The notes below the pieces were generated by a model that worked only from the letters and a program-made list of their open reading frames with translations, made no database searches and was not told where the DNA came from. This document shows positions 1-55,684 of a stretch of DNA of 55,684 nt, piece by piece (positions within the stretch are counted from its first letter, which is position 1; the number at the start of each line of letters is the position of its first letter). The translations under genes were made by a program, and so were the position numbers. Source of the DNA: Candidatus Segetimicrobium genomatis (GTDB lineage Bacteria > Sysuimicrobiota > Sysuimicrobiia > Sysuimicrobiales > Kaftiobacteriaceae); the NCBI GenBank assembly GCA_005882335.1, contig VBAP01000004.1, forward strand, positions 1 through 55,684, given 5' to 3'.

Positions 1-663
1 GATCAGGAGCGAAGCCACCGCCGCAGCGAGCCCCGCCACGACGGATCGTCTGCGCGTAAGCCACAACAGGACCGCCAGGACCAACAGGGTCGCGCCCAGC
101 AGGTGCACAATCGTCCGCACGGGCCAGACCGCGAGCAGGATGAACGACGCCAGAAGCGTGCCGGCGATGCTGCCCAGCGTGGACAGGGCGTAGAGTGCCC
201 CGGCGACGTTGCCGATGGTGGCCACGGCGTGCGCGCGCAGGCGGACCGCAAACGGCGACACCATGCCCATCACCGCGGCGGGCAGAAAGAACAGGACCGC
301 CGAGGCCGCGAACGGACCCGCCCGCGGCCCCAGGTCCGCAGCGGACAGCGAGGACAGCAGGCTCGGGGCCACCACGGGAATCGGGAATACCAGGGCCCCG
401 GCAAGGAAGATGACCCCCGCGAAGACGGCCGGCGCCGGCCAGCGGTCGGCGGCCCGACCGCCGGCGGCGTACCCCACCGCGAGCGCACCGAGGAACGCTC
501 CGATCAGACTCCCCCAGACATAGATAGAGTTGCCGAAGACCGGCGCAATGATGCGGCTGGCGATGATCTCCAGCGCCAGCAGGACAGCGCCGCTCACAAA
601 GACGGCAACTTCGAGAATAGGAGTCCCCTCGTGAGTCTTCCCGGTCTTCCCGGTCTTCCCGGT
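1..663 (-). CDS. Fused MFS-like/spermidine synthase family membrane protein, N-terminal part; runs off the window and start is uncertain
   Basis: Not in the ORF track. My minus-strand translation reads VAVFVSGAVLLALEIIASRIIAPVFGNSIYVWGSLIG...MGMVSPFAVRL...AGALYALSTLGSIAGTL, typical of this family. The frame is open from 663 to 1, with an in-frame TAG at 664-666; candidate start GTG at 597. Confidence 0.75.
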
Positions 664-757
664 CTACATACCTACTACCCTTGGGGATCGGTGCTCCAAC
701 ACGAATCTGTATTGGCTTGGAATGAGACAGGGGAGACTGGGTAGACCGGGGAGACTG
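635..757. repeat. Inverted tandem-repeat cassette, 9-mer GTCT family
   Basis: Left arm (GTCTTCCCG)x3+GTCTAC at 635-667; right arm GAGACAGGG GAGACTGGG TAGACCGGG GAGACTG at 724-757, abutting the clpB stop. Confidence 0.9.
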
Positions 758-3385
758 CTACTCTGACGTCACTCGAGCGGGTTCCTTCGCGATGATCTTG
801 ATCGCACCGCCGGCGTAGTCGACCGAGGCAACCTGCCCGGGGCGGAGGTCGGCGGCCAGCACCATCTTCGCCAGCCGGTTCTCGATCTCGCGCTGGATCA
901 GCCGCCGCAGCGGACGCGCGCCGAAATCGGGGCTGTAGCCCTCACGCGCCAGGTAGGCTTTCGCGGCGTCGCTCGTCACCAGACGAATCCTCTGCCCGTC
1001 CAGCCGCTGCTGGAGCTCGCGCAGCTGCAGCTCCACGATCGCCTTGATGTGCTCCTGCGAGAGCGGGTGGAAGACGATGATCTCGTCGATGCGGTTGAGG
1101 AACTCGGGCCGGAAGGCCTTGCGCACTTCATCCAGCACCTGCACCCGGGCCATCTCGAACTGCGCCGTGTTGCCGGGCTCCAGGCGCTGCAGGAACCGGC
1201 TCCCCAGGTTGCTGGTCATGATGATCACGGTATTCTTGAAATCGACCGCGCGGCCGTGGCCATCGGTCAGCCGGCCATCCTCAAGGATCTGCAGCAGAAT
1301 GTTGAACACGTCGCTGTGCGCCTTCTCGATCTCGTCAAACAGCACGACACGATACGGCCGCCGGCGCACCGCCTCCGTGAGTTGCCCGCCTTCCTCAAAT
1401 CCGACGTAGCCCGGCGGCGCCCCGATCAGGCGGCTGACGGTGTGCTTCTCCTGGTACTCCGACATGTCCAGGCGCACCATCGCCTCCTCGTCGTCAAACA
1501 AATGCCGCGCCAGCGCGCGGGCCAGCTCGGTCTTGCCCACGCCGGTCGGTCCCAGGAACAAGAATGAGCCGATGGGACGCCGCGGGTCTTTGAGGCCGGC
1601 GCGGGCGCGCCGGATCGCGTCGCTGACGGCCTGGACCGCATCCTCCTGGCCCACCACGCGCTCGTGCAGGCGAATCTCCATCTCCAGCAGCTTGCGCATC
1701 TCGCCTTCCAGCAGCCGGCTGACCGGGATGCCGGTCCACTTGCTGACTACCTCGGCGATATCTTCCGCATCCACCTCTTCCTTTAAGAGGCGCTGCCCCG
1801 AGGGCATCTGCCGCAGGGTGCTCTCCTGCGACGCCAGCTGGCGCTGCAGGTCGGGTAAGGTCCCGTAGCGCAGGCGCGCCGCCGTCTCCAGATCGGCCCG
1901 CCGCTCCGCGTCCTCGATCTGGTGGCGGATCTGTTCGATCTGCTCCTTGGTCAGCCGGATCGCCGCGATCCCCCGCTTCTCCTGCTCCCATTGCTGGCGC
2001 AGCCGGTTGCTGCCGTCTTTGAGCTTGGCAATCTCCTGTTCCAGCGTGGCCAGGCGATCGCGGCTCGCGGGGTCATCTTCCTTCTTCAGCGCTTCGCGCT
2101 CGATCTCCAGCTGCATGACCCGCCGGTCGATCTCATCGAGCTCGGTCGGCTTGCTGTCGATCTCCATGCGCAGCCGGCTGGCCGCCTCATCGATGAGATC
2201 GATCGCCTTGTCGGGGAGGAACCGGTCACTGATGTACCGGTCCGACAGCGTCGCCGCCGCGATGACGGCGGCATCGGTGATGCGCACGCCGTGGTGCACT
2301 TCGTAGCGCTCCTTCAACCCGCGCAGGATCGAGATCGTCTCCTCCACGGACGGCTCATCGACGTAGACGGGTTGGAACCGGCGCTCCAGCGCCGCGTCCT
2401 TCTCGATGTGCGCGCGGTACTCGTCCAGCGTGGTGGCCCCGATGGTGCGCAGTTCTCCACGCGCCAGCATTGGCTTGAGCATGTTCGCCGCATCGATCGC
2501 GCCCTCGGCGGCGCCCGCGCCCACCACGGTGTGCAGTTCGTCGATGAACAGGATGATCTCGCCGTCGCTCTCAGTGACCTCGCGCAGCACAGCCCGCAGG
2601 CGATCTTCAAACTCGCCGCGGTACTTCGTCCCGGCCACCAGCGCCCCCAGGTCCAGCTGGACCACGCGCTTGTGCTTGAGTCCTTCGGGGACGTCCCCGC
2701 GCATAATGCGCTGGGCCAAACCTTCCACGATGGCCGTCTTGCCGACGCCGGGGTCACCGATCAGGACCGGGTTGTTCTTGGTGCGGCGCGAGAGCACTTG
2801 CACGACGCGACGGATCTCATCGTCGCGGCCGATGACCGGATCGAGCTTGCCGGCGGCCGCCAGCCTGGTGAGATCGCGGCCGTAGCGCTCCAGCGCCTGG
2901 TATTTGCTTTCCGGATTGGCATCGGTGACCCGCTGCGAGCCTCGGACCTCCTGGATCGCCCGGTACAGGTGGTCCATCGTCACGCCGGCGCCGGCCAGCG
3001 TCTGCGCGGCCACCCCGTCGCCTCCGGCGGCGATCCCCAGCAACAGATGCTCCGTGCTCACGTACTCATCGTGTAGCCGCTGTGCCTCTGCCTGCGCGGT
3101 CTCCAGAGCCTGCCGCAGCCTGGGACTGATCATCAATCCCTCGGCCGGCTGCCCCTGGACCTTCGGCAGCCGATCCAGCTCCGCCCGCAACAGGCCCCGC
3201 AGCGCCGGCACATTAGCGCCGACCTTTGCCAGCACCTGGGGGACGATCCCGTCGGCCTGCTCGACCAGCGCGAGCAACAGATGCTCGCTGTCCATCTGCG
3301 CGTGCTGGGACGCGCGCACCGATTCCTGAGCTGACAAGATCGCCTCTTGTGCCTTCTCGGTGAATTTGTCGAACCGAATCGCCAT
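758..3385 (-). CDS. clpB: ATP-dependent chaperone ClpB
   Basis: 875 aa; N-domain repeats, two AAA+ modules ([12 protein letters not shown] and [11 protein letters not shown]) and a coiled-coil middle domain. Confidence 0.98.
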
Positions 3386-3409
3386 TTACTCCCTCAACAG
3401 CCGCTCAGA

Positions 3410-3497
3410 GTCTTCCCAGTCTACCCAGTCTCCTGCTACCCCTTGCGAACGTCGTTGACTGAGAAGACTGGGCGGACTGGGGAGACCGGGAAGACTG
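3410..3497. repeat. Inverted tandem-repeat cassette, 9-mer GTCT family
   Basis: Left GTCTTCCCA GTCTACCCA GTCTCCTGC; right AAGACTGGG CGGACTGGG GAGACCGGG AAGACTG, abutting the dnaJ stop. Confidence 0.9.
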
Positions 3498-4454
3498 TCA
3501 TTTGCATCCGAGATATGCCCGCGGGTTCTCCTTACGCAATTTCGCCAGTTCTTCGAACAGTTGCTTCTCTTTTGGGGTGGACTTCGCCGGCACCACGACC
3601 TTCACGCGCACCAGCTGATCCCCCCGGCGCCCACCGGATCGAGGCATCCCTTGCCCGCGGAGCCGGAACGTCTGCCCGCTCTGCGTGCCGGGGGGAATGG
3701 TCATCTCGACCTTGCCCTCCAGCGTCGGCACCTCGATCGTCGCGCCCAACGCGGCCTCCGAGGCCGTCACCGGCACTTCGATCACGACGTCGTCATCGCG
3801 CCGCTCGAAATGCGGGTGCGGCTCAACCTGTACGGTCAGGTAAAGGTCGTTCCCGTCCAGGGCACCGGGCAGCCGGATGCGCTGGCCGCTGCGCACGCCC
3901 TTTGGGATGGTCACGTCGAACCGCCGGGTGGTCCCGTTGAGTTGCACGGCGAACGACTTGCGTGCGCCAGCGAACGCCTCCTCCAGCGTCACCGCGATTG
4001 AGGATTCCGCCGGGGCGCGTCCGCCCTGCTCCCGCAGCAGGTCGTCCACTCCGGTCCCGCCCCGCCGCCGAGTGCCTCCGTACTCCTCCCCGAAGAACTG
4101 TTTGAAAAAATCACTAAAGCCGCCCAGGCCGCCAAGCAGATCTTCCAGGCCTTCTCCCCCGAACGTGACGGTCCATCCGCCGGGGGTCTGGGTTGCGCCA
4201 CGGCCGAAGATTTGTTGCCAGTCCATGCCGCCGTGCTGATAGGCTTCAAACATCTGGTCGTACCGCGCACGCCGGTCGGCATCGCCCAAGACCTGGTAGG
4301 CTTCGTTGATCTCCTTGAACTTCTCTTCCGCCCCGGCGGCCTTGTTGACGTCGGGATGGTACTGGCGCGCGAGTTGCCTGTAGGCCACGCTGATCGCCTT
4401 CTGATCCGCGTTGCGGTCGACGCCCAGGACTTTGTAGTAGTCTTTGAATTCCAT
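3498..4454 (-). CDS. dnaJ: DnaJ/CbpA-type co-chaperone without zinc finger
   Basis: MEFKDYYKVLGV J-domain with HPD, G/F-rich region and C-terminal domain; no CxxCxGxG repeats. Start re-picked at ATG 4454. Confidence 0.92.
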   Translation of the reverse strand: MEFKDYYKVLGVDRNADQKAISVAYRQLARQYHPDVNKAAGAEEKFKEINEAYQVLGDADRRARYDQMFEAYQHGGMDWQQIFGRGATQTPGGWTVTFGGEGLEDLLGGLGGFSDFFKQFFGEEYGGTRRRGGTGVDDLLREQGGRAPAESSIAVTLEEAFAGARKSFAVQLNGTTRRFDVTIPKGVRSGQRIRLPGALDGNDLYLTVQVEPHPHFERRDDDVVIEVPVTASEAALGATIEVPTLEGKVEMTIPPGTQSGQTFRLRGQGMPRSGGRRGDQLVRVKVVVPAKSTPKEKQLFEELAKLRKENPRAYLGCK

Positions 4455-4468
4455 GGGCTCGGACCTAC

Positions 4469-4555
4469 GGGACCAGGCGACCATGGGACCAGGCGACCCG
4501 CGAACATAAAGCGCGATGCAGGCTTGGTCCCTGGGTTCCTTGGTCCCTTGGTAGC
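4469..4555. repeat. Inverted tandem-repeat cassette, 8-mer GGGACCAN family
   Basis: Left GGGACCAG GCGACCAT GGGACCAG GCGACCCG; right TTGGTCCC TGGGTTCC TTGGTCCC TTGGTAGC, next to the grpE stop. Confidence 0.88.
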
Positions 4556-4559
4556 CGGC

Positions 4560-5108
4560 TCACTTCGCCACTCTCACTTTGGCGTGCCGAAGCACTTCCC
4601 CGTTTACGAAATACCCGCGCTGGAGTTCCCCTACGATCGTCCCCGGCGGGACGCCAGATTCTTGATGCGCGATGACATCGACGGCCTCGTGGTACCGTGG
4701 ATCGAACATCTGGCCCAGCGTCTCCATAGGCGTCACGCCCATCTTGGCCAGCACCTCCAGGGCGTGCCGGTGCGTCATGCGGATCCCGGCCACGATCTTC
4801 TCATCATCCCCGCCGGCATGCTCCAGCGCCCGCTCCAGGTTATCGACCACGGTCAGGACGGCCGCCAGCACCGCATATCGCGCCCGCTGCACAGCGTCCT
4901 CGCGCTGCCGCGACGCCTGCTTCTTGTAGTTTTCCAGATCGGCGGCCGCGTGCAGGAACTGCTGCCAGTTGTGCTCGGCTTCCTCTTTGTAGCGCACCAC
5001 CGCAGCGCGCAGTTCGGCCAGCTCCTCCTGCGGCGTCCCGGCCTGGCTCTGCGCGTCAGGGCTCTCTCCGCCTGCCGCTGGCACTTTGTCTTGACGCTCT
5101 TCCATCAC
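4560..5108 (-). CDS. grpE: Nucleotide exchange factor GrpE
   Basis: [26 protein letters not shown] and QRGY...VLRHAKV motifs; overlaps the dnaK stop. Confidence 0.96.
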
Positions 5109-7006
5109 GGCTTCTCGTCGGTGCGTTTGTAATCGGCGTCGATGACCTCGTCGCCGGGCTTCGTCGCACCGCCCGCACCATCGGCTGCCTTGCCGCCAGC
5201 GCCCGCCTTCGCGTACATCGCCTCGGCAAGCTTGAAGCTGGCTTGCTGCAGCTCGTCGGCGGCGCGGTTGATCTTGCCCACGTCCTCGCCGGTCAGGGCG
5301 TCCTTCAACTCCCGCAGCTTCGTCTCCACTTTCTGCCGCTCGTCGGCGGAAATCTTTTCACCGACCTCGCGCAGCATCCGCTCGGTCTGGTAGACGAGCG
5401 AATCCCCCCGGTTCCGTGTGTCGGCCACTTCGCGCCGGTGCTTGTCCTCCTCAGCGTAGCGCTCCGCCTCCTTCACCATCTTCTCGACCTCATTTTTGGC
5501 GAGCGTCGACGTGCCGGTGATCTTAATGGACTGCTCCCGGCCCGTGGCGGTGTCTTTCGCCTTGACGTCGAGGATGCCGTTGGCGTCGATGTCGAACGTC
5601 ACTTCGATCTTTGGCACGCCGCGCGGCGCGGGTGGAATGCCGTCGAGAATGAAACGCCCCAGCGTGCGGTTGTCGCGCGCCATCTGCCGTTCGCCCTGCA
5701 GGACGTGGATCTCCACCTGGGTCTGGCCGTCGGCCGCGGTGGTGAAGATCTCGCTCTTCCGCGTGGGGATCGTGGTATTGCGGGGAATGAGAGGCGTCAT
5801 GACGCCGCCCAACGTCTCCACGCCCAGCGACAGGGGCGTGACGTCGAGCAGCACCACCTCCCGGACGGTGCCCGACAGCACACCGGCCTGGATCGCCGCG
5901 CCCACCGCCACCACCTCGTCGGGATGCACTTCTTTGTTCGGCTCTTTACCGGACAGGCGGCGGACGAGTTCCTGGATCATCGGCATGCGTGTGGCGCCGC
6001 CGACGAGAATGACTTCATCCAGATCCTTCTCGGTCATCTTGGCGTCAGCCAGCGCCTGCTTGAACGGACCGATGCAGCGCTCCACCAGATTCGCCGTCAT
6101 CTCCTCAAACTTCGCCCGGGTCAGCACGTAGTCGAGGTGTTTGGGGCCGGTGGCATCGGCGGTGATGAAGGGGAGGTTGATCGTGGTCTGCGCCACGGTG
6201 GACAGCTCCACCTTGGCACGCTCCGACGCCTCGCGCAGCCGCTGCAGCGCCTGCCGGTCCTGCCGCAGATCGATGCCATGCTCGCGCTTGAACTGGTCAG
6301 CCAGCCAGTTCACGATACGCTCGTCCCAGTCATCGCCGCCCAGGTGGGTATCGCCGTTGGTGGCCTTCACCTCAAAGACGCCCTCGCCGATCTCAAGGAT
6401 GGAGACATCGAAGGTGCCGCCGCCAAGGTCGAAGACCAAAATCGTCTCCGGCTTTTTCTTGTCCAGCCCGTACGCCAGGCAGGACGCCGTGGGCTCGTTG
6501 ATAATACGCAGCACCTTCAACCCGGCGATCTCACCGGCGTTCTTGGTGGCCGTGCGCTGGGCGTCGTTGAAGTATGCAGGCACAGTAATGACGGCCTCGC
6601 TCACCGGCTCCCCCAGATAGGCCTCGGCGTCCGCCTTCATTTTTTGCAGGATCATCGCAGAGAGCTCTTCAGGGGTGAACGTTTTCCCGGCCGCCGGCAG
6701 GCGCACCACGGCCATCCCGTTGCCGCCCTCCTCCACCTTGTAGGGGACCATCTTGCGCTCGGTCTCGACTTCGGAGTACCGCCGCCCCATGAATCGTTTG
6801 ATGGAGTAAACGGTATTCTCCGGGTTGAGGATGGCCTGCCGTTTGGCCATCTGCCCCACGAGGCGTTCCCCAGTCTTGGCGAAGGCCACCACGGAGGGCG
6901 TCAGGCGGCTGCCCTCCGCGTTGGGGATCACCTGCGGCTCACCACCGATGACGACGGCGATGACCGAGTTGGTCGTACCCAGATCGATGCCGACGACCTT
7001 ACCCAT
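5105..7006 (-). CDS. dnaK: Chaperone DnaK (Hsp70)
   Basis: [18 protein letters not shown] and VGGATRMP Hsp70 signatures; 633 aa. Confidence 0.99.
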
Positions 7007-7064
7007 TTTCGAGTGACTCCTCTCTGTCCTGATTCGTGCTCTACTTGCTGCCCCTGTGCCTAAC

Positions 7065-7144
7065 GCAGTCGAGCAGTCGCGCGGTCAGGCGGTCACGAAA
7101 ACGTGCATGTCCGCGACTGCCCGACGGCGCGACAGCCCGACTGC
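7065..7144. repeat. Inverted tandem-repeat cassette, 8-mer GCAGTCGN family
   Basis: Left GCAGTCGA GCAGTCGC GCGGTCAG GCGGTCAC; right GCGACTGC CCGACGGC GCGACAGC CCGACTGC, 2 nt from the hsp20 stop. Confidence 0.88.
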
Positions 7145-7146
7145 GG

Positions 7147-7590
7147 TTACTTGCCTACCTCAACCTTGACGCTCTTCGGCTTCGCCCGCTCACCCTTGGG
7201 CACCCGGATCTCCAGGATCCCGTTCTTATAGGACGCCTTGGCCTGATCGCCCTTGACCTCGCCGGGCAGGGGCAACGTGCGGATGAAGGAGCCGTAGCGC
7301 AGCTCGCGCCGGACATAGTTGCGGCCCCTCTCCTCACGCTCCGTCTTGGCCTCGCCCTTGAGCGTGAGTGTATCGTCTGTCACGGTAATGTCGACGTTCT
7401 TGGGATCGATGCCGGGCAGCTCCGCGCGGATGACGACGTCGCTGTCGGTCTCAAACAGCTCGACCGCCGGCTGCCATGCCGTCAGCGCCTGCCCACGAGA
7501 GCGGCGGGTGAAGACGTCCTCAAACAGTTTGTCCATCGACTCGCGCAGGGACGCGAGGTCGTCAAATGGATCCCATCGGATCATGCTCAT
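7147..7590 (-). CDS. Hsp20/alpha-crystallin small heat shock protein
   Basis: WDPF...AELPG...RRELRYGSFIRTLPLP...ASYKNGILEIRVPK; RBS GAAGGAGG before ATG 7590. Confidence 0.95.
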   Translation of the reverse strand: MSMIRWDPFDDLASLRESMDKLFEDVFTRRSRGQALTAWQPAVELFETDSDVVIRAELPGIDPKNVDITVTDDTLTLKGEAKTEREERGRNYVRRELRYGSFIRTLPLPGEVKGDQAKASYKNGILEIRVPKGERAKPKSVKVEVGK

Positions 7591-7904
7591 GGCACTCGCC
7601 TCCTTCGCACTGTGCGTTCCACGACCCACGACACCACGTCTTTGGATCCCCGCAACTCCATCCGCTCATGAATCTCCATCAGCACCCTGACTCCTGCCAG
7701 ATTCAGCCCCATCTCCTGGGTCAGGTGGCGGATGCTCCGCACCCGCTCCAGGTCGCGCTCCGAGTACAGCCGCTGGTGGTTGCGCCGCGCCGGCTGCACC
7801 AACCCCTTCTCCTCGTAGATGCGCAGCGTCCGGGGATGCAGGCCGAGCAGGTCTGCGGCCACGCTGATCACATACACTGGCAGATCATCTCGGCGACTTC
7901 TCAC
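7587..7904 (-). CDS. hspR: MerR-family heat-shock repressor, HspR-like
   Basis: PVYVISVAADLLGLHPRTLRIYE...RLYSERDLERV...GLNLAGV matches HspR; GTG 7904 with GGAGG RBS; ATGA overlap with hsp20. Confidence 0.85.
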   Translation of the reverse strand: MRSRRDDLPVYVISVAADLLGLHPRTLRIYEEKGLVQPARRNHQRLYSERDLERVRSIRHLTQEMGLNLAGVRVLMEIHERMELRGSKDVVSWVVERTVRRRRVP

Positions 7905-7923
7905 CCGGCCACCTCCAAGGCGA

Positions 7924-7952
7924 AGCGTACTAAGCGGAACATGCGTTGTCAA
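7924..7952 (-). promoter_or_regulatory. Sigma70-type promoter of the hspR-dnaK operon
   Basis: TTGACA (7952-7947), 17-nt spacer, TACGCT (7929-7924). Confidence 0.75.
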
Positions 7953-7965
7953 GTATCTTGACAAC
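7945..7965. promoter_or_regulatory. Perfect inverted repeat over the -35 box; candidate repressor operator
   Basis: GTTGTCAAG-TAT-CTTGACAAC. Confidence 0.55.
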
Positions 7966-8058
7966 ACTATTGTCATGTAGCAGGTGGCCCGCCGATGGCG
8001 CGGAACATCCGAGAGCGGGGCGCGCGCCGCCCAGCGCTTCAACCAACATGTGCGACTC

Positions 8059-8162
8059 TAACCCCCTCACCCTTCGTCCCTTTCCTATACTGAGAGGGTA
8101 AGTATGGCATTGCGCGTAACCCCCTCACCCTTTATCCCTCTCCCTTTCGGGGCGAGGGGAAC
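8059..8162 (+). repeat. Two REP-like CCCCTCACCC...GAGGG units in tandem
   Basis: TAACCCCCTCACCCTT is identical at 8059-8074 and 8117-8132, each followed by a CCCT(C/T)TCC...GAGGG hairpin. Resembles a widespread REP-like palindrome family as I recall it. Confidence 0.7.
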
Positions 8163-8237
8163 GTGGTGGGGCGCCACCGCGCCCTCTCCAGGCGGAATAG
8201 CCCGCCGCCGCGGCGCGTTTCTGCCTGGATGACTCTT

Positions 8238-9158
8238 ATGCGCGACGTCATTGTCTTGGGTTCTGGGCCGGCCGGGCTCACGGCCGCCATCTACGCGACC
8301 CGGGCCGGGCTGCGCCCACTGGTCTTTGAGGGCGCAGAGGCCGGCGGCCAGCTGATGCTCACCACGGAAGTGGAAAACTATCCGGGGTTCGCCGACCCGA
8401 TCTTGGGTCCCGACCTCATGGCCGCCATGCGCAAGCAGGCGGAGCGCGTCGGCAGCGAGCTCCTCAGCGAAGATGCCGTCGAGGCGGACCTCCGGCACCG
8501 GCCATTCCGCATCACCAGCCAGAGCGGGGAGACGTACGAGACCAAAGCGCTGATCATCGCCACCGGCGCCAGAGCCAAACTGTTGGGCCTGCCGGGCGAA
8601 CAACGGCTGATGGGACGGGGGGTGAGCACGTGCGCCACGTGCGACGGTTTCTTCTTCCGCGAGCGCTCCGTGATCGTGGTCGGAGGCGGCGACACGGCGA
8701 TGGAAGAGGCGCTGTACTTGTCCAAGCTTGCCAAATCGGTGACGATCGTGCACCGCCGGGATCAGCTGCGGGCCAGCAAGATCCTGCAGCAGCGCGCCAT
8801 GAGCAATCCCAAGATCAACTTCGTCTGGAACCATGTCGTCGCGGATATCGTGGGGGATGGGAAGGTCAGCGGCGTCAAGTTGAAGGACCTGCGGACCGAT
8901 CGCATCGCGGAACGGCCCGTCGACGGGGTGTTCGTCGCCATCGGCCACAAGCCCAACACCGACCTGTTCCGCGGCCAGTTAGAGATGGACGAGAACGGGT
9001 ACATTACCCGGACACACCGCTCCTCGACCAGCGTGGAGGGCGTGTTCGCGGCCGGCGATGTCCACGACCACACCTACCGGCAGGCCGTCACCGCGGCCGG
9101 GTACGGGTGCGAAGCCGCGATCGACGCGGAACGGTGGCTGCAGCACCAGGGAAACTAA
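8238..9158 (+). CDS. trxB: Thioredoxin-disulfide reductase
   Basis: GSGPAG FAD motif, CATCDG, GGGDTA and GVFAAGDV. Confidence 0.97.
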
Positions 9159-9262
9159 CGGAAACGGGAAGCGGGAAACAGGAATCCATAGACGGGCAAC
9201 ATCACAAACGAAACGGGGGGCTTTTGCAGCTCCCCGTTTCCTGTTTCCCGTTTCCGTCAGTT
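9159..9262. repeat. Inverted tandem-repeat cassette, 7-mer CGGGAAA family, with inner hairpin; likely bidirectional terminator
   Basis: Left CGGAAA CGGGAAG CGGGAAA CAGGAAT; right CGTTTCC TGTTTCC CGTTTCC; inner stem GAAACGGGGGGC/GCTCCCCGTTTC; lies between convergent trxB and trxA. Confidence 0.85.
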
Positions 9263-9267
9263 CGTTC

Positions 9268-9602
9268 TCAGCTGACCTTCGCCGTCGCCAGGATCTTCTC
9301 TTCTTTAGCTCCGGCTTTGGCATATAGCCCACCAGGCGGTCGACCATCTCGCCGCCTTTGAAGATGCCCAGCGTTGGAATGCTCATGACTCCAAAGCGGT
9401 TGGCCACGCCCGGGTTTTCATCGACGTCGACCTTCACGACCTTGACCTTTCCATCGTACTCGGCGGCCAGGTCCTCGACGATCGGCGCGATCATCCGGCA
9501 CGGCCCGCACCACTCTGCCCAGAAATCGACCAGCACAGGCTGCTCAGCTTTGAGCACCTGAGTGTCGAATTCCTTCTCACTGACATGGAGCGCCTTGCCC
9601 AT
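9268..9602 (-). CDS. trxA: Thioredoxin, with an apparent 1-nt indel near the C-terminus
   Basis: DFWAEWCGPC and SIPTL. The frame shifts at about 9296-9304; the other frame gives KILATAKVS and a stop at 9270-9268. Confidence 0.9.
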
Positions 9603-9757
9603 ACCATGACCTCCTCACGGCATTTCCAGCATTCACCGGAACGCTCCCCTGGCAGAGAGTATTCCATCGGGATTATACCTCGCCGGGCGTGAGCCAGACA
9701 GCGCGCATCATACCGGACACGAGGGAGGAGCGGACGTCCCGGGGAACTGTTCTCCTC

Positions 9758-10918
9758 ATGCACGGCGCGATCCGGCTCGGGCGCATCCTGGGCGTCCCCA
9801 TCGGCGTGAACTACACCTGGTTCATCGCGCTGTGGGTCCTGGCGTGGTCGCTGGCGGCCGCCTATTACCCGGCGCGGTTCCCCGGGTTCCCCGCGTCGAC
9901 GTACTGGACGATGGGGCTGGCCTCCACGATCCTGTTGTTCGCGTCGGTGATCATCCACGAGTTGGGACACGCCGTGGCGGCGCGCCGCTACGGGATCCGC
10001 ACCCGCAGCATCATCCTCTTTCTCTTTGGCGGGGTCGCCCAGATCGCGAGGGATCCCCCCACACCACGCGCCGAGCTCGTGGTGGCGGCGGCGGGACCCC
10101 TCACCAGCCTCGCCCTGGGTGGACTGTTCGCGATCACGCATCCCCTCGCCGCCGGCAGCGCGCTTGGAGCAATCATCGCATATCTGGCCTGGGTCAACGC
10201 GGGGCTGGCCGGCTTCAACCTGATTCCAGGTTTCCCGCTGGACGGCGGCCGGATGCTGCGCGCCCTCATCTGGCGGGCCACCGGCAGCCTAGAGCGCGCG
10301 ACACTGATTGCCTCGAGAACCGGCCAGGTCGTGGCGATGCTGCTGATCGCCGCGGGGGTGATACGCGCGTTCACCGGCAGCGGCATCGGCGGATTATGGC
10401 TCATCCTCCTGGGTTGGTTCATGGACACCGGCGCGCAGGGCAGCTACCAGCAGGCCCTGCTGCGGGAGGCGCTGGGGAAGGTGCGCGTGGGGGACATCAT
10501 GACCCGGGAGGTCCATACCATTGATCCCGGTCTCACGTTGGACCAAGCCGTGGCCGACTATTTCCTGCCGCATAAGCACGGGGGCTTCCCGGTGGTATGG
10601 GGCGACCGCCTGCTGGGTGTCATCACGCTGCACGACGTCAGAGATGTGCCCCGCGAGCGGCGGGCGACGGCCACGGTACGCGACGCGATGACACCGCTGT
10701 CCCGGCTGCGCACGGTGCGGCCCTCCGCGTCGGCGTACGACGCCTTCGTGCGCATGGCGCAGGATGGGATCGGCAGGCTCCTGGTCACAGACCCCGACGG
10801 AAGCCTGATCGGCATCCTTACCCGTAGCGATCTCCTGCACATGATGCGCATGCGGGTGGAACTCGAGGAGACTAGCGCAGAAAGGACAGCAGCGACGTCA
10901 GCGCGACGGCCACCGTGA
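9758..10918 (+). CDS. Site-2 protease (M50) with CBS domains
   Basis: HELGH, NLIPGFPLDGG, TM segments and two CBS repeats; start could be GTG 9689. Confidence 0.93.
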   Translation: MHGAIRLGRILGVPIGVNYTWFIALWVLAWSLAAAYYPARFPGFPASTYWTMGLASTILLFASVIIHELGHAVAARRYGIRTRSIILFLFGGVAQIARDPPTPRAELVVAAAGPLTSLALGGLFAITHPLAAGSALGAIIAYLAWVNAGLAGFNLIPGFPLDGGRMLRALIWRATGSLERATLIASRTGQVVAMLLIAAGVIRAFTGSGIGGLWLILLGWFMDTGAQGSYQQALLREALGKVRVGDIMTREVHTIDPGLTLDQAVADYFLPHKHGGFPVVWGDRLLGVITLHDVRDVPRERRATATVRDAMTPLSRLRTVRPSASAYDAFVRMAQDGIGRLLVTDPDGSLIGILTRSDLLHMMRMRVELEETSAERTAATSARRPP

Positions 10919-11399
10919 GCAACGCCGCGGCCGTGGGGAGACATCCGCGCCGCGTCTGGGACGACCCACCCGTGGACCGGCGCACCGACAGCCGCGTAGC
11001 CTTCTTGAAATGGTCCACCGCATCGCCGACGCGGCCCATCTGCTTGTAGAGAATCCCGAGATTCTGGTGGGCGATCGCATAGTCGGGATCGATGGCTAGC
11101 GCTCGCTCGTACGCGACCAGCGCTTCTGACAGCATCCCCTTTTCGCGGTACGCATTCCCAAGGTTGCTGTACGCAGGAGCGTAGGTAGGCCGCAGGCTCA
11201 GGGCTTTGGAGAACTCGGCAATCGCCTCGTCCAGCCGGCCCTGCTGCGCCAGAACGACCCCCAGCTTGCTTCGCGCAACCGCCGAGTCAGGAGCGGCTTC
11301 CAGCGCCTGGCGAAACGCGCGCTCGGCGGCGGCGTGCTCACCTGCCTGCAGGTGGCGCTCAGCCTCCTCAAGCAATTCCCTCGCTTCGCCCTCAGCCAT
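10872..11399 (-). CDS. TPR-repeat protein with C-terminal hydrophobic tail
   Basis: About 4 TPRs (AYSNLGNAY, AHQNLGILY) and tail LPTAAALLTVAVALTSLLSFLR; RBS GGAGTGG. Confidence 0.85.
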   Translation of the reverse strand: MAEGEARELLEEAERHLQAGEHAAAERAFRQALEAAPDSAVARSKLGVVLAQQGRLDEAIAEFSKALSLRPTYAPAYSNLGNAYREKGMLSEALVAYERALAIDPDYAIAHQNLGILYKQMGRVGDAVDHFKKATRLSVRRSTGGSSQTRRGCLPTAAALLTVAVALTSLLSFLR

Positions 11400-11495
11400 G
11401 CCGGTCTACGCCCGCACCGACACTTCCACTCCAGGCGGGGGGTCCCTCTCCGACCGTGGACGGAGGCCGTGGACGCGAGGCCTATAGTGTGACTG

Positions 11496-11559
11496 CGGAG
11501 CCACCAGGCCGCTAGTCCGGGCTTTTCAACCAGGTAAGCTAGGAGCGGCTTTTCGGTCG
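11496..11559 (+). repeat. 64-nt dispersed structured element, copy 1
   Basis: Ungapped match to 25264-25327 and 48386-48449; 43 of 64 positions invariant across the three. Confidence 0.85.
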
Positions 11560-11587
11560 AGGCGACCAGGTTCCGCGTGCGGCGGCG

Positions 11588-12079
11588 TTAGCGATGACCG
11601 ACAGTCTCGGCAGCGCGCTCAGCAGACAGCCAGAGAGGCAGCACGTCGAAATCGTCCTCGTCCGCCGCCGACGCAACAGGTTCCCGCTCCAACGCCTCTG
11701 CGGCCACCAGCGCGGCCGCCGCGTTCTGCTCGCGGGGGATGAGCTCGACGCTGCTCCAGCGATATGCATTCAGCATGGCCTTCGTCTGCAGGTACGGCCC
11801 GATGAGGTCAGCTGGCACCTCCGCGTCGCCCCTGAGTTGCGCGACCATCTTCGGGTGCTCTGTAAGCACACGGATCCGCCGCACGCCTAACCGCTTCGCC
11901 GTCCACACGCCATGGAGCACGGCCCGGTAGGCGACGACGTCCGGTGACGCTGGTCTCAGTGTCCGGCCGACGACTCGCAGCGTCTGTCCATCGCTGTCGC
12001 GAATGACGACGCCCAGCGCTGCACGGCCGTTCCCTAACGCAATGCTGGTATAGATCTCCACTGCCTGCACCGGGATCAA
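11588..12079 (-). CDS. RNase HI-like fold protein with degenerate active site
   Basis: Aligns by eye to type-1 RNase HI (IYTSIA..G.AALGVVI; VAY; TEH; IPREQN.AA); TTG start with GGAGG RBS, overlapping the upstream stop. Confidence 0.8.
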   Translation of the reverse strand: MIPVQAVEIYTSIALGNGRAALGVVIRDSDGQTLRVVGRTLRPASPDVVAYRAVLHGVWTAKRLGVRRIRVLTEHPKMVAQLRGDAEVPADLIGPYLQTKAMLNAYRWSSVELIPREQNAAAALVAAEALEREPVASAADEDDFDVLPLWLSAERAAETVGHR

Positions 12080-12273
12080 GGCACCTCCAGCATCATCACC
12101 AGCAGGAGCAGACCTGCAATCATGAACATCTTTACCCCAATCAGGTCGCGGTCATCGGCGAGTCGCGCCCAGAGGTTCGTTCGCGGCCTCGACCTCTGAG
12201 GCGAAAGCAGCCTGGGCATCACGCGCAGCCTGCTGGCGGGGATTCCTCGGACGGCGACCGCGCGCACGCTCAT
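12076..12273 (-). CDS. Small protein with one C-terminal TM segment, coupled to lexA
   Basis: 65 aa; ATGA overlap with the lexA stop and TTGA overlap with the next gene; hydrophobic LIGVKMFMIAGLLLLVMML. Confidence 0.7.
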   Translation of the reverse strand: MSVRAVAVRGIPASRLRVMPRLLSPQRSRPRTNLWARLADDRDLIGVKMFMIAGLLLLVMMLEVP

Positions 12274-12899
12274 GCCTGTCCTCCCGCGTACCGCCGTAAC
12301 AGCCCCACGACCTTGCCGATGATCTCGAACTCGCCGCGAATCGGAGCGTAGCGGGGGTTCTCCGGCACCAGGTACGGCTGCCGCCCCTCATACGCCAGCC
12401 GTTTGACGGTGGCCTCCTCACCGATCAGCGCCACGACGATCTCATCCGGATCGGCGGCGGGCTGCGAGCGGACGATCACCATGTCGCCATCGTAGATGCC
12501 GGCATGGATCATGCTGTCCCCGCGGACGGTCAGGAGGAAGCAGTTCTCGTCGTGCCAGCCGACCATCTTGCGGGGAACGGGGATCATGTCTTCGACGTTT
12601 TCCTCTGCCAGGATCGGGACGCCGGCGGACACGCGGCCGACCAGCGGCAGATGTGCGACCTGATCACCGCTGGGAAGGATCCGTTTGTCCAGCACCTCCA
12701 GCACGCGCATCCGATCGCCGTCTCGCTTGACATATCCCTTGCGCTCCAATGCCAGCAAGTGCTGGTGGACCGTGGACGGCGACCGCATCCCCAGCGCCTG
12801 ACCGATCTCGCGAACAGACGGGACGATGCCGTTGCGTCGAATAGACGTGGCAATGTGCTCCAAGACCTGCCGCTGCCTGTCTGTCAGTGGCGTAGCCAT
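12270..12899 (-). CDS. lexA: SOS repressor LexA
   Basis: N-terminal wHTH (LTDRQRQVL), cleavage site SAG, GDSM serine and TVK lysine. Confidence 0.97.
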   Translation of the reverse strand: MATPLTDRQRQVLEHIATSIRRNGIVPSVREIGQALGMRSPSTVHQHLLALERKGYVKRDGDRMRVLEVLDKRILPSGDQVAHLPLVGRVSAGVPILAEENVEDMIPVPRKMVGWHDENCFLLTVRGDSMIHAGIYDGDMVIVRSQPAADPDEIVVALIGEEATVKRLAYEGRQPYLVPENPRYAPIRGEFEIIGKVVGLLRRYAGGQA

Positions 12900-12919
12900 C
12901 GCTTTCACCCCCATCAACT

Positions 12920-12948
12920 AATATAGCGAACGTATGTACGAATATCAA
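12920..12948 (-). promoter_or_regulatory. lexA promoter
   Basis: TTGATA (12948-12943), 17 nt, TATATT (12925-12920). Confidence 0.75.
12927..12940. promoter_or_regulatory. LexA box (CGAAC-N4-GTTCG type) in the promoter spacer
   Basis: CGAAC-GTAT-GTACG, one mismatch to the Gram-positive consensus. Confidence 0.8.
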
Positions 12949-12981
12949 TGGGTGGGATAGTAGCCAATTAGCGAAATATAC

Positions 12982-12995
12982 AGAACATTCGTGCG
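12982..12995. promoter_or_regulatory. Second, weaker LexA box
   Basis: AGAAC-ATTC-GTGCG. Confidence 0.55.
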
Positions 12996-13109
12996 TAATT
13001 GTGGTCCGGGCCTGTCGAGCTCGATTTCGCTCGTTCTTGGGCCGGATTTCGCGGCCGCACGCAGAGCAGGCGCGCCTTTGGCGCAATATCCAGCGGGGAA
13101 CACCGTCTT

Positions 13110-13130
13110 CAAAGGGGTCAGACCCCTTTG
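13110..13130. repeat. REP-like perfect palindrome
   Basis: CAAAGGGGTC-A-GACCCCTTTG, downstream of the threonine dehydratase gene; partial echo GGGGTCTG at about 13138. Confidence 0.6.
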
Positions 13131-13174
13131 ATGTTACGGGGTCTGCAGATCCTGCATGAGCGTTGGCCGAGCGG

Positions 13175-14101
13175 TTAGCTCGAAGTGAGGAGCCGGGAAA
13201 TCAGCTGCGGCTCGGCGTTACCACCGCTGACGACTGCCACAGCATGGACACCGGAAGCGCGCATCCCTAAAGCAGCTGCTACCGCCACTGCGCCGGACGG
13301 TTCCACGATGATGTTGCCGTCGGCCAGCAACCGCCGGACGGCGGCCAGGGTCTCTTCGTCGGATACGGCCATGAACTCGTCTACGTACTGGTTCGCGATC
13401 TCCCAGGTGAGCTTGCCCGGCGTCAGTACGCGCAGCCCGTCCGCAATCGTTTCGGCCTGCTTCAGCACCACCGGCTTCCCGGCTGCGCGCGAGCGGGCAA
13501 ACCGAGGGGCGCCGGCGGGTTCGACGCCGACCACGCGGGCGGTCGGCCGCAGCGCTCTGACGGCCGTCGCTACTCCGGAAATCAAGCCGCCACCGCTCAC
13601 CGGGACAAGCACCACCGTGACCTCAGGATGCTGCTCCACAATCTCAAGGCCGGCGGTGCCCTGACCGGCCACGATCAATGGATCGTCGAATGGCGGCACA
13701 TAATGCAACCGGCGCCGTTCCGCCAGCTCCTGCGCATAGGCGACACGTTCCTCTGAATAGCGACCATAGCGGATCAGTTCGGCGCCGAACGCCGTAATCG
13801 CCTGGGCCTTAGCGGACACCACGTCCTCCGGCACCACCACGACGGCCCGCAAACCCAGTGTCTTCGCCACATACGCGACGGCCTTGCCATGATTGCCCGA
13901 CGAGGCCGTCACGACGCCGCCCTGGCACTGCTCGGGCAGGGCGAGCACATGGTTGAAGGCCCCGCGGGCTTTGAACGAGCCGGTCACCTGCAAACTCTCC
14001 AGTTTGAGCAGCGGCCCTCCCGGCAGGGGATGCAACGGCGTGCGGACGACGTAGGGGGCGATTCGCGCGCGGGCGGCGTGGATATCGCGCAGAGAGACCA
14101 C
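13175..14101 (-). CDS. Threonine/serine dehydratase (PLP)
   Basis: LKLESLQVTGSFKARGA, SSGNHG and VPVSGGGLISG; start re-picked at GTG 14101. Confidence 0.9.
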   Translation of the reverse strand: MVSLRDIHAARARIAPYVVRTPLHPLPGGPLLKLESLQVTGSFKARGAFNHVLALPEQCQGGVVTASSGNHGKAVAYVAKTLGLRAVVVVPEDVVSAKAQAITAFGAELIRYGRYSEERVAYAQELAERRRLHYVPPFDDPLIVAGQGTAGLEIVEQHPEVTVVLVPVSGGGLISGVATAVRALRPTARVVGVEPAGAPRFARSRAAGKPVVLKQAETIADGLRVLTPGKLTWEIANQYVDEFMAVSDEETLAAVRRLLADGNIIVEPSGAVAVAAALGMRASGVHAVAVVSGGNAEPQLISRLLTSS

Positions 14102-14102
14102 G

Positions 14103-14195
14103 GAACTAACGGAAACGCGGGATCGCGGGATCGCGGGAACAACTGCTACAAACGCGAATAGGCGCGTTTCCGCGTTTCCCCGTTCCTGCGTTCCC
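14103..14195. repeat. Inverted tandem-repeat cassette, 8-mer GCGGGAAC family
   Basis: Left CGCGGGAT CGCGGGAT CGCGGGAA; right GCGTTTCC GCGTTTCC CCGTTCCT GCGTTCCC; after the gcvPB stop. Confidence 0.88.
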
Positions 14196-14200
14196 AACAG

Positions 14201-15685
14201 TCAGCGTGGTTTCCACCGCAGGTCGGGCTGGCGGGCGGCGCGCACCTCGTCGAGCCGTTTCACCGGCGTGGAGTGCGGGGCGGTCTTGACGACTTCCGGA
14301 TCGTCCTGCGCCTCGCGGGCGATCGCCAGCATGGCATCGGCAAACTCATCGAGCGTGCGCTTACTCTCCGTCTCCGTGGGCTCGATCATGATGGCTTCTT
14401 CCACGATGAGTGGGAAGTAGATGGTGGGCGCGTGGAACCCGTAGTCGAGGATGCGCTTGGCCATGTCGCGCGTCGCCACGCCGTGCTGCCTCTTCTGGCG
14501 GGCCCCCGACAACACGAACTCGTGCTTGCAAAGACGGTCGTATGGGAGATCGAACCGGCTGCGCAGCCGCGCCAGCAGATAGTTGGCATTGAGGACGGCG
14601 GTCTCGGCGACCTGGCGCAGCCCGTCGGCTCCCATGGAGCGGATGTAGGCATAGGCCCGCACCAGGTTGCCGAAGTTGCCGTAGAAGGCGCGGATCTTGC
14701 CGATGGACTGCGGCCGCTGGTCGTCGAGGCGAAAGCGCTCGCCATCGCGTTCGATGACCGGCACCGGGAGAAACGGCGCCAGGTGCGCCTTCACACCCAC
14801 CGCGCCGGCCCCGGGTCCACCGCCGCCGTGGGGAGTAGTAAACGTCTTGTGCAGGTTCATGTGCATGACGTCAAAACCTTGATCGCCCGGGCGGGTCACA
14901 CCCAGAACGGCGTTGAAATTCGCCCCATCCAGGTACAGCTGGCCGCCGGCGCGGTGCACGATCTCCTCGACGTCCAGGATGGGTTCTTCAAACAACCCCA
15001 GCGTATTCGGGTTAGTCAACATGATCGCGGCCACGGAGCCGTCCATGGCCTCGCGCAGGGCGCGGACGTCCATGTTACCCCTGGCGTCGGATTTTACGGT
15101 GACGACCTGATAGCCGACCATGGCGGCGGTGGCGGGATTGGTGCCGTGCGCGGAGTCCGGCACGATGACCTTGGTACGCCGTTCCCCACGCGTTTCGAAG
15201 TACGCGCGGATCATCAGCAGCCCCGTGAGTTCACCGTGAGCACCGGCCGCGGGCTGGAAGGTCACGCGGTCCATTCCGCTGATCTCCGCCAGCAGCTCCT
15301 CCAGTTCGCAGATCAGCCGCAGGGCGCCCTGGGCCCCTTCGGCAGGCGCGTACGGGTGCAGTCGCGCAAAGCCCGCCAGGCGCGCCGCGTCCTCATGAAT
15401 CTTGGGGTTGTACTTCATCGTACAGGAGCCAAGCGGATAAAAGCCTTCGTCAATGCTGAAGTTGCGGTGCGACAGGCGCGTGTAGTGACGCACCACGTCG
15501 AGCTCGCTGACCTCCGGCAGCGCGGCCGGCTCTTTGCGCAGTTGGGAGGCGGGGATCAATTGTTCCAACGGTGTGTCCGGGACGTCGGGGTTAGGATACG
15601 AGGATCCGACCCGCCCCGGGACGCTGAAGTCGAAGATGACCGGGAAGTCGCGAGGCCTGCCCTGAGCGTTGTCGAAGGGCGTCAT
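14201..15685 (-). CDS. gcvPB: Glycine dehydrogenase subunit 2
   Basis: [13 protein letters not shown] and [11 protein letters not shown] site; ATG 15685 overlaps the gcvPA stop (ATGA). Confidence 0.96.
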
Positions 15686-17082
15686 CGGAAGCCCTCGAGC
15701 AGCGCTACCAGCCGGTCGATCTCCGCCTTCGTGCGCTGCTCCGTGACGCAGACCAGCCACGCGTCGGAGAGCTCCGGATACCAGCGCCCCAGCGGCGCGC
15801 CGCCCAGGATGCCTGCAGCGAGCAGGCGCCGGTTGACCTCCTCCGGAGCGAGCGGGGTCCGGACCACGAACTCGTTGAACGTCGGCACTTCGAAGGCGAG
15901 CCGGAACTTCGGGATCTCGCGGATCGCCTCCCGCGCATAGGCGGCCTTGCGCAGATTCAGCTCGGACACCTTCCGGAAGCCTGCCTTGCCCAACGACGCC
16001 ATGTAGATCGCCGCGGCCAGCGCCAGGAGCGCCTCGTTCGTGCAGATGTTGGAACTGGCCTTCTCCCGGCGGATGTGCTGCTCGCGCGTTTGCAGTGTCA
16101 GCACGAAACCGCGGCGGCCTTCGGCATCCACGGTGGCCCCTACCAGCCGGCCGGGGATGCGCCGGACGAACTCCTGCCGCGTCGCCAGCATGCCCAGATA
16201 CGGCCCGCCAAAGTTGAGGTGGTTGCCGAGTGGCTGGCCCTCTCCGGCCACGATGTCGGCGCCCCATGCCCCGGGCGGCTCCAGGATCCCCAGCGACAAC
16301 GGCTCAGCCACCGCACACACCAGCAGCGCGCCGGCACGGTGCGCGAGCTCCGCGCACGCGGCGCCATCCTCCAGGCAGCCGAAAAAGTTCGGATGCTGGA
16401 TGATGATCGCGGCGGTCCGTGGGGAGAGCGCGCGGGCCACCGCATCCAGATCGGTCAGTCCATGACGGTAGGGGATCTCGGTGACGCGGAGGCCCAGGGG
16501 CGCGGTGTAGGTGCGGATGACCTGACGGTACTCCGGGTGGACGGCCGTGCTCACCAGCACCTCCCCGCGCCCGGTGAGGTCCTTGGCCATCACCGCCGCC
16601 TCCGCCGCCGCCGACGCGCCATCATACATCGAGGCGTTGGCAACGCCCATGCCCGTGATCTCGCACAGCATGCTTTGGTACTCGTAGCCCGCCTGCAGCT
16701 CGCCCTGCATCAACTCCGCCTGATACGGTGTGTAGGCGGTGAGGAACTCGCCGCGGCCGGCCAGGTGCCAGACCACGCTGGGGACGTAGTGATCGTACGC
16801 GCCGGCCCCCAGAAAACAGACCGCCCGGTCGCTGTGCACGTTTGCATCGGCCATGGCACGCAACTGCGCCATCAGTTCCGGATCGCTGAGGGCGGGCGGC
16901 AGGCGCAGGGGCCGATCCAGGCGGACTCGGGAGGGGATATCGGCGAACAGTTCTTCCACCGATGCGGCGCCGATGGTCCGGAGCATCTCCTCCCGCTCGG
17001 CGTCGGTGGCCGGAATGTATTTGTGCTGCGTTCTCCGTTCCACGCCGGTGGTGACGTTGCCGCCTCTGCCCCGCGGGGTCAT
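15682..17082 (-). CDS. gcvPA: Glycine dehydrogenase subunit 1
   Basis: [25 protein letters not shown] and [17 protein letters not shown]. Confidence 0.96.
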
Positions 17083-17465
17083 GGCGCGGCCTCCCCAATG
17101 GCGACCACATACTGGTCCACGGGCATTAACCGCTCGAGCTCGCGCAGATCATCCGGTTGCACGACGATCATCCAGCCCTTGCCATACGGGTCTGAGTTTA
17201 CCACCTCCGGTGAGTCCACCAGTGCAGGATTCACCTCGACCACAGTCCCGCTGAGGGGCGCGTACAGATCGGATACCGCCTTCACCGACTCGACCACGCC
17301 GAATGGCTGCATGAACGTGACCTTCGCGCCGGCTGCCGGCAGCTCAACGAACACCACGTCGGTCAGGCGGTCGGCCGCGAACCTGGTGATCCCCACGCGC
17401 ACTCGCCCGCCTTCGACGCGCACCCATTCGTGCTCGCTACTGTAGCGTAAGTCTTTAGGATACAT
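17079..17465 (-). CDS. gcvH: Glycine cleavage H protein
   Basis: HEWV and VESVKAVSD lipoyl lysine. Confidence 0.97.
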   Translation of the reverse strand: MYPKDLRYSSEHEWVRVEGGRVRVGITRFAADRLTDVVFVELPAAGAKVTFMQPFGVVESVKAVSDLYAPLSGTVVEVNPALVDSPEVVNSDPYGKGWMIVVQPDDLRELERLMPVDQYVVAIGEAAP

Positions 17466-17477
17466 CCTCGCCCCCAG

Positions 17478-17567
17478 AGTTGGAAAGTTGGAGAGTTGAA
17501 AAGTGGAAGAGTCAACGCATCTGGCGCTTCAACTCTCCAACTCTTTGACTCTCCAACTCTTCAACTT
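17478..17567. repeat. Inverted tandem-repeat cassette, 8-mer AGTTGGAA family
   Basis: Left AGTTGGAA AGTTGGAG AGTTGAAA AGTGGAAG; right TTCAACTC TCCAACTC TTTGACTC TCCAACTC TTCAACTT, containing the gcvT stop. Confidence 0.92.
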
Positions 17568-18658
17568 CTCCTGTAGAACGGCAGCTTCACGACTTTTGCT
17601 CCCGTGGGCCGGCCGCGGATGTCCACCTGCAGCGGCATGCCGACGGCGGCGTACTCGCGCGCGACGTAGCCCATGCCAATACTCTTGCGGACCCACGGCC
17701 CGAAGGTTCCACTGGTCACCTGGCCGGTGGGGCGACCCCCCGCCAGCAACGCATAACCATGGCGGGGCACGGCGCGCTCCATCATCTCAAATCCTACAAG
17801 CTTTCGGACCGCGCCGCGTTCCTTCTGGGCCAGCAGGGCCTCCCGCCCGATGAACTCACCTTTCTCAAACTTTATCGTCCATCCCAGCGGTGCCTCGAGC
17901 GGCGTGGTCGTCTCATCGATATCGTTCCCGTAGAGCATGTAGCCCGCTTCCAGCCGCAGCGTGTCCCGGGCGCCCAGCCCCGCCGGCACGAGACCGTCAG
18001 GGCCGCCGGTATCCATCAGCGCGCGCCACAGCACGGGCGCTGCGTTCCACTCGCAGGCGATCTCAAATCCATTTTCCCCGGTGTATCCGGTGCGTGCGAC
18101 CAGGCAGGCCAGCCCCGCCACCGCCATCCCCTCGGCGAGATGAAAGTAGGCCAGCTGGGTGAGATCGGCCCCGGTGAGCCGCCCCAGAATTGTCTCCGCC
18201 TTCGGTCCCTGCAGCGCCAGCAGCGCCAGTTCAGCGGAACGGTTGCGAGCCGTCGCGGCGCGGGTGTGCTCGGCGATCCACAGGAAGTCTCGCTCGGTAC
18301 GGGTCGCATTGACGACGAGGAGAAACCGGTCGCCGTGGAGCCGGAATACTGTGAGGTCGTCGATGATTCCGCCCGACGGCAGGCACATCGGCGAGTACAG
18401 GCCCCCGCCCGGGGTCAGCCGGCTGGCGTCGTTGGTGACCAGGCGCTGCACCGATTCCAACGCGCCGGGGCCGAAGATCTCTACCTCCCCCATGTGGGAA
18501 ACGTCAAACAGGCCGGCCGCCGTGCGCACCGCGTGGTGCTCCTCGACGATCCCGGCGTACTGCACCGGCATCTCCCATCCTCCAAACTCCACGATCCGGG
18601 CTCCGGCGGCCCGATGCACATCGTACAGGCTGGTGCGCTTGAGGTGTGTGATGGCCAT
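17561..18658 (-). CDS. gcvT: Aminomethyltransferase (glycine cleavage T protein)
   Basis: GLFDVSHMG, RTGYTGENGFE and GLGARDTLRLEAG. Confidence 0.97.
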   Translation of the reverse strand: MAITHLKRTSLYDVHRAAGARIVEFGGWEMPVQYAGIVEEHHAVRTAAGLFDVSHMGEVEIFGPGALESVQRLVTNDASRLTPGGGLYSPMCLPSGGIIDDLTVFRLHGDRFLLVVNATRTERDFLWIAEHTRAATARNRSAELALLALQGPKAETILGRLTGADLTQLAYFHLAEGMAVAGLACLVARTGYTGENGFEIACEWNAAPVLWRALMDTGGPDGLVPAGLGARDTLRLEAGYMLYGNDIDETTTPLEAPLGWTIKFEKGEFIGREALLAQKERGAVRKLVGFEMMERAVPRHGYALLAGGRPTGQVTSGTFGPWVRKSIGMGYVAREYAAVGMPLQVDIRGRPTGAKVVKLPFYRRS

Positions 18659-18664
18659 GATCGT

Positions 18665-19324
18665 TCAATCCCCAGTCCCCCCTTTCAGTTCAGCCTCCCG
18701 CCGCCGGAGCAGCGCGACGACTTCTTCGTCGGTCGTCTGCGCAAAATTTTCGTAGAACTGCCCGACGGCATAGAAGACCGGCGGCCTGTGCAGACAGACG
18801 ACGTCGTCGGCCTCGGCATGAAGCCGGTGCACTCCGTCCGCCGGCGCGACGGGAATGGCTACGACCAGCGAGGCCGGCCGCATCGCCCGCACCGCCCGCA
18901 GGGCGGCGATCATCGTTGATCCCGTGGCGATCCCATCGTCCACGACCACGGCGACCATGCCGGAGAGGTGGGGAGGTGGCCGGTCGCCTCGATATAGCAG
19001 CATCCGCCGCTTGACCTCGACACTCTGCTCGGCGATCTCCGAGCGCAGGTAGTCGTCGCTGACCCGCATCGCACCGACGAGTGCCTCATCCACATACACG
19101 CTCCCGTCGTGGGCGACGGCGCCGATGGCCAGCTCAGGGTTTCCTGGAGCCCGGAGTTTGCGCGGCACAACGACGTCCAGCGGCGCACGCAGCGCCACGG
19201 CCACCTCATAGCCGACGAGGACGCCACCGCGAGGGATCGCAAGAACGTGGGGCCGGCGGTCCCGATACACTCCAAGCGCCGCCGACAGTTGTTCCCCCGC
19301 CTCCCGGCGGTCGCGAAACAACAT
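18665..19324 (-). CDS. Phosphoribosyltransferase-family protein
   Basis: FRDRREAG, AIPRGG and VVVDDGIATG PRPP loop; start re-picked at ATG 19324. Confidence 0.9.
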   Translation of the reverse strand: MLFRDRREAGEQLSAALGVYRDRRPHVLAIPRGGVLVGYEVAVALRAPLDVVVPRKLRAPGNPELAIGAVAHDGSVYVDEALVGAMRVSDDYLRSEIAEQSVEVKRRMLLYRGDRPPPHLSGMVAVVVDDGIATGSTMIAALRAVRAMRPASLVVAIPVAPADGVHRLHAEADDVVCLHRPPVFYAVGQFYENFAQTTDEEVVALLRRREAELKGGTGD

Positions 19325-19406
19325 CGCGCCCCACCTGTACAGCGGACTCAGCGCAGCCGACCGCTCTTCCTTCCACGAATCACAAGGGTTATCCTTGGCG
19401 TCGCGA

Positions 19407-19477
19407 GGGAAGAGGGAAAAGGGAAGAAGGAACACGGGGCTGTTCCCTCTTCCTTCTTCCCTCTTCCTTATTCCTTT
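19407..19477. repeat. Inverted tandem-repeat cassette, 7-mer GGGAAGA family
   Basis: Left GGGAAGA GGGAAAA GGGAAGA AGGAACA; right TTCCCTC TTCCTTC TTCCCTC TTCCTTA TTCCTTT, containing the decarboxylase stop. Confidence 0.88.
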
Positions 19478-20952
19478 CGCAGTGTACGGTCGAGTTGAGC
19501 GGCGTGTTGTTGCAATAGATCCCACGCTTCCCGGACGTGGGCCTCGGTCGTGCGCAGGTTCCCCACGGCCAGCCGCAGGGTGAGTCGCCCGTTCAACCTG
19601 GTGTGCGAGAGGTATGCGCGTCCGGTCGCGTTGACCTCCTCCAGCAGCGCCTCGTTGAGCCGGTCCAGGTAGCCATCGTGCTCGCCGGCGCGGGCGCGCA
19701 GATCAGCGGGACGGGCGCGGAAACACACCACCGACAGCGGCGCCGGCGCCATCCGCTCGAAATCTGGATGCGCGTCGACCCACGATCGGAACTGCTGTCC
19801 CAGCCTGATGTGTTCTCGGATTCGCGCGGCCAGGCCCTCCCATCCGAAGTGCCGGATCACCATCCAGAGTTTCAGCGCGCGGAAGCGACGACCCAACTGG
19901 ACCCCATAATCCATGAAGTCGCGCACCGCCGCCTGGTCGCTCTCCGTCGTACGCAGGTATTCTGGGACCAGGCTAAACGCGCCGCGCAGCACCTCCGGGC
20001 GAGCGCAGTAGAACGCGCTGCAGTCGATGGGCGTGAACAGCCACTTGTGCGGGTTGATCACCACCGAGTCCGCCTGGTGGCATCCCTCCAGCACCCAGCG
20101 AAACTCGGGCAGCAGCGCCGCCATGCCGGCGTACGCGCCGTCGACATGCAGCCACAGCCGTTCCTGGGCGCAGACATCGGCGATCGCCGGCACCGGATCG
20201 ACGCTGGTGGTGGAGGTCGTCCCGACGGTGGCCGCCACGCAAAACGGCCGCCATCCGGCCCGGCGGTCCTCAGTCACGGCGGCGGCGAGCGCGGCCGGAT
20301 CCATGCGAAACTCACGATCGACCGGAATTTTCCGTACGCCGTGACGGCCGAGGCCCAGGACGATGGCCGCCTTCTCGATGGATGAGTGCGCCTGTTCTGA
20401 GGTGTAGAGTCGCAGTCGCGGCCCGCCCGCCATCCCCTGCTCGCGGAGGTGGGGCTCGGCCGCTTCGCGCGCGGCGGCGATGGCGCACAGGCTGGCCATC
20501 GATGCGGTATCCATGATGATCCCCATCCACCCGTCGGGGAGCCCGACCATCTGTCGCAGCCAGTCCAGCGCGACTCCTTCGAGTTCCGTCGCCGCCGGAG
20601 ATGTCTTCCAGAGCATCCCGTTGACGTTGAGCGCCGCGGTCAGCAGTTCTCCGAGGATTCCCGGTCCGGATCCGGTAATCGCGAAGTAAGCGAAGAACGC
20701 AGGATGATTCCAGTGGGTGATGCCGGGAACGATCACCGACGTGAGATCGGCGAGCATCGACTCCAGCGACTCCGGGGTTTTCGGCGGTGACGCCGGCAGC
20801 AGGCGGCGGATTGCACCGGGCTCGGTGCGGGCGAGGACCGGATAGTCCTCGACCGACGCCAGATAATCGGCAACCCAGTCTACGGCCAGGTAACCGGCCC
20901 GGCGAAACTCGTCGGGCGACATGTCACCCAATCCGCTATCACGATCACTCAT
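19468..20952 (-). CDS. PLP-dependent aromatic L-amino-acid decarboxylase family
   Basis: THWNHPAFFAYF, SPAATELE, HVDGAY and NPHKWL; RBS GAGGAG before ATG 20952. Confidence 0.92.
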   Translation of the reverse strand: MSDRDSGLGDMSPDEFRRAGYLAVDWVADYLASVEDYPVLARTEPGAIRRLLPASPPKTPESLESMLADLTSVIVPGITHWNHPAFFAYFAITGSGPGILGELLTAALNVNGMLWKTSPAATELEGVALDWLRQMVGLPDGWMGIIMDTASMASLCAIAAAREAAEPHLREQGMAGGPRLRLYTSEQAHSSIEKAAIVLGLGRHGVRKIPVDREFRMDPAALAAAVTEDRRAGWRPFCVAATVGTTSTTSVDPVPAIADVCAQERLWLHVDGAYAGMAALLPEFRWVLEGCHQADSVVINPHKWLFTPIDCSAFYCARPEVLRGAFSLVPEYLRTTESDQAAVRDFMDYGVQLGRRFRALKLWMVIRHFGWEGLAARIREHIRLGQQFRSWVDAHPDFERMAPAPLSVVCFRARPADLRARAGEHDGYLDRLNEALLEEVNATGRAYLSHTRLNGRLTLRLAVGNLRTTEAHVREAWDLLQQHAAQLDRTLRKE

Positions 20953-20976
20953 GAAGGTCTCCTCAGGTTGGAAGTA

Positions 20977-21065
20977 AGAACGTGGAACGCACCATGCAGA
21001 ACGCAGACTGATCAACTAACACCGCCGTCCTTCTGCGTGCTGCGTTCTGTGTTCTGCGTTCTGCT
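20977..21065. repeat. Inverted tandem-repeat cassette, 7-mer AGAACGC family
   Basis: Left AGAACGT GGAACGC ACCATGC AGAACGC; right TTCTGCG TGCTGCG TTCTGTG TTCTGCG TTCTGCT. Confidence 0.82.
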
Positions 21066-21082
21066 GTCGGCAATCCGAAATT

Positions 21083-21637
21083 TCATAGGCCGAGCTGGGA
21101 TGCAACCCCGCGCAGGGCGTTGATCACAAGCTCGATATGCTCATCGAGCGGAACGCCTAACTCCTCCGCGCCGCGGATGACGTCTTCTCGATTCACCCCA
21201 CGGGCAAAGGCTTTGTCCTTCATCTTTTTCTTGACCGAGGTCATGTCGACTTCGGCGAGTGACTTACTCGGCTTGACCAGCGCCACGGCGATGACGAAAC
21301 CGACCAGTTCGTCCACCCCGTACAGCGCCTTCTCCATGTTCGACTGGCGGGGCACCCCGGAGTAGTCGGCGTGCGACACGATGGCCCGACACCACGCCTC
21401 CGGCACGCCACGGCGGCGCAGTTCTTCCACGCCGACGAACGGATGCCCCGCGTCCTGTGATGGGCAGCGCTCGTAGTCGAGATCGTGCACCAGCCCCACG
21501 ATGCCCCAGGATTCCTCATCCTCCCCGAACCGGCGGGCATACGCGCGCATCGCCGCCTCCGCAGCCAGCAGATGCTTGCGGAGGTTGGGGTTGTGGATCC
21601 ACTCACATACGAGGGCCCAGGCCTGATCCCGAGTCAT
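21083..21637 (-). CDS. HD/HDIG-domain metal-dependent hydrolase
   Basis: LRKH...GLVHDLD...SHAD...DELVG; start re-picked at ATG 21637. Confidence 0.9.
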   Translation of the reverse strand: MTRDQAWALVCEWIHNPNLRKHLLAAEAAMRAYARRFGEDEESWGIVGLVHDLDYERCPSQDAGHPFVGVEELRRRGVPEAWCRAIVSHADYSGVPRQSNMEKALYGVDELVGFVIAVALVKPSKSLAEVDMTSVKKKMKDKAFARGVNREDVIRGAEELGVPLDEHIELVINALRGVASQLGL

Positions 21638-21686
21638 GCTTGATGGAGTTCCCCTCCACGAAATGGTTCCCTGGTGCATGACTGCG

Positions 21687-21769
21687 AGGAAAAAAGGAAG
21701 AGGGACGAAGGAAGAGCGGACAGACCCTCGGCTTCTTCCTTCTTCCTTCTTCCCTCTTCCCTCTTCCTA
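21687..21769. repeat. Inverted tandem-repeat cassette, 7-mer AAGGAAG/CTTCCCT family
   Basis: Left AAGGAAG AGGGACG AAGGAAG; right CTTCCTT CTTCCTT CTTCCCT CTTCCCT CTTCCTA. Confidence 0.85.
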
Positions 21770-21775
21770 AGGCGG

Positions 21776-22105
21776 CTACTGTAGGTGGGGTTTACCAATT
21801 CTGGCCAATCGTTCGTAGTTCAGGCGGAACAGGGCGATGACCAGGGCCACGTCTTCCGGACCACGGATCCACCGGCTCACCCAGCCCGACTCCGGCAGCA
21901 CATGATGCGGGCGGGCCCGGCCGCTCGCAATCAGTTCGTCGCGGATCCGCGCCGGAAACGGCAGGTCGGCCAGCCGGTCGCCGTGGAGATGTCCAATCTC
22001 ACGATGGTTGAGGGTGAACTCGACGCCGCCGAAACGGTGCGGATGTGAGGTCACACCAGGCCAGCTCATCACCTCTGCGATGATCGCGCGTGCGATGTCG
22101 CCCAT
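21776..22105 (-). CDS. DUF5519 / luciferase-like family protein
   Basis: WPGV..HPHRFGG.EF...REIGHLH...PHHVLPESGWV pattern. Confidence 0.8.
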   Translation of the reverse strand: MGDIARAIIAEVMSWPGVTSHPHRFGGVEFTLNHREIGHLHGDRLADLPFPARIRDELIASGRARPHHVLPESGWVSRWIRGPEDVALVIALFRLNYERLARIGKPHLQ

Positions 22106-22117
22106 CTGAATCTCCTC

Positions 22118-22216
22118 AATCTTCGCAATCCTCGCGATCTACGCTATCTACACCATGCAGCCCCTTATGGTCCCATGTCGGTAGATTGCGGAGATTGCGC
22201 AGATTGCGTAGATCTT
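22118..22216. repeat. Inverted tandem-repeat cassette, 9-mer AGATTGC family
   Basis: Left AATCTTCGC AATCCTCGC GATCTACGC TATCTACAC; right GTAGATTGC GGAGATTGC GCAGATTGC GTAGATCTT, lying inside the MFS coding tail. Confidence 0.88.
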
Positions 22217-23817
22217 GTTGATTCGGAGCGGTTGCTGGTCCGCAGCGGGATCTCCGGCAGCGCCATCACCACCAGCAGCGCCGCCAGCGCCAAGGCGGTG
22301 GCGTATGCATAAATCCGCGTGATGCCGGCGCTGAACGCCGCCCTGAACACCTCGTGCAATTGCGTCAGCGCCGGCCCCGGTACCGAGGCGAATACGCCGC
22401 TGCGAACGCTGTCCAGATCGATCGCAGCGCGCACGGTCACCGGCAGTTGGGCCAGGACCGGGGCGGCGCCGCGCGTGAACTCGGCGGTCAAGACGGTGGA
22501 CAGAACGACGCCGAAGATCGCCGTGCCCACAGCCGAGCCGATCTGCAGGAAAAACTGACGCGCGGCGGTGGCGACTCCCACCTTCTCGTAGGGAACGGCG
22601 TTCTGAACCACCAGGTTGAGCAGTGGCATCGCCGGTCCCAACCCCATGCCCAGGACAATCATCCGCCAGGTCACGTCCCACCGGGTCGCATCAGGACCCA
22701 GCGCCGCCAGGAGGCCGAACCCGATGATGGCGACGGTAAATCCGGCCAGCACGATGCGCCGGTACCGCCCCAACCGCTGCACAATCAGCGAGGACGTGAA
22801 CGCGCCGATGACGACGGCAAACGTCAACGGAATCAGGGTCGCGCCGGCGGCCGTCGCGGAAACGCCGACGACGTTGACCATAAAGATGGACAGGAAGAAG
22901 ATGGCCGCGAAGAACGACGCCCCGACCAGCATCGAGGCCACGCTGACGACGGCGAAGGTCCGGTTGCGGAAAAGATCCAGCGCGATGATGGGGGAGGGGA
23001 CGCGCGACTCGACGATCAGCAGGAGCGCGGTGGCAACCGCCGCGGCGATCAGCAGGACTACGACGGCAGGCGACGACCACGGGTACTGCTGCTTGTCCAG
23101 TGTCACGGCCAGCAGCAGCGGGACGACCGAGGCAATGAGCAGGAAGGTCCCCGCCCAGTCCACCGTCGCGCGCAGACCGCTATGCAGCCGCGGCATCTTC
23201 GCGGCAATGAAGGCCACTGCCACGATCCCGACGGGGAGGTTGACGTAAAAGACCCACCGCCAGCTCAGATGGTCGGTGAGCAGGCCGCCGAGGTAGGGCC
23301 CCACTACGCTGGCCAGCGCGAAGACGCCGCCGAACAGACCCTGATAGCGCGGTCGGTCCGCCGGAACGAAGAGATCGGCAATCACCGTAAATGCCGACGA
23401 CGTCAGCGCGGCGGCGCCGATCCCCTGCAGGACGCGGAACGCGATCAGCTGCCCCATGGTAACCGCGAGACCGGACAGCGCCGATCCCGCCAGAAAGATT
23501 ACGATGCCGGCCAGCACGATGATCCGCCGGCCATACAGATCGGACAGCTTGCCGTAGACAGGCACCGTCGTCGTGCTGGCCACCAGATAGCCGGTGGAGA
23601 CCCACGCCAGCAGGTCGATGCCGCGCAGGTCGGCGATGATCGCCGGCAGCGCGGTGGCCACGATGGTCTGATCGAGCGCGGCCAGGAACAATCCCATCAG
23701 CACCCCGGCCAGGACGATCCACTTCGTCTGTGGCGACAGGATGCTGGCGTAGTCGATGCGCTCGGCGGGGGGCGCCGTGGCCACGGCACCCTCGAGGGCG
23801 GATTCTGCGGGACGCAT
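22165..23817 (-). CDS. DHA2/EmrB-QacA family MFS efflux transporter
   Basis: LAALDQTIVATALP, YGKLSDLYGRR, FRVLQGIG and WRWVFYVNLPVG. Confidence 0.95.
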   Translation of the reverse strand: MRPAESALEGAVATAPPAERIDYASILSPQTKWIVLAGVLMGLFLAALDQTIVATALPAIIADLRGIDLLAWVSTGYLVASTTTVPVYGKLSDLYGRRIIVLAGIVIFLAGSALSGLAVTMGQLIAFRVLQGIGAAALTSSAFTVIADLFVPADRPRYQGLFGGVFALASVVGPYLGGLLTDHLSWRWVFYVNLPVGIVAVAFIAAKMPRLHSGLRATVDWAGTFLLIASVVPLLLAVTLDKQQYPWSSPAVVVLLIAAAVATALLLIVESRVPSPIIALDLFRNRTFAVVSVASMLVGASFFAAIFFLSIFMVNVVGVSATAAGATLIPLTFAVVIGAFTSSLIVQRLGRYRRIVLAGFTVAIIGFGLLAALGPDATRWDVTWRMIVLGMGLGPAMPLLNLVVQNAVPYEKVGVATAARQFFLQIGSAVGTAIFGVVLSTVLTAEFTRGAAPVLAQLPVTVRAAIDLDSVRSGVFASVPGPALTQLHEVFRAAFSAGITRIYAYATALALAALLVVMALPEIPLRTSNRSESTRSTQSAQSPQSTDMGP

Positions 23818-23823
23818 GTCGCG

Positions 23824-23852
23824 ATTATCCGTAGACGGTGTTACGCTGTCAA
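23824..23852 (-). promoter_or_regulatory. Promoter predicted to give a leaderless MFS transcript
   Basis: TTGACA (23852-23847), 17 nt, GATAAT (23829-23824), 6 nt, ATG. Confidence 0.7.
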
Positions 23853-23859
23853 CTCCACG

Positions 23860-24267
23860 CTACCCTACAGAACGGGCGTTCCGTGAGACGCCTTCCCCCT
23901 CGACCCCCCAGCTGACGATCCGCCTGGGCCTGATGCGAAACATTTGTGGGGCGAACCTTCGCATCAGCCGCTCGCCGCCCGTCTCCAGAATTTCGGCCAC
24001 ACCCCGGATCTCGATCCCGCGGGCCTTCCAGGGGTTCACTGAGGGCACGTCGTCGATCACCAGCGCTACCCGGGGGTTACCGCGCACATCGCGGAACTTC
24101 TTGCGCTTCGCGAAGTCGTAGCCGCCGATATCGATCGTGTCCGTCTCGCCATTGTACCGAAAGGCGACCGGCACCACGTGGGGTTCGCTGTTCGGGCCGA
24201 CGGTGGCCAGCCGTCCGAGGAGCTGGCCGCGTAGATAGGCGATCTCCGCGAGCGTAAAGGCGCTCAT
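23860..24267 (-). CDS. PPOX-class (split-barrel, putative F420-dependent) oxidoreductase
   Basis: LGRLATVGP..EPHVVPV.F...KKFRDVRGNPRVALVIDD...RGIEIRG. Confidence 0.88.
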   Translation of the reverse strand: MSAFTLAEIAYLRGQLLGRLATVGPNSEPHVVPVAFRYNGETDTIDIGGYDFAKRKKFRDVRGNPRVALVIDDVPSVNPWKARGIEIRGVAEILETGGERLMRRFAPQMFRIRPRRIVSWGVEGEGVSRNARSVG

Positions 24268-24285
24268 CGCTCACCTCTCGTCGTT

Positions 24286-25176
24286 CTATCGCTCGGCAAC
24301 AGTCACGCTGAGTTCCTTCGCCGCGCCGCCGCGGAGGAGACGGACGCGCAGCGACGTCCCGATCTTTTCAGATGTCAGCTGCGATGCAATGTCGTCGTGA
24401 GTGCGGACCGGTGTCCCGTCAACTGCGACAATCACGTCCCCCAGCACCAGCCCCCCACGTTCCGCGGGGCTGCCAGATTCCACTGACACCACGATCAACC
24501 CGACTCGCTGCCCCACCTGCTGTTCCAGCGTGGCCGGCAGGCGCACCGGGTGGGCCCCAATGCCCAGATACCCCCGGCGGATTTTCCCGTGGGTCAGCAG
24601 CGCGCCCGCCACCTTGCGCAACGTCGGCACCGGAACCGCTATCGCGGCACGCCGCAGGAGTCCCGCCGTGTTCATTCCCAGAACCGCGCCGCCCGCGTCC
24701 ACCAGGGCACCGCCAGAAAATCCGATTCCCGGCGTCACATCGGTTTCAAGGTATCGGTCGAACTCTCCGCCCGTGGGGGCCCGCCAGGCCTCGCCCGCGG
24801 CGCTGATAATTCCGAGCCGCGCCCGAACCGTGCGGCCGGGCCGCGTCACGGCCACCACCAGCTGGCCGACTTTCGCCTGATCACCGCCGCTCCAGGACGG
24901 CACGGTCAGACCGGATGCCTGTGCACGCAGCACCGCGATATCGGTACCTGGGTCCCGACCGACCAGGGTGGCAGCCACGAGCTGCCCATCAGGTAGGCCG
25001 ACGCGGATCTCGTCCTCTTGCTCAATGACGTGGTCCGCCGTCACGATCGTCCCGTCCGCCGCCCAGACGATTCCGCTGCCGGGGGCATGCCGCCGGGCCT
25101 CGACCCGCACCACAGAGGGCCCGACCCGCTCCGCAATGCCGGCAATTCCGTTGGAGATTTCGCTCAAGATCTGCAT
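24286..25176 (-). CDS. S1C/HtrA-like serine protease with PDZ domain
   Basis: TADHV (His), TDIAVL (Asp), GFSGG (Ser) and a C-terminal PDZ; no signal peptide seen. Confidence 0.9.
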   Translation of the reverse strand: MQILSEISNGIAGIAERVGPSVVRVEARRHAPGSGIVWAADGTIVTADHVIEQEDEIRVGLPDGQLVAATLVGRDPGTDIAVLRAQASGLTVPSWSGGDQAKVGQLVVAVTRPGRTVRARLGIISAAGEAWRAPTGGEFDRYLETDVTPGIGFSGGALVDAGGAVLGMNTAGLLRRAAIAVPVPTLRKVAGALLTHGKIRRGYLGIGAHPVRLPATLEQQVGQRVGLIVVSVESGSPAERGGLVLGDVIVAVDGTPVRTHDDIASQLTSEKIGTSLRVRLLRGGAAKELSVTVAER

Positions 25177-25263
25177 CACATCTACCACCTCCGTTGATGG
25201 TGAGCATACGCTGGCCGGCGCGTCGCCCGCATCGCCCGTTTGGGTAGGCCGTAGACGTAACTC

Positions 25264-25327
25264 CGGAGCCACAGGGCCGCAATTCCAGGCTTTGGAACCA
25301 GCGCAGCCAGGAGCGGTTTTTTGGTCG
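25264..25327 (+). repeat. 64-nt dispersed structured element, copy 2
   Basis: Ungapped match to copies 1 and 3. Confidence 0.85.
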
Positions 25328-25357
25328 ACGCGCACTCACGTGTCGCGCCAGTGGAGG

Positions 25358-25972
25358 CTACAGGACGATCAGCCCCAGACGCGCCGCACGCGTGACCGCC
25401 TCCGTGCGGCCGTGCGCGCCCAGCTTGCTGAAGATGACCGCGACGTGGAACTTCACCGTGTGCTCGCTGATGCCCAACTGCAGCGCAATCCGCTTGTTAG
25501 GCAGGCCTTCGGCCAGTAACTGCAAAACCTGCAGTTCGCGCGGGGTCAGTTCCTCTGCGGGAACCTCCGGCGCCGCGCCGCGCCCTTGTACCATCGCCGG
25601 AGCGAACGCGGGGTCGATCGCCACCAGCCCCAGAACCACCGCCCGCAACGCCGCCAGGAGTGCCGGTCCACCGATATCTCGGGGGAGAGCACCTCGCGCA
25701 CCGGCGGTCATCGCATCGGAGACACGGGCCTCATCGTCGCTCAACACCACCACCGGTATGTCAAGATCCTGCATCGCCGGGAGGCGCGCGTCGCTCTGAG
25801 CGGCCCCCGTTCCAAGATCCCACAGGATGATGTCGCGAGTGTGGGCATCAGCGACGTCGCCAAGATCAACCTCCGGCGCGGCCTGGTCTACCGTCACGTC
25901 CGGCTCGCCGGACAAGGACGCCACGAGCTTTGCCCGCGCAAGCACATCATCGGCGATGACCAAAATACGCAT
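25358..25972 (-). CDS. NarL/LuxR-family response regulator
   Basis: Receiver domain (ADD, LWDL) plus LTPRELQVLQLLAEGLPNK...SEHTVKFHV HTH. Confidence 0.92.
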   Translation of the reverse strand: MRILVIADDVLARAKLVASLSGEPDVTVDQAAPEVDLGDVADAHTRDIILWDLGTGAAQSDARLPAMQDLDIPVVVLSDDEARVSDAMTAGARGALPRDIGGPALLAALRAVVLGLVAIDPAFAPAMVQGRGAAPEVPAEELTPRELQVLQLLAEGLPNKRIALQLGISEHTVKFHVAVIFSKLGAHGRTEAVTRAARLGLIVL

Positions 25973-26038
25973 CTCCCGAGTCCAACGCTCATCCCGGGCG
26001 AAAGATGCCCATCATGTGACTCTAACCCCCGCGCCCTC

Positions 26039-27127
26039 TTAAAGCCAGGCAGTTTTCTGCCAGTTGTCCTTTGCGCCGGGGGAGGGCAGCCAGGGGGGTA
26101 GGGTGAGCAGGAGCCCGCCGGCCAGAGCGGTGACGTACGGTTCATACGAACGCCGCAACTCCGACAGCTTCCGATCCACCTCGTCGCCTGTCCTTAGGAC
26201 GACACCCGCCTCGTTCAGAACCGCGCGGAGTCGGCGCAGGTCATCCGGCGGCAGCCGGTCGCGATCGGGCGGATGAGGCGGCGTGTCCAGCACCTGGCAC
26301 AGGTCCACGGCTACATGACGCGCCATGGCAAACGTCAGCCACGCCTGGCGCGGGCGCACGCCGTCTAACCCCGCCAGGACCAGCGCACACGTATCAAGGA
26401 TCGTCGTCAGCGACGCCACCCACGATTCGTTGCCGTGCTGCGAGCGGAACCGCGCCAGTACAGGGTAAGAGATGTGGCTCTCCAACAGCTCCGCCGCCCA
26501 GCGTTCCCATGCGGCGAGGAACTGCCCCAGGGCGTCCAGGTCCCGCCACTGTCCCAGCCTGCGCATAAGCTCGGATGCCGCCGGCGGGGAACCGGCCCAC
26601 TCGTCCAGCATCGCGATGTGCGCTTCGCGCCGCGAAAACGCCTGGTACACGACGGGAAGGTAGCCGATCACCAACGCCAGGAACGCAAACCCGACGAACG
26701 CTTCGACGACCGTCACGACCCGCGCCGCAGCGGACGTCGGCACGACGTCACCCAACCCGAGGGTGAACAGGGTCGTGCCGCTGAGATAAAGGGCCGTGAA
26801 GAACGTAGGCTGGCGCTCCGGCACGGACATCTGCAGCCCGAGGGCCGAGTGCACCAGCGCAAATCCGAGCAGCAGCATCGAGGCCCATCCTCCCAGCAGG
26901 GCGATCAGAGAGAACGGACCAAACAGACTCAGGAAACTCTCTCGCCGGCCCGGGCGGCGGATCCCCGCCGCAGCCAGTAACCAGAACCGCCACAGAGTCC
27001 TGAACAGCAGGCGCGCCGGCCGGAGACGGCGCGCCACACGACGAGGCAACACGACGGTCTCAAACGTGTCCCATAAGATCACGCCGATCACGACCACTCC
27101 GACCACGCCGGTCACCGGATGCATCAT
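26039..27127 (-). CDS. Potassium channel family protein
   Basis: TM helices with filter TLFTLGLGD and a cytoplasmic tail; RBS AGGAGG before ATG 27127. Confidence 0.85.
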   Translation of the reverse strand: MMHPVTGVVGVVVIGVILWDTFETVVLPRRVARRLRPARLLFRTLWRFWLLAAAGIRRPGRRESFLSLFGPFSLIALLGGWASMLLLGFALVHSALGLQMSVPERQPTFFTALYLSGTTLFTLGLGDVVPTSAAARVVTVVEAFVGFAFLALVIGYLPVVYQAFSRREAHIAMLDEWAGSPPAASELMRRLGQWRDLDALGQFLAAWERWAAELLESHISYPVLARFRSQHGNESWVASLTTILDTCALVLAGLDGVRPRQAWLTFAMARHVAVDLCQVLDTPPHPPDRDRLPPDDLRRLRAVLNEAGVVLRTGDEVDRKLSELRRSYEPYVTALAGGLLLTLPPWLPSPGAKDNWQKTAWL

Positions 27128-27185
27128 TCCGACCCTCCTCATCAACGAGCAAACGCCCGCCTGTCCTACAATAGTGCCACACGTG

Positions 27186-27995
27186 ATGGGTCCCGTCTTG
27201 AGCCATGAACTCGTCGCCTCCAGCGCGGGCGCCCCACAGCGGTGGTTGGTAATCCTCCACGGGGCATTCGGAGCCGGGCGGAACTGGGGGACGATCGCAC
27301 GCCACTTGGCCCAGGCTCGTCCGGAATGGGGCGTCGTGCTGGCCGATCTGCGGATGCACGGCGCCTCGCAGGGATTTCCCCCGCCCCACACGCTGGAAGC
27401 CGCCGCCGCAGACATCGACGCGCTCGGCCGGAGCCTTGGGTTCCCCCTCGACGCCGTGCTGGGCCATTCGCTTGGTGGCAAGATCGCGCTGCTCTACACG
27501 GCCCGCCACGCCGCCGCTCTCCGGCAAATGTGGGTCGTAGACTCCACGCCGGCGGCCGGACCACCCTCAGGGAGCGCCTGGGAGATGCTGCGGGCCGTCC
27601 GCTCCCTCCCCGCGCAATTTACTTCTCGTCAGGAGGCAGCCGAGGGTCTCACGCAGCTCGGGTTCGCATCTGATGTGGCGCGATGGATGACAATGAATCT
27701 GGAATCCTCGGAAGGGCGTTACCGATGGCGGTTAGACTTCGATGCCCTGGAGGAGCTGCTGCGCGACTTCTTTCAGACAGATCTTTGGAGCGCAGTCCTG
27801 GACCCGCCAGCCGGCGTGGAGCTGCACTTCATCAAGGCGTCCCACTCGGACGTCCTGAGTGAAGATACGCTCCACCGGCTGGACGGAGTCGTCGCGACTC
27901 CCCGTATTTCCCTTCACGTCGTCCCAGGCGGCCACTGGATTCACGCCGATAACCCGGATGAGGTTGTCCGGCTGCTCGCTCGCCATCTCCCTTAA
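27186..27995 (+). CDS. Alpha/beta hydrolase (esterase-like)
   Basis: LHGAFG, GHSLGG nucleophile elbow and GGHWIH. Confidence 0.9.
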   Translation: MGPVLSHELVASSAGAPQRWLVILHGAFGAGRNWGTIARHLAQARPEWGVVLADLRMHGASQGFPPPHTLEAAAADIDALGRSLGFPLDAVLGHSLGGKIALLYTARHAAALRQMWVVDSTPAAGPPSGSAWEMLRAVRSLPAQFTSRQEAAEGLTQLGFASDVARWMTMNLESSEGRYRWRLDFDALEELLRDFFQTDLWSAVLDPPAGVELHFIKASHSDVLSEDTLHRLDGVVATPRISLHVVPGGHWIHADNPDEVVRLLARHLP

Positions 27996-28011
27996 GTGAG
28001 CCGGTTTGTGC

Positions 28012-28338
28012 TCACGCAGTCCGAAGCAGCCGGCTGAGCTCCGCGCGTGCGCGCTCGACACGATCGGGCCCTTCCGGCGCGAGCGGCACAGGCCCCAGGC
28101 CGAGACGCCACACCACAGCCGCGCTCAAAGACGGCCTGTGGCGCTCTACGAACGCCCGGAAGTCCGCGCCCGTCATCTCAAGCCGGAGCTCGGCCAGGAA
28201 CCGGTACGCGTCCTCCGGACCGAGGGGCACCTCTGCGTAACGCCTCCCGTCGACGACGTACACCCGCCGTCCATCGGGGGTGCGGTCCAAGGTGATAGAT
28301 GGTGTTCGGACTGACCCGATCTGCTCTTTGTCCCCCAT
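28012..28338 (-). CDS. Hypothetical protein
   Basis: 108-aa ORF filling the gap, with GGGGAG RBS; no recognisable motif. Confidence 0.6.
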   Translation of the reverse strand: MGDKEQIGSVRTPSITLDRTPDGRRVYVVDGRRYAEVPLGPEDAYRFLAELRLEMTGADFRAFVERHRPSLSAAVVWRLGLGPVPLAPEGPDRVERARAELSRLLRTA

Positions 28339-28359
28339 CGTATTCTCCCCACGCCGCCG

Positions 28360-28863
28360 TTATGTGCCGCTTTGCGGCTGCGCCGGCCGCGCCGCGGAAA
28401 TCGTCAGGCCGACGATCCAACCGACTAGCGCCACAATCACCATCACCGCTGTCAGGCTCCCCGACAGCCCCGTCCGCAGCGCCGTATCAAGGGAGTATGC
28501 CCCCGGTCCGGTCCCGCCCACTGTCAGCGCGACGACCAGATACGTCAGCGGCAGTTCAAATCCATGGTCGGTGGCCCAGACTTTCGGCCAGTGCGCACGG
28601 ACGATCGCGGTGAGCATCGACGAGGCGATGCCTATCGAGCCCAGCGGGCTGAACAGCCCCGCCGCAAAAAGCACGCCGCCGCCGAACTCGGCGATCCCCG
28701 CCAGCCAGGCCCAGAGCCGTGCCGGCCGGAACCTCATCGATTCCAGCCACCCGGCGGTCCCAGCGATGCCATGGCCGCCAAACCATCCGAATAGCTTCTG
28801 CGCCCCGTGGCCTGCCACAAGCAGACCCACCACCAGGCGTAAGGTCAGGAGCATTGCGTCCAT
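28360..28863 (-). CDS. DoxX family membrane protein
   Basis: LRLVVG....HGAQKLFGWFGG.G...EFGGG...GFELP; RBS GAGGAGG. Confidence 0.92.
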   Translation of the reverse strand: MDAMLLTLRLVVGLLVAGHGAQKLFGWFGGHGIAGTAGWLESMRFRPARLWAWLAGIAEFGGGVLFAAGLFSPLGSIGIASSMLTAIVRAHWPKVWATDHGFELPLTYLVVALTVGGTGPGAYSLDTALRTGLSGSLTAVMVIVALVGWIVGLTISAARPAQPQSGT

Positions 28864-28921
28864 CACGTTCGCCTCCTCAGCCGAAACATACGACCAAGAT
28901 GCACCTTCCATTTCGTATGTT

Positions 28922-28972
28922 ACTCTACACCGGCCACTTCCCCTTGTCAAGTCCCTTACTATGCGTTAGAAT
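28922..28972. promoter_or_regulatory. Back-to-back doxX and hxlR-like promoters sharing the palindrome TTGTCAA
   Basis: Minus: TTGACA (28950-28945), 17 nt, TAGAGT (28927-28922). Plus: TTGTCA (28944-28949), 17 nt, TAGAAT (28967-28972). Confidence 0.75.
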
Positions 28973-28986
28973 GAGGGTGACCGCCG

Positions 28987-29337
28987 ATGAGCAGGGCTAA
29001 AATCACTCACGAAAATGAAGAGCATGTGTGCCCGCGCTTCCATCGGGCGATCGAGCTGGTGGGCAAGCGCTGGAACGGCGCGGTGATCCGCGCCCTGATG
29101 GACCGCCCCCGGCGCTTCGGGGAGATTCTGGAAGCGGTCCCCGACCTGCATGACCGCCTGCTGTCCGAGCGCCTAAAAGAACTCGAGGCTGAAGAGATCG
29201 TGCAGCGGCGAGTCTACCCGGAAACGCCTGTGCGCATCGAGTACGCGCTCACCGAGCGTGGGCGCGATCTCCAACGGATCCTGGCCGAGGTGGAGCACTG
29301 GGCGCACCGCTGGCTCCCGCAGCCTGTCAAACACTAA
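28987..29337 (+). CDS. HxlR/YodB-family winged-helix regulator
   Basis: CPRF..AIELVGKRW, RFGE, LSERLKELE and PVRIEYALT. Confidence 0.93.
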   Translation: MSRAKITHENEEHVCPRFHRAIELVGKRWNGAVIRALMDRPRRFGEILEAVPDLHDRLLSERLKELEAEEIVQRRVYPETPVRIEYALTERGRDLQRILAEVEHWAHRWLPQPVKH

Positions 29338-29339
29338 CT

Positions 29340-29648
29340 GACGCGTCGTCCAGCGGGAAGAGACGCGGTAGGCGCCTGCGCTGGGCATCTCAGGCGGCGT
29401 GGGCCTGGGACGGCACCGGTGAACTGCTCGGCCCGATGTGGCCGGTGGTGTGGGCGGCTTCGGAACTCCTGACCTCAGCGGACGTGAGACGTGTGCGGCA
29501 ATGTCAGTCCGATGATGGATGCGGGTGGCTCTTCATCGATCGGAGCAAGAACGGCACCCGGCGGTGGTGCAGCATGTCGGTCTGCGGGAACCGCGCGAAA
29601 GCCAGACGGCATTACGAGCGAACCAAGGTGAGCAGGGGAGGCGCGTAA
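29340..29648 (+). pseudogene. 5'-truncated ABATE/CGNR zinc-finger regulator remnant
   Basis: C-x5-C...WCSMSVCGNRAK motif. The frame upstream of ATG 29436 reads RRLRWASQAAWAWDGTGELLGPMWPV, but the N-terminal domain is missing. Confidence 0.7.
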
Positions 29649-29657
29649 ATGCGGCAA

Positions 29658-30575
29658 TCAGCCCAGAAGGAGATCCAGCAGCCGCTGCAGGTCTTCCTCC
29701 GAATAGTACGCCAACGACAGCACGCCCTTGCGACTGGTCCCAACCACAGCGACCTTGGTCCCGTATCTCCTCGAAAGATCCTGTTCTGCACTGCGCAGGT
29801 GTGGATCTTTGGCTCGGGACCGGCCGGGTATTTCACGTGAAATACTCGGCCTCACCAGCGCCTCGGTCTCCCGGACAGACAGTCCGCGACGCTCGACCCG
29901 CGCCCAGACCTTTAGCATGGCCACCTGGCTCCCGGCAGCCATCAGCGCCCGGGCGTGGCCCTCGGTTATCCGGCCCGCGTCCAGGCTGGCCTGCATCTGT
30001 GGTGGAAGTTGCAGCAGCCGCAGCGAGTTTGCGACGGACGGCTGACTCTTGCCGACCCGCTCTGCCACCTGCGCCTGGGTCATTCCAAAGTCGTCAACCA
30101 GCCGGCGGTAGGCTCGCGCCCGTTCCAGGGCCCCCAGATCCTCACGCTGCAGATTCTCCACCAACGCCAGCTCCAGCGCCTCTGGATCCGACAACGGCCG
30201 GATGATGGCAGGAACCGTAGCCTGCCCCGCAGCCTCGGCCGCACGCCAACGACGCTCGCCAGCCACAACCTCAAAACCGTCCGCAACAGGCCGCACCACG
30301 ATCGGCTGAAGCACCCCATGTCTTCGGACGGACTCCACCAGCCCCGCGAACTCTTGTGGATCCATCGCCTGCCGCGGCTGCAACCCGCTTGGCCTGAGAC
30401 GGGAGACCGGGATCTCCGCCGGTCTCTCCACGACCGCGGTCTCCGCCCCAGGAATGAGGGCTCCCAGGCCTCGGCCCAAACCCCGGCGTTGCCCCGCGCC
30501 GGATGGTGCGGGGCGCTGCCCGGTTCTGGAGGTATCGGGACGGCGATTAGCGGGCCGCGACAGGTTCTCCGACAC
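29658..30575 (-). CDS. parB: Chromosome partitioning protein ParB
   Basis: GVLQPIVVR, GERRWRA, ENLQREDL and an HTH; GTG 30575 with AGGAGG. Confidence 0.96.
   Translation of the reverse strand: MSENLSRPANRRPDTSRTGQRPAPSGAGQRRGLGRGLGALIPGAETAVVERPAEIPVSRLRPSGLQPRQAMDPQEFAGLVESVRRHGVLQPIVVRPVADGFEVVAGERRWRAAEAAGQATVPAIIRPLSDPEALELALVENLQREDLGALERARAYRRLVDDFGMTQAQVAERVGKSQPSVANSLRLLQLPPQMQASLDAGRITEGHARALMAAGSQVAMLKVWARVERRGLSVRETEALVRPSISREIPGRSRAKDPHLRSAEQDLSRRYGTKVAVVGTSRKGVLSLAYYSEEDLQRLLDLLLG
29828..29845. promoter_or_regulatory. parS centromere-like site inside parB
   Basis: Perfect palindrome GTATTTCACGTGAAATAC; the parS consensus is TGTTTCACGTGAAACA. Confidence 0.75.
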
Positions 30576-31329
30576 GAGCCGTGACCTCCTCGGCAAGCGC
30601 GACGTAGGCTTCGGCGCCCTTCGACGATGGGTCAAACGTGACCGCCGGCTGGCCAAACGACGGCGCCTCAGCGAGGCGCACGTTGCGCGGGATAACGGTC
30701 TTAAACACCTGACCGTGAAAGTGGCGGCGCACCTCTGCGACCACCTGCTCGGAGAGGTTGGTCCGGCCGTCGTACATTGTCAGCAGCGCGCCGTTGACCC
30801 TCAGACTGGGATTGAGCTGGCGCCGGATCAGTGCCAGGGTGTCAAGGAGCTGAGCCAACCCTTCTAACGCGTAGTACTCGCACTGGATCGGAACGATGAC
30901 TTCATCGGCGGCGGCGAGCGCGTTCAGGGTGAGCAGCCCCAGCGACGGTGGGCAGTCGATAAACACAAAGTCGTACCACTCCTTGACGGCCCGCAGGGCG
31001 TCGCGGAGCCTGTGCTCGCGCGACGGGACACCGACGAGTTCCACTTCGGCGCCGGCCAGGTGGATACTCGATGGGGCAAGATCGAGCCCCTTCACCGGCG
31101 ACGGCATCAGCGCCGAAGCCATGGCCACGCCATTGATGAGAACGTCGTACAGCGAGATGCCCACGGACGCGCGGGAAATCCCAACGCCGCTGGTGGCATG
31201 CGCCTGCGGGTCGCTGTCCACCAGCAAGACGTGTGTCCCGGAAAGGGCGAGAGCAGCGGACACATTGACGGCGGTGGTGGACTTCCCCACGCCGCCTTTC
31301 TGGTTCGCAATGGCGATGACGCGTCCCAT
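30547..31329 (-). CDS. parA: ParA/Soj ATPase
   Basis: NQKGGVGKST, DCPPSLG, IQCEYYALEG and IPRNVRLAEAPS. Confidence 0.97.
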   Translation of the reverse strand: MGRVIAIANQKGGVGKSTTAVNVSAALALSGTHVLLVDSDPQAHATSGVGISRASVGISLYDVLINGVAMASALMPSPVKGLDLAPSSIHLAGAEVELVGVPSREHRLRDALRAVKEWYDFVFIDCPPSLGLLTLNALAAADEVIVPIQCEYYALEGLAQLLDTLALIRRQLNPSLRVNGALLTMYDGRTNLSEQVVAEVRRHFHGQVFKTVIPRNVRLAEAPSFGQPAVTFDPSSKGAEAYVALAEEVTARVGEPVAAR

Positions 31330-31399
31330 CGATCAAACCCCTCATTCGGTAGTGCCGGCGATCTCCCTCCGCACGTCCCGCCAGACGGAACGTAAATCT

Positions 31400-32119
31400 C
31401 TAGAGGCCCAGCGGACGTTTCACGGGCACTCCCGGCCGTCTCGGGTAGGCCGGCGGCGTGGCAGCGACCTTGGTGACTTCCACCACCGCCCGGCGCACGC
31501 CACCCGGCAACTCTGCGTAATGGATCCGCCACTCGCCGCCTCCGAGCAGCGCCGCGGCGCGCCGGCCTGGATCGATTTCCCGCCCCACCCCAGGGCCCTT
31601 GAGCAAAATGGCCTTCCCGCCCACGCGCACGAAGGGGAGGGTGAGTTCACCCAGGGCCGGGAGTGGGGCGACCGCCCGAGCTACGACAACGTCAAACTGC
31701 TCGCGCAGCTTCGGTTGGTGCGCGGCTTCCTCTGCTCGAGAGCCCACAATCGCGACGGAGAGCTCAAGTTCCACTACCGCGACTTCAAGAAACGCGGCCT
31801 TCTTCCAGGCGGCCTCCAGCAACGTCACCACGAGGTCCGGCCGGGCGATCTTGAGCGGAATGCCGGGGAGTCCCCCGCCGCTCCCGACGTCGAGTACAGA
31901 CGCACCTTGCGGGATGCCCGCCTGCACGCACAGCAGCGAGTCCAGAATGTGCAGGCGGACGGCGTCCAGGGGCCGCGTGATTGTCGTCAGCCGGGCCTTC
32001 TTACTCCACTCGGCGAGCAGAGCCAGATAGCGAACGATCTGTTCGCGCTGTCCCGTCGTAAGGGGACGTCCCAGGATGGCTGCCGCGGGCTCCAGCGCCT
32101 CGAAGATCTCACTCGTCAC
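31400..32119 (-). CDS. rsmG: 16S rRNA m7G527 methyltransferase
   Basis: HILDSL, DVGSGGGLPGI, ARAVA and RRPGVP. Confidence 0.95.
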   Translation of the reverse strand: MTSEIFEALEPAAAILGRPLTTGQREQIVRYLALLAEWSKKARLTTITRPLDAVRLHILDSLLCVQAGIPQGASVLDVGSGGGLPGIPLKIARPDLVVTLLEAAWKKAAFLEVAVVELELSVAIVGSRAEEAAHQPKLREQFDVVVARAVAPLPALGELTLPFVRVGGKAILLKGPGVGREIDPGRRAAALLGGGEWRIHYAELPGGVRRAVVEVTKVAATPPAYPRRPGVPVKRPLGL

Positions 32120-32759
32120 TCGTAACCGTCTCAGCCGGCGCCGCGTCCTGCCTTGGCGCGACGACGACGCGTCGTGCCGCTCCCTCCCCGCGGCTAAAGG
32201 TCATGACCTGGGGATGCTCGGCCAGCGTGGTGTGGATGATGCGGCGCTCGAAGGCATCCATCGGTTCGAGTTCAACCTCGACTGCGCGCGCGACACGCTC
32301 GGCCGTCCTGTGTGCGAGTTCTTCCAGCGCCACGCGCCGTCGCTCGCGGTAGCCCTCCACATCCACAACGACGTGTGTTTTGGTACGAGTCTGTCGTGCG
32401 ACCATCAGCCCCAAGAGCAGCTGCACGGCGTCGAGGGTGGCGCCACGCCGCCCGATCAGTGCTCCCAGCCGCTCCCCGCTCACCTGCACGGAGATCAGAT
32501 CGTCCTGCTGGTGCACGCGCACTGTACCGGGGAGCCCCATTTCCTGCAGCAGCCGCGCCATCACCGTGTGCGCGATCGCGCCCGGGTTGCCCTTGAGCGT
32601 AACGCGAACTCGAGCCTCGCGCGCGCCCAGACCGAGCATCCCGCGGGTGCCCGGATCGACGACCTCGACATCGACGTCATCGCGCTCGACGCCAAGCTCC
32701 CCCGCCGCCCTGCCGACCGCCTCCTCTACCGTCCGCCCGGTTGTTTCGACCTGCCTCAT
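32109..32759 (-). CDS. jag: Jag/EloR RNA-binding protein
   Basis: Jag-N (GRTVEEA), KH (LIGRRG) and R3H (ERRIIH) domains. Confidence 0.93.
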   Translation of the reverse strand: MRQVETTGRTVEEAVGRAAGELGVERDDVDVEVVDPGTRGMLGLGAREARVRVTLKGNPGAIAHTVMARLLQEMGLPGTVRVHQQDDLISVQVSGERLGALIGRRGATLDAVQLLLGLMVARQTRTKTHVVVDVEGYRERRRVALEELAHRTAERVARAVEVELEPMDAFERRIIHTTLAEHPQVMTFSRGEGAARRVVVAPRQDAAPAETVTSDE

Positions 32760-33490
32760 CTCTTTTTCGTCCCCTTGGGGCGCTGCGGCAGAAGAGACGG
32801 TAAGGCCTTCTGGGGGGCCGTCCCAGAGGCAAGCGTGGGCCTCGGCCGTCCGACGACCACGAGGTATTCAACCAGATATGCGAGCGTAGAGACGGCCCAG
32901 TAGATCGACAACGCGACCTGAAAGCTCAGTGCGAAGAAGGCGATCATGACGGGCATGAAGATGAACATCCGGGCCTGCTGCGGGTCGGAAATCGTCATCC
33001 GTTGCTGCAAGTACGTGGTGAAACCCACCAGGACGACTATCGCCAACAACACCGGCTGGCGAACGAGGTCGATCAAGCAAGTCGCCGAGAACGGATGCTG
33101 GCACGGTACCTTGTCGAGCACCAAGCCAAGAAAGGTTTCGCCACCGAAAAGATTCGGCCGCCGCAGTGCGCCGAACAGGCCGTACAGCACCGGCAACTGG
33201 ACCAGCTGAGGCAGGCAGCCGGAAAACGGGTTGACGCTGTTGGCGCGGTAGAGATTCATCATCTCTGTGTTCATGGCCCGGGGGTCGTCGCGGTACTTCT
33301 CCCGCAGCACGGCAAGCTGGGGCGCCAACGCCTGCATGGCTTTCATCGACTTCAGCGACTTCCGCGTCAACGGATGCAGGACGAGTTTCATGGCCAGCGT
33401 CAGCAGGATAATGTCGACGCCGTAGTTGGCGATCCAGCCGTGGAACGTGTTCAGAATCTGCACCAGCACGTCCGCGATGGGTTTGATCAA
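32756..33490 (-). CDS. yidC: YidC/Oxa1 membrane insertase, short type
   Basis: YGVDIILLT, KYRDD and NPFSGCLP; no large periplasmic domain. Confidence 0.92.
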   Translation of the reverse strand: MIKPIADVLVQILNTFHGWIANYGVDIILLTLAMKLVLHPLTRKSLKSMKAMQALAPQLAVLREKYRDDPRAMNTEMMNLYRANSVNPFSGCLPQLVQLPVLYGLFGALRRPNLFGGETFLGLVLDKVPCQHPFSATCLIDLVRQPVLLAIVVLVGFTTYLQQRMTISDPQQARMFIFMPVMIAFFALSFQVALSIYWAVSTLAYLVEYLVVVGRPRPTLASGTAPQKALPSLLPQRPKGTKKR

Positions 33491-33523
33491 CTGCGCACGT
33501 CCTCCTCGCTCACCACCGCGCCG

Positions 33524-33736
33524 CTAAGGGACCGGATCATAGCCGCCGGGATTCCACGGATGGCATCGCAGCAAGCGCCGCACCGCCAGCCTCGCTCCCC
33601 GCCAGGGCCCGTGTCGGGCGATGGCCTCCGCCGCGTAGGACGAACACGACGGGGAGAACCGGCAACTCGGCGGCGTGTATGGGGAAATAAATCGCTGGTA
33701 CGCGCGGATCAGTACCAACAGCAGACGGGTCATCAC
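33524..33736 (-). CDS. yidD: Membrane protein insertion efficiency factor
   Basis: [16 protein letters not shown] and GGYDPVP. Confidence 0.96.
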
Positions 33737-33746
33737 ACCTGCACCA

Positions 33747-34103
33747 CTAGAAACCTTCGCCAGCGCCGCGGACGACCCCCGCCTGCATTAGGAGGTCGCG
33801 CACAGCCTCGCGCAGCGCGGTGAACCGCGCATCGGCTGCCGGGAGGCGAGGCACCAGCACAACGTCGAACCCACCGGCCACTCGATCCTGCTCCAAACGA
33901 ATCGCTTCACGCACACGGCGGCGTACCCGGTTACGCCGCACGGCGCCGCCCGCGCTCCGTCTCACGGAGATGCCGAAGCGCGTCACCGGCAGCCCGTTGG
34001 GCCGCGCGTACAACACGGCCACATCACCGGTCAAGCGCCGGCCCTCACGATATGCCAGGCGGAACGCCGCAGCAGAGCTCAGGGGACGTACCTGCGCCGG
34101 CAA
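33747..34103 (-). CDS. rnpA: Ribonuclease P protein component
   Basis: RFGISV...[13 protein letters not shown] (RNR motif). Confidence 0.92.
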
Positions 34104-34124
34104 AATCGCCGCAGCCGGCGCCGC

Positions 34125-34262
34125 CTACACCGTCAGCCGCCAGCGCCCCTTGGCCCTGCGCCGGCGAAGAACGTTGCGGCCGCCAGTCGTGCGGATCCGC
34201 TGCAAGAACCCGTGAGTCTTCTTCCTTCGGTGCGCCTTCGGTTGGTAAGTGCGTTTCGGCAC
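34125..34262 (-). CDS. rpmH: 50S ribosomal protein L34
   Basis: Not in the ORF track. My translation from GTG 34262 is [45 protein letters not shown]. Confidence 0.95.
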
Positions 34263-34295
34263 GTGCCCTCACCCGCGGTCGGAGGAACAGACTCC

Positions 34296-34304
34296 ACTAT
34301 AACA
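34296..34304 (-). promoter_or_regulatory. Extended -10 promoter for the rpmH operon
   Basis: TGTTATAGT on the minus strand, about 34 nt upstream of rpmH. Confidence 0.6.
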
Positions 34305-34339
34305 TAGCCGGAAAAACCGACCCAGCGCGAGCGGAGGGG

Positions 34340-34619
34340 TGTGGATAACCTGGGCACAACCAGGCCCCGTATCCACAGATTCTCCAGAAAGTAACGGCGC
34401 TGTGACGAGCGCACACTCCCAAAACCGCGGGTAGCCCGCGTGGCGGCGCTGAGCCGCCAGCCCTCCGTTCAGACTATCCACAGCATTTTTCATTGCTGTG
34501 GATAACTCCGCGGAGGCGCGCGGATGGCGGATACCATCGCAGCGCCGCGCACCTGTGTTCGGCAGGAAGCATCTCCCGGCTCCACGAACATCGGGTCACT
34601 TCCCCAGGGGCTATCCACA
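34340..34619. other. oriC part 1: upstream DnaA-box cluster
   Basis: TTATCCACA on minus at 34340-34348 and 34497-34505; GTATCCACA 34369-34377; CTATCCACA 34474-34482 and 34611-34619. Confidence 0.88.
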
Positions 34620-34796
34620 GTCGTGGTCACCGTTCGCTCGCTCACGGACTATCGTGAAATGTGCCTCTGCGCGTTTGCCGGGGTAGGACTTTGCGACCCG
34701 GCGGCAAACTTCGGTGACCATCTCACACGTTCAGACGGCGTATGTCTGCGCACCGTCGCCCTGCGGCAGCACCAATTGACCTGACGGAGGGCGGCA

Positions 34797-35564
34797 ATGG
34801 CCGAGTTCTTGCGATCTATCCAGGGCAGCGACGGACCGGCGGACGCCGCCGAGCCAGAAGTCCGGCTCGCCGTGTATGACTCGCCGCTGGCCGCGCCCAG
34901 GGTGGTGTCGCTACGCGGGCGCGAATTCCATGAGTTCGTGGGCGACCTTGCGGCACGCACATACAACTTCGGGCGAGAACGCGGCGGCCGCATCCCGTAC
35001 ATCGTCATCCGGGAGATCATCGAGAACCTGATCCACGCATACTTCCAGGGCGCCGTGATCAGCATCTTGGACGACGGGAACACGATCCGCATCTCTGACC
35101 AGGGACCAGGCGTTCCGGACAAGGAGAAGGCGCTGCAACCCGGGTTCACGACCGCCACGCCCCAGATGCGCCGTCTCATCAAAGGCGTGGGTTCGGGCCT
35201 GCCCGTGGCCAGGGAGCAGCTGGCATTCCTCGGCGGCGCGATCGCCATTGACGACAACCTCACCCGCGGCACTGTCGTCACGCTGACCGTCGGCGCCGAG
35301 AGTCCAAAGGTGTCCCCTCAAGTGCTGGAGCACCCGAGCCGGCCCGAACCCACACCCCGACAAAAGAAGGTCCTCCTGCTCATCGCCGAGCTGGGATCTG
35401 CCGGACCATCGGCGATCGCGAAAGAACTCGCCGTCAGCCAGAGCACGGCCTACCGCGAACTCCATCTCCTGGCGCGCTGGCGGCTCGTGGACAGCAAGGG
35501 TGGTGGAAAGCGCACGCTCACGGAAGAAGGCATCGCGGTCCTGGGCGAGGTCTTTAAACCGTAA
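34797..35564 (+). CDS. GHKL/HATPase-fold ATP-binding protein with C-terminal winged helix
   Basis: N-box REIIEN, G1 DQGPG, GFTT, GVGSGL; w[12 protein letters not shown]...[18 protein letters not shown]; GGAGG RBS; ends 38 nt before dnaA. Confidence 0.88.
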
Positions 35565-35602
35565 CCCATGACCACCAGCACTCATCCCGGGGGGCAACAA
35601 TC

Positions 35603-36899
35603 ATGGCCGTCGACACGTCATCTGCGGTCGGCATCTGGCAGGAAGCGCTCCGCCGCATCGAGAGCCGGCTGAGCAAGCCGACATACGAGTTGTACCTCAA
35701 GAACATGACGCCACTGGCGGTGCGCGGGGACACCTTTGTGTTTTCCGTGCCCAGCCGCCACGCCAAAGAGTGGATCGAGTCGCGACACGCCAGCCTGATA
35801 CACAGCGCGTTGCAGGAAGTGCTGGCGCGCGCCATCACGATTCAACTGACCGTGGTGGAAGACAGCCCGGCCGCACCGGCCCCGGCGGCGCCCGTGCGCG
35901 GACCGGACGGACTCCCGCTGAGCCCCAAGTACACGTTCGATACGTTTGTCATCGGTACGGGCAACCGCTTTGCGCACGCGGCCGCGATGGCCGTGGCGGA
36001 AGCGCCGGCCCGCGCCTACAACCCCTTGTTCATCTACGGCGGCGTGGGTCTCGGCAAGACCCACCTCCTGCAAGCCATCGGGCACCACGTCGTTCACCGT
36101 CAGCAGTTACACCGCGTTGCCTACATCAGCAGTGAGAAGTTTACGAACGAACTGATCAACGCCATCCGGGACGACCGGACGCTGGAGTTCCGCACCAAGT
36201 ACCGGAGCGTCGACGTCCTGCTCATCGATGACATCCAGTTTCTGGCCGGGAAAGAACGGACGCAGGAGGAGTTCTTCCACACCTTCAACACGTTGCACGA
36301 AGCCAGCCGGCAGATCATCAGAGGACCGCCTGCGCTCCCGTTTCGAGTGGGGCCTCATCGCCGACATCCAGCCGCCGGATCTGGAGACGCGCATCGCCAT
36401 TCTGCGCAAGAAAGCCGAACTCGACGGCTTGAGCGTCCCAGACGAAGTTGCGGAATTCATCGCCCAACGCATCCAATCCAACATCCGCGAACTCGAGGGT
36501 GCGCTCGTCCGCGTCGTCGCCTATGCCGGCCTGACCCGCGCCCCCATGACGGTGGAGCTCGCCGCGGAGATCCTCAAAGAATTGCTCCCGGCCTCCGCCA
36601 GCCGACCCGTTACGATCCAGATGATTCAGAAAGCCGCGGCCGAACACTTCGGACTGCGCGTAGAGGAAATGCGGGCAAAGCGTCGCACGAAAGGGATCGC
36701 CTTCCCCAGACAGGTGGCCATGTACCTGGCCCGCGAACTGACAGACGCCTCACTCCCGCGGATCGGCGAGGAGTTCGGCGGCCGCGACCACACGACTGTG
36801 ATGCATGCCTGTGACCGCGTAAAAGAAGCGCTTACGAAGGATACGTATCTCGCCGCGGGCCTGAAGAAACTCGTAGACACTTTACACAACTCCGGGTGA
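35603..36899 (+). CDS. dnaA: Replication initiator DnaA; as given, frameshifted by a deletion at 36320/36321
   Basis: Domains I-III ([19 protein letters not shown]) to ...RQII, then in another frame EDRLRSRF...[11 protein letters not shown]; the conserved [13 protein letters not shown] segment is absent. Confidence 0.95.
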
Positions 36900-37055
36900 T
36901 ATCCGCGCTCGTTGGGGATAGTGTGGATGCGCCCGCGTATCTATCCCCGGGCTATACACACCCCTTTCCCCTTGGTATTGTTAGCGTGCATCGAGTTATC
37001 CACACTATCCACAGCAGTATTACTACTACGTGTAGTTTTATAACTATTAATTCCG
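36880..37055. other. oriC part 2: DnaA boxes, DnaA-trios and AT-rich unwinding element
   Basis: Adjacent TTATCCACA (36996-37004) and CTATCCACA (37005-37013), then GTA TTA CTA CTA (37017-37028), then TAGTTTTATAACTATTAATT. Weaker boxes at 36880, 36913, 36922, 36941 and 36952. Confidence 0.88.
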
Positions 37056-37065
37056 GAGGAAAGCA

Positions 37066-38175
37066 ATGTGGGTAAGTTGTCCACAGACGGCGTTGCTAAA
37101 GGCAGTACAGATTGTAGGACGAGCGGTTTCGACGCGCACGACGATGCCCATTTTAGGCTACATCCTAATGGAGACCCAAAAAGACGGTATCAAACTGACG
37201 GCGACCGATCTGGAACTCGCGATGCAAGTCGAGGTGGCGGCTGAGGTGAAACAAGGCGGTCAGCTGACGTTGCCGGCGCGGATTCTGAACGAGATTGTAG
37301 GTAACTTGCCCGTGGCAACGGTCGAGATTAAGGCGCCGGAAGGAAGTACGCAGGCGGAAATCAGTTGTGAGACGAGCCACTTCGAGATCCTGGGTTTGCC
37401 CGCGACTGATTTTCCCGCCTTGCCGCGTGCGGATGGAGACGCCGTAGGCGAAGTCGATGCCGATGTCGTGCGCATGATGATCAACCAGACCATTTTTGCC
37501 GTTTCCGCGGACGAAACGCGGCCGTTCCTAACCGGAGTATACGCGGTGCTAGATGGTGCGGAGGCCAAGTTCGTCGCAACGGACGGCGGCCGCCTGGCAT
37601 TACGAAAAGTGCAGCTCCCGCGGGCCGCGCGGCAGAAGATCGGGGTGATCGTGCCGGCCAAGGCGATGCAGGAGCTGGCGCGCGCGCTGGCGGGCGTGGA
37701 GGGTGCGGTGCAGCTGGGGATGGCCGACAACCAGTTGGTTTTTACCGTGCCGGGTCTGCGCGTGTACTCCCGGTTGATCAGCGGACAGTTTCCGAACTAC
37801 CAGCAGGTCATCCCGCAGGAGTTTAAGCAACGTATTCGCGTCCAGACCGAGCGCCTGCTGCGCGCCGTACGCCGCGCCTCAATCACGGCGCGGGACTCGG
37901 CGAATGTCGTGCGGCTGCGGGGTGAGGGCAAGAAGCTGACGCTGACGTCGAATACGCCGGAGGTCGGCAAAGCGCGTGAGGAAGTAGAGGTTACCGCCGA
38001 GGGAGAGCCAATCGAGGCGGCGTTCAATGCGCGGTATCTGATGGACTGCCTCAACAACATCGAGGCAGATGAACTGTTCTTCGAACTCACCGGGCCGCTC
38101 AGCCCCGGGGCGATCCGCCCGGCCCACCACAGCGATTACGTCTACGTTCTGGCTCCGGTGAGAGTGTACGCATAA
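37066..38175 (+). CDS. dnaN: DNA polymerase III beta clamp
   Basis: ATDLE, ATDGGRLA, GQFPNYQQVIP and AFNARYL; GGAGG RBS. Confidence 0.97.
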   Translation: MWVSCPQTALLKAVQIVGRAVSTRTTMPILGYILMETQKDGIKLTATDLELAMQVEVAAEVKQGGQLTLPARILNEIVGNLPVATVEIKAPEGSTQAEISCETSHFEILGLPATDFPALPRADGDAVGEVDADVVRMMINQTIFAVSADETRPFLTGVYAVLDGAEAKFVATDGGRLALRKVQLPRAARQKIGVIVPAKAMQELARALAGVEGAVQLGMADNQLVFTVPGLRVYSRLISGQFPNYQQVIPQEFKQRIRVQTERLLRAVRRASITARDSANVVRLRGEGKKLTLTSNTPEVGKAREEVEVTAEGEPIEAAFNARYLMDCLNNIEADELFFELTGPLSPGAIRPAHHSDYVYVLAPVRVYA

Positions 38176-38194
38176 AGGCCAGAGCGTCTATTCC

Positions 38195-38313
38195 GGGTTT
38201 TCCATGTCTACAGGGTCTACCGGGTCCCAGAACGTGGCGCGTCCAGCGGGCCGCGCGAACAGGGGTTAGGTAGACCCGGAAGACATGGTAGACCAGGGAG
38301 ACCCGGAAGACCG
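38195..38313. repeat. Inverted tandem-repeat cassette, 9-mer GTCT family
   Basis: Left ATGTCTACA GGGTCTACC GGGTCCCAG; right GGTAGACCC GGAAGACAT GGTAGACCA GGGAGACCC GGAAGACCG. Confidence 0.88.
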
Positions 38314-38533
38314 CGGCGCGGCGCGGCGCATTCCAATTCAGACAGAGAGCATCAGCTTGGCCGCGTTCCTGAAGTGGGCCCAGGCGGTCGGCACCGGAGG
38401 GCAGGCGAAGGCGTTGATTCAATCCGGGCGGGTGAAGGTGAACGGCCGGGTGGAACTCCGGCGGGGGCGGACGCTTGTGCCGGGAGACCGCGTGGAGGTC
38501 GGCGCGCGCGTTCTGGAGGTCGTCGGCGCGTAA
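38285..38533 (+). CDS. yaaA: S4-domain RNA-binding protein YaaA/RlbA-like
   Basis: ISLAAFLKWA...GGQAK...G.VKVNG..E.RRGRTL; the only ATG lies in the repeat arm. Confidence 0.88.
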   Translation: MVDQGDPEDRGAARRIPIQTESISLAAFLKWAQAVGTGGQAKALIQSGRVKVNGRVELRRGRTLVPGDRVEVGARVLEVVGA

Positions 38534-38534
38534 G

Positions 38535-39662
38535 ATGTATCTGACGCAGCTGCGGCTGGTGAACGTGCGGAATCATCGCCGGACCGAACTGGAGCCGGCG
38601 CCGGGCGTCAATATCTTCGTGGGAGCGAATGCCCAGGGGAAGTCCACGGTATTGGAAGCGGTGGAGCTGGCGGCCACCGGGCGGTCGCATCGCGCCGCGC
38701 AGGAGGCGGAGCTGATCACGCTGGGAGAAAGCTGGGCCCGCGTACACGCACGCAGCAGGCGTGCCGATCGCGATCAAGACGTCGATCTAGCTTTTCGGCA
38801 AGATGCCTCGGCCCCGCTTGTGGATCGCACGTGGAGAGAGATCCGCGTCAACGGAGTGCCGGTGCGCAGGGGGGAGCTGTTTGGGCACGTGCTGTGCGTG
38901 ACGGCGGGCCCGGATGATCCCGAGGTCGCCCGGGGACGTGCCGCGTTCCGCCGGCGCTTGGTGGATGTGTTGCTGGCGCAGATCAGTCCCGCATACTATT
39001 ACGTGGCGGCCCGCTACGCGCGGGCGGTCGCGCAGCGCAACCGGTTGCTGCGCGGTAAGACCATGGCTGCGGCCGACTTCGATCCGTGGGACGACCAGGT
39101 GGCAGCACTCGGCGCTACGGTGACACTGCGACGTCGCGATCTGGTGGCGCGGCTGGCCGCGGCGGCGGGCCAGATCTACCGGGAGCTCAGCGGGGGCCGC
39201 GAGGAGTTGGTTGTGACGTACGCGGCGAACCTCCCCGGGGCCGAAGAAGCTGATCTCATCCGGGCGGCGCGAGAGGCGATGGCTGCGCAGCGTCAGGCCG
39301 AGCGGGCTCGGGGCGTGACGCTGGTGGGACCGCACCGGGATGAGATCACGCTGGAGGTGGACCGCCGGCTCCTGCGGCTGTACGGCTCGCGCGGGCAGCA
39401 GATGGCGGCGGTGCTGGCGCTGCGCCTGGCGGAACGGCAGGTGCTGCAGGAAGAAACCGGAGAAGAGCCGGTGCTGCTGCTGGACGATGTCGTCATGACG
39501 CTGGATGAGTCCCGGCAGGCGCGGCTGCTGGCATTTGCCCGCGGCGCCCAGGCGCTCGTGACGGTCACGACGTTGGCGGCGCTGGCTACGCTGCCGCCTG
39601 ATGCCGTGGTATTCCGAGTCGCCGGGGGAGCCGTTGAAGCGCAGCGCGCTCACCTCGCTTAG
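38535..39662 (+). CDS. recF: DNA replication/repair protein RecF
   Basis: GANAQGKS, GPHRD, GSRGQQ and LLLDDV. Confidence 0.96.
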   Translation: MYLTQLRLVNVRNHRRTELEPAPGVNIFVGANAQGKSTVLEAVELAATGRSHRAAQEAELITLGESWARVHARSRRADRDQDVDLAFRQDASAPLVDRTWREIRVNGVPVRRGELFGHVLCVTAGPDDPEVARGRAAFRRRLVDVLLAQISPAYYYVAARYARAVAQRNRLLRGKTMAAADFDPWDDQVAALGATVTLRRRDLVARLAAAAGQIYRELSGGREELVVTYAANLPGAEEADLIRAAREAMAAQRQAERARGVTLVGPHRDEITLEVDRRLLRLYGSRGQQMAAVLALRLAERQVLQEETGEEPVLLLDDVVMTLDESRQARLLAFARGAQALVTVTTLAALATLPPDAVVFRVAGGAVEAQRAHLA

Positions 39663-40125
39663 AGCGATCCTGCGCTCCGCGGCCACAGCGCTCGGTGTGG
39701 AACGGGCGGCGCACGAGGCGCTGATCGCTGAGATGTGGCCGGAGATCGCAGGCCGGGAGGCGGCTGCGCACGCACACCCTGCCGAGTTGCGCGGAACCAC
39801 ACTGCTCGTAGATGTGGAACCCGGGTTGTGGGTGCAGGAATTATCGGCCCGGCGCGGGCAGTTCGTGGGAGCCATCAACCGCCGTCTGGGGGGCCGCGTC
39901 GTCGCCGAGATCCGGATCCGACCGGGCCGCGGTGCGGTGGTGGAGCCTGGGCCGGGTGGCGCGGCACCGGTCGAGGGCGCTGGGCCAGAACTATCAGCGC
40001 AAGAGCTGAGCACGATTGACCAGACTGTCGCGGAGATTCCCGACCAGGAGTTGCGTGAAGCCGCGCGGCGGGCGATGCACAGCGAGATGATGTGGAGGAA
40101 GCGCCGCGCGGAGAGTAAGCAGTAG
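39634..40125 (+). CDS. dciA: DUF721 / DciA-family protein
   Basis: W..IAG..AAAHA.P..LR..TL.V......W.QEL pattern, located after recF; start approximate (TTG). Confidence 0.82.
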   Translation: MKRSALTSLRAILRSAATALGVERAAHEALIAEMWPEIAGREAAAHAHPAELRGTTLLVDVEPGLWVQELSARRGQFVGAINRRLGGRVVAEIRIRPGRGAVVEPGPGGAAPVEGAGPELSAQELSTIDQTVAEIPDQELREAARRAMHSEMMWRKRRAESKQ

Positions 40126-40220
40126 CCAGTCACCAGTAGCCACTAGCCGGCGACCCGTAGGTAGACCAAGAATCAGACGCTGGTCGTTACTGGCGACCGG
40201 CTACTGGATACCGGCTACCT
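40121..40220. repeat. Inverted tandem-repeat cassette, 7-mer AGTAGCC family
   Basis: Left AGTAGCC AGTCACC AGTAGCC ACTAGCC GGCGACC, containing the dciA stop; right GTTACTG GCGACCG GCTACTG GATACCG GCTACCT. Confidence 0.87.
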
Positions 40221-40239
40221 GACGGAGCTTTCTGCCGCG

Positions 40240-40515
40240 ATGTACGTGCATCTGGGTGGGGAGTTGATCGCGCGCGTCACCGATATCGTGGCGGTGCTTG
40301 ATGTCCGGCTGGTGACCAGCTCCGATATCAACCAGGAGTTCGTCGACAAAGCCGGGGCGGTGAAGCGCCTGCTGGGAAATGGGCTCACGCCCGACTGCCG
40401 AGCCCTCGTCGTTACCAAAACGGCTGTCATTACGTCCCCCCTCTCCCCCGCGACACTGGCTCGCCGGATGACCCACCTGCGGCAAGCGGCGATGGCCTGG
40501 GAACGCGAAACGTAA
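40240..40515 (+). CDS. remB: DUF370 / RemB-family protein
   Basis: MYVHLGG...DIVAVLD...SPLSPATLARR, in the usual position before gyrB. Confidence 0.85.
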   Translation: MYVHLGGELIARVTDIVAVLDVRLVTSSDINQEFVDKAGAVKRLLGNGLTPDCRALVVTKTAVITSPLSPATLARRMTHLRQAAMAWERET

Positions 40516-40537
40516 GGCTGGGCGCGGGTTTCGTGCG

Positions 40538-40567
40538 TTGACACCCCTTCGAGGTGCGTGATAAACT
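40538..40567 (+). promoter_or_regulatory. gyrB promoter
   Basis: TTGACA (40538-40543), 18 nt, TAAACT (40562-40567) with a TG extension. Confidence 0.65.
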
Positions 40568-40682
40568 GACTTGTGCTGCTTTTTGGCACCCTTACACGCG
40601 CTAGGCCAGCAACGTCTGTTTCGCAAGCGCCTGCAGGGTCCAAAAAAGTCTACGATTCGGGGAGGGGCACCGGCTGCGGTAG

Positions 40683-42650
<1,968 letters not shown>

Positions 42651-42651
42651 A

Positions 42652-42726
42652 GCGGGAACGCGGGAACGCGGGACAATACTCAGCCAGGCATTTGCTGTTT
42701 CGCGTTCCCGCGTTCCCGCGTTCCCG
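42652..42726. repeat. Inverted tandem-repeat cassette, 8-mer GCGGGAAC family
   Basis: Left GCGGGAAC GCGGGAAC GCGGGAC; right (CGCGTTCC)x3; between gyrB and gyrA. Confidence 0.92.
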
Positions 42727-42746
42727 TCCTTCTTGAGGTGACGTAG

Positions 42747-45194
42747 ATGGCATTGGCCGACGAATCTCGCATCGTTCCCAAGCCCATCGAGGAGGAGATG
42801 AAGACCTCCTACCTCGATTACGCCATGTCCGTCATCGTCAGCCGGGCGCTGCCGGACGTCCGCGACGGGCTGAAACCCGTACAGCGCCGCATCCTGTTCG
42901 GGATGCTGGAAGCAGGGTTGCGACCCGACCGCCCGTACCGCAAATCCGCGGCCGTGGTGGGCGACGTGATGAAAAAGTACCATCCTCACGGCGACGTCCC
43001 GATCTATGAATCGCTGGTGCGGATGGCCCAGCCCTGGTCGTTCCGATACCCGCTGGTCGACGGCCAAGGGAACTTTGGCTCGATCGACGGGGACCCGCCG
43101 GCGGCCATGCGATATTCGGAGTGCCGCCTCACGCCGCTGGCGATGGAACTGCTGGCCGACATCGACCGGGACACCGTCGATTTCATCCCCAACTACGACG
43201 AGTACGAGAAGGAGCCGGTGGTGCTGCCGGCCAAGGTCCCGGACCTGCTCATGAACGGCGCCTCCGGCATCGCCGTCGGTATGGCCAGCAACATTCCGCC
43301 CCACAACCTGGGCGAGCTGGTGGATGGCCTCGTGGCGATGATCGACGATGCGGACACCAGCGACGAGGCGCTGATGAAGATCATTAAGGGCCCGGATTTC
43401 CCCACCGGCGGGATCATTATTGGCCGCGACGGGATCAAGGCCGCATACACGACCGGACGGGGCAGCATCACGCTGCGGGCCAAGGCCGACATCGAAGAAT
43501 TAAAGGGCGGCCGCACGGCGATCATCGTCACGGAAATTCCGTACATGGTGAACAAGTCGGCGATGATCGCCCGGATTGCCGAGCTGGTGCGCAACAAGAA
43601 GCTGGCCGGAGTCTCTGACCTGCGCGACGAATCCGACCGCAGCGGGATGCGGATCGTCATGGAATTGCGCCGCGACGCCAACCCCCAGATCGTCCGAAAC
43701 CAGCTGTTCAAGCACACGCAGATGCAGACGACGTTCGGCGCCAACATGCTGGCGTTGGTGGGGGGCGTGCCGCGCACGTTGAAACTGCGTGAGATGCTGG
43801 ACCACTACCTGAAGCATCGCCGCACGGTGGTCATCCGCCGCACCAAGTTCGAGTTGTCCCGCGCCGAGGAGCGGGCGCATATCCTGCAGGGTCTGAAAGT
43901 GGCCTTGAAACACCTGGATGAGGTCATCGCCCTGATCCGCAAATCCAAGGACGTGCCGGTCGCGCGCGAGGGGTTGATGAAGCGGTTCAAGCTCAGCGAG
44001 CGGCAGGCGGATGCGATTCTAGAGATGCGATTGCAGCGCCTGACCGCGCTGGAGCGCGAGAAGATTGAGGAAGAGTACAAACTGTTGGTCAAGGACATCG
44101 CCCGGTATAAGGAGATGCTGCGCGACGCCACATCGGCTCGGCCGAAGCTGATCATGGCGGCGGTGCGCGCGGAACTGCTGGAGATGAAAGAGAAGTATGG
44201 CGACGCGCGGCGCACCCGGATCACGAGCAGGGAAGCCGAGGAGTTTGAGGCTGAGGACCTCATCCCTGACGTGGACGTGGTGATCAGCATGACCCACAAT
44301 AACTACATCAAGCGCCAACCCCTGGAAACCTACAGGTTGCAGCGGCGTGGGACGCGCGGGGTCATCGGGGTGGCCACGAAAGAAGAGGACTTCGTGGAGC
44401 AGGTGCTCACCACGACCAACCATGCCTTCCTGCTGTTTTTCTCCGACCGCGGGAAGGTGTACCGGATGAAGGCGCACGAGGTCCCGGAGGCGGGCCGCAC
44501 CGCCCGCGGCACGGCGATGGTGAACCTGCTGGCGCTGGCCCAAGGCGAGCGCATCAACGCCATGATCGGTCTGCGCTCATTCGAAGATGCGGGTAGTGTC
44601 TTCATGGTGACCCAGCGCGGTATCGTCAAGCGCACCGGCCTGATGGAATTCATCAACGCCAAGCGCGCCGGCATCTTTGCCATCACGCTGGAGCGCGCGG
44701 ACAGCCTCGTCGGCGTCAAATTGATTTCGAAAGAGACGCAGATCGTACTGGCCACGCAGCAGGGCAAAGCGGTTCGCTTCAAGGCCGGGCAGGTTCGCGA
44801 GATGGGCCGCGGCGCCCGTGGCGTGCGGGGGATCCGGCTCCGAACCGGTGACGCGGTGGTAGGCGTGGCCGATGCCAAGGAGGGACGGAGCCTGCTCACG
44901 GTGACGGAGCTGGGTCTGGGCAAGCGTACCCCAATGGGACAGTATCCCATCAAGAGCCGCGGCGGCATGGGCGTGATCAACGTGAAGATTACCAAGAAGT
45001 CGGGAGCGGTCGTCAGCGTGCGTGCTGTGGACGACGATGATGAGATCCTGCTCGGGACCACCGGCGGGGTATTCAATCGCATTCCGGTGGCGCAGATTTC
45101 GGTGATGAGCCGCCACGCGCAGGGCGTGCGGGTGATGAAGCTGGGTGAGGGAGAGAAAGTGGCCGCGGTGGCGCACATTCCTGCCAAGGAGTAA
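42747..45194 (+). CDS. gyrA: DNA gyrase subunit A
   Basis: [20 protein letters not shown] catalytic tyrosine, GyrA-box-like QRRGTRG and a beta-pinwheel. Confidence 0.98.
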
Positions 45195-45197
45195 CCG

Positions 45198-45277
45198 CCG
45201 GGAACGCGGGAAAGGACGAATGCGGGAGCACGACGGCATGCGAAGTCGCGAATCACGAATCACGAATCACGGTTCAC
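45198..45277 (+). repeat. Partial 8-mer arm plus unpaired heptamer array
   Basis: CCGGGAAC GCGGGAAA after the gyrA stop; (GAATCAC)x3 GGTTCAC at 45250-45277; no inverted partner seen. Confidence 0.65.
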
Positions 45278-45945
45278 GCCCCTGGCGGCACCTTCTCACC
45301 GCGTTGGGCGTGATCGGCGCCACCGTGGCGCTCCATGAGGGGGCGCATGCCCTCGTCACCGCGCGCGCAGGCGGGAAGGTGAGGGAGATCGGCATCGGCT
45401 TTGGCCCTCCTCTGTTCCGCCTCCGGGTGCGCCATCTGTCGGTCGTGGTGCGGATGCTGCCGCTAGGCGGGTACGCCGCGGTGGATCCAGAGCAGATCCC
45501 GCCACGCCGCAGGATCCCCATGCTGTTGGCCGGCCCCTTGGCCAATATCGCTGCCGGACTGCCGCTGATGCTGGCGTTCCGACGCCATCCTGTGGAGATC
45601 CCTAACGACGGCAGGCGCGTCGGCCTCACCGGGTTCGCGGGTACCCTGACGGCCCTGATCCGGGCCGCGGCGCAGGGTCCCGGGTCCATTGCCCGGCTGG
45701 CCGGTTCCATGAACGTCGGCCTGGGCCTCGCGAATCTGCTCCCGGTCTACCCGCTGGACGGCGGCCACGTAGTGATGAGTATCATGGAAGAGCGCGGTGT
45801 TCCGCGCCAGACCCGCATCAGATTCGCCCGCTGGACCGCCGCCTTGTTCATCATGCTGGCGCGGGCGGCGATGCTCGGCGACCTGCGCCGGCTTTCAGCC
45901 GGCGCGGGAACGGGGGAACGCGGGAACGCGGAATCGCGATTCTAG
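45238..45945 (+). CDS. Small site-2 protease (M50) without PDZ or CBS
   Basis: HEGAH, GFGP...LPLGGY and NLLPVYPLDGGH; start uncertain. Confidence 0.85.
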   Translation: MRSRESRITNHGSRPWRHLLTALGVIGATVALHEGAHALVTARAGGKVREIGIGFGPPLFRLRVRHLSVVVRMLPLGGYAAVDPEQIPPRRRIPMLLAGPLANIAAGLPLMLAFRRHPVEIPNDGRRVGLTGFAGTLTALIRAAAQGPGSIARLAGSMNVGLGLANLLPVYPLDGGHVVMSIMEERGVPRQTRIRFARWTAALFIMLARAAMLGDLRRLSAGAGTGERGNAESRF

Positions 45946-45994
45946 ATGCGGTTGTTTCCGCGTTCCCCCGTTCCCGTGTTCCCGTAGGTTTCCG
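45904..45994. repeat. Inverted tandem-repeat cassette, 8-mer GCGGGAAC family
   Basis: Left GCGGGAAC GGGGGAAC GCGGGAAC GCGGAATC, inside the CDS; right TGTTTCCG CGTTCCCC CGTTCCCG TGTTCCCG. Confidence 0.88.
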
Positions 45995-45995
45995 A

Positions 45996-46865
45996 ATGTC
46001 CGTCATCGTCCGCACCGCCACGCCCGGCAGCGCCCAACTCCCCCGCATCATCGGCGGGCGTGCCGCCGGTCCGGAAGAGTGGGAGCAATGGAGCGAGGAA
46101 CCCGGGCATGACCTGGTCGCCCAGGATGACAGTCGTGTGGTGGGCGGTATTCACGTCAGCCTGGTCAGCCGCAGCGAAGCGTGGCTTGAAAATCTCCGTG
46201 TGCATCCCGATGTGTGGGGCCGCGGCATTGCCGTGCAACTGGTGAAAGAGGGCGAAGCGGTGGCCCGGCGTTACGGGGCCGCAGTGGCACGCACCGCCAT
46301 CCCCGCGCACGAGTACGCGGCTCAGGCGGTGGCTGAGCGTGCGGGGTACAAGCCGTCGCTCCGGTGCGTGGTGGTCGAGGCTCCCCTGCCATCCGGTCCT
46401 GCGCACGTGCCGTACGATGCGCCGGTACATGCGCTCGGGCCGGATCGGGCGTCCGACCTGATGCGGTTTTTGGAATCCACGCCGGCGCTGGCCGCATGGC
46501 ACCGTCTGGTGCCGCTGGGGTGGCGGTTCCGCCGCATCGCGTTGGACCTGGTCCGCGGCCTGCTCAAGGATCACCGCGCGCTGGCGGCGCTGCATCCGGG
46601 CGCGCAGGCCGGCGTCGTGCAGGCAGCCGCCCTGTTTACGGTGCGTGGAGACGCCGTCGTGCTCGCGGTCCTGGACGGGAGTCCGCCCGGAATGCAGGCG
46701 GTGTTCGGCACGGTGACCGAAGACGTGCGGGCTGCTGAGGCCACACGCGCCGCGATTTTTGCCCCGGAGTTGCGCTCGCTCGAGACGCTAGACGTGCGCG
46801 GATGGACGCCTCATCCGTGGTGCCCGGAAGGGCTCGTGGTCGTCGAGAAAAGCCTCGCCTCCTGA
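45996..46865 (+). CDS. GNAT-family acetyltransferase
   Basis: AWLENLRVHPDVWGRGIA acetyl-CoA motif. Confidence 0.85.
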   Translation: MSVIVRTATPGSAQLPRIIGGRAAGPEEWEQWSEEPGHDLVAQDDSRVVGGIHVSLVSRSEAWLENLRVHPDVWGRGIAVQLVKEGEAVARRYGAAVARTAIPAHEYAAQAVAERAGYKPSLRCVVVEAPLPSGPAHVPYDAPVHALGPDRASDLMRFLESTPALAAWHRLVPLGWRFRRIALDLVRGLLKDHRALAALHPGAQAGVVQAAALFTVRGDAVVLAVLDGSPPGMQAVFGTVTEDVRAAEATRAAIFAPELRSLETLDVRGWTPHPWCPEGLVVVEKSLAS

Positions 46866-47026
46866 CCGCGTCGGTACGGCCCGCGAACCGCGTACCGCTC
46901 GCTTTGCTCGGGTACGTGGCGCCTGCGCGTCTGACAGGAGGCGCCCGCCACTGCGCCGAAGTCATCGCTGCGACCTTTTACTGCAATCGCATATGCTGGT
47001 CTGATTTCCCAGGGGGTGGTATAGGC

Positions 47027-48376
47027 ATGAGCAAAGGTGCGACGAAGGCGCCGGTCTCCCAGATCGTTGTCGGCGTGGTCATTGCCGCGCTGGTCGCCGG
47101 CGTAGCCGGATACTGGGCCGGCACGCAGCGCGGTGGTGGGATGGCGAAGGCGGAAGAGCGCAAGCTGGAAATCTTCCACTGGTGGACAGCCGGCGGTGAG
47201 CGCGAGGCTGCCGACGCCATGTTCCAGGCGTTGAAGGCAAAATACCCGGACATCCAGCTCGTGGAGAACCCCGTCGCCGGTGGGGGCGGCGTCAGCCACC
47301 GTGTCGTCCTGCAGGCGCGGCTGTCGGCCAACCTCCCGCCTGACACCTGGCAGACGCTCGGCGGCGCGGAGTTGAAATCATACGTGGACGGCGGATACCT
47401 GGTGCCGCTGGATAGTCTCTACACAGAGATCAAGTATTCCGACGCGATCCCGAAGCCATTGGCGAACGCGGTGACCATCGGCGGCCATCCGTACGTGGTC
47501 CCGCTGAACATGCACATTCAAAACATCCTGTACTACAACAAGAAACTGTTCGACGAACTTGGCTTGAAGCCGCCCACGACCTTCGACGAGTTGCTGGCGG
47601 CTGCCAAGGCGATCAAGGCAGCGCGCCCGAAGATGTCGCCGCTGGGGCTGGGCACGAAGGAGAAGTGGGAAGCCGCCTTCGTACTGGATAGCCTGCTGCT
47701 GGAGCTCGGTGGACCCGAGTACTATGTGAAGCTGTACAAGGGAGAAGTGGACGTCGCCACGGACCCAATCTTCAAGGCGGCACTGGACAGGCTGAATACG
47801 TTGAGGCCATTCATCTATCAGTTCCACGCGGGGCTCACGTGGGATGAGTCCTGCGGCCTTGTGGTCTCCGGCGACTCGGCGATGGTCATCATGGGCACGT
47901 GGGCCATCGGCTACTTCAAGAGCCGAGGATGGAACCCCGGGGTGGATTTCGGCGCGGTCACGTTCCCGCAGAAGCCGGATCGCATTTTGCTGTTCCACCC
48001 AGATACGTATGGCCTGGCCAAGGGCGCACCGCACCCCAAGGCCACGCTGGACTGGCTGAAGGTGGTGGCGTCGCCCGACCTCCAGGTGCCTACCGACGTC
48101 ACGCAGGGTGGACTGTTCGCCAGGATCGACATCGACCCCGGGCAGTTCCCGGACCCGATTCGCCAGGAGCTGCAGAACTACGTGCGCAGCAACCCCGGCA
48201 AGTTGATCCTGGATCAGCATGGAAGCATCGCCCCGTTCAGCTTCACGCAGGCCTACTGGGACGTCGCGGCGGCCTTCACCGCCAAACCCGACGTCGCCGG
48301 TACGGTGAAGGGTGTGAATGGCCTGTTCACGACATACAAGGTGCAGGAGGGCGCGGCGTGGTATCAGTGGCCTTAG
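47027..48376 (+). CDS. Sugar ABC transporter substrate-binding protein, glucose-binding-like
   Basis: Hydrophobic N-anchor; LEIFHWWTAGGE, NPVAGGGG, PPDTWQ and MGTWA. Confidence 0.9.
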   Translation: MSKGATKAPVSQIVVGVVIAALVAGVAGYWAGTQRGGGMAKAEERKLEIFHWWTAGGEREAADAMFQALKAKYPDIQLVENPVAGGGGVSHRVVLQARLSANLPPDTWQTLGGAELKSYVDGGYLVPLDSLYTEIKYSDAIPKPLANAVTIGGHPYVVPLNMHIQNILYYNKKLFDELGLKPPTTFDELLAAAKAIKAARPKMSPLGLGTKEKWEAAFVLDSLLLELGGPEYYVKLYKGEVDVATDPIFKAALDRLNTLRPFIYQFHAGLTWDESCGLVVSGDSAMVIMGTWAIGYFKSRGWNPGVDFGAVTFPQKPDRILLFHPDTYGLAKGAPHPKATLDWLKVVASPDLQVPTDVTQGGLFARIDIDPGQFPDPIRQELQNYVRSNPGKLILDQHGSIAPFSFTQAYWDVAAAFTAKPDVAGTVKGVNGLFTTYKVQEGAAWYQWP

Positions 48377-48385
48377 GCAAAACTT

Positions 48386-48449
48386 CGGAGCCACTCAGCC
48401 GTTAGTCCAAGTATTGCAACCCAGGTAGCTAGGAGCGGTTGTTTGGTCG
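48386..48449 (+). repeat. 64-nt dispersed structured element, copy 3
   Basis: Ungapped match to copies 1 and 2; starts 9 nt after the binding-protein stop. Confidence 0.85.
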
Positions 48450-48472
48450 TCGCACCCAGGGATGTGTATCAG

Positions 48473-48509
48473 GGGTCCCTCACGGACACGGCAACGTCGT
48501 GAGGGACCC
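48473..48509 (+). terminator. Strong stem-loop between binding protein and permease (attenuating or mRNA-stabilising)
   Basis: GGGTCCCTCACG...CGTGAGGGACCC 12-bp stem followed by GGCATTTTT. Confidence 0.6.
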
Positions 48510-48529
48510 GGCATTTTTCCGCTGATGTC

Positions 48530-49432
48530 GTGAATCCCACAGGCCTCGCCGTCCGGTTCGCCCGCGCGAAGGAAGCGGCCGTCTTTGTACTTCCCCTGCT
48601 GGCGTTCCTGCTCGTGCTGTATGGCATGCTGGCGTGGACGTTCTATACCTCGTTCGCGGACTGGGAGGGTACCGCACCCAACTACACGTTCGCCGGCCTG
48701 AAATGGTACCGCTTCATGGTCGGCCTCGACCGTTTCTGGGTCGACCTCGGCAACAATCTACGGTGGTTGATCCTCGGTGTGGCCCCTACCGTTGTCCTGG
48801 CACTCTTCATCGCCTACCTGCTCGAAATTGGTGCGATCAAAGGGATCGAGGCGTACCTCCGTACGCTGGTCCTCTATCCGGCGGCGATGTCGTTCGTGGT
48901 GACAGGGACGATCTGGTCGTGGATGTATCAGCCCGATCGGGGTGTGTTGAACACGCTGCTGCGAGCCGTCGGACTGGACGCGCTGGCGAGCGGGTACACG
49001 ACGGACCCGGCGACGGCCACCTACTGGCTCATTCTGATCTTCGTGTGGCAGTATCTGGGGCTGGGGGTGCTCATCCTGCAGGCGTCGTTCCGCAGCGTCG
49101 AGTTGCAGGAGATGGTGGAGTCGGCCATGCTCGACGGCGCGTCGCGGCTGCGCATCCTCTTCGCCGTGCTCATCCCGAACATCCGCGGCGGGATCCTGGT
49201 GGTCGTCTCCCTGTTGCTGATCTCGGCGTTGAAAGTCTTCGACATCGTGTATGTCGTCACGTTCGGCGGCCCGGGCTACGCCACCGACGTCCTGGCGCTA
49301 TTCCAATTCATTGCCACGTATCAACAGCACCTGGTGGCGCTCGGTTCCGGGCTGGCCATGGTGATCTTCGCCCTGGCGTTTATCATCATCATCCCCTACA
49401 CGGTCTACGCGCTGCAGCGGTGGTTCGAATGA
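48530..49432 (+). CDS. Sugar ABC transporter permease
   Basis: TM helices and EAA-like loop ESAMLDGAS. Confidence 0.93.
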   Translation: MNPTGLAVRFARAKEAAVFVLPLLAFLLVLYGMLAWTFYTSFADWEGTAPNYTFAGLKWYRFMVGLDRFWVDLGNNLRWLILGVAPTVVLALFIAYLLEIGAIKGIEAYLRTLVLYPAAMSFVVTGTIWSWMYQPDRGVLNTLLRAVGLDALASGYTTDPATATYWLILIFVWQYLGLGVLILQASFRSVELQEMVESAMLDGASRLRILFAVLIPNIRGGILVVVSLLLISALKVFDIVYVVTFGGPGYATDVLALFQFIATYQQHLVALGSGLAMVIFALAFIIIIPYTVYALQRWFE

Positions 49433-50253
49433 AGACGCGGGGGGCCCCGCTGCGGGCGCTGGTGCTGGGGACGGTGGCGGTCCTGTCCGTCATCTACATC
49501 CTCCCCGTCTACGTGATGGTGGTAACCTCGCTGAAGACCCCGCTGGAGATTACGCAGCGGCAGTACCTGGCGCCCGCGGGGAATTTGCAGTTCGGCAACT
49601 TTGCGACCGCGCTGCGGCTGGTCGCGCCGGCGCTGTTGAACTCCTCGGTGATCAGCGTGACGGTCACTGCCCTCTCGGTGTTTATCGGGGGGCTAGGCGG
49701 ATATTTCCTGGCCCGGTTTAGGTGGCCGGTGACGAAGGTCATCTTCGTCCTGCTGGCCATCGCGCTGTACCTGCCCTACCAGGCGGTGCTGATCCCCCTC
49801 GTCCGGATCATGGCCACGACCAAGCTGGCCCTCACGCATTTCGGCCTGATCTTCAGTTATCTGATCCTCAACGTGCCGCTGGCCTCGATCCTGATGGCCA
49901 CGTTCTTCTTCTCGGTTCCCCGGGAACTGGAGGAGTCGGCGCAGATGGACGGCGCCTCGCGGCTGCAGATTTTCTTCCGGATTGTCTCGGTGGTGGCGCT
50001 CCCCGGATATGCCTCTACGGCCATCCTGGTGTTCATCCAGGTGTGGAACGAGTTTCTCCTGGCCCTCACCCTGGTCACGCCGTACACCACGACCATCCAG
50101 GTGAAGCTCAATGACATCAAGGGGAGCTACGTCGCCTTGTACAATCTCCAAATGGCCGCCGCCCTGATCACGGTGTTGGTCCCGCTGACCTTCTTCCTGT
50201 TCCTCGGTAAGTATTTCATCCGCGGTATTCTGGCCGGCGCGCTGAAGGGGTGA
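49429..50253 (+). CDS. Sugar ABC transporter permease
   Basis: EESAQMDGAS and WNEFL; ATGA overlap with the previous gene. Confidence 0.93.
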   Translation: MKTRGAPLRALVLGTVAVLSVIYILPVYVMVVTSLKTPLEITQRQYLAPAGNLQFGNFATALRLVAPALLNSSVISVTVTALSVFIGGLGGYFLARFRWPVTKVIFVLLAIALYLPYQAVLIPLVRIMATTKLALTHFGLIFSYLILNVPLASILMATFFFSVPRELEESAQMDGASRLQIFFRIVSVVALPGYASTAILVFIQVWNEFLLALTLVTPYTTTIQVKLNDIKGSYVALYNLQMAAALITVLVPLTFFLFLGKYFIRGILAGALKG

Positions 50254-50302
50254 CACGTGCACGGAAGTGCGTCTACCTTGGTCTTCTAAGGAGACGTTGT
50301 TG

Positions 50303-50710
50303 ATGGATCCGCACTGTGACATCCATGCGTTAGAGGCGAACATTGTCATCCAGCAGGATAGCAGCGTCCTACTTGTTCGCCCGAGGGCTCCATCGGATGG
50401 CGCTGAAGGGTGGCGATTGCCCGGAGATATGCTGCGGTTTGGCGAGGCGCCAGAGACCTGCGCGCGCCGCATCCTCCGAGACCAGCTGGGCCTGGAACCG
50501 GAGTGGGTGGCCCTGGCCGAGGTCGAATCGTCCGTGGATGGCGGCGTGTGGAACCTGGTCTTCCATTTCCGGTGCGATGCGGACCGCCGGCCGGGTCCGG
50601 GGCCGGCGATTGCCGAGGCGCGGTTCTTTCAGATCGAGCATCTTCCCCCCACCGCGCATGAGACGAGGGAGCGAGATGTCATCTACCGTGTGATCACGGC
50701 AGCGGGATGA
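50303..50710 (+). CDS. Nudix-fold protein with degenerate Nudix box
   Basis: WRLPG.....GE...CARRILRDQLGL; AAGGAG RBS. Confidence 0.8.
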   Translation: MDPHCDIHALEANIVIQQDSSVLLVRPRAPSDGAEGWRLPGDMLRFGEAPETCARRILRDQLGLEPEWVALAEVESSVDGGVWNLVFHFRCDADRRPGPGPAIAEARFFQIEHLPPTAHETRERDVIYRVITAAG

Positions 50711-51510
50711 TTCCGCACGCCGCGGTACAGCGGTTTCTCGAAGCCTGCGCCGCGGACCAGGATGTCGTGGCGGCGTTCATCGGAGGATCTCATGCCGCAG
50801 GTATCGCCGATCTTTTCTCGGACCTTGATCTCTACGTGATCACTACCGATGAAGGATACGGGCGGTTCTTCGATCGCCGGCGTGAGTTCTTGCGGCGCCT
50901 GGGGTAACCGGTGTTGGAAGAGGATTTTTCCGGCTTTGGGTTTGACACGCTCCTGTTCCTTCTCAACGATGGTGTGGATGGTGAGCTGGCTTTCGCTCGC
51001 GCGTCGCACTTCACTCACATCCACGGCGGCCCGTTCCGGTTCCTCGTGGACAAACAGGGGATCTTGCGCGGCATGGAATTCCCGCTCTACCGTCCTGACG
51101 CCACGGCGCAGCGGCAAACGCTACGCGAGCTTCTGGTTTCGTTCTGGCGCGATGCGTGGCATTTTGGCAAAGCCATGGCGCGGGGCCAGCTGTGGTCCGC
51201 GCAGGGCGGGCTGGAGCGGATGCGGCGGGCGGTGGTGAACCTGATGCGGCTGCGCGCGGACTTCGCTGCCCCGGCGGAAGGCTACAACAAGGTCGAGCGC
51301 GCGCTTGGCGCTGAACAACTGGCGGCGCTGGAAGACACGGTGTGCCCACTGCAGGCCGGCGCGATGTGGCACGCGGCGCGCAAGTTCAGTGGGCTGTGCC
51401 GCGGCCTAGGGACCGACCTGGCCCGGCACCAGGCGGTCGACTATCCTTCGGCGCTGGATGGTGTTGTCTCCGACCGGCTGGCCCGTCTGTCCGAACGTGC
51501 CACGCAATGA
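50707..51510 (+). pseudogene. Pol-beta-type nucleotidyltransferase (antibiotic adenylyltransferase-like) with internal TAA
   Basis: GGSHAAG.AD..SDLD motif; one frame throughout with a stop at 50905-50907; helical C-terminal domain. Confidence 0.78.
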
Positions 51511-52226
51511 CTGAACTGCTCTATTTGCACGACAGCTATCTGCGGGAGTTCGATGCGACCGTGGAGGCGCAGAGCGGCCAGGCCGTGTCGCTGGACCGGA
51601 CATCCTTCTATGTCGGCGGCGGCGGCCAGCCCGCCGATGTGGGGCTGCTGCGGTGGACCGGTGGCGAGTGTCGCGTGGCCGAGGTGCGCAGGACCGCCGA
51701 CGGAGTGTGGCACGCTGTGGAGGGACCGCTGCCTCCCGTCGGGACGCCACTGCACGGAATTGTGGATTGGGAGCGGCGGTACGCCATCATGCGGCACCAC
51801 TCCGCGCTGCATGTGCTCGTCGGCGTGGTCTACAAGCAGTTCAACGCGCTGGTGACCGGTGGCGCGATCTACCCGGATCGCGCGCGGATGGATTTTTCGT
51901 TGGAGGACCTCGGCAAGGAGCGCGTGACGGCGATCGAAGCCGAAGCGAACCGCGTCCTTGCGGAGGACCGGCGCATCCTGGTGCGGTTTGTCTCGCGCGA
52001 AGAATTTGAGCGGTCTGATCTCACCCGCCTGGCTAGGAATCTGCTGCCGCCGGAAATTCGCGAGGTCCGCGTGGTGGAGATCGAAGGCTTCGATGCGCAG
52101 GCTGATGGTGGGACGCACGTGCGCAGCACGACGGAGATCGGGCGGCTGACAATCACGAAGACCGAGAACAAAGGCAAGATCAACCGCAGACTTGAGATCG
52201 CGCTCTCGAGCGGATCGTCACGGTGA
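51507..52226 (+). CDS. AlaX-family trans-editing protein
   Basis: LLYLHDSYLREF, GGGQPAD, RHHSALH and ADGGTH. Confidence 0.92.
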   Translation: MTELLYLHDSYLREFDATVEAQSGQAVSLDRTSFYVGGGGQPADVGLLRWTGGECRVAEVRRTADGVWHAVEGPLPPVGTPLHGIVDWERRYAIMRHHSALHVLVGVVYKQFNALVTGGAIYPDRARMDFSLEDLGKERVTAIEAEANRVLAEDRRILVRFVSREEFERSDLTRLARNLLPPEIREVRVVEIEGFDAQADGGTHVRSTTEIGRLTITKTENKGKINRRLEIALSSGSSR

Positions 52227-52296
52227 CATGAGGAGGACTCCTCCGCGCCCTGCGCCAACCCATATCAGTGCATTTCCCGGAGGACTGAGATCTGTC

Positions 52297-52704
52297 ATGC
52301 AGTGGCGGTCTGCCAGCGACCTTTTCGACCGTTTGCGCCGCATGGTCCGGGCGCTGGACTTGAACTACGTCGATGTGCGGCGGATCCGGTGCGTCCGGGT
52401 AACGGGGTCGCGAGCCAATGCCCTCGCGCGCATCTGGGGGCTGCCGCCGGTATTTCAGGATGCCCTGCGCCTCCGACCCCATTACGTGATTGAGTTCATG
52501 GTGCCGGCGTTCGACCGGCTCCCCCGCGAGGAACAGGATCGCGTGATTATCCACGAACTCCTGCACATCCCGCGGACGTTCAGTGGCGGGATCCGGCCGG
52601 AACGCTCGCCCTCGATGAGCATCAACCGGCACACCGTAGAGCGGTATTATCGGCAGTACCTGGCCGCGATGCGCCAGCGAAACGGCACCACCCCACCCGC
52701 GTAG
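52297..52704 (+). CDS. Putative HExxH metallopeptidase
   Basis: ARIWGLP...YVIE...FDRL...VIIHELLHIP..FSGGIR; GGAGG upstream. Confidence 0.8.
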   Translation: MQWRSASDLFDRLRRMVRALDLNYVDVRRIRCVRVTGSRANALARIWGLPPVFQDALRLRPHYVIEFMVPAFDRLPREEQDRVIIHELLHIPRTFSGGIRPERSPSMSINRHTVERYYRQYLAAMRQRNGTTPPA

Positions 52705-52712
52705 CTCGCCCG

Positions 52713-53321
52713 TTGCCTACCCGTATTTATCTCATCCGGCACGGCGAATCCACTTGGAATGCGCAGCGTCGCTGGCAAGGCGTCGCGGACGCGCCGCTGT
52801 CCGACGCCGGACGGGCCGAGGCGACACTCCTGGCGGACGCGTTGCACACCGTGCCACTGCGGGCTGTGTATTGCAGCCCTCTGCGGCGGGCAGTAGACAC
52901 GGCAGCCGTGGTCGCCGCCGTGCACCGGCTGGACGTGATACCGGTGGCGGATTTGCGCGAGATCGCGTTTGGCGTCTGGGAGAGCCTGCTCGCCGAAGAG
53001 GTGGAGCAGCGGTTTGGGGCGCTCCTGAAGGAGTGGTGGGAGCGGCCGGACCAGGTGCAGATCCCGGGGGCGGAGCCCCTGGAGGCCGCGCGCGCGCGAG
53101 TCGCGGCCGCCATTCATGGGATCGTGGCCCGCCACGAAGACGGTCAGGTGGCCGTCGTTGCCCACGGCGGCGTGAACAAGCTGCTCGTGCTGACGCTGCT
53201 GGACGCGCCGCTGTCCTCATACTGGCGGATGCGCCAGGACAATGCCTGCGTCAACATCGTCGAGTTTGACGGCGATCGCGGACGCGTGTTGGTACTGAAT
53301 GACACGACGCACCTGAAGTAG
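52713..53321 (+). CDS. Histidine phosphatase family protein
   Basis: LIRHGES, SPLRRA, LREI.FG.WE and VAHGG. Confidence 0.93.
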   Translation: MPTRIYLIRHGESTWNAQRRWQGVADAPLSDAGRAEATLLADALHTVPLRAVYCSPLRRAVDTAAVVAAVHRLDVIPVADLREIAFGVWESLLAEEVEQRFGALLKEWWERPDQVQIPGAEPLEAARARVAAAIHGIVARHEDGQVAVVAHGGVNKLLVLTLLDAPLSSYWRMRQDNACVNIVEFDGDRGRVLVLNDTTHLK

Positions 53322-53393
53322 CGGGATCGCGCAAGCGCGGGAACGCGACGGCGAGCCTCAGGACGGCAATGCGCGTTCCCCTGTTCCCGCGCG
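53321..53393. repeat. Degenerate inverted tandem-repeat cassette, 8-mer GCGGGAAC family
   Basis: Left GCGGGATC GCGCAAGC GCGGGAAC; right GCGTTCCC CTGTTCCC. Confidence 0.72.
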
Positions 53394-53451
53394 CCGCCCC
53401 GAGCGAAGCGTGGGGGTTCCCGTCATATCCCGTAAGTTATAATCTCAATCA

Positions 53452-54351
53452 ATGGTTGAGATTGACGCCCAGACAACCCTGGTCGGCATCATCGGCGATC
53501 CCGTGGCACACTCGTTGTCGCCGCGGATGCATAACGCGGCGTTCAACGCGCTGCAGATGAACTGGCGGTACGCCGCGTTTCGCGTGCCTGCGGCCGGGTT
53601 GAGCCAGGCGCTGCGTGGGGTCGTGGCGCTGGGGATGGCCGGGGTCAACGTGACCATCCCCCACAAGGAATCCGCTGCAGGAGTGCTCGATGAACTGGAT
53701 GACCTGGCGCGCCAGATCGGTGCCGTCAACACCGTGGGCGTGTCCGGAAGCCGGTTGCTGGGGTTCAATACTGATGGAGCGGGGATGCTCGATGCGTTGA
53801 CGTCCGATGGAGGAATGCCGGCAGCGGGTCGCCGCTGCGTTGTGGTCGGCGCCGGCGGCGGCGGACGGGCCGCGGCGTTTGCGCTTGCGGCCGCGGGCGC
53901 CTCGCGGGTCACCGTGCTCAACCGTACCGAACGCAAGGCGCAGAGTCTCGCCGACGCGGTGCGCCGTGCCGCTCCGGGTTGCCGGGTCGAGCCGGCTCCA
54001 CTCCTGGCGGACGTGGTGGAGCGTGTTGTCGGAGATGCCGAGATCGTCGTTCATGCCACCGCGGCGACGATGTCCGCGGCGATGGGCGGTGGCGGAGGCC
54101 GTGCCGACTGGCTGCAGGTCCTGGCCCGCCGCCTGCATCGGGGCATGGCCGTGCTCGACATGGTGTACACTCCGGCGTGGACGGAGTTGCTCGGCGCGGC
54201 GAAGGCGGCCGGGGCGACCGCAGTGAGCGGTCTCTCCATGCTGGTCTTCCAGGGAGCCCGCAGCTTCCAGGTGTGGACAGGACGCCCGGCGCCGCTCGAT
54301 GTGATGCGGCAAGCCGTCGGACTAACGGCGGTTGGAGAGTTGAAGAGTTGA
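53452..54351 (+). CDS. aroE: Shikimate dehydrogenase
   Basis: HSLSP.MHN, NVTIPHKE, NTDG, GAGGGG, DMVY and GLSMLVFQG; TATAAT 8 nt upstream of the ATG. Confidence 0.96.
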   Translation: MVEIDAQTTLVGIIGDPVAHSLSPRMHNAAFNALQMNWRYAAFRVPAAGLSQALRGVVALGMAGVNVTIPHKESAAGVLDELDDLARQIGAVNTVGVSGSRLLGFNTDGAGMLDALTSDGGMPAAGRRCVVVGAGGGGRAAAFALAAAGASRVTVLNRTERKAQSLADAVRRAAPGCRVEPAPLLADVVERVVGDAEIVVHATAATMSAAMGGGGGRADWLQVLARRLHRGMAVLDMVYTPAWTELLGAAKAAGATAVSGLSMLVFQGARSFQVWTGRPAPLDVMRQAVGLTAVGELKS

Positions 54352-54455
54352 AGAGTCACGGAAGTTGGAAAGTTGGAGAGTTGGAAAGTTGGAGAGGCGA
54401 CGGCGTGTTCAAGGGTCGTTACTTTCCAACTGTTCAACTTTCCAACTCTTCAACT
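54331..54455. repeat. Inverted tandem-repeat cassette, 8-mer AGTTGGAA family
   Basis: Left GTTGGAGA GTTGAAGA GTTGAAGA .. GTTGGAAA GTTGGAGA GTTGGAAA GTTGGAGA, containing the aroE stop; right TTCCAACT GTTCAACT TTCCAACT CTTCAACT. Confidence 0.92.
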
Positions 54456-54477
54456 CTGGCGTGGGGTGTCTAACGGG

Positions 54478-55599
54478 ATGCTGCGCTTTCTAACGGCCGG
54501 GGAATCTCATGGGAAGGCGTTGACCGCTGTCGTGGAGGGACTGCCGGCCGGGCTTGGGGTGAGCGAGGACGCCATCAACGCGCAGATGATCCGCCGCCAG
54601 CTTGGCTACGGCCGGAGTGTGCGGATGAAGTTGGAAGCAGACCACGTGGAGATCGTGTCAGGCGCGATGGGCGGGCAGACCATCGGAGGACCAGTCGCGC
54701 TGCGCATCGAGAACCGCGATGCCAGGGCCGATGAACCGCCCCTGACTCGACCGCGCCCCGGGCATGCCGATCTCGTCGGCATTATGAAGTTCGGTTTTGA
54801 CGATGCCCGGCGCGCCCTGGAACGCGCCAGCGCGCGAGAGACCGCGGCCCGGGTGGCGGTCGGCGCCCTGTGCCGGACCCTGTTGAACGAGTTCGGCATC
54901 CAGGTGTGCAGCCACGTGGTGGAGATCGGCGGCGTCGCGATCCGCACACGGCCGGAGCGCTGGGACGACATTCCATCGCTCGCGGAGGCCTCCGAGCTCC
55001 GATGTGTCGATGCCGGCGCGGAAGGGGAGATGCGCGCGGCGATCGATGATGCGCGCCAACGCGGCGACACCCTGGGCGGCGTGTTCGAGGTCATCGCCCT
55101 GGGCGTCCCGCCGGGATTGGGCAGCTATGTGCACTGGGACCGGAAGCTGGACGGTCGCCTGGCCCAGGCGGTGATGTCCATCCACGCCGTCAAGGGGGTC
55201 GAGGTCGGCCCAGGATTCGAGATGGCACGCACGCCGGGCTCGCGCGCCCACGATGAGATCTTCTGGACCCGCGGGCGCGGCTTCTTTCGAGAGACCAACC
55301 GCGCCGGCGGCACCGAGGGCGGGGTCACCACCGGCGCGCCGGTGGTGGTGCGGGGAGCGATGAAGCCGCTGTCTACGCTGATGTCTCCGCTGCGATCTGT
55401 CGACATTAAGACCAAGGAAGCGATCACCGGCGCGGTCGTCCGCAGCGACGTCTGTGCGGTACCGGCCGCCGGCGTTGTGGGAGAGTCCATGGTGTGTTTC
55501 GTGCTGGCCGACGCCTTGTTAGAGAAGTTTGGGAGTGACAGTCTCGCCGATATCAAGCTGGCATACGAGGCGTATCTCCGACGGATCAAGGAGATGTAA
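54478..55599 (+). CDS. aroC: Chorismate synthase
   Basis: TAGESHG, RPRPGHAD, ERASARETA and RSDVCAVP. Confidence 0.97.
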   Translation: MLRFLTAGESHGKALTAVVEGLPAGLGVSEDAINAQMIRRQLGYGRSVRMKLEADHVEIVSGAMGGQTIGGPVALRIENRDARADEPPLTRPRPGHADLVGIMKFGFDDARRALERASARETAARVAVGALCRTLLNEFGIQVCSHVVEIGGVAIRTRPERWDDIPSLAEASELRCVDAGAEGEMRAAIDDARQRGDTLGGVFEVIALGVPPGLGSYVHWDRKLDGRLAQAVMSIHAVKGVEVGPGFEMARTPGSRAHDEIFWTRGRGFFRETNRAGGTEGGVTTGAPVVVRGAMKPLSTLMSPLRSVDIKTKEAITGAVVRSDVCAVPAAGVVGESMVCFVLADALLEKFGSDSLADIKLAYEAYLRRIKEM

Positions 55600-55612
55600 T
55601 CGCCAGCAGAAC

Positions 55613-55684
55613 GTCTACCATGTCTACTATGTCTTCTATGTCTCCAAGGTCCACACGCACCTCAGGTCTGCGTAGGTAGACCTA
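55613..55684. repeat. Inverted tandem-repeat cassette, 9-mer GTCT family, cut by the window edge
   Basis: Left GTCTACCAT GTCTACTAT GTCTTCTAT GTCTCCAAG; the right arm begins TAGGTAGACC. Confidence 0.8.

Follow-up and report, generated by a model that had tools for sequence, protein, structure and literature searches.

Architecture and position of the elements

The window, by which we mean the whole 55.7-kb stretch of DNA analysed here, comes from an uncultured bacterium living in soil and contains two-arm DNA hairpins of about 100 bases at a density of roughly one per 3 kb, right behind stop codons, and these hairpins are confirmed as real. The first-pass annotation had listed 19 sites; Tandem Repeats Finder (TRF) detected arrays at all 19, and 18 proved to be two-armed, with three to five units, a unique spacer, and three to five reverse-complement units (E17 has about two per arm, and the first arm of E18 has eight). 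Unit length is 7–9 nt, and at least 11 different cores occur within the 56 kb.

In window coordinates (no strand assigned) and with genes assigned by Pfam, E1 (635..757; (GTCTTCCCG)x3.4, 58-nt spacer, (GAGACTGGG)x3.8; fold −58/−72 kcal/mol) lies between the clpB stop (758–760) and the next gene, E2 (3409..3497; (AGTCTWCCC)x2.6–4, spacer, (GACTGGGAA)x4.6) between the stop of a dnaJ-like gene and the clpB start, E3 (4469..4552; (GGGACCAG/GCGACCAT)x3.8, 24-nt spacer, (CTTGGTCC)x3.8) between the grpE stop and the dnaJ start, and E4 (7065..7145; (GCAGTCGN)x4, 14-nt spacer, (CGCGACTG)x4.2; −59 kcal/mol) between the hsp20 stop and the dnaK start. E5 (9160..9255; (GGAAACG)x3.6, 48-nt spacer with an 8-bp GC stem, (CCCGTTT)x3.3) separates the stops of the convergent genes trxB and trx. 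E6 (14103..14192; GGAAACG plus (CGCGGGAT)x2.9, 24-nt spacer, (CGCGTTTC/CGTTCC)x3.8) follows the gcvPB stop, and E7 (17476..17571; (AGTTGGAR)x4, 21-nt spacer, (CAACTCTY)x5) has an 11-nt overlap with the gcvT stop, leaving 10 nt between its end and gcvH. E8 (19405..19476; (GAGGGAA/GAAGGAA)x4, 10-nt spacer, (TTCCYTC)x4.9) likewise overlaps a stop, that of a PLP decarboxylase gene, and E9 (20977..21064; degenerate (GAACGCA)x~4, spacer, (TTCTGCG)x4.9) comes after an HD-domain gene's stop. E10 occupies 21687..21768 ((GAAGGAA/GAGGGAC)x~4, spacer, (CTTCTTC/CCTCTTC)x5.3). The largest overlap is that of E11 (22109..22213; (AATCTTCGC)x4.6, 33-nt spacer, (AGATTGCGC)x3.4), which has one entire arm within the last 49 nt of an MFS transporter gene.

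Further along, E12 (38195..38312; (GTCTACNGG)x2–3, spacer of ~41 nt, (NNGRAGACC)x4.6) stands behind the dnaN stop, and E13 (40120..40218; (CAGTAGC/CAGTCAC)x4, spacer, (TACTGGMGACCGGC)x2.2) has the dciA stop within its first unit. E14 (42652..42726; (GCGGGAAC)x2.8, 27-nt spacer, (CGCGTTCC)x3.2; −51 kcal/mol) separates the gyrB stop from the gyrA ribosome-binding site. The one site that had been described as missing its second arm, E15 (45198..45271, behind the gyrA stop), indeed has no complementary arm; it is a composite in which two GGGAAC-type units precede an unrelated array, (CGAATCA)x3.3, and at −14 kcal/mol it does not fold. E16 (45903..45985; (CGCGGGAA)x3.6, 21-nt spacer, (TGTTCCCG)x4.1) has its first arm inside the 3′ end of an M50 peptidase gene and ends 10 nt before a GNAT gene. 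E17 (53321..53400; degenerate GGGAAC family; −39 kcal/mol) begins where a histidine phosphatase gene stops, upstream of aroE, and E18 (54331..54455; (GTTGGAGA/GTTGAAGA)x8, divided by GTCACGGA into two sub-arrays, 24-nt spacer, (ACTTTCCA/ACTCTTCA)x4.4) has a 21-nt overlap with the aroE stop. E19 (55613..55684; (GTCTACYAT)x3.4, spacer, then the beginning of a GTAGAC arm) begins 13 nt behind the aroC stop and is cut by the window end.

The elements are enriched. A strict detector (TRF arrays of period 6–10 with at least 2.5 copies, paired with a partner no more than 90 nt away whose consensus, in some rotation, equals the reverse complement to within two mismatches) returned 11 inverted and no direct pairs in the window, against a single inverted pair in 1,080,360 bases of control sequence (84 loci from other bacteria). 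In the remaining seven two-arm sites one arm is too degenerate for TRF, and these sites are visible as long inverted repeats. When the local inverted repeats of the window are ranked by length, 24 of the top 25 are parts of the elements. Nor are the elements an assembly artefact: E3 is spanned with no differences by contigs from three soil runs of different studies, E13 and E16 are covered by contigs of further runs with at most one difference, and E12–E14 are letter-identical in a 13-kb JGI contig (99.6% identical).

Element starts range from −49 to +19 nt relative to the upstream stop codon (median ~1), much as first reported; seven elements overlap the stop or last codons, and all terminate ahead of the start of the following gene. 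They are found at gene ends instead of promoter regions, and none of the window's divergent spacers contains one. The original description of one architecture with many unit families, set at gene 3′ ends inside operons and with arms that are not exact mirrors, is supported.

Gain, loss and turnover in relatives

Comparison with relatives shows that the elements are insertions into spacers that are otherwise nearly empty, since in more distant relatives the equivalent operons have spacers of 0–30 nt. The gyrB–gyrA spacer measures 96 nt in the window and 0–27 nt in four relatives (L167, L168, L083, L084), while the grpE–dnaJ spacer of 105 nt shrinks to 5 nt in NP_1 and the two genes overlap in MAG079, so that E3 is a clean gain of ~115 nt against both. 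The same filled and empty pattern recurs at dnaJ–clpB and hsp20–dnaK. Of the two signatures of insertion that had been proposed, filled versus empty orthologous sites were therefore found; the other, a target duplication, is not visible at the clean E3 junction, and this counts against the explanation that we favour below.

Gains are of different ages, and an element once gained can be lost by deletion. On the tree, E12, E14 and E16 are common to clades A and B, E1, E2 and E5 are common to the window and NP_1, and E3, E4, E13 and E15 are restricted to the window's clade. E12 is present in L174, L175 and L178–180, where the GTCTNC core is kept and the linkers differ, and missing from L167, L081, L182 and L184. 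E14 is orthologous in L175, and in L178/L179 it has been deleted down to one terminal (last) unit. The E2 site holds a GTCTACTTG-type element in NP_1, a different spacer in NP_4 and overlapping genes in MAG079. E4 is without counterpart in NP_1 and MAG079; E5 has one unit fewer in NP_1 and is represented in MAG079 by a short G-rich run only. The E13 site is an empty 31-nt ancestral tail in clade B contigs, with a diverged ortholog in L174, and the E15 site is an empty 32-nt spacer in L175.

Arm length varies by whole units (four units of E1 in the window and three in NP_4), which is slippage, and unit sequence is replaced throughout an array, as in E15 of MAG049, where all three units read CGAGTCA against CGAATCA in the window. 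Neighbouring elements also evolve in concert. E1 and E2, 2.7 kb apart, carry linkers CCG/CCA and CGG/TGG in the window; the NP_1 ortholog of E1 has TTG/TAA instead of CCG/CGG, and across both arms of both elements the NP_1 linkers are TTG/TTA and TAA/CAA. Family cores outlast neutral decay, while linker bases and spacers drift: in E16 the GTTCCC/GGGAAC core is intact in 17 of 20 units (window, MAG049 and the right arm of L175), with linkers and spacer changed in both orthologs and a four-fold-site divergence between the window and L175 of 0.27–0.50. The left arm of L175, alone among the arms compared, has drifted to GGAAAC/GGAAGC. Core conservation could alternatively reflect a functional motif.

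Origin of the elements

Arms, together with a few adjoining spacer bases, are met again at other loci. One metagenome contig of 371 nt is identical over 38 nt to E3's right arm plus 8 spacer nucleotides, with the inverse arm present and different flanks, and E7 and E18 are alike in an arm and the first spacer bases. Polarity is fixed within families: GGGAAC-first pairs were found at 69 loci, the 14 loci with GTTCCC-first pairs are all short 2+2 palindromes in other organisms, and every GTCTNC, AGTTGG, GTGATT, GGTCGTA and GGGATAAG pair observed has one polarity. Because each unit family keeps a fixed arm polarity and its arms recur elsewhere, we conclude that elements are copied between sites.

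On balance, we therefore regard these non-coding, DNA-level "array hairpins" as probably a dispersed REP/MITE-like class of repeat, whose arms are short tandem arrays of a 7–9-nt unit and its reverse complement. Among the ideas first put forward, a "MITE-like element with slipping arms" fits best, given the empty orthologous spacers, the whole-unit changes and the arms that recur with fixed polarity. New copies would be templated from existing elements, by a trans-acting nuclease or transposase or by template switching of a polymerase, and replication slippage plus exchange between arms and between elements may keep the arrays homogeneous. Survival would be limited to the stretch that runs from a stop codon to the ribosome-binding site that follows, because insertion elsewhere would break something; there, the self-closing hairpin would keep stop and next start only ~14–25 nt apart in space. 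Several observations count against this reading. Spacers differ from element to element and each is unique, neighbour clustering is weak (four adjacent same-family pairs, permutation p = 0.09), and no gene-bearing copy was seen in ~0.5 Mb of hairpin-rich loci. The unique spacers and the lack of a target duplication at E3 therefore give no support to a classical cut-and-paste or copy-and-paste mechanism.

Purely local growth, in which a native word is tandemly duplicated by slippage and its inverse copy is made by intra-strand template switching (quasipalindrome correction) with no transfer between loci, is unlikely as the general explanation, even if it fits the unique spacers and the 6 of 19 elements whose unit is found nowhere else in the window. 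Hints of birth from local sequence exist at three elements: the L174 form of E13 has (GGCTGAC)x3 as its right arm, the final unit coinciding with the ancestral dciA end, CGCTGAC; GACTGCG, the E4 unit, occurs in the empty spacer of NP_1; and the E5 arrays border and prolong an ordinary GC stem. There is published documentation of template switching that generates hairpins and homogenises them (PMC8794818, PMC5941160). However, multi-member families hold one polarity, an exact twin of the E3 arm exists at another locus, E1 and E2 changed in concert, and the arms lack the mirrored order that a recent whole-arm inverse copy should show. Within the preferred reading of dispersed repeats, a few families with a single member in the window may have been born in this way.

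We consider it rather improbable that the host selects the elements as RNA hairpins, that is, as terminators, attenuators or 3′-end stabilisers setting the ratios of operon products, and the earlier proposal of long RNA hairpins that set transcript stoichiometry is not supported. Predicted folds are very stable (−34 to −61 kcal/mol for the 17 complete two-arm elements), the location directly 3′ of stop codons is apt, E5 encloses a classic GC stem between convergent genes, and E12, E14 and E16 persist over ~20% nucleotide divergence. However, folding is equally good in antisense and in sense (summed energies of −840.3 and −845.6 kcal/mol, respectively). Arm mismatches in sense RNA comprise 10 G-U and 21 A-C, so there is no G-U bias and transition mismatches favour antisense, if either; the drifted GGAAAC of E16 in L175, opposite GTTCCC, is likewise an A-C in sense RNA. 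The order of unit variants is neither mirrored nor compensatory between arms, pairing no better than shuffled orders. No U-tracts occur at the elements, and terminator-like sites are not enriched (12 vs 10.2 ± 3.8). Equivalent conserved operons of relatives function without the elements, which in the window separate genes that used to overlap (grpE/dnaJ, gyrB/gyrA), sites at which a strong terminator would do harm. One 151-nt metatranscriptome contig reads through grpE–E3–dnaJ, although this single low-depth contig could be DNA carry-over. Nothing here points to selection on an RNA hairpin. As dispersed repeats, the elements would not be dedicated terminators, and effects on the host, such as a block to 3′-exonucleases, an RNase III site or the stalling of a ribosome at termination, would be incidental.

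It is very doubtful that the elements are DNA arrays of binding sites for a nucleoid protein or global regulator (IHF/HU type) on head-to-head cores, as has been proposed for Geobacter (Aklujkar et al., PMC2700814). The hexamer cores GGGAAC and GTCTNC are conserved while linkers and inter-arm pairing are not, polarity is fixed and both strands are equivalent, as such arrays would have it; yet at least 11 cores per 56 kb would demand many proteins, periods of 7–9 bp place successive sites on different helix faces, the elements avoid promoter regions and divergent spacers, and they come and go between close relatives without change in gene content. A G-quadruplex or i-motif role, as Rehm et al. 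read GGGAATC arrays, is the least credible general explanation: the GGG runs of (GCGGGAAC)n are 5 nt apart, and GGGAATC forms G-quadruplexes in vitro (PMC4692102), but most families lack G-runs (AGTTGGAG, GTCTACTAT, CAGTAGC, AATCTTCGC, GAACGCA) and have the identical architecture, which is independent of G content.

Relation to known repeats

The two-arm design with mixed 7-, 8- and 9-mers was already in print, listed without explanation. In Geobacter metallireducens, Aklujkar et al. 2009 (PMC2700814) list opposite-strand site pairs numbering 24, 21 and 8, made of tandem octanucleotides, 8–9-mers and heptanucleotides, and Rehm et al. 2015 (PMC4692102) count 70–75 convergent GGGAATC array pairs per Xanthomonas genome. 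The first-pass annotation knew of no such description; because the elements match an already described type of repeat, its claim of novelty falls and its observation stands, leaving its interpretation partly supported overall. The elements of the window are a very dense new case of the type listed in Geobacter and Xanthomonas. Close relatives of this organism differ by the fast gain, loss and copying of hairpins, which behave like a dispersed selfish repeat and unlike purpose-built RNA regulators.

Genomic setting and reality of the elements

The window spans the replication origin of a bacterium with 65% G+C, and Pfam annotation places dnaA, dnaN, recF, dciA, a remA-like gene, gyrB and gyrA on one side of the origin and clpB, dnaJ, grpE, dnaK, hsp20, trxB/trx and gcvTHP on the other. 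The closest GyrB proteins come from soil MAGs labelled Armatimonadetes or Armatimonadota, and the closest genomes are NP_4 and NP_1 of 'Bacillati bacterium ANGP1'. Among the matches listed, a GyrB probe of genome contigs gave only 59%-identical phyla, and relatives' loci were obtained with GrpE and RemA-like probes. At window positions 36250-36400, dnaA lacks 38 nt (TCACCAGCGACCGACCACCTAAGGAGATCCCCACGCTG) that contig L173, 99.6% identical to the window, and all relatives have. This gap divides the gene into two overlapping frames, at 35603-36814 and at 36228-36899, and probably reflects a misassembly or a defective variant. Directly upstream of dnaA, a GHKL-ATPase/winged-helix gene (34797-35564) is conserved in all relatives fetched (L081-L084, L167), and the gyrA of one relative (L083, 11944-15165) encodes 1073 residues and carries an intein (PF14890).

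Nineteen sites, E1 to E19 by position, are made of about 11 units and lie within 55.7 kb, a density of one element per 2.9 kb, and the same families are present in relatives' contigs. Arrays exist at all the sites listed by the first-pass annotation: TRF gives a period of 7, 8 or 9 at each, with 2.6-8.1 head-to-tail copies per arm, and on reading the sequences have the layout described there, a few units, a unique spacer and reverse-complement units. The one site said to lack a second arm, at 45198, is E15, which is indeed a composite of two GGGAAC-type units and an unrelated CGAATCA array and forms no hairpin; E19 (55613) is truncated by the window end.

Our strict detector took TRF arrays with a period of 6-10 and at least 2.5 copies, and called a pair where a partner within 90 nt had a consensus that, allowing up to two mismatches, was a rotated form of the reverse complement. 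The window yielded 34 arrays and from these 11 inverted pairs and no direct pairs, vs one inverted pair (172 arrays) in 1.08 Mb from 84 loci of other bacteria. At the remaining sites one arm is too degenerate for TRF, yet they are visible as long inverted repeats; a looser reading adds 7 inverted pairs, spacers are 10-58 nt, and E15 has no such partner. Among the window's 25 longest local inverted repeats, 24 are these elements, often in several registers. E3 is spanned without difference by contigs from three soil runs of different studies, E13 and E16 are covered by further contigs from other runs, and E12-E14 are unchanged in a JGI contig 99.6% identical to the window; the elements are not assembly artefacts.

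Relative to genes, 17 elements have same-strand genes on both sides, E5 separates convergent genes and one is at the window edge. Measured from the upstream stop codon, the elements begin at -49 to +19 nt (median about 1); seven of them contain stop or last codons, and the next start codon is 3-58 nt away. Apart from these sites, a lone weak CGCTCAT array of 4.7 copies (24261-24294) crosses the 18-nt junction of two minus-strand genes and has no inverse partner.

Comparison with described repeats

The genome of Geobacter metallireducens measures about 4 Mb. Intergenic paired 'global regulator binding sites' of several classes have been described from it (Aklujkar et al. 2009, BMC Microbiol 9:109, PMC2700814). 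Each site has 3-5 tandem units, which are octanucleotides (GTTGCTYN) in one class, 8-9-mers (TCTCCGTS[Y]) in another and heptanucleotides (MTYCTGA) in a third, and its partner is on the opposite strand at a variable distance. There are 24 pairs built from four octanucleotides, 21 from three 8-9-mers and 8 from five heptanucleotides, including one situated between proB and proA; all were interpreted as IHF/HU-type binding sites, a guess without a test. These sites and the window elements are alike in their two-arm design and mixed 7/8/9-nt periods, whereas the units differ and the Geobacter sites occur about once per 75 kb, compared with once per 2.9 kb in the window; gain and loss, polarity and position relative to stop codons are not reported in the 2009 paper.

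A second precedent comes from Xanthomonas campestris and X. axonopodis, in which 70-75 convergent GGGAATC array pairs per genome were reported (Rehm et al. 2015, PLoS One, PMC4692102). Those arrays lie on opposite strands, are mostly intergenic between same-strand genes and are transcribed; their length varies between species while their type is kept, and they were discussed as G-quadruplex formers. In contrast to the window, they form a single unit family with a single 7-nt period at a density about 25 times lower, and no stop-codon anchoring and no filled-versus-empty analysis were reported. We found a GGGAACC pair, related to the Xanthomonas type, in Noviluteimonas (L140).

The window elements show all four features of paired tandem-oligonucleotide sites, namely arrays, an inverse partner, multi-copy classes and constant orientation. 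The first-pass annotation had known no description of a two-arm design with mixed 7/8/9-mers, and here it was overtaken by the literature: that design is in PMC2700814, and convergent heptamer pairs are in PMC4692102. From the Geobacter and Xanthomonas papers, therefore, the architecture including the mixed periods is in print; its origin and function are not.

Other systems are partial analogues. REP/REPIN sequences (Bertels & Rainey 2011, PMC3116915; Di Nocera et al. 2013, PMC3733652) are likewise abundant extragenic hairpins with two inverted halves, located between co-transcribed genes and behind stop codons, lineage-specific and copied within genomes. However, each REP arm is one imperfect palindrome tagged with GTAG or CGTC, whereas the window arms are arrays of 3-5 units, and a REP system has one or few families per genome, defined by the cognate RAYT. 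Cyanobacterial STRRs are intergenic tandem heptanucleotide arrays that are abundant in some lineages; unlike the window elements, they are mostly single arrays, with a period of 7 only. Nostoc has GGGGA(C/T)T arrays with only 'a few paired repeats' (PMC4692102). The NTS repeats of Neisseria and the single-strand nuclease Ssn (Chenal et al. 2025, PMC11893778) combine dispersed short repeats and a small site-specific nuclease in the same genome; they are a precedent for a repeat-nuclease partnership, but the NTS architecture differs from that of the window elements.

Unit families, polarity and copying between loci

Each unit family has a constant core and free linkers. GGGAAC+2 units form E6 and E14-E17, GTCTNC+3 units form E1, E2, E12 and E19, AGTTGR+2 units form E7 and E18, and GRRGGAA units form E8 and E10; same-family neighbours cluster weakly in the window (p = 0.09). 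In orthologous copies most cores are retained and it is the linkers and spacers that drift; every family has one polarity. Scanning 185,579 species genomes gave 69 loci with GGGAAC-first pairs, many in ANGP1 and related MAGs and others in Planctomycetota, Acidobacteriota, Chlamydiota, Bacteroidota and Elusimicrobia. The reverse order, GTTCCC-first, occurred at 14 loci, all short 2+2 palindromes in other organisms and none in the focal lineages. In the 8-kb surroundings of the forward matches, additional pairs are built from other units, many belonging to families also present in the window.

One of the GTTCCC-first sets frames a RAYT transposase gene. On contig JACKBU010000018.1 of an Ardenticatenaceae bacterium (L159, 4285-5007), a RAYT-type IS200-like transposase (PF01797), whose homologues are named 'REP element-mobilizing transposase RayT', is framed together with neighbouring genes by 2+2 GTTCCC..GGGAAC palindromes of opposite polarity; this is a classical REP/RAYT set with a REP built from two tandem units.

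Copying between loci is seen in two cases. A 371-nt metagenome contig matches 38 nt of E3 exactly, covering its right arm plus 8 nt of spacer, and also carries an inverse arm, followed by flanks unlike those of E3; E7 and E18 have an arm and the first spacer bases in common. Taken together with the polarity and linker patterns, these segments show that elements are copied between loci and that exchange occurs between them. The left arm of E18 (54331-54396) is double: a second complete array comes after an E7-like one that ends in GAGTCACGG, and E18 may represent an element inserted within, or joined to, half of another. Local birth is hinted at by three cases, so the two routes may coexist: in L174 the last E13 unit coincides with the old end of dciA, the E4 unit is present in the empty NP_1 spacer, and the E5 arrays surround an ordinary stem.

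No gene-bearing 'full-length' copies were found in the focal lineage in about 0.5 Mb of loci screened. Genes framed by arms in those loci were ordinary ones (ribosomal protein S8, a GNAT, AzlD, MOSC), besides a Phd/PIN pair in an acidobacterium and a RAYT on a Chloroflexi contig. In Acidobacteriota contig CAVVUL010000001.1 (L086, 6573-7557), a Phd/YefM-PIN toxin-antitoxin pair lies between GGGAACTG and CAGTTCCC arrays about 820 nt apart; this interval is a gene-bearing one framed by the same kind of arms.

History in relatives

Births, deaths, unit slippage and concerted change can be read from alignments because graded relatives exist, with four-fold divergence of 0.005, 0.1, 0.3 and 0.45. 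From the window, four-fold-site divergence is 0.005 for L173, about 0.10 for NP_4 (L170), 0.27 for L174, 0.3-0.5 for NP_1 (L171) and L175, and about 0.46 for MAG079 (L172). Comparison of filled with empty orthologous spacers, as the first-pass annotation had advised, did reveal empty sites. The same operons have almost no spacer in more distant genomes: gyrB-gyrA spacers are 0-27 nt in L167, L168, L083 and L084, grpE and dnaJ overlap in MAG079 and are 5 nt apart in NP_1, and dnaJ and clpB overlap in MAG079. Between stop and start, E3 forms a clean insert of about 115 nt, and the target duplications that were also to be looked for are absent from its junctions when set against two empty sites.

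A remA-gyrB tree separates clade A (window, L173, L174) from clade B (L175/176, L178-180/L168). E12, E14 and E16 are found in both clades with homologous borders, E1, E2 and E5 are common to the window and NP_1, and E3, E4, E13 and E15 occur only on the window's side. E14 is reduced to its last GTTCCC unit in L178/L179, and the place of E2 in NP_4, with flanks only 5% away, holds a different sequence. E1 has four units in the window and three in NP_4, and E5 differs by one unit between the window and NP_1. E3 of NP_4 departs from the window copy at 2/30 positions in the first arm, 9/25 in the spacer and 7/30 in the second arm, which equals or exceeds the four-fold-site rate. In NP_4, the hsp20-dnaK stretch (L170, 149-2437) is 82.5% identical to the window, compared with 95% for the neighbouring 5 kb, and its hsp20-dnaK spacer is unrelated; this stretch is probably a recombination patch.

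Units also change in concert. All three CGAATCA units of E15 read CGAGTCA in MAG049. E1 and E2, which are 2.7 kb apart, have CCG/CCA and CGG/TGG linkers in the window and in NP_4, and TTG/TTA and TAA/CAA linkers in both arms of both elements in NP_1, a pattern that independent point mutation cannot make.

Candidate functions and repeat classes

Complete two-arm elements fold at -34 to -61 kcal/mol, and a 151-nt metatranscriptome contig runs from grpE through E3 into dnaJ; metatranscriptome coverage of the organism is about 1-3x, otherwise too thin for use, and the gcv region has no reads. The first-pass annotation had offered selection for long RNA hairpins as one explanation, and this was not borne out. 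Summed over the 19 elements, folding shows no strand asymmetry (sense -845.6 vs antisense -840.3 kcal/mol), and ungapped arm-to-arm alignments contain 10 G-U mismatches in sense RNA, 21 A-C mismatches in sense, which are G-U only in antisense, and 18 of other kinds. Nor are the unit variants in mirrored order, the pairing sum being 13.69 observed vs 13.81 +/- 0.11 for shuffled unit orders. Because the best pairing is no lower once the units of one arm are shuffled, the arms are complementary only at the level of the unit consensus; the mirror order that would mark recent whole-arm inverse copying or compensatory selection was not found. The G-U tolerance or compensatory change in the transcribed strand that would mark a structured RNA under selection was thus not found, and an Rfam search gave no match at gathering thresholds.

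Assignment to REP/REPIN halves, which are imperfect palindromes of 20-40 nt with a terminal GTAG/CGTC tag, does not fit arms that are tandem arrays. CGTAGGT occurs five times in the window (four in elements) vs 3.05 expected, its end position is not constant, and 2/4 of the copies in elements lie 6-8 nt ahead of a start codon and resemble a weak ribosome-binding site. No RAYT (PF01797) was found in the window or in the focal-lineage loci screened. As G-quadruplex formers, with at least four G-runs of at least three in one arm, only GGGAAC/GGGACC-type arms qualify, and most families do not. Intrinsic (Rho-independent) terminators are an unsuitable class, since terminator-like sites (GC stem plus U-tract) are not enriched in 20 kb (12 vs 10.2 +/- 3.8 expected) and E8 is the only element that scores as one, because its unit is T-rich. 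The MITE class, with terminal inverted repeats and target-site duplication, does not fit the unduplicated E3 junctions, and no spacer common to several elements, as a conserved MITE body would be, was found. The sole non-array repeat of the window is a 79-nt family of three copies (11492-11570, 25260-25338 and 48382-48460), 73-75% identical and unrelated to the tandem-word hairpins.

Proposed origin and significance

The best-supported reading is that the elements are a DNA-level, dispersed, self-homogenising repeat, which would survive nowhere but in the stretch from a stop codon to the following ribosome-binding site. We consider it improbable that a dedicated, previously undescribed trans-acting activity makes the arrays and keeps them uniform. 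Such an activity could take two forms. In the first, a short template would add units to both 3' ends of a break and the ends would then be joined, giving array, filler and inverse array from one event. This version fits the combination of fixed family polarity, arms of similar length with unmirrored variants and unique filler, and would also fit the lack of target duplication and the lineage-wide concerted linker change of E1/E2. In the second, by analogy with RAYT/REP and Ssn/NTS, a small nuclease or transposase would recognise the family core and copy half-sites.

The finding is real and striking in its density, and it belongs to a kind already known and unexplained. Genome papers have recorded paired tandem-oligonucleotide hairpins from 2009 onwards and have taken them for regulator sites or quadruplexes, and the density in this lineage is about 25 times that reported before. 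The elements break short-read assemblies, in which unitigs end at them, and the false long ORFs that run across them lead ORF callers astray. They also rewrite protein C-termini, with seven overlapping stop or last codons. Several questions thus become testable in this lineage: whether the elements are selfish or useful, whether their fixed polarity is imposed by manufacture, and how tightly coupled operons such as grpE-dnaJ and gyrB-gyrA tolerate insertions of 100 nt.

Follow-up and report, generated by a model that had tools for sequence, protein, structure and literature searches.

What is the 64-nt sequence that recurs, ungapped and always on the plus strand, at three places between the genes of this contig? 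The first-pass annotation had left a choice between a small RNA, a ribozyme and a non-autonomous mobile element that folds in single-stranded form, and the option that stood up in our analysis was the mobile element: the repeat represents a new family within a well-known type of small mobile element, as opposed to a novel class of RNA gene. Re-inspection of the window (the whole stretch of 55,684 nucleotides that was analyzed) bore out the three copies, here c1, c2 and c3, at their proposed coordinates. Likewise, a recount gave 43 invariant positions out of 64, and ACTN directly precedes the core in all three. The proposed length applies to the core and not to the full unit, since conservation runs ~9 nt further 5' and ~15 nt further 3'. 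The copies and their surroundings are the following:

9640–9760, no strand: empty site of locus G, a spacer on the thioredoxin promoter side; no copy in the window
10872–11399, minus: TPR-repeat gene, divergent, with its start codon 97 nt from the 5' end of c1
11479–11495, plus: 5' side of c1, GGCC-TATAG (11479–11487, target-like flank), then the 8-nt leader TGTGACTG (11488–11495)
11496–11559, plus: c1, 64-nt core; covariance model score 86.2 bits
11560–11574, plus: 3' tail of c1, AGGCGACCAGGTTCC, common to most paralogs; a small hairpin GGTCG-AGG-CGACC is possible
11588–12079, minus: RNase H-like (RVT_3) gene, convergent with c1
24286–25176, minus: HtrA-like serine protease gene (Trypsin_2 and PDZ), divergent, with its start 88 nt from the 5' end of c2
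25247–25263, plus: 5' side of c2, GGCC-GTAG (25247–25254), then the leader ACGTAACTC (25255–25263)
25264–25327, plus: c2, 64-nt core; 80.4 bits
25358–25972, minus: LuxR-type response regulator gene, convergent with c2
46802–48376, plus: glucose/mannose-type ABC substrate-binding protein gene; c3 begins 10 nt past its stop codon
48369–48385, plus: 5' side of c3, GGCC-TTAG, then the leader GCAAAACTT
48386–48449, plus: c3, 64-nt core; 83.3 bits; sense, between the sugar-binding-protein gene and a permease gene
48472–48520, plus: GC-rich hairpin, conserved, with a T-run behind it; lies outside the repeat

In the full unit of ~88–90 nt, the 64-nt core is preceded by a 9-nt leader (RnGTRACTn) and followed by a ~15-nt tail (AGGCRnCCAGGT). 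In c1, the core proceeds from an invariant 5' tail, CGGAGCCAC, through a hairpin and a U-rich stretch to GGTCG, so the overall architecture is an asymmetric tail–hairpin–tail. Inspection of both unit ends revealed no terminal inverted repeats. There is one strong hairpin per unit, a 3' hairpin being weak and variable. Two GGAGC words lie 45 nt apart, and 33 of the 67 alignment columns are invariant across 14 sequences from nine loci.

The intergenic position of all three copies was confirmed; the long ORF running across c2 is an over-extension, the HtrA-like gene beginning at 25176. It also proved correct that c1 and c2 are antisense to their neighbors and c3 sense, and the argument built on this against a cis riboswitch is sound. 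The hairpin at 48472–48520, which the relatives L130 (truncated element) and L132 (diverged element) both retain, is probably the true terminator or attenuator of the binding-protein gene.

A degenerate pattern scan of the window matched exactly c1, c2 and c3, and 100 dinucleotide-preserving shuffles of the window gave no match at all. When 185,579 species genomes and the JGI metagenomes were scanned, the element was found solely in "ANGP1" metagenome-assembled genomes (MAGs) and similar soil contigs, with three pattern matches in each of two MAGs; the host clade is narrow, consisting of uncultured ANGP1-type soil bacteria. The family, which is a previously undescribed dispersed repeat family, occupies at least nine distinct loci there, and this low number of loci counts against mobility. 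A covariance model built from the family scored true copies at 80–91 bits and nothing else above about 20 bits in ~550 kb of related DNA, where all copies are solitary. Every copy is intergenic, in either orientation relative to neighboring genes (three loci sense, six antisense, including one copy antisense within the tuf leader), and the flanking genes have no functional theme in common.

The comparison of filled and empty sites, which the first-pass annotation had put forward as a check, showed reciprocal presence and absence between close relatives. Contig L122, syntenic with positions 4243–11435 of the window at 82–90% identity, carries a full copy beside thioredoxin (locus G), directly after the shared ...GGGATTATAC, where the window has none. 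Conversely, L122 has no copy at the position of c1, and in the window the 3' tail of c1 is followed, at GCGTGCGG, by the junction with sequence common to the L122 empty site. In more distant relatives, there is no copy at the c1 site (L138 and L139) or at the c2 site (L136, L137 and L139). At the c3 site, truncated, diverged and recombinant forms occur among relatives: L130 has the first 24 nt only, L132 a diverged version and L127 none. In L103 (NP_4), the binding-protein gene is 97.5% identical to that of the window but the element only 82%; here a new full copy stands ahead of a 34-nt remnant that matches the 3' part of c3 exactly. Even between close relatives, copies have come and gone, been truncated or been replaced by others.

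The 5' flank of the copies resembles a target. A TA motif precedes CGGAG by 8–10 nt at all nine loci (chance probability ~2e-12), in the form TA(G/A/T/C) and usually as GGCC-n-TAG; TA(G) lies ~20 nt before the hairpin foot. At c3, GGCC-TTAG makes up the final codons of the binding-protein gene (stop codon 48374–48376). That relatives without the element likewise read TGGCCGTAG shows the GGCC-TTAG flank of locus C to be ancestral; its TA motif is a stop codon that is present in the element-less L127 and L134 as well. The TA motif of locus G is likewise ancestral, the empty site of the window reading TATAC. No target duplication was visible at the junctions of locus G or C; the spacers around the empty sites have diverged too far for the 3' ends to be placed exactly.

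Reciprocal filled and empty sites, truncated and recombinant copies, an orientation independent of the genes and a constant target-like 5' flank all argue for the mobile-element option. We consider, with a probability of roughly 60%, that the copies are a mobile repeat of the non-autonomous kind, which an enzyme of the IS200/IS605 or RAYT type may move in single-stranded form. The element would be mobilized in trans, most likely as a single strand recognized through its hairpin and invariant tail by a HUH/Y1-type enzyme (IS200/IS605 TnpA or RAYT-like), which would insert it 3' of a short target word without target duplication. TA-containing words would mostly be stop codons and –10 boxes in this genome of 65% GC, and we propose that the copies hug gene ends for this reason. 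Neighboring transcripts probably also include resident copies as RNA hairpins, for example after the binding-protein gene, which could explain selection on the copies. No transposase or RAYT partner was seen at any locus examined, and the gene lists of related contigs showed no Y1 transposase; the mobilizing enzyme is accordingly one that we purely infer.

Among known systems, the miniature elements of the IS200/IS605 type (PATEs; TnpA, HUH/Y1) share with the repeat the lack of terminal inverted repeats and of visible target duplication, a strand-specific hairpin tolerant of G-T/G-U pairs, and an insertion point set a constant distance 3' of a short target word, which in the repeat is TA(G) in the left flank. 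The spacing of TA(G) resembles that in IS608, where 19 nt separate TTAC from the left hairpin. Re-use of the same target would also explain the tandem or nested copy in L103. The repeat differs, however, in having one clear hairpin instead of matching left-end and right-end hairpins, a hairpin that is moreover more stable as RNA than as DNA, and no cognate IS or TnpA was found in the DNA examined. Furthermore, oriC/dnaA lies between c2 and c3, so that c1 and c2 on its left and c3 on its right, all on the plus strand, show no lagging-strand bias of the IS200/IS605 type (three copies). The repeat is a candidate member of this group.

REP, REPIN and BIME elements (RAYT, TnpA-REP) are also small extragenic hairpins with a conserved single-stranded head, located at gene ends in either orientation, lineage-specific and persistent at orthologous sites; a role as a hairpin at mRNA 3' ends is possible for the repeat too. 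However, the repeat unit is two to three times longer than a REP, with a 45-nt hairpin in ~90 nt as opposed to a short palindrome of ~20–40 nt, and the few copies seen are solitary and not inverted doublets. In REP/REPIN elements, which come in many copies per genome and often in inverted pairs, with the RAYT gene itself flanked by REPs, a conserved GTAG head adjoins the stem, whereas the (G)TAG of the repeat stands apart from the hairpin foot and is flank-like, and no RAYT was identified. A REP/REPIN defined by palindrome plus GTAG head is therefore ruled out, GTAG occurring at two of the nine loci and the flank being ancestral at loci C and G. MITEs with terminal inverted repeats (Correia/NEMIS, ERIC, RUP, BOX) are comparable in size (~100 nt), non-coding, intergenic and polymorphic for presence, and can carry promoter-like or RNA-processing features and affect neighboring genes. 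The repeat, with its asymmetric layout and no visible duplication of TA or other sequence, differs from them, and membership of this class (Correia, ERIC, RUP) is ruled out by unit ends that are not inverted repeats.

Of the alternatives, the one that survives best, while still unlikely, is that the copies are sibling small RNA genes, each its own transcription unit acting in trans, with new copies arising by duplication. A –10-like TAnnn box at a fixed upstream distance would end ~7 nt before the invariant 5' end, which would serve as the seed; a hairpin with a conserved UUnCAAC loop and a U-rich 3' end would follow, and the targets would be mRNAs or, through the two GGAGC words, an RNA-binding protein. 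Several features of the fold favor this explanation. RNAalifold recovered the pairings proposed earlier (12–17/50–55, 21–23/47–49 and 25–27/43–45, the last extending to 25–28/42–45 in c1), and the pair types quoted for c1, c2 and c3 were correct (25:45 G-U, G-C, A-U; 13:54 G-C, G-U, G-U; 17:50 C-G, C-G, U-G). With RNA parameters, the minimum free energy (MFE) structure of each plus strand was this same hairpin in c1, c2 and c3, while with DNA parameters the common hairpin was the MFE structure in c1 only; RNA is thus favored over single-stranded DNA as the folded form. Strand-specific G-U pairing held in the family at large: among 14 members, there are 26 G-U cells on the plus strand versus 4 C-A cells, and 95.7% of the pair cells are paired on that strand. 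The minus strand lacks the U-run and its hairpin carries C-A mismatches; the fully paired hairpin is kept on the plus strand only. Fold stability is ordinary (z-scores of –0.3 to –1.6), and covariation, which had been suggested as a check on the structure, gave a weak signal: both sides change in three pairs of the 14-sequence alignment, and 16–22 of 500 shuffles equaled the observed values.

Conservation over time also fits RNA genes. Substitutions between positional orthologs fell in paralog-invariant columns in 2 of 16 cases versus 54% expected (p = 0.0008), meaning that resident copies look constrained after insertion, as an RNA useful to the host would be. Together with the G-U pairs confined to the plus strand, this avoidance of conserved columns leaves room for an RNA role that the repeat may have. 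Known sibling families (Qrr1–5, LhrC1–5, PrrF1/2) are, like the repeat, short paralogs with an invariant single-stranded segment, a hairpin and strand-specific conservation, but the loci of the repeat are gained and lost between close relatives, and its copies abut stop or start codons, with one antisense inside the tuf leader.

Several observations weigh against the small RNA genes. Consensus scans detected no sigma-70-type promoter or canonical terminator, and no conserved –35 was visible. The –10-like box is strand-ambiguous and partly flank: at two loci it was there beforehand, as a stop codon and as the thioredoxin –10 box on the other strand, and at the tuf locus the start codon and coding sequence of tuf would contain the putative promoter. 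Many copies have a poor U-run (CUGUUCGG), no complementary target word is enriched in the window, and close relatives have truncated or replaced copies or none. The metatranscriptome contigs searched for transcripts do not include the organism. That no RNA family could be assigned, as the first-pass annotation stated, agrees with our search of the whole window against Rfam 15, which gave no match at the gathering score; the sole match of a permissive search around c1, snoZ248 (13.7 bits versus a gathering score of 120), is due to chance. A ribozyme is unsupported, with no Rfam match by gathering threshold or by E-value.

The two ideas could be combined in a mobile small-RNA gene, a ~90-nt cassette that would land by TA-rich words (–10 boxes, stop codons) and be transcribed from CGGAG. 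We hold this to be rather improbable. If true, the copies would be sibling RNAs sharing an invariant 9-nt seed, CGGAGCCAC, and a pair of GGAGC words; the host would maintain them by purifying selection, perhaps to regulate in trans or to act as decoys of an RNA-binding protein, and the whole would be a transposable element with a functional small RNA as cargo.

A host cis-acting module spread by recombination and not by transposition appears more doubtful again. Such a module might act in RNA, as a hairpin at transcript ends or between cistrons that stabilizes or attenuates the upstream mRNA, or in DNA, as a site bound by a nucleoid or regulatory protein and working on either strand. The element does lie 9–20 nt past a stop codon, in sense, at four loci (c3, L002, L100 and L117), other copies sit a short way upstream of stress-type gene promoters (HtrA, thioredoxin), and the recombinant copy in L103 amounts to an exchange between copies. 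However, orientation is inconsistent, leaving the hairpin strand outside the neighbors' mRNA at six loci; the minus strand has no U-run and C-A mismatches in its hairpin; the flanking genes lack a common function; a 64-nt asymmetric sequence is atypical for an operator; and the –10-like box of the tuf locus would overlap the start codon. Finally, a chance similarity or an assembly or binning artefact, for which the origin of the sequence from a MAG is the sole point, is refuted by the empty shuffles and by the recurrence of identical copies with identical flanks across many independent assemblies and samples.

The finding adds a small dispersed repeat family to a candidate lineage, the ANGP1-type soil bacteria, that has no cultured member. 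In annotation, its copies are better masked as repeats than labeled RNA genes. The family lends itself unusually well to study, given its few copies and the filled, empty, truncated and recombinant sites already present in public metagenomes. The strand-specific hairpin, the invariant single-stranded head and the target word at a fixed distance point to a hairpin-guided mobilization of a single strand, and a partner enzyme, if found, would provide a compact model of target choice near stop codons and –10 boxes. Since resident copies show a hint of purifying selection, the repeat is also a candidate case of a mobile element co-opted by its host.

The first-pass annotation had described three ungapped copies of a 64-nt element on the + strand of the window, at 11496-11559, 25264-25327 and 48386-48449 (c1, c2 and c3). 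Alignment of the three sequences bore out these coordinates and the absence of gaps, and a recount gave the same 43 invariant positions out of 64. A degenerate pattern written from the conserved positions matched only c1-c3 in the 55,684 bases of the window (65% G+C), and gave zero matches in 100 dinucleotide-preserving shuffles of it. When paralogs at different loci were compared, conservation ran from about 9 nt 5' of CGGAG, the start of the core (RnGTRACTn), to about 15 nt past the 3' end of the core (AGGCRnCCAGGT); the repeat unit measures ~88-90 nt and bears CGGAGCCAC together with a hairpin. By-eye inspection for a small ORF within or after the repeat revealed neither a start codon nor a frame common to the copies.

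The annotation had assigned the element to no family and suggested searches with Infernal and a covariance model. Scanning the entire window against Rfam 15 gave 0 matches at gathering thresholds, and a permissive E-value search around c1 returned a single chance match only; ARAGORN found the window free of tRNA and tmRNA genes. An exact pattern, run on 185,579 species with a single genome each, matched 99 stretches; six were true homologs, all from two 'Bacillati bacterium ANGP1' MAGs (isolates NP_1 and NP_4). With a stricter pattern, JGI metagenomes supplied 27 stretches, 25 of them true and from grassland-type soil samples. A covariance model built from 14 sequences scored true copies at 80-91 bits, and every other match in ~550 kb of related DNA at or below ~20 bits; the family thus forms a discrete set, and the related DNA examined contains no surrounding halo of decayed copies. 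A 20.6-bit match in L141 was rejected, being inside rplE. A phage origin was likewise dismissed, pattern matches in viral contigs reaching just 12-13 bits, i.e., coding-sequence noise. A literature word search with a 9-mer retrieved primers only.

After removal of duplicates, the copies occupy at least nine distinct loci:

Locus A (c1): between the start of a TPR gene and the end of an RNase H-like gene; antisense to both.
Locus B (c2): between the start of an HtrA-like protease gene (25176) and the end of a LuxR regulator gene; antisense to both.
Locus C (c3): 10 nt past the stop of a sugar-binding protein gene, ahead of a permease gene; sense.
Locus D: past a B3_4-domain gene; sense to this upstream gene, the downstream DUF4386 gene being convergent.
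Locus E: prephenate dehydrogenase / trpE spacer; sense.
Locus F: tRNA-Thr / tuf spacer, inside the tuf leader, with the 5' end 15 nt from the tuf ATG; antisense.
Locus G: PHO4 / thioredoxin spacer; antisense.
Locus H: ~390 nt downstream of a same-strand CAAX-protease (Rce1-like) gene; antisense to the convergent next gene downstream.
Locus I: spacer between IscA-like and NifU-like genes; sense.

Since the nine loci have neither a gene theme nor a constant orientation in common, a cis leader is ruled out and a common regulon is unlikely.

Other elements were seen beside some copies. A conserved hairpin, GGGGGGTCCCTCTCCG...CGGAGG (window 11420-11470; also in L079), lies between c1 and the start of the TPR gene; at its place the related contigs L122 and L139 have a different hairpin. 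Upstream of the HtrA-like gene, the motif CCCGTTTGGGTAGG (window 25233-25249) is kept in all relatives, including the repeat-free L136, L137 and L139, and is probably the gene's own promoter or operator. Upstream of tuf, an inverted repeat, GTGAACCG-n7-CGGTTCAC, stands directly 5' of a TATACT box (L107 2040-2095), a possible operator that would overlap the promoter of tuf.

A comparison of occupied and unoccupied sites, also proposed in the annotation, uncovered filled, empty, truncated and replaced sites among relatives. L122, syntenic with window positions 4243-11435 (82-90% nucleotide identity), has a full copy directly after the common ...GGGATTATAC, on the thioredoxin promoter side, where the window continues with an unrelated spacer and no copy; at the place of c1, L122 has an 82-nt spacer without the repeat. 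In more distant relatives obtained for loci A and B via GcvT homologs (73-77% identity), the LuxR-HtrA spacer (47-89 nt) and the RNase H-TPR spacer (45-117 nt) are both repeat-free. For locus C, relatives obtained via binding-protein homologs (80-87% identity) lack the repeat (L127 and L134), retain only its first 24 nt, joined to the terminator hairpin (L130), or carry a diverged version (L132; CGCAGCCGC ... GCCGC/GCGGC stem ... TAGGAGC). Compared with NP_4, the window shows 97.5% identity in the binding-protein gene and just 82% in the repeat. NP_4 has at this locus (L103 3590-3650) a different full copy, followed by 19 unrelated nt and then by a remnant of 34 nt that matches the 3' part of c3 exactly; this arrangement indicates replacement of the copy, or else a tandem insertion with later deletion. 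At tuf, an abundant relative is represented by both DNA and RNA contigs, which match 25 nt of the leader as well as the tuf start but have other letters at the repeat's place; the junction is not clean, and the picture is consistent with absence of the repeat there. The EF-Tu relatives examined for an empty tuf site all came either from this locus itself or from the fusA-tuf paralog.

Such gain, loss, truncation and replacement at this time scale are the behavior of a mobile repeat, and we take them as the decisive evidence. Among the options listed in the first-pass annotation (small RNA, ribozyme or non-autonomous mobile element), the last is accordingly the best supported, and we put the probability of a mobile non-autonomous repeat at about 60%. 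Near locus G, a PhoU-PHO4 phosphate-transporter pair lies between thioredoxin and an M50/CBS protease gene in L122 (5258-6900) and L138; this pair is missing from the window (9680-9690).

Each of the nine loci has a TA dinucleotide, mostly as TAG, 8-10 nt 5' of CGGAG; at seven of them it is directly preceded by GGCC, GGGC or AGGC; given a TA frequency of 0.017, the chance of the motif at 9/9 loci is ~2e-12. At locus C the binding-protein gene ends in this motif, which is its stop codon, and repeat-free relatives also have TGGCCGTAG. The family might alternatively have been founded at this locus, carrying along the last bases of the binding-protein gene. At locus G the motif is TATAC, common with the empty site of the window and, on the opposite strand, the TATAAT box of thioredoxin. 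Because the motif is older than the insertion at loci C and G, we read it as a target preference and not as a promoter belonging to the repeat. The same reading accounts for the position of the copies close to stop codons and -10 boxes.

RNAalifold on 14 family members recovered the pairs and pair types that had been proposed from c1-c3. The RNA minimum-free-energy folds of the three + strands have one common hairpin, the - strands giving different and weaker folds; the stability of the hairpin is unexceptional (z-scores of -0.3 to -1.6 versus shuffles). An outer stem, CGGAGCC/GGUUCCG, closes c1 and the L079 and L063 copies but is missing from other paralogs, and was dropped. Over the 14 sequences, 95.7% of the + strand pair cells are standard pairs, and there are 26 G-U cells versus 4 C-A cells, so that the - strand would lose about one-tenth of the pairs. 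Covariation is weak: three pairs vary on both sides, and the observed scores are reached in 16-22 of 500 column shuffles. With DNA energy parameters, the common hairpin is the best fold for c1 only, and these predicted folds lean towards RNA as the folded form.

Invariant columns were defined among one representative per locus. Substitutions between positional orthologs fell in such columns in 2 of 16 cases, versus 54% expected (binomial p = 0.0008); 11 of the 16 come from the c3/L063 pair, possibly replaced copies, and without this pair the count is 0 of 5 (p ~0.02). This avoidance of invariant columns is a hint that resident copies are under constraint.

In consensus scans none of the copies had a sigma-70-type promoter or terminator. 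The copies share no -35, and the U-run 3' of the hairpin is poor in many of them. The real terminator at locus C is a separate GC hairpin (48472-48520), which persists in relatives without the repeat. In three metatranscriptomes from the same study the organism was below usable depth, and no repeat words were found, only spurious pieces. A promoter on the - strand would fit the thioredoxin, HtrA and TPR loci, but does not fit tuf, nor four loci at which the gene upstream would be entered in antisense. Trans targets were also rejected, because the window shows no enrichment of the complement word GTGGCTCCG (allowing one mismatch, 17 matches versus 32 expected).

The coding strand of the window changes from mostly - to mostly + around 34-35 kb, beside dnaA (35603-36814) and dnaN (37066-38175), and in relatives rpmH-rnpA-yidC-jag-gidB-parAB lie to one side and dnaA-dnaN-recF-gyrBA to the other; hence the replication origin falls within the window (34000-38200). 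The window gyrA (42747-45194) is intein-free, while that of L130 (4585-8352) encodes 1255 aa, with an intein bearing a LAGLIDADG homing endonuclease domain.

As to the means of transfer, the repeat may have moved as a single strand, through an enzyme of the HUH/Y1 class (IS200/IS605 or RAYT type), the likeliest route and one to which we give roughly half the weight of mobility itself. The features shown are a strand-asymmetric hairpin, an invariant single-stranded head and re-use of the same site; there are no terminal inverted repeats (TIRs), the target word is kept in the left flank at a fixed distance (the spacing in IS608 is 19 nt), and no target duplication is visible. Against this route, a gene for such an enzyme is absent from the gene lists of the examined loci, c1-c3 are all on the + strand even though c2 and c3 are separated by dnaA and the gene-strand switch, and the hairpin is better as RNA. 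The repeat resembles the IS200/IS605 mode in target use and absence of TIRs, but not with respect to the two hairpin ends and strand bias. It differs from classical REPs in size, GTAG position and the solitary nature of its copies, and it matches neither TIR-type MITEs nor any Rfam family.

Resident copies may have a role as RNA. The repeat itself we class as a new family of small dispersed repeats in bacteria, confined to an uncultured soil lineage.

Follow-up and report, generated by a model that had tools for sequence, protein, structure and literature searches.

A catalytically degenerate RNase H-like protein with a conserved LPLW tail motif is encoded in the lexA operon of CSP1-3 (Sysuimicrobiota) bacteria

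The third cistron of the lexA operon in a 55,684-nucleotide stretch of DNA, hereafter the window, from a soil bacterium of the uncultivated phylum CSP1-3 (Sysuimicrobiota) encodes a protein of 163 amino acids (aa) that has the fold of ribonuclease HI and lacks three of its four catalytic carboxylates. A conserved four-residue motif, LPLW, lies in its disordered tail and matches the core of the sequence by which ImuB binds the beta sliding clamp. We tentatively propose that the protein is an SOS effector, a dead RNase HI that would be loaded on the clamp via its ImuB-like LPLW and act there as a checkpoint or fork adaptor, possibly recognizing structures such as primers or R-loops; as a whole, this proposal is possible rather than probable. 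SOS regulons beyond the model phyla are barely charted. Members of CSP1-3/Sysuimicrobiota can exceed 20% of soil communities (PMC11604079). An earlier note on this DNA, made from the sequence alone, had presented the protein as undescribed, and the literature that we searched contains no paper connecting LexA or SOS, in this phylum, with a protein of the RNase H type.

The operon and its control region comprise the following features:

13175-14197, minus strand: threonine-dehydratase-like gene.
12982-12995, minus strand: distal LexA-box-like site CGCACGAATGTTCT, one mismatch to CGnAC-N4-GTTCG.
12920-12948, minus strand: promoter of the lexA operon, with -35 box TTGATA (12948-12943) and -10 box TATATT (12925-12920).
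12927-12940, minus strand: proximal LexA box CGTACATACGTTCG, inside the 17-nt promoter spacer.
12270-12917, minus strand: lexA, first cistron (TIGR00498, 6e-61; PF01726, LexA_DNA_bind, and PF00717, Peptidase_S24).
12076-12273, minus strand: orf65, second cistron, a 65-aa small membrane protein, with an ATGA overlap with lexA.
11588-12079, minus strand: the 163-aa RNase H-like gene, third cistron.

The earlier note had described the three genes as chained by overlapping stop and start codons under a promoter with a LexA box, and both statements hold. According to the ORF list and the sequence, lexA and orf65 have ATGA in common, while orf65 and the 163-aa gene have TTGA in common, TTG being the start of the latter. 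A GGAGG stands 4 nt 5' of this TTG, within the last codons of orf65, CTG-GAG-GTG; these codons also supply GGAGGTG, the Shine-Dalgarno sequence for the gene that follows. Within the chain, neither a promoter nor a terminator was found. A consensus scan 5' of lexA returned one promoter-like site, TTGATA-17-TATATT, which is sigma-70-like, and the box in its spacer is of the Cheo type, one base off the Gram-positive Cheo box CGAAC-N4-GTTCG. The listed TTG start of lexA at 12917 directly adjoins the -10 box, which makes the ATG at 12899 the probable true start; this ATG is preceded by GGGGGTGA, and translation from it would yield a LexA of 209 aa and leave a short leader.

Conservation sets the proximal box apart from its surroundings: it is kept in the promoter spacer of all 28 CSP1-3 lexA loci compared, and the surrounding intergenic DNA diverges. 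The entire architecture, TTGAT[AG]-..CGTACATA[CT]GTTCG..-TATAnT, recurs in 28 of 28, and a distal box with a perfect GTTCG half in most related loci. With a LexA operator in the promoter that would drive it, the 163-aa gene classes as a predicted member of the SOS (LexA) regulon, its induction by damage being predicted from the conservation of the operator. A scan for further LexA boxes gave 17 one-mismatch matches over the whole window against 26 expected by chance; without enrichment over chance, we discarded the additional candidates and consider only the two sites at the lexA promoter convincing. One perfect match to the degenerate LexA-box pattern, CGCACCTGTGTTCG at 34548-34561 (plus strand), is located close to the origin region, about 240 nt upstream of a GHKL/wHTH gene that is followed by dnaA. 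Given the lack of enrichment over the window, it may be due to chance.

Related loci were collected with a family profile (16, from species-representative genomes) and with a wider profile (7), and two more were added by a LexA-based scan and four as metagenome contigs. The records that carry names are 'Bacillati bacterium ANGP1', 'Armatimonadetes bacterium 13_1_40CM', Ca. Fervidifonticultor, Calidihabitans and Thermofontivivens, the last three of which belong to Sysuimicrobiota, formerly CSP1-3 (PMC11604079). The earlier note had proposed co-occurrence with lexA as a check on its idea, and the linkage is indeed conserved: the order lexA, small membrane ORF, RNase H-like gene is found at 27 of the 28 loci with upstream DNA present. 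The three genes are adjacent at 16/16 loci of the first set, 6/7 of the wider-profile set and at further loci besides, usually with overlapping or near-overlapping junctions. In the most divergent case (L029, LexA 58% identical), all three genes are retained, the small ORF with a length of 59 aa, next to different downstream neighbours. By comparison, none of 62 lexA loci from phyla other than CSP1-3 contains the RNase H-like gene.

In Ca. Thermofontivivens primus (L018), the gene directly follows gcvPB, with neither lexA nor the small ORF at the locus. It has a promoter of its own with the same architecture, TTGACA-TACAAACAAATGTTCGC-TATAAT (L018 3915-3998), whose spacer holds a LexA-box-like site, CAAAC-N4-GTTCG. 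This locus offers what appears to be the best single argument for conserved LexA control rather than mere synteny. The converse arrangement also exists. Among 18 CSP1-3 lexA loci, the RNase H-like gene is present in 13, absent from three, reduced to a remnant in one and rearranged in one. The three loci that lack it (L042, L044 and L045; 3600-4000), including that of the original CSP1-3 MAG, form one subclade with lexA, the small ORF and a gene for a tetratricopeptide repeat (TPR) protein, and at the locus with the remnant (L046, 3518-3910) only a C-terminal piece, ...VYADLPLWENS, is left between lexA and the TPR gene. Either situation could reflect a real deletion or an error of MAG assembly. 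Since it has been lost in one subclade, the RNase H-like gene is an accessory, dispensable component of the locus.

The protein itself divides into a folded domain and a tail:

11687-12079, minus strand: RNase HI-fold domain, residues 1-131 (PF13456, 5.8e-15; AlphaFold2; Foldseek).
11642-11686, minus strand: acidic linker EPVASAADEDDFDV, residues 132-146, disordered in the AlphaFold2 model and variable among relatives.
11630-11641, minus strand: docking motif L147-P148-L149-W150, conserved in alignment A2 and, as [LMV]PL[WF], in 84 family sequences.
11588-11629, minus strand: C-terminal extension LSAERAAETVGHR and stop, variable, with a low-confidence helix at 149-161.

The RNase H-like fold assigned in the earlier note is confirmed by the structure prediction that it had called for. 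The Pfam family PF13456 (RVT_3) matches at 55.7 bits against a gathering threshold of 21.6 (E 5.8e-15) and is covered from position 10 to 123 of 123, whereas the NCBIfam RNase HI equivalogs score 26-35 bits and do not reach their cut-offs of 140-326. With HMMER, the N-terminal domain of M. tuberculosis Rv2228c (3hst) is matched at 1e-8 in pairwise comparison and at 5e-15 with the family profile. An AlphaFold2 model built from a 22-sequence family alignment has a pLDDT of 86.9 and a pTM of 0.82, with pLDDT above 90 across residues 10-130. Its elements (E6-16, E19-28, E33-41, H46-63, E68-73, H76-82, H90-104, E108-113, H116-131) follow the RNase H order, a five-stranded sheet with helices A, B, D and E. 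The top Foldseek matches are all type-1 RNases H, with 3hst and 4e19 superposing over about 130 residues at E about 1e-12, an rmsd of 1.3-1.4 Å and a TM score, normalized to the target, of 0.86-0.91. Both lines agree that the 163-aa protein has the RNase HI fold.

All the best solved relatives are short type-1 enzymes: the Rv2228c N-domain (3HST), LC11-RNase H1 and Halobacterium RNase HI. With the short enzymes of the RVT_3 type (3HST, 4E19, 3U3G/4H8K and Sulfolobus tokodaii RNase HI) the protein shares fold, size and the lack of a basic protrusion, at 25-27% identity and an rmsd of 1.3-1.8 Å, and it keeps the core residues G23, Y51, Q81, G84 and N119. It departs from them in three respects: other residues stand in place of the D, the E and the last D of the catalytic DEDD set, and neither TNN nor GNPG is left; the helix YLQTKAMLNAYR, invariant and specific to the family, is present, as is a disordered tail with LPLW; and it is predicted to be under LexA control.

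The catalytic positions were mapped in three independent alignments, with HMMER in pairwise and profile comparisons against 3hst (Rv2228c-N) and LC11 RNase H1 (3u3g/4h8k). They are occupied by S12 (12044-12046), A50 (11930-11932), E74 (11858-11860) and A123 (11711-11713), the same S, A, E and A that the earlier note had read by eye; the intact set of carboxylates that it had held up against its own reading appears in none of the three. The pattern extends to all 84 family sequences examined. Site 1 is S or A (D/E in 0/84), site 2 is A or S (E in 0/84) and site 4 is mostly A (D in 0/84, E in 2), while a carboxylate stands at site 3 in 81/84 (E in 57, D in 24). A MAFFT alignment of the 84 moves site 1 by one residue (T11 vs S12), with no carboxylate either way, and for this site we followed the HMMER alignments.

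Substrate contacts have gone the same way. ATNNVAEY of Rv2228c aligns with ASPDVVAY in the window's protein, and family-wide the canonical TNNVAEY has become S-x-[DE]-V-[AV]-[AS]-Y. The TNN substrate motif is missing from all 84 relatives, and the canonical contacts TNNxAEY, the GNPG loop and DS are replaced throughout the family. The earlier note had suggested that the protein binds RNA:DNA hybrids or the clamp. With TNN and GNPG lost, the first half of this suggestion is weakened on sequence grounds, and we keep it as a possibility because the domain is basic in the window's sequence (pI 10.1); the likeness to a clamp motif, in contrast, has been strengthened.

Databases name proteins of this family 'ribonuclease HI' or 'reverse transcriptase-like'. 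The first label is unsuitable because features that define a functional type-1 ribonuclease H, namely the DEDD carboxylates, the TNN motif and the score on the NCBIfam equivalogs, are all lacking, and by these sequence features it is a systematic mis-annotation. About 68 relatives, with identities of 50-99% and all from metagenomes or MAGs, came from a word-indexed search, and an exhaustive profile search added a wider ring of proteins of 145-170 aa at about 30-45% identity. Among the collections searched, the family was seen only in CSP1-3 (Sysuimicrobiota). The gene evolves with a dN/dS of 0.11-0.37, typically about 0.16-0.2, which denotes purifying selection; this is comparable to the TPR neighbour and above lexA (0.05-0.10). 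Alignment A2 has 31 invariant columns, including the helix YLQTKAMLNAYR (residues 96-107), which is specific to the family and not conserved among active RNases H. Because of this selection and these invariant columns, the protein is a stable pseudo-enzyme and not the product of a decaying gene. A defence or phage origin was rejected, PADLOC and PHROG searches having given no match for the 163-aa gene or orf65 and the locus lying among housekeeping genes. Also set aside were several high-scoring multi-domain proteins from the search of representatives (P0076, P0077, P0079, P0084 and others), in which scores are summed over tandem RVT_3 repeats; some carry an N-terminal SAP domain, and they provide no hint on function.

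The most constrained part of the tail is its docking motif. Alignment A2 shows no variation at P148, L149 and W150 and almost none at L147, and [LMV]PL[WF] occurs in 84/84 family members, those of about 30% identity included, usually with D/E one or two residues upstream. In the model, it falls in a region of low pLDDT. The linker that leads to it has a pLDDT below 50 at residues 136-142 and of about 57 over the block, and varies in length and sequence among relatives. The peptide that carries the motif in the window's protein is ADEDDFDVLPLWLSAER. The stretch DDFDVLPLWL given in the earlier note as the end of an acidic tail is there, but it is not the end, since 13 residues, SAERAAETVGHR, follow; likewise, within the acidic tail with a clamp-like motif that the note described, conservation falls on LPLW and not on the acidic run. 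The 13 residues after LPLW are variable within the window's subfamily, and in distant relatives, which end ...DLPLWAAAS, the extension is replaced by AAAS-COOH or similar.

Ligands of the beta clamp follow the general consensus QL[SD]LF, and the L-x-L-aromatic pattern of the tail fits it. The loose resemblance to QL(S/D)LF that the earlier note had seen proves closer than stated, the invariant LPLW being the core of the ImuB sequence QLPLW(G). In the mycobacterial protein, the beta-clamp motif is 352-QLPLWG-357 and has been validated experimentally (PMC10421592; PMC11791113; bioRxiv 10.1101/2020.12.14.422803), and a mutant with AAAAGG in its place behaves like an imuB deletion and no longer forms clamp-dependent foci (PMC10421592; also PMC11791113). 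The family has x-L-P-L-W, a candidate clamp motif, in a low-pLDDT tail, but the Gln at the first position of clamp motifs is missing; position -1 is variable, and is D in distant relatives. Motifs of four residues are degenerate, and this part of the tail is also similar to the C-terminal peptide of FtsZ (D-I-P-x-F-L) or the tip of SSB (DDDIPF).

We suggest the following mechanism, in which the protein would work by docking and not by cutting. The 163-aa gene would be the third, translationally coupled cistron of an autoregulated lexA operon; given the overlaps and the LexA-box promoter, its product would be expected upon cleavage of LexA after DNA damage. The protein would consist of three working parts: a basic, folded RNase H-like domain, a disordered acidic linker and the invariant LPLW, which would insert into the hydrophobic cleft of the clamp as the QLPLW(G) core of ImuB does. 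After damage, clamps at stalled forks would carry this inactive RNase H module. It could serve there as an adaptor, with a partner bound to its strongly conserved helix 90-107, or it could exclude other clients from the clamp, as a competitor with a checkpoint-like role. By analogy with ImuB, such docking into the clamp cleft after SOS induction, with the dead module as fork adaptor or competitor, is plausible, if still somewhat short of probable. It predicts that the protein binds DnaN in a manner that depends on LPLW, and the cognate clamp sequence is available in the window, where dnaA is followed by dnaN, recF and gyrB:

37066-38175, plus strand: dnaN (TIGR00663, 3.8e-91).

If true, the protein would be a bacterial, non-catalytic counterpart of the PCNA-tethered RNase H2. 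It would also form a new class among the non-catalytic SOS effectors, next to ImuA/ImuB and UmuD, as a variation on the theme of inactive enzyme folds that serve as SOS scaffolds. The nearest parallel is ImuB, the dead Y-family polymerase of the SOS mutasome, which combines an inactive fold, LexA regulation and a QLPLW(G) motif outside the folded domain (PMC10421592, PMC11791113). Unlike the 163-aa protein, ImuB has a Y-family polymerase fold, a Gln at position 1 of its motif, and RecA-NT and ImuB-C modules. No ImuA or DnaE2 partner is encoded in the flanks of about 3-4 kb around each locus. UmuD/UmuD' and SocB are clamp-binding proteins that slow or block replication; the proposed role as a small SOS- or stress-induced occupant of the clamp cleft resembles theirs, without any relation in sequence or fold.

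LPLW and the linker might instead dock on another partner: the TPR protein, RecA or LexA (as a DinI-like modulator), or the proteins that interact with SSB (as an SSB-tip mimic). Acidic-plus-hydrophobic tails are typical ligands of TPR or OB-fold proteins, and a TPR gene lies near at hand, next to a protease gene:

10872-11399, minus strand: TPR protein with a C-terminal membrane anchor (TPR families at 1e-32).
9689-10918, plus strand: M50/CBS-domain protease gene, adjoining the TPR gene.

The TPR gene, whose product ends in a hydrophobic anchor, …CLPTAAALLTVAVALTSLLSFLR, lies directly 3' of the RNase H-like gene in most loci; its synteny with the lexA block extends across the phylum, and a single contig from the metatranscriptomes connects the 3' end of the 163-aa gene with the TPR start. 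However, loci that have lost the RNase H-like gene retain the TPR gene, L029 has the former without the latter beside it, and the scan of the window found no LexA box in front of the TPR gene. It would seem to be a syntenic neighbour whose position does not imply membership of the operon, and it could be a membrane stress module unrelated to SOS. The tail itself also speaks against such partners, as distant relatives share only D/E-x-LPLW and not the acidic run, and as the motif is not C-terminal, as an SSB tip must be; it is never so in the family, and we dropped SSB mimicry as a main model. Docking on one of these partners is, in our judgement, unlikely.

A second alternative to the clamp is division. 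Here the tail would mimic the C-terminal peptide of FtsZ; by competing for the membrane tethers or regulators of FtsZ after damage, and in concert with the small membrane protein, the RNase H-like protein would delay division. In FtsZ, a disordered acidic linker leads to this peptide, whose consensus is D-[IV]-P-x-F-[LM]-[RK]; in the family, such a linker likewise leads to [DE]-x(0,1)-[LM]-P-L-W. The predicted co-transcription with a small tail-anchored membrane protein recalls the SOS division inhibitors of other phyla. The product of orf65 has a basic N-terminus, a conserved DDR motif and one C-terminal transmembrane (TM) helix ending LEVP(W); its homologues (L001-L029) total 36-100 aa, with an N-terminus of variable length and a core, W-x-R-F-x-DDR-x-L-x-x-K-[TM]-LEVPW, that is conserved among related loci and ends LEVPW-COOH. 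Its dN/dS is 0.18-0.32 in informative pairs, and Pfam, NCBIfam, PADLOC and PHROG returned no match for it. Like the lexA-linked division inhibitors YneA, SosA, SidA, ChiZ and DivS, orf65 is small and single-TM and follows the same genomic logic; these inhibitors are not homologues of the RNase H-like protein and, to our knowledge, none of them is coupled to a dead RNase H.

In its details, the motif fits FtsZ less well than the clamp. FtsZ has a variable residue between P and F and I/V before P, whereas the family has an invariant L149 and L/M before P, so that the clamp pattern L-x-L-[FW] is the better fit, and the residues after W are not basic. The two genes are also separable, since L018 lacks the small ORF and L042, L044 and L045 keep orf65 without the RNase H-like gene. 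We know of no role of the RNase H fold in division. Mimicry of FtsZ is distinctly unlikely on this evidence.

The gene could instead be a lineage-specific passenger with no role in the damage response, kept beside lexA by inherited synteny and expressed through read-through. The block of gcvP, the threonine dehydratase-like gene, lexA, the small ORF, the RNase H-like gene and the TPR and M50/CBS genes is syntenic phylum-wide; as the flanking housekeeping genes are syntenic too, adjacency to lexA alone could be inherited, and the loss in one subclade is what a passenger might show. Against this, the stop/start overlaps suggest obligatory co-expression with lexA, and two single cases point the same way: the copy in L018 keeps its LexA-box-like promoter apart from lexA, and L029 retains the three genes amid different downstream neighbours. 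We hold the passenger reading to be quite improbable.

That the protein is still a nuclease or other nucleic-acid enzyme, with a non-canonical site around the retained E74/D74, is very improbable indeed: site 3 keeps its carboxylate, conservation extends to E87, N119 and Q81, and the window's protein has a basic domain, but two-metal catalysis in RNase H requires the D-E-D(-D) cluster, of which three positions are small or neutral across the family (site 4 aside, with its two E), the TNN motif that contacts the RNA 2'-OH is gone, and the equivalog scores fall far short of their cut-offs.

Expression data touch the locus at a few points. The sequence was found in soil metagenomes and in only three small, untreated soil metatranscriptomes. 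Two contigs from the RNA libraries lie on the 163-aa gene, at 11809-11927 and 11945-12095, with 1-2 mismatches and a depth of about 2-5; the second spans the junction of orf65 and the 163-aa gene, at a low depth at which DNA carry-over is possible. Most lexA reads in these metatranscriptomes come from relatives of roughly 91% identity. The traces support presence in RNA libraries and nothing more. A metatranscriptome contig of a related strain omits 54 nt of the DNA between the RNase H-like and TPR genes, at 11485-11540, with both flanks matching, which is an indel polymorphism and hints at one RNA (or DNA) molecule spanning both genes.

One MAG, DASXUC01 (isolate SMAG_U4708), contains two complete copies of the block of threonine dehydratase, lexA, small ORF, RNase H-like and TPR genes, on separate contigs (L007 and L010). 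Because the two copies differ in sequence, they suggest that this bin mixes two related organisms.
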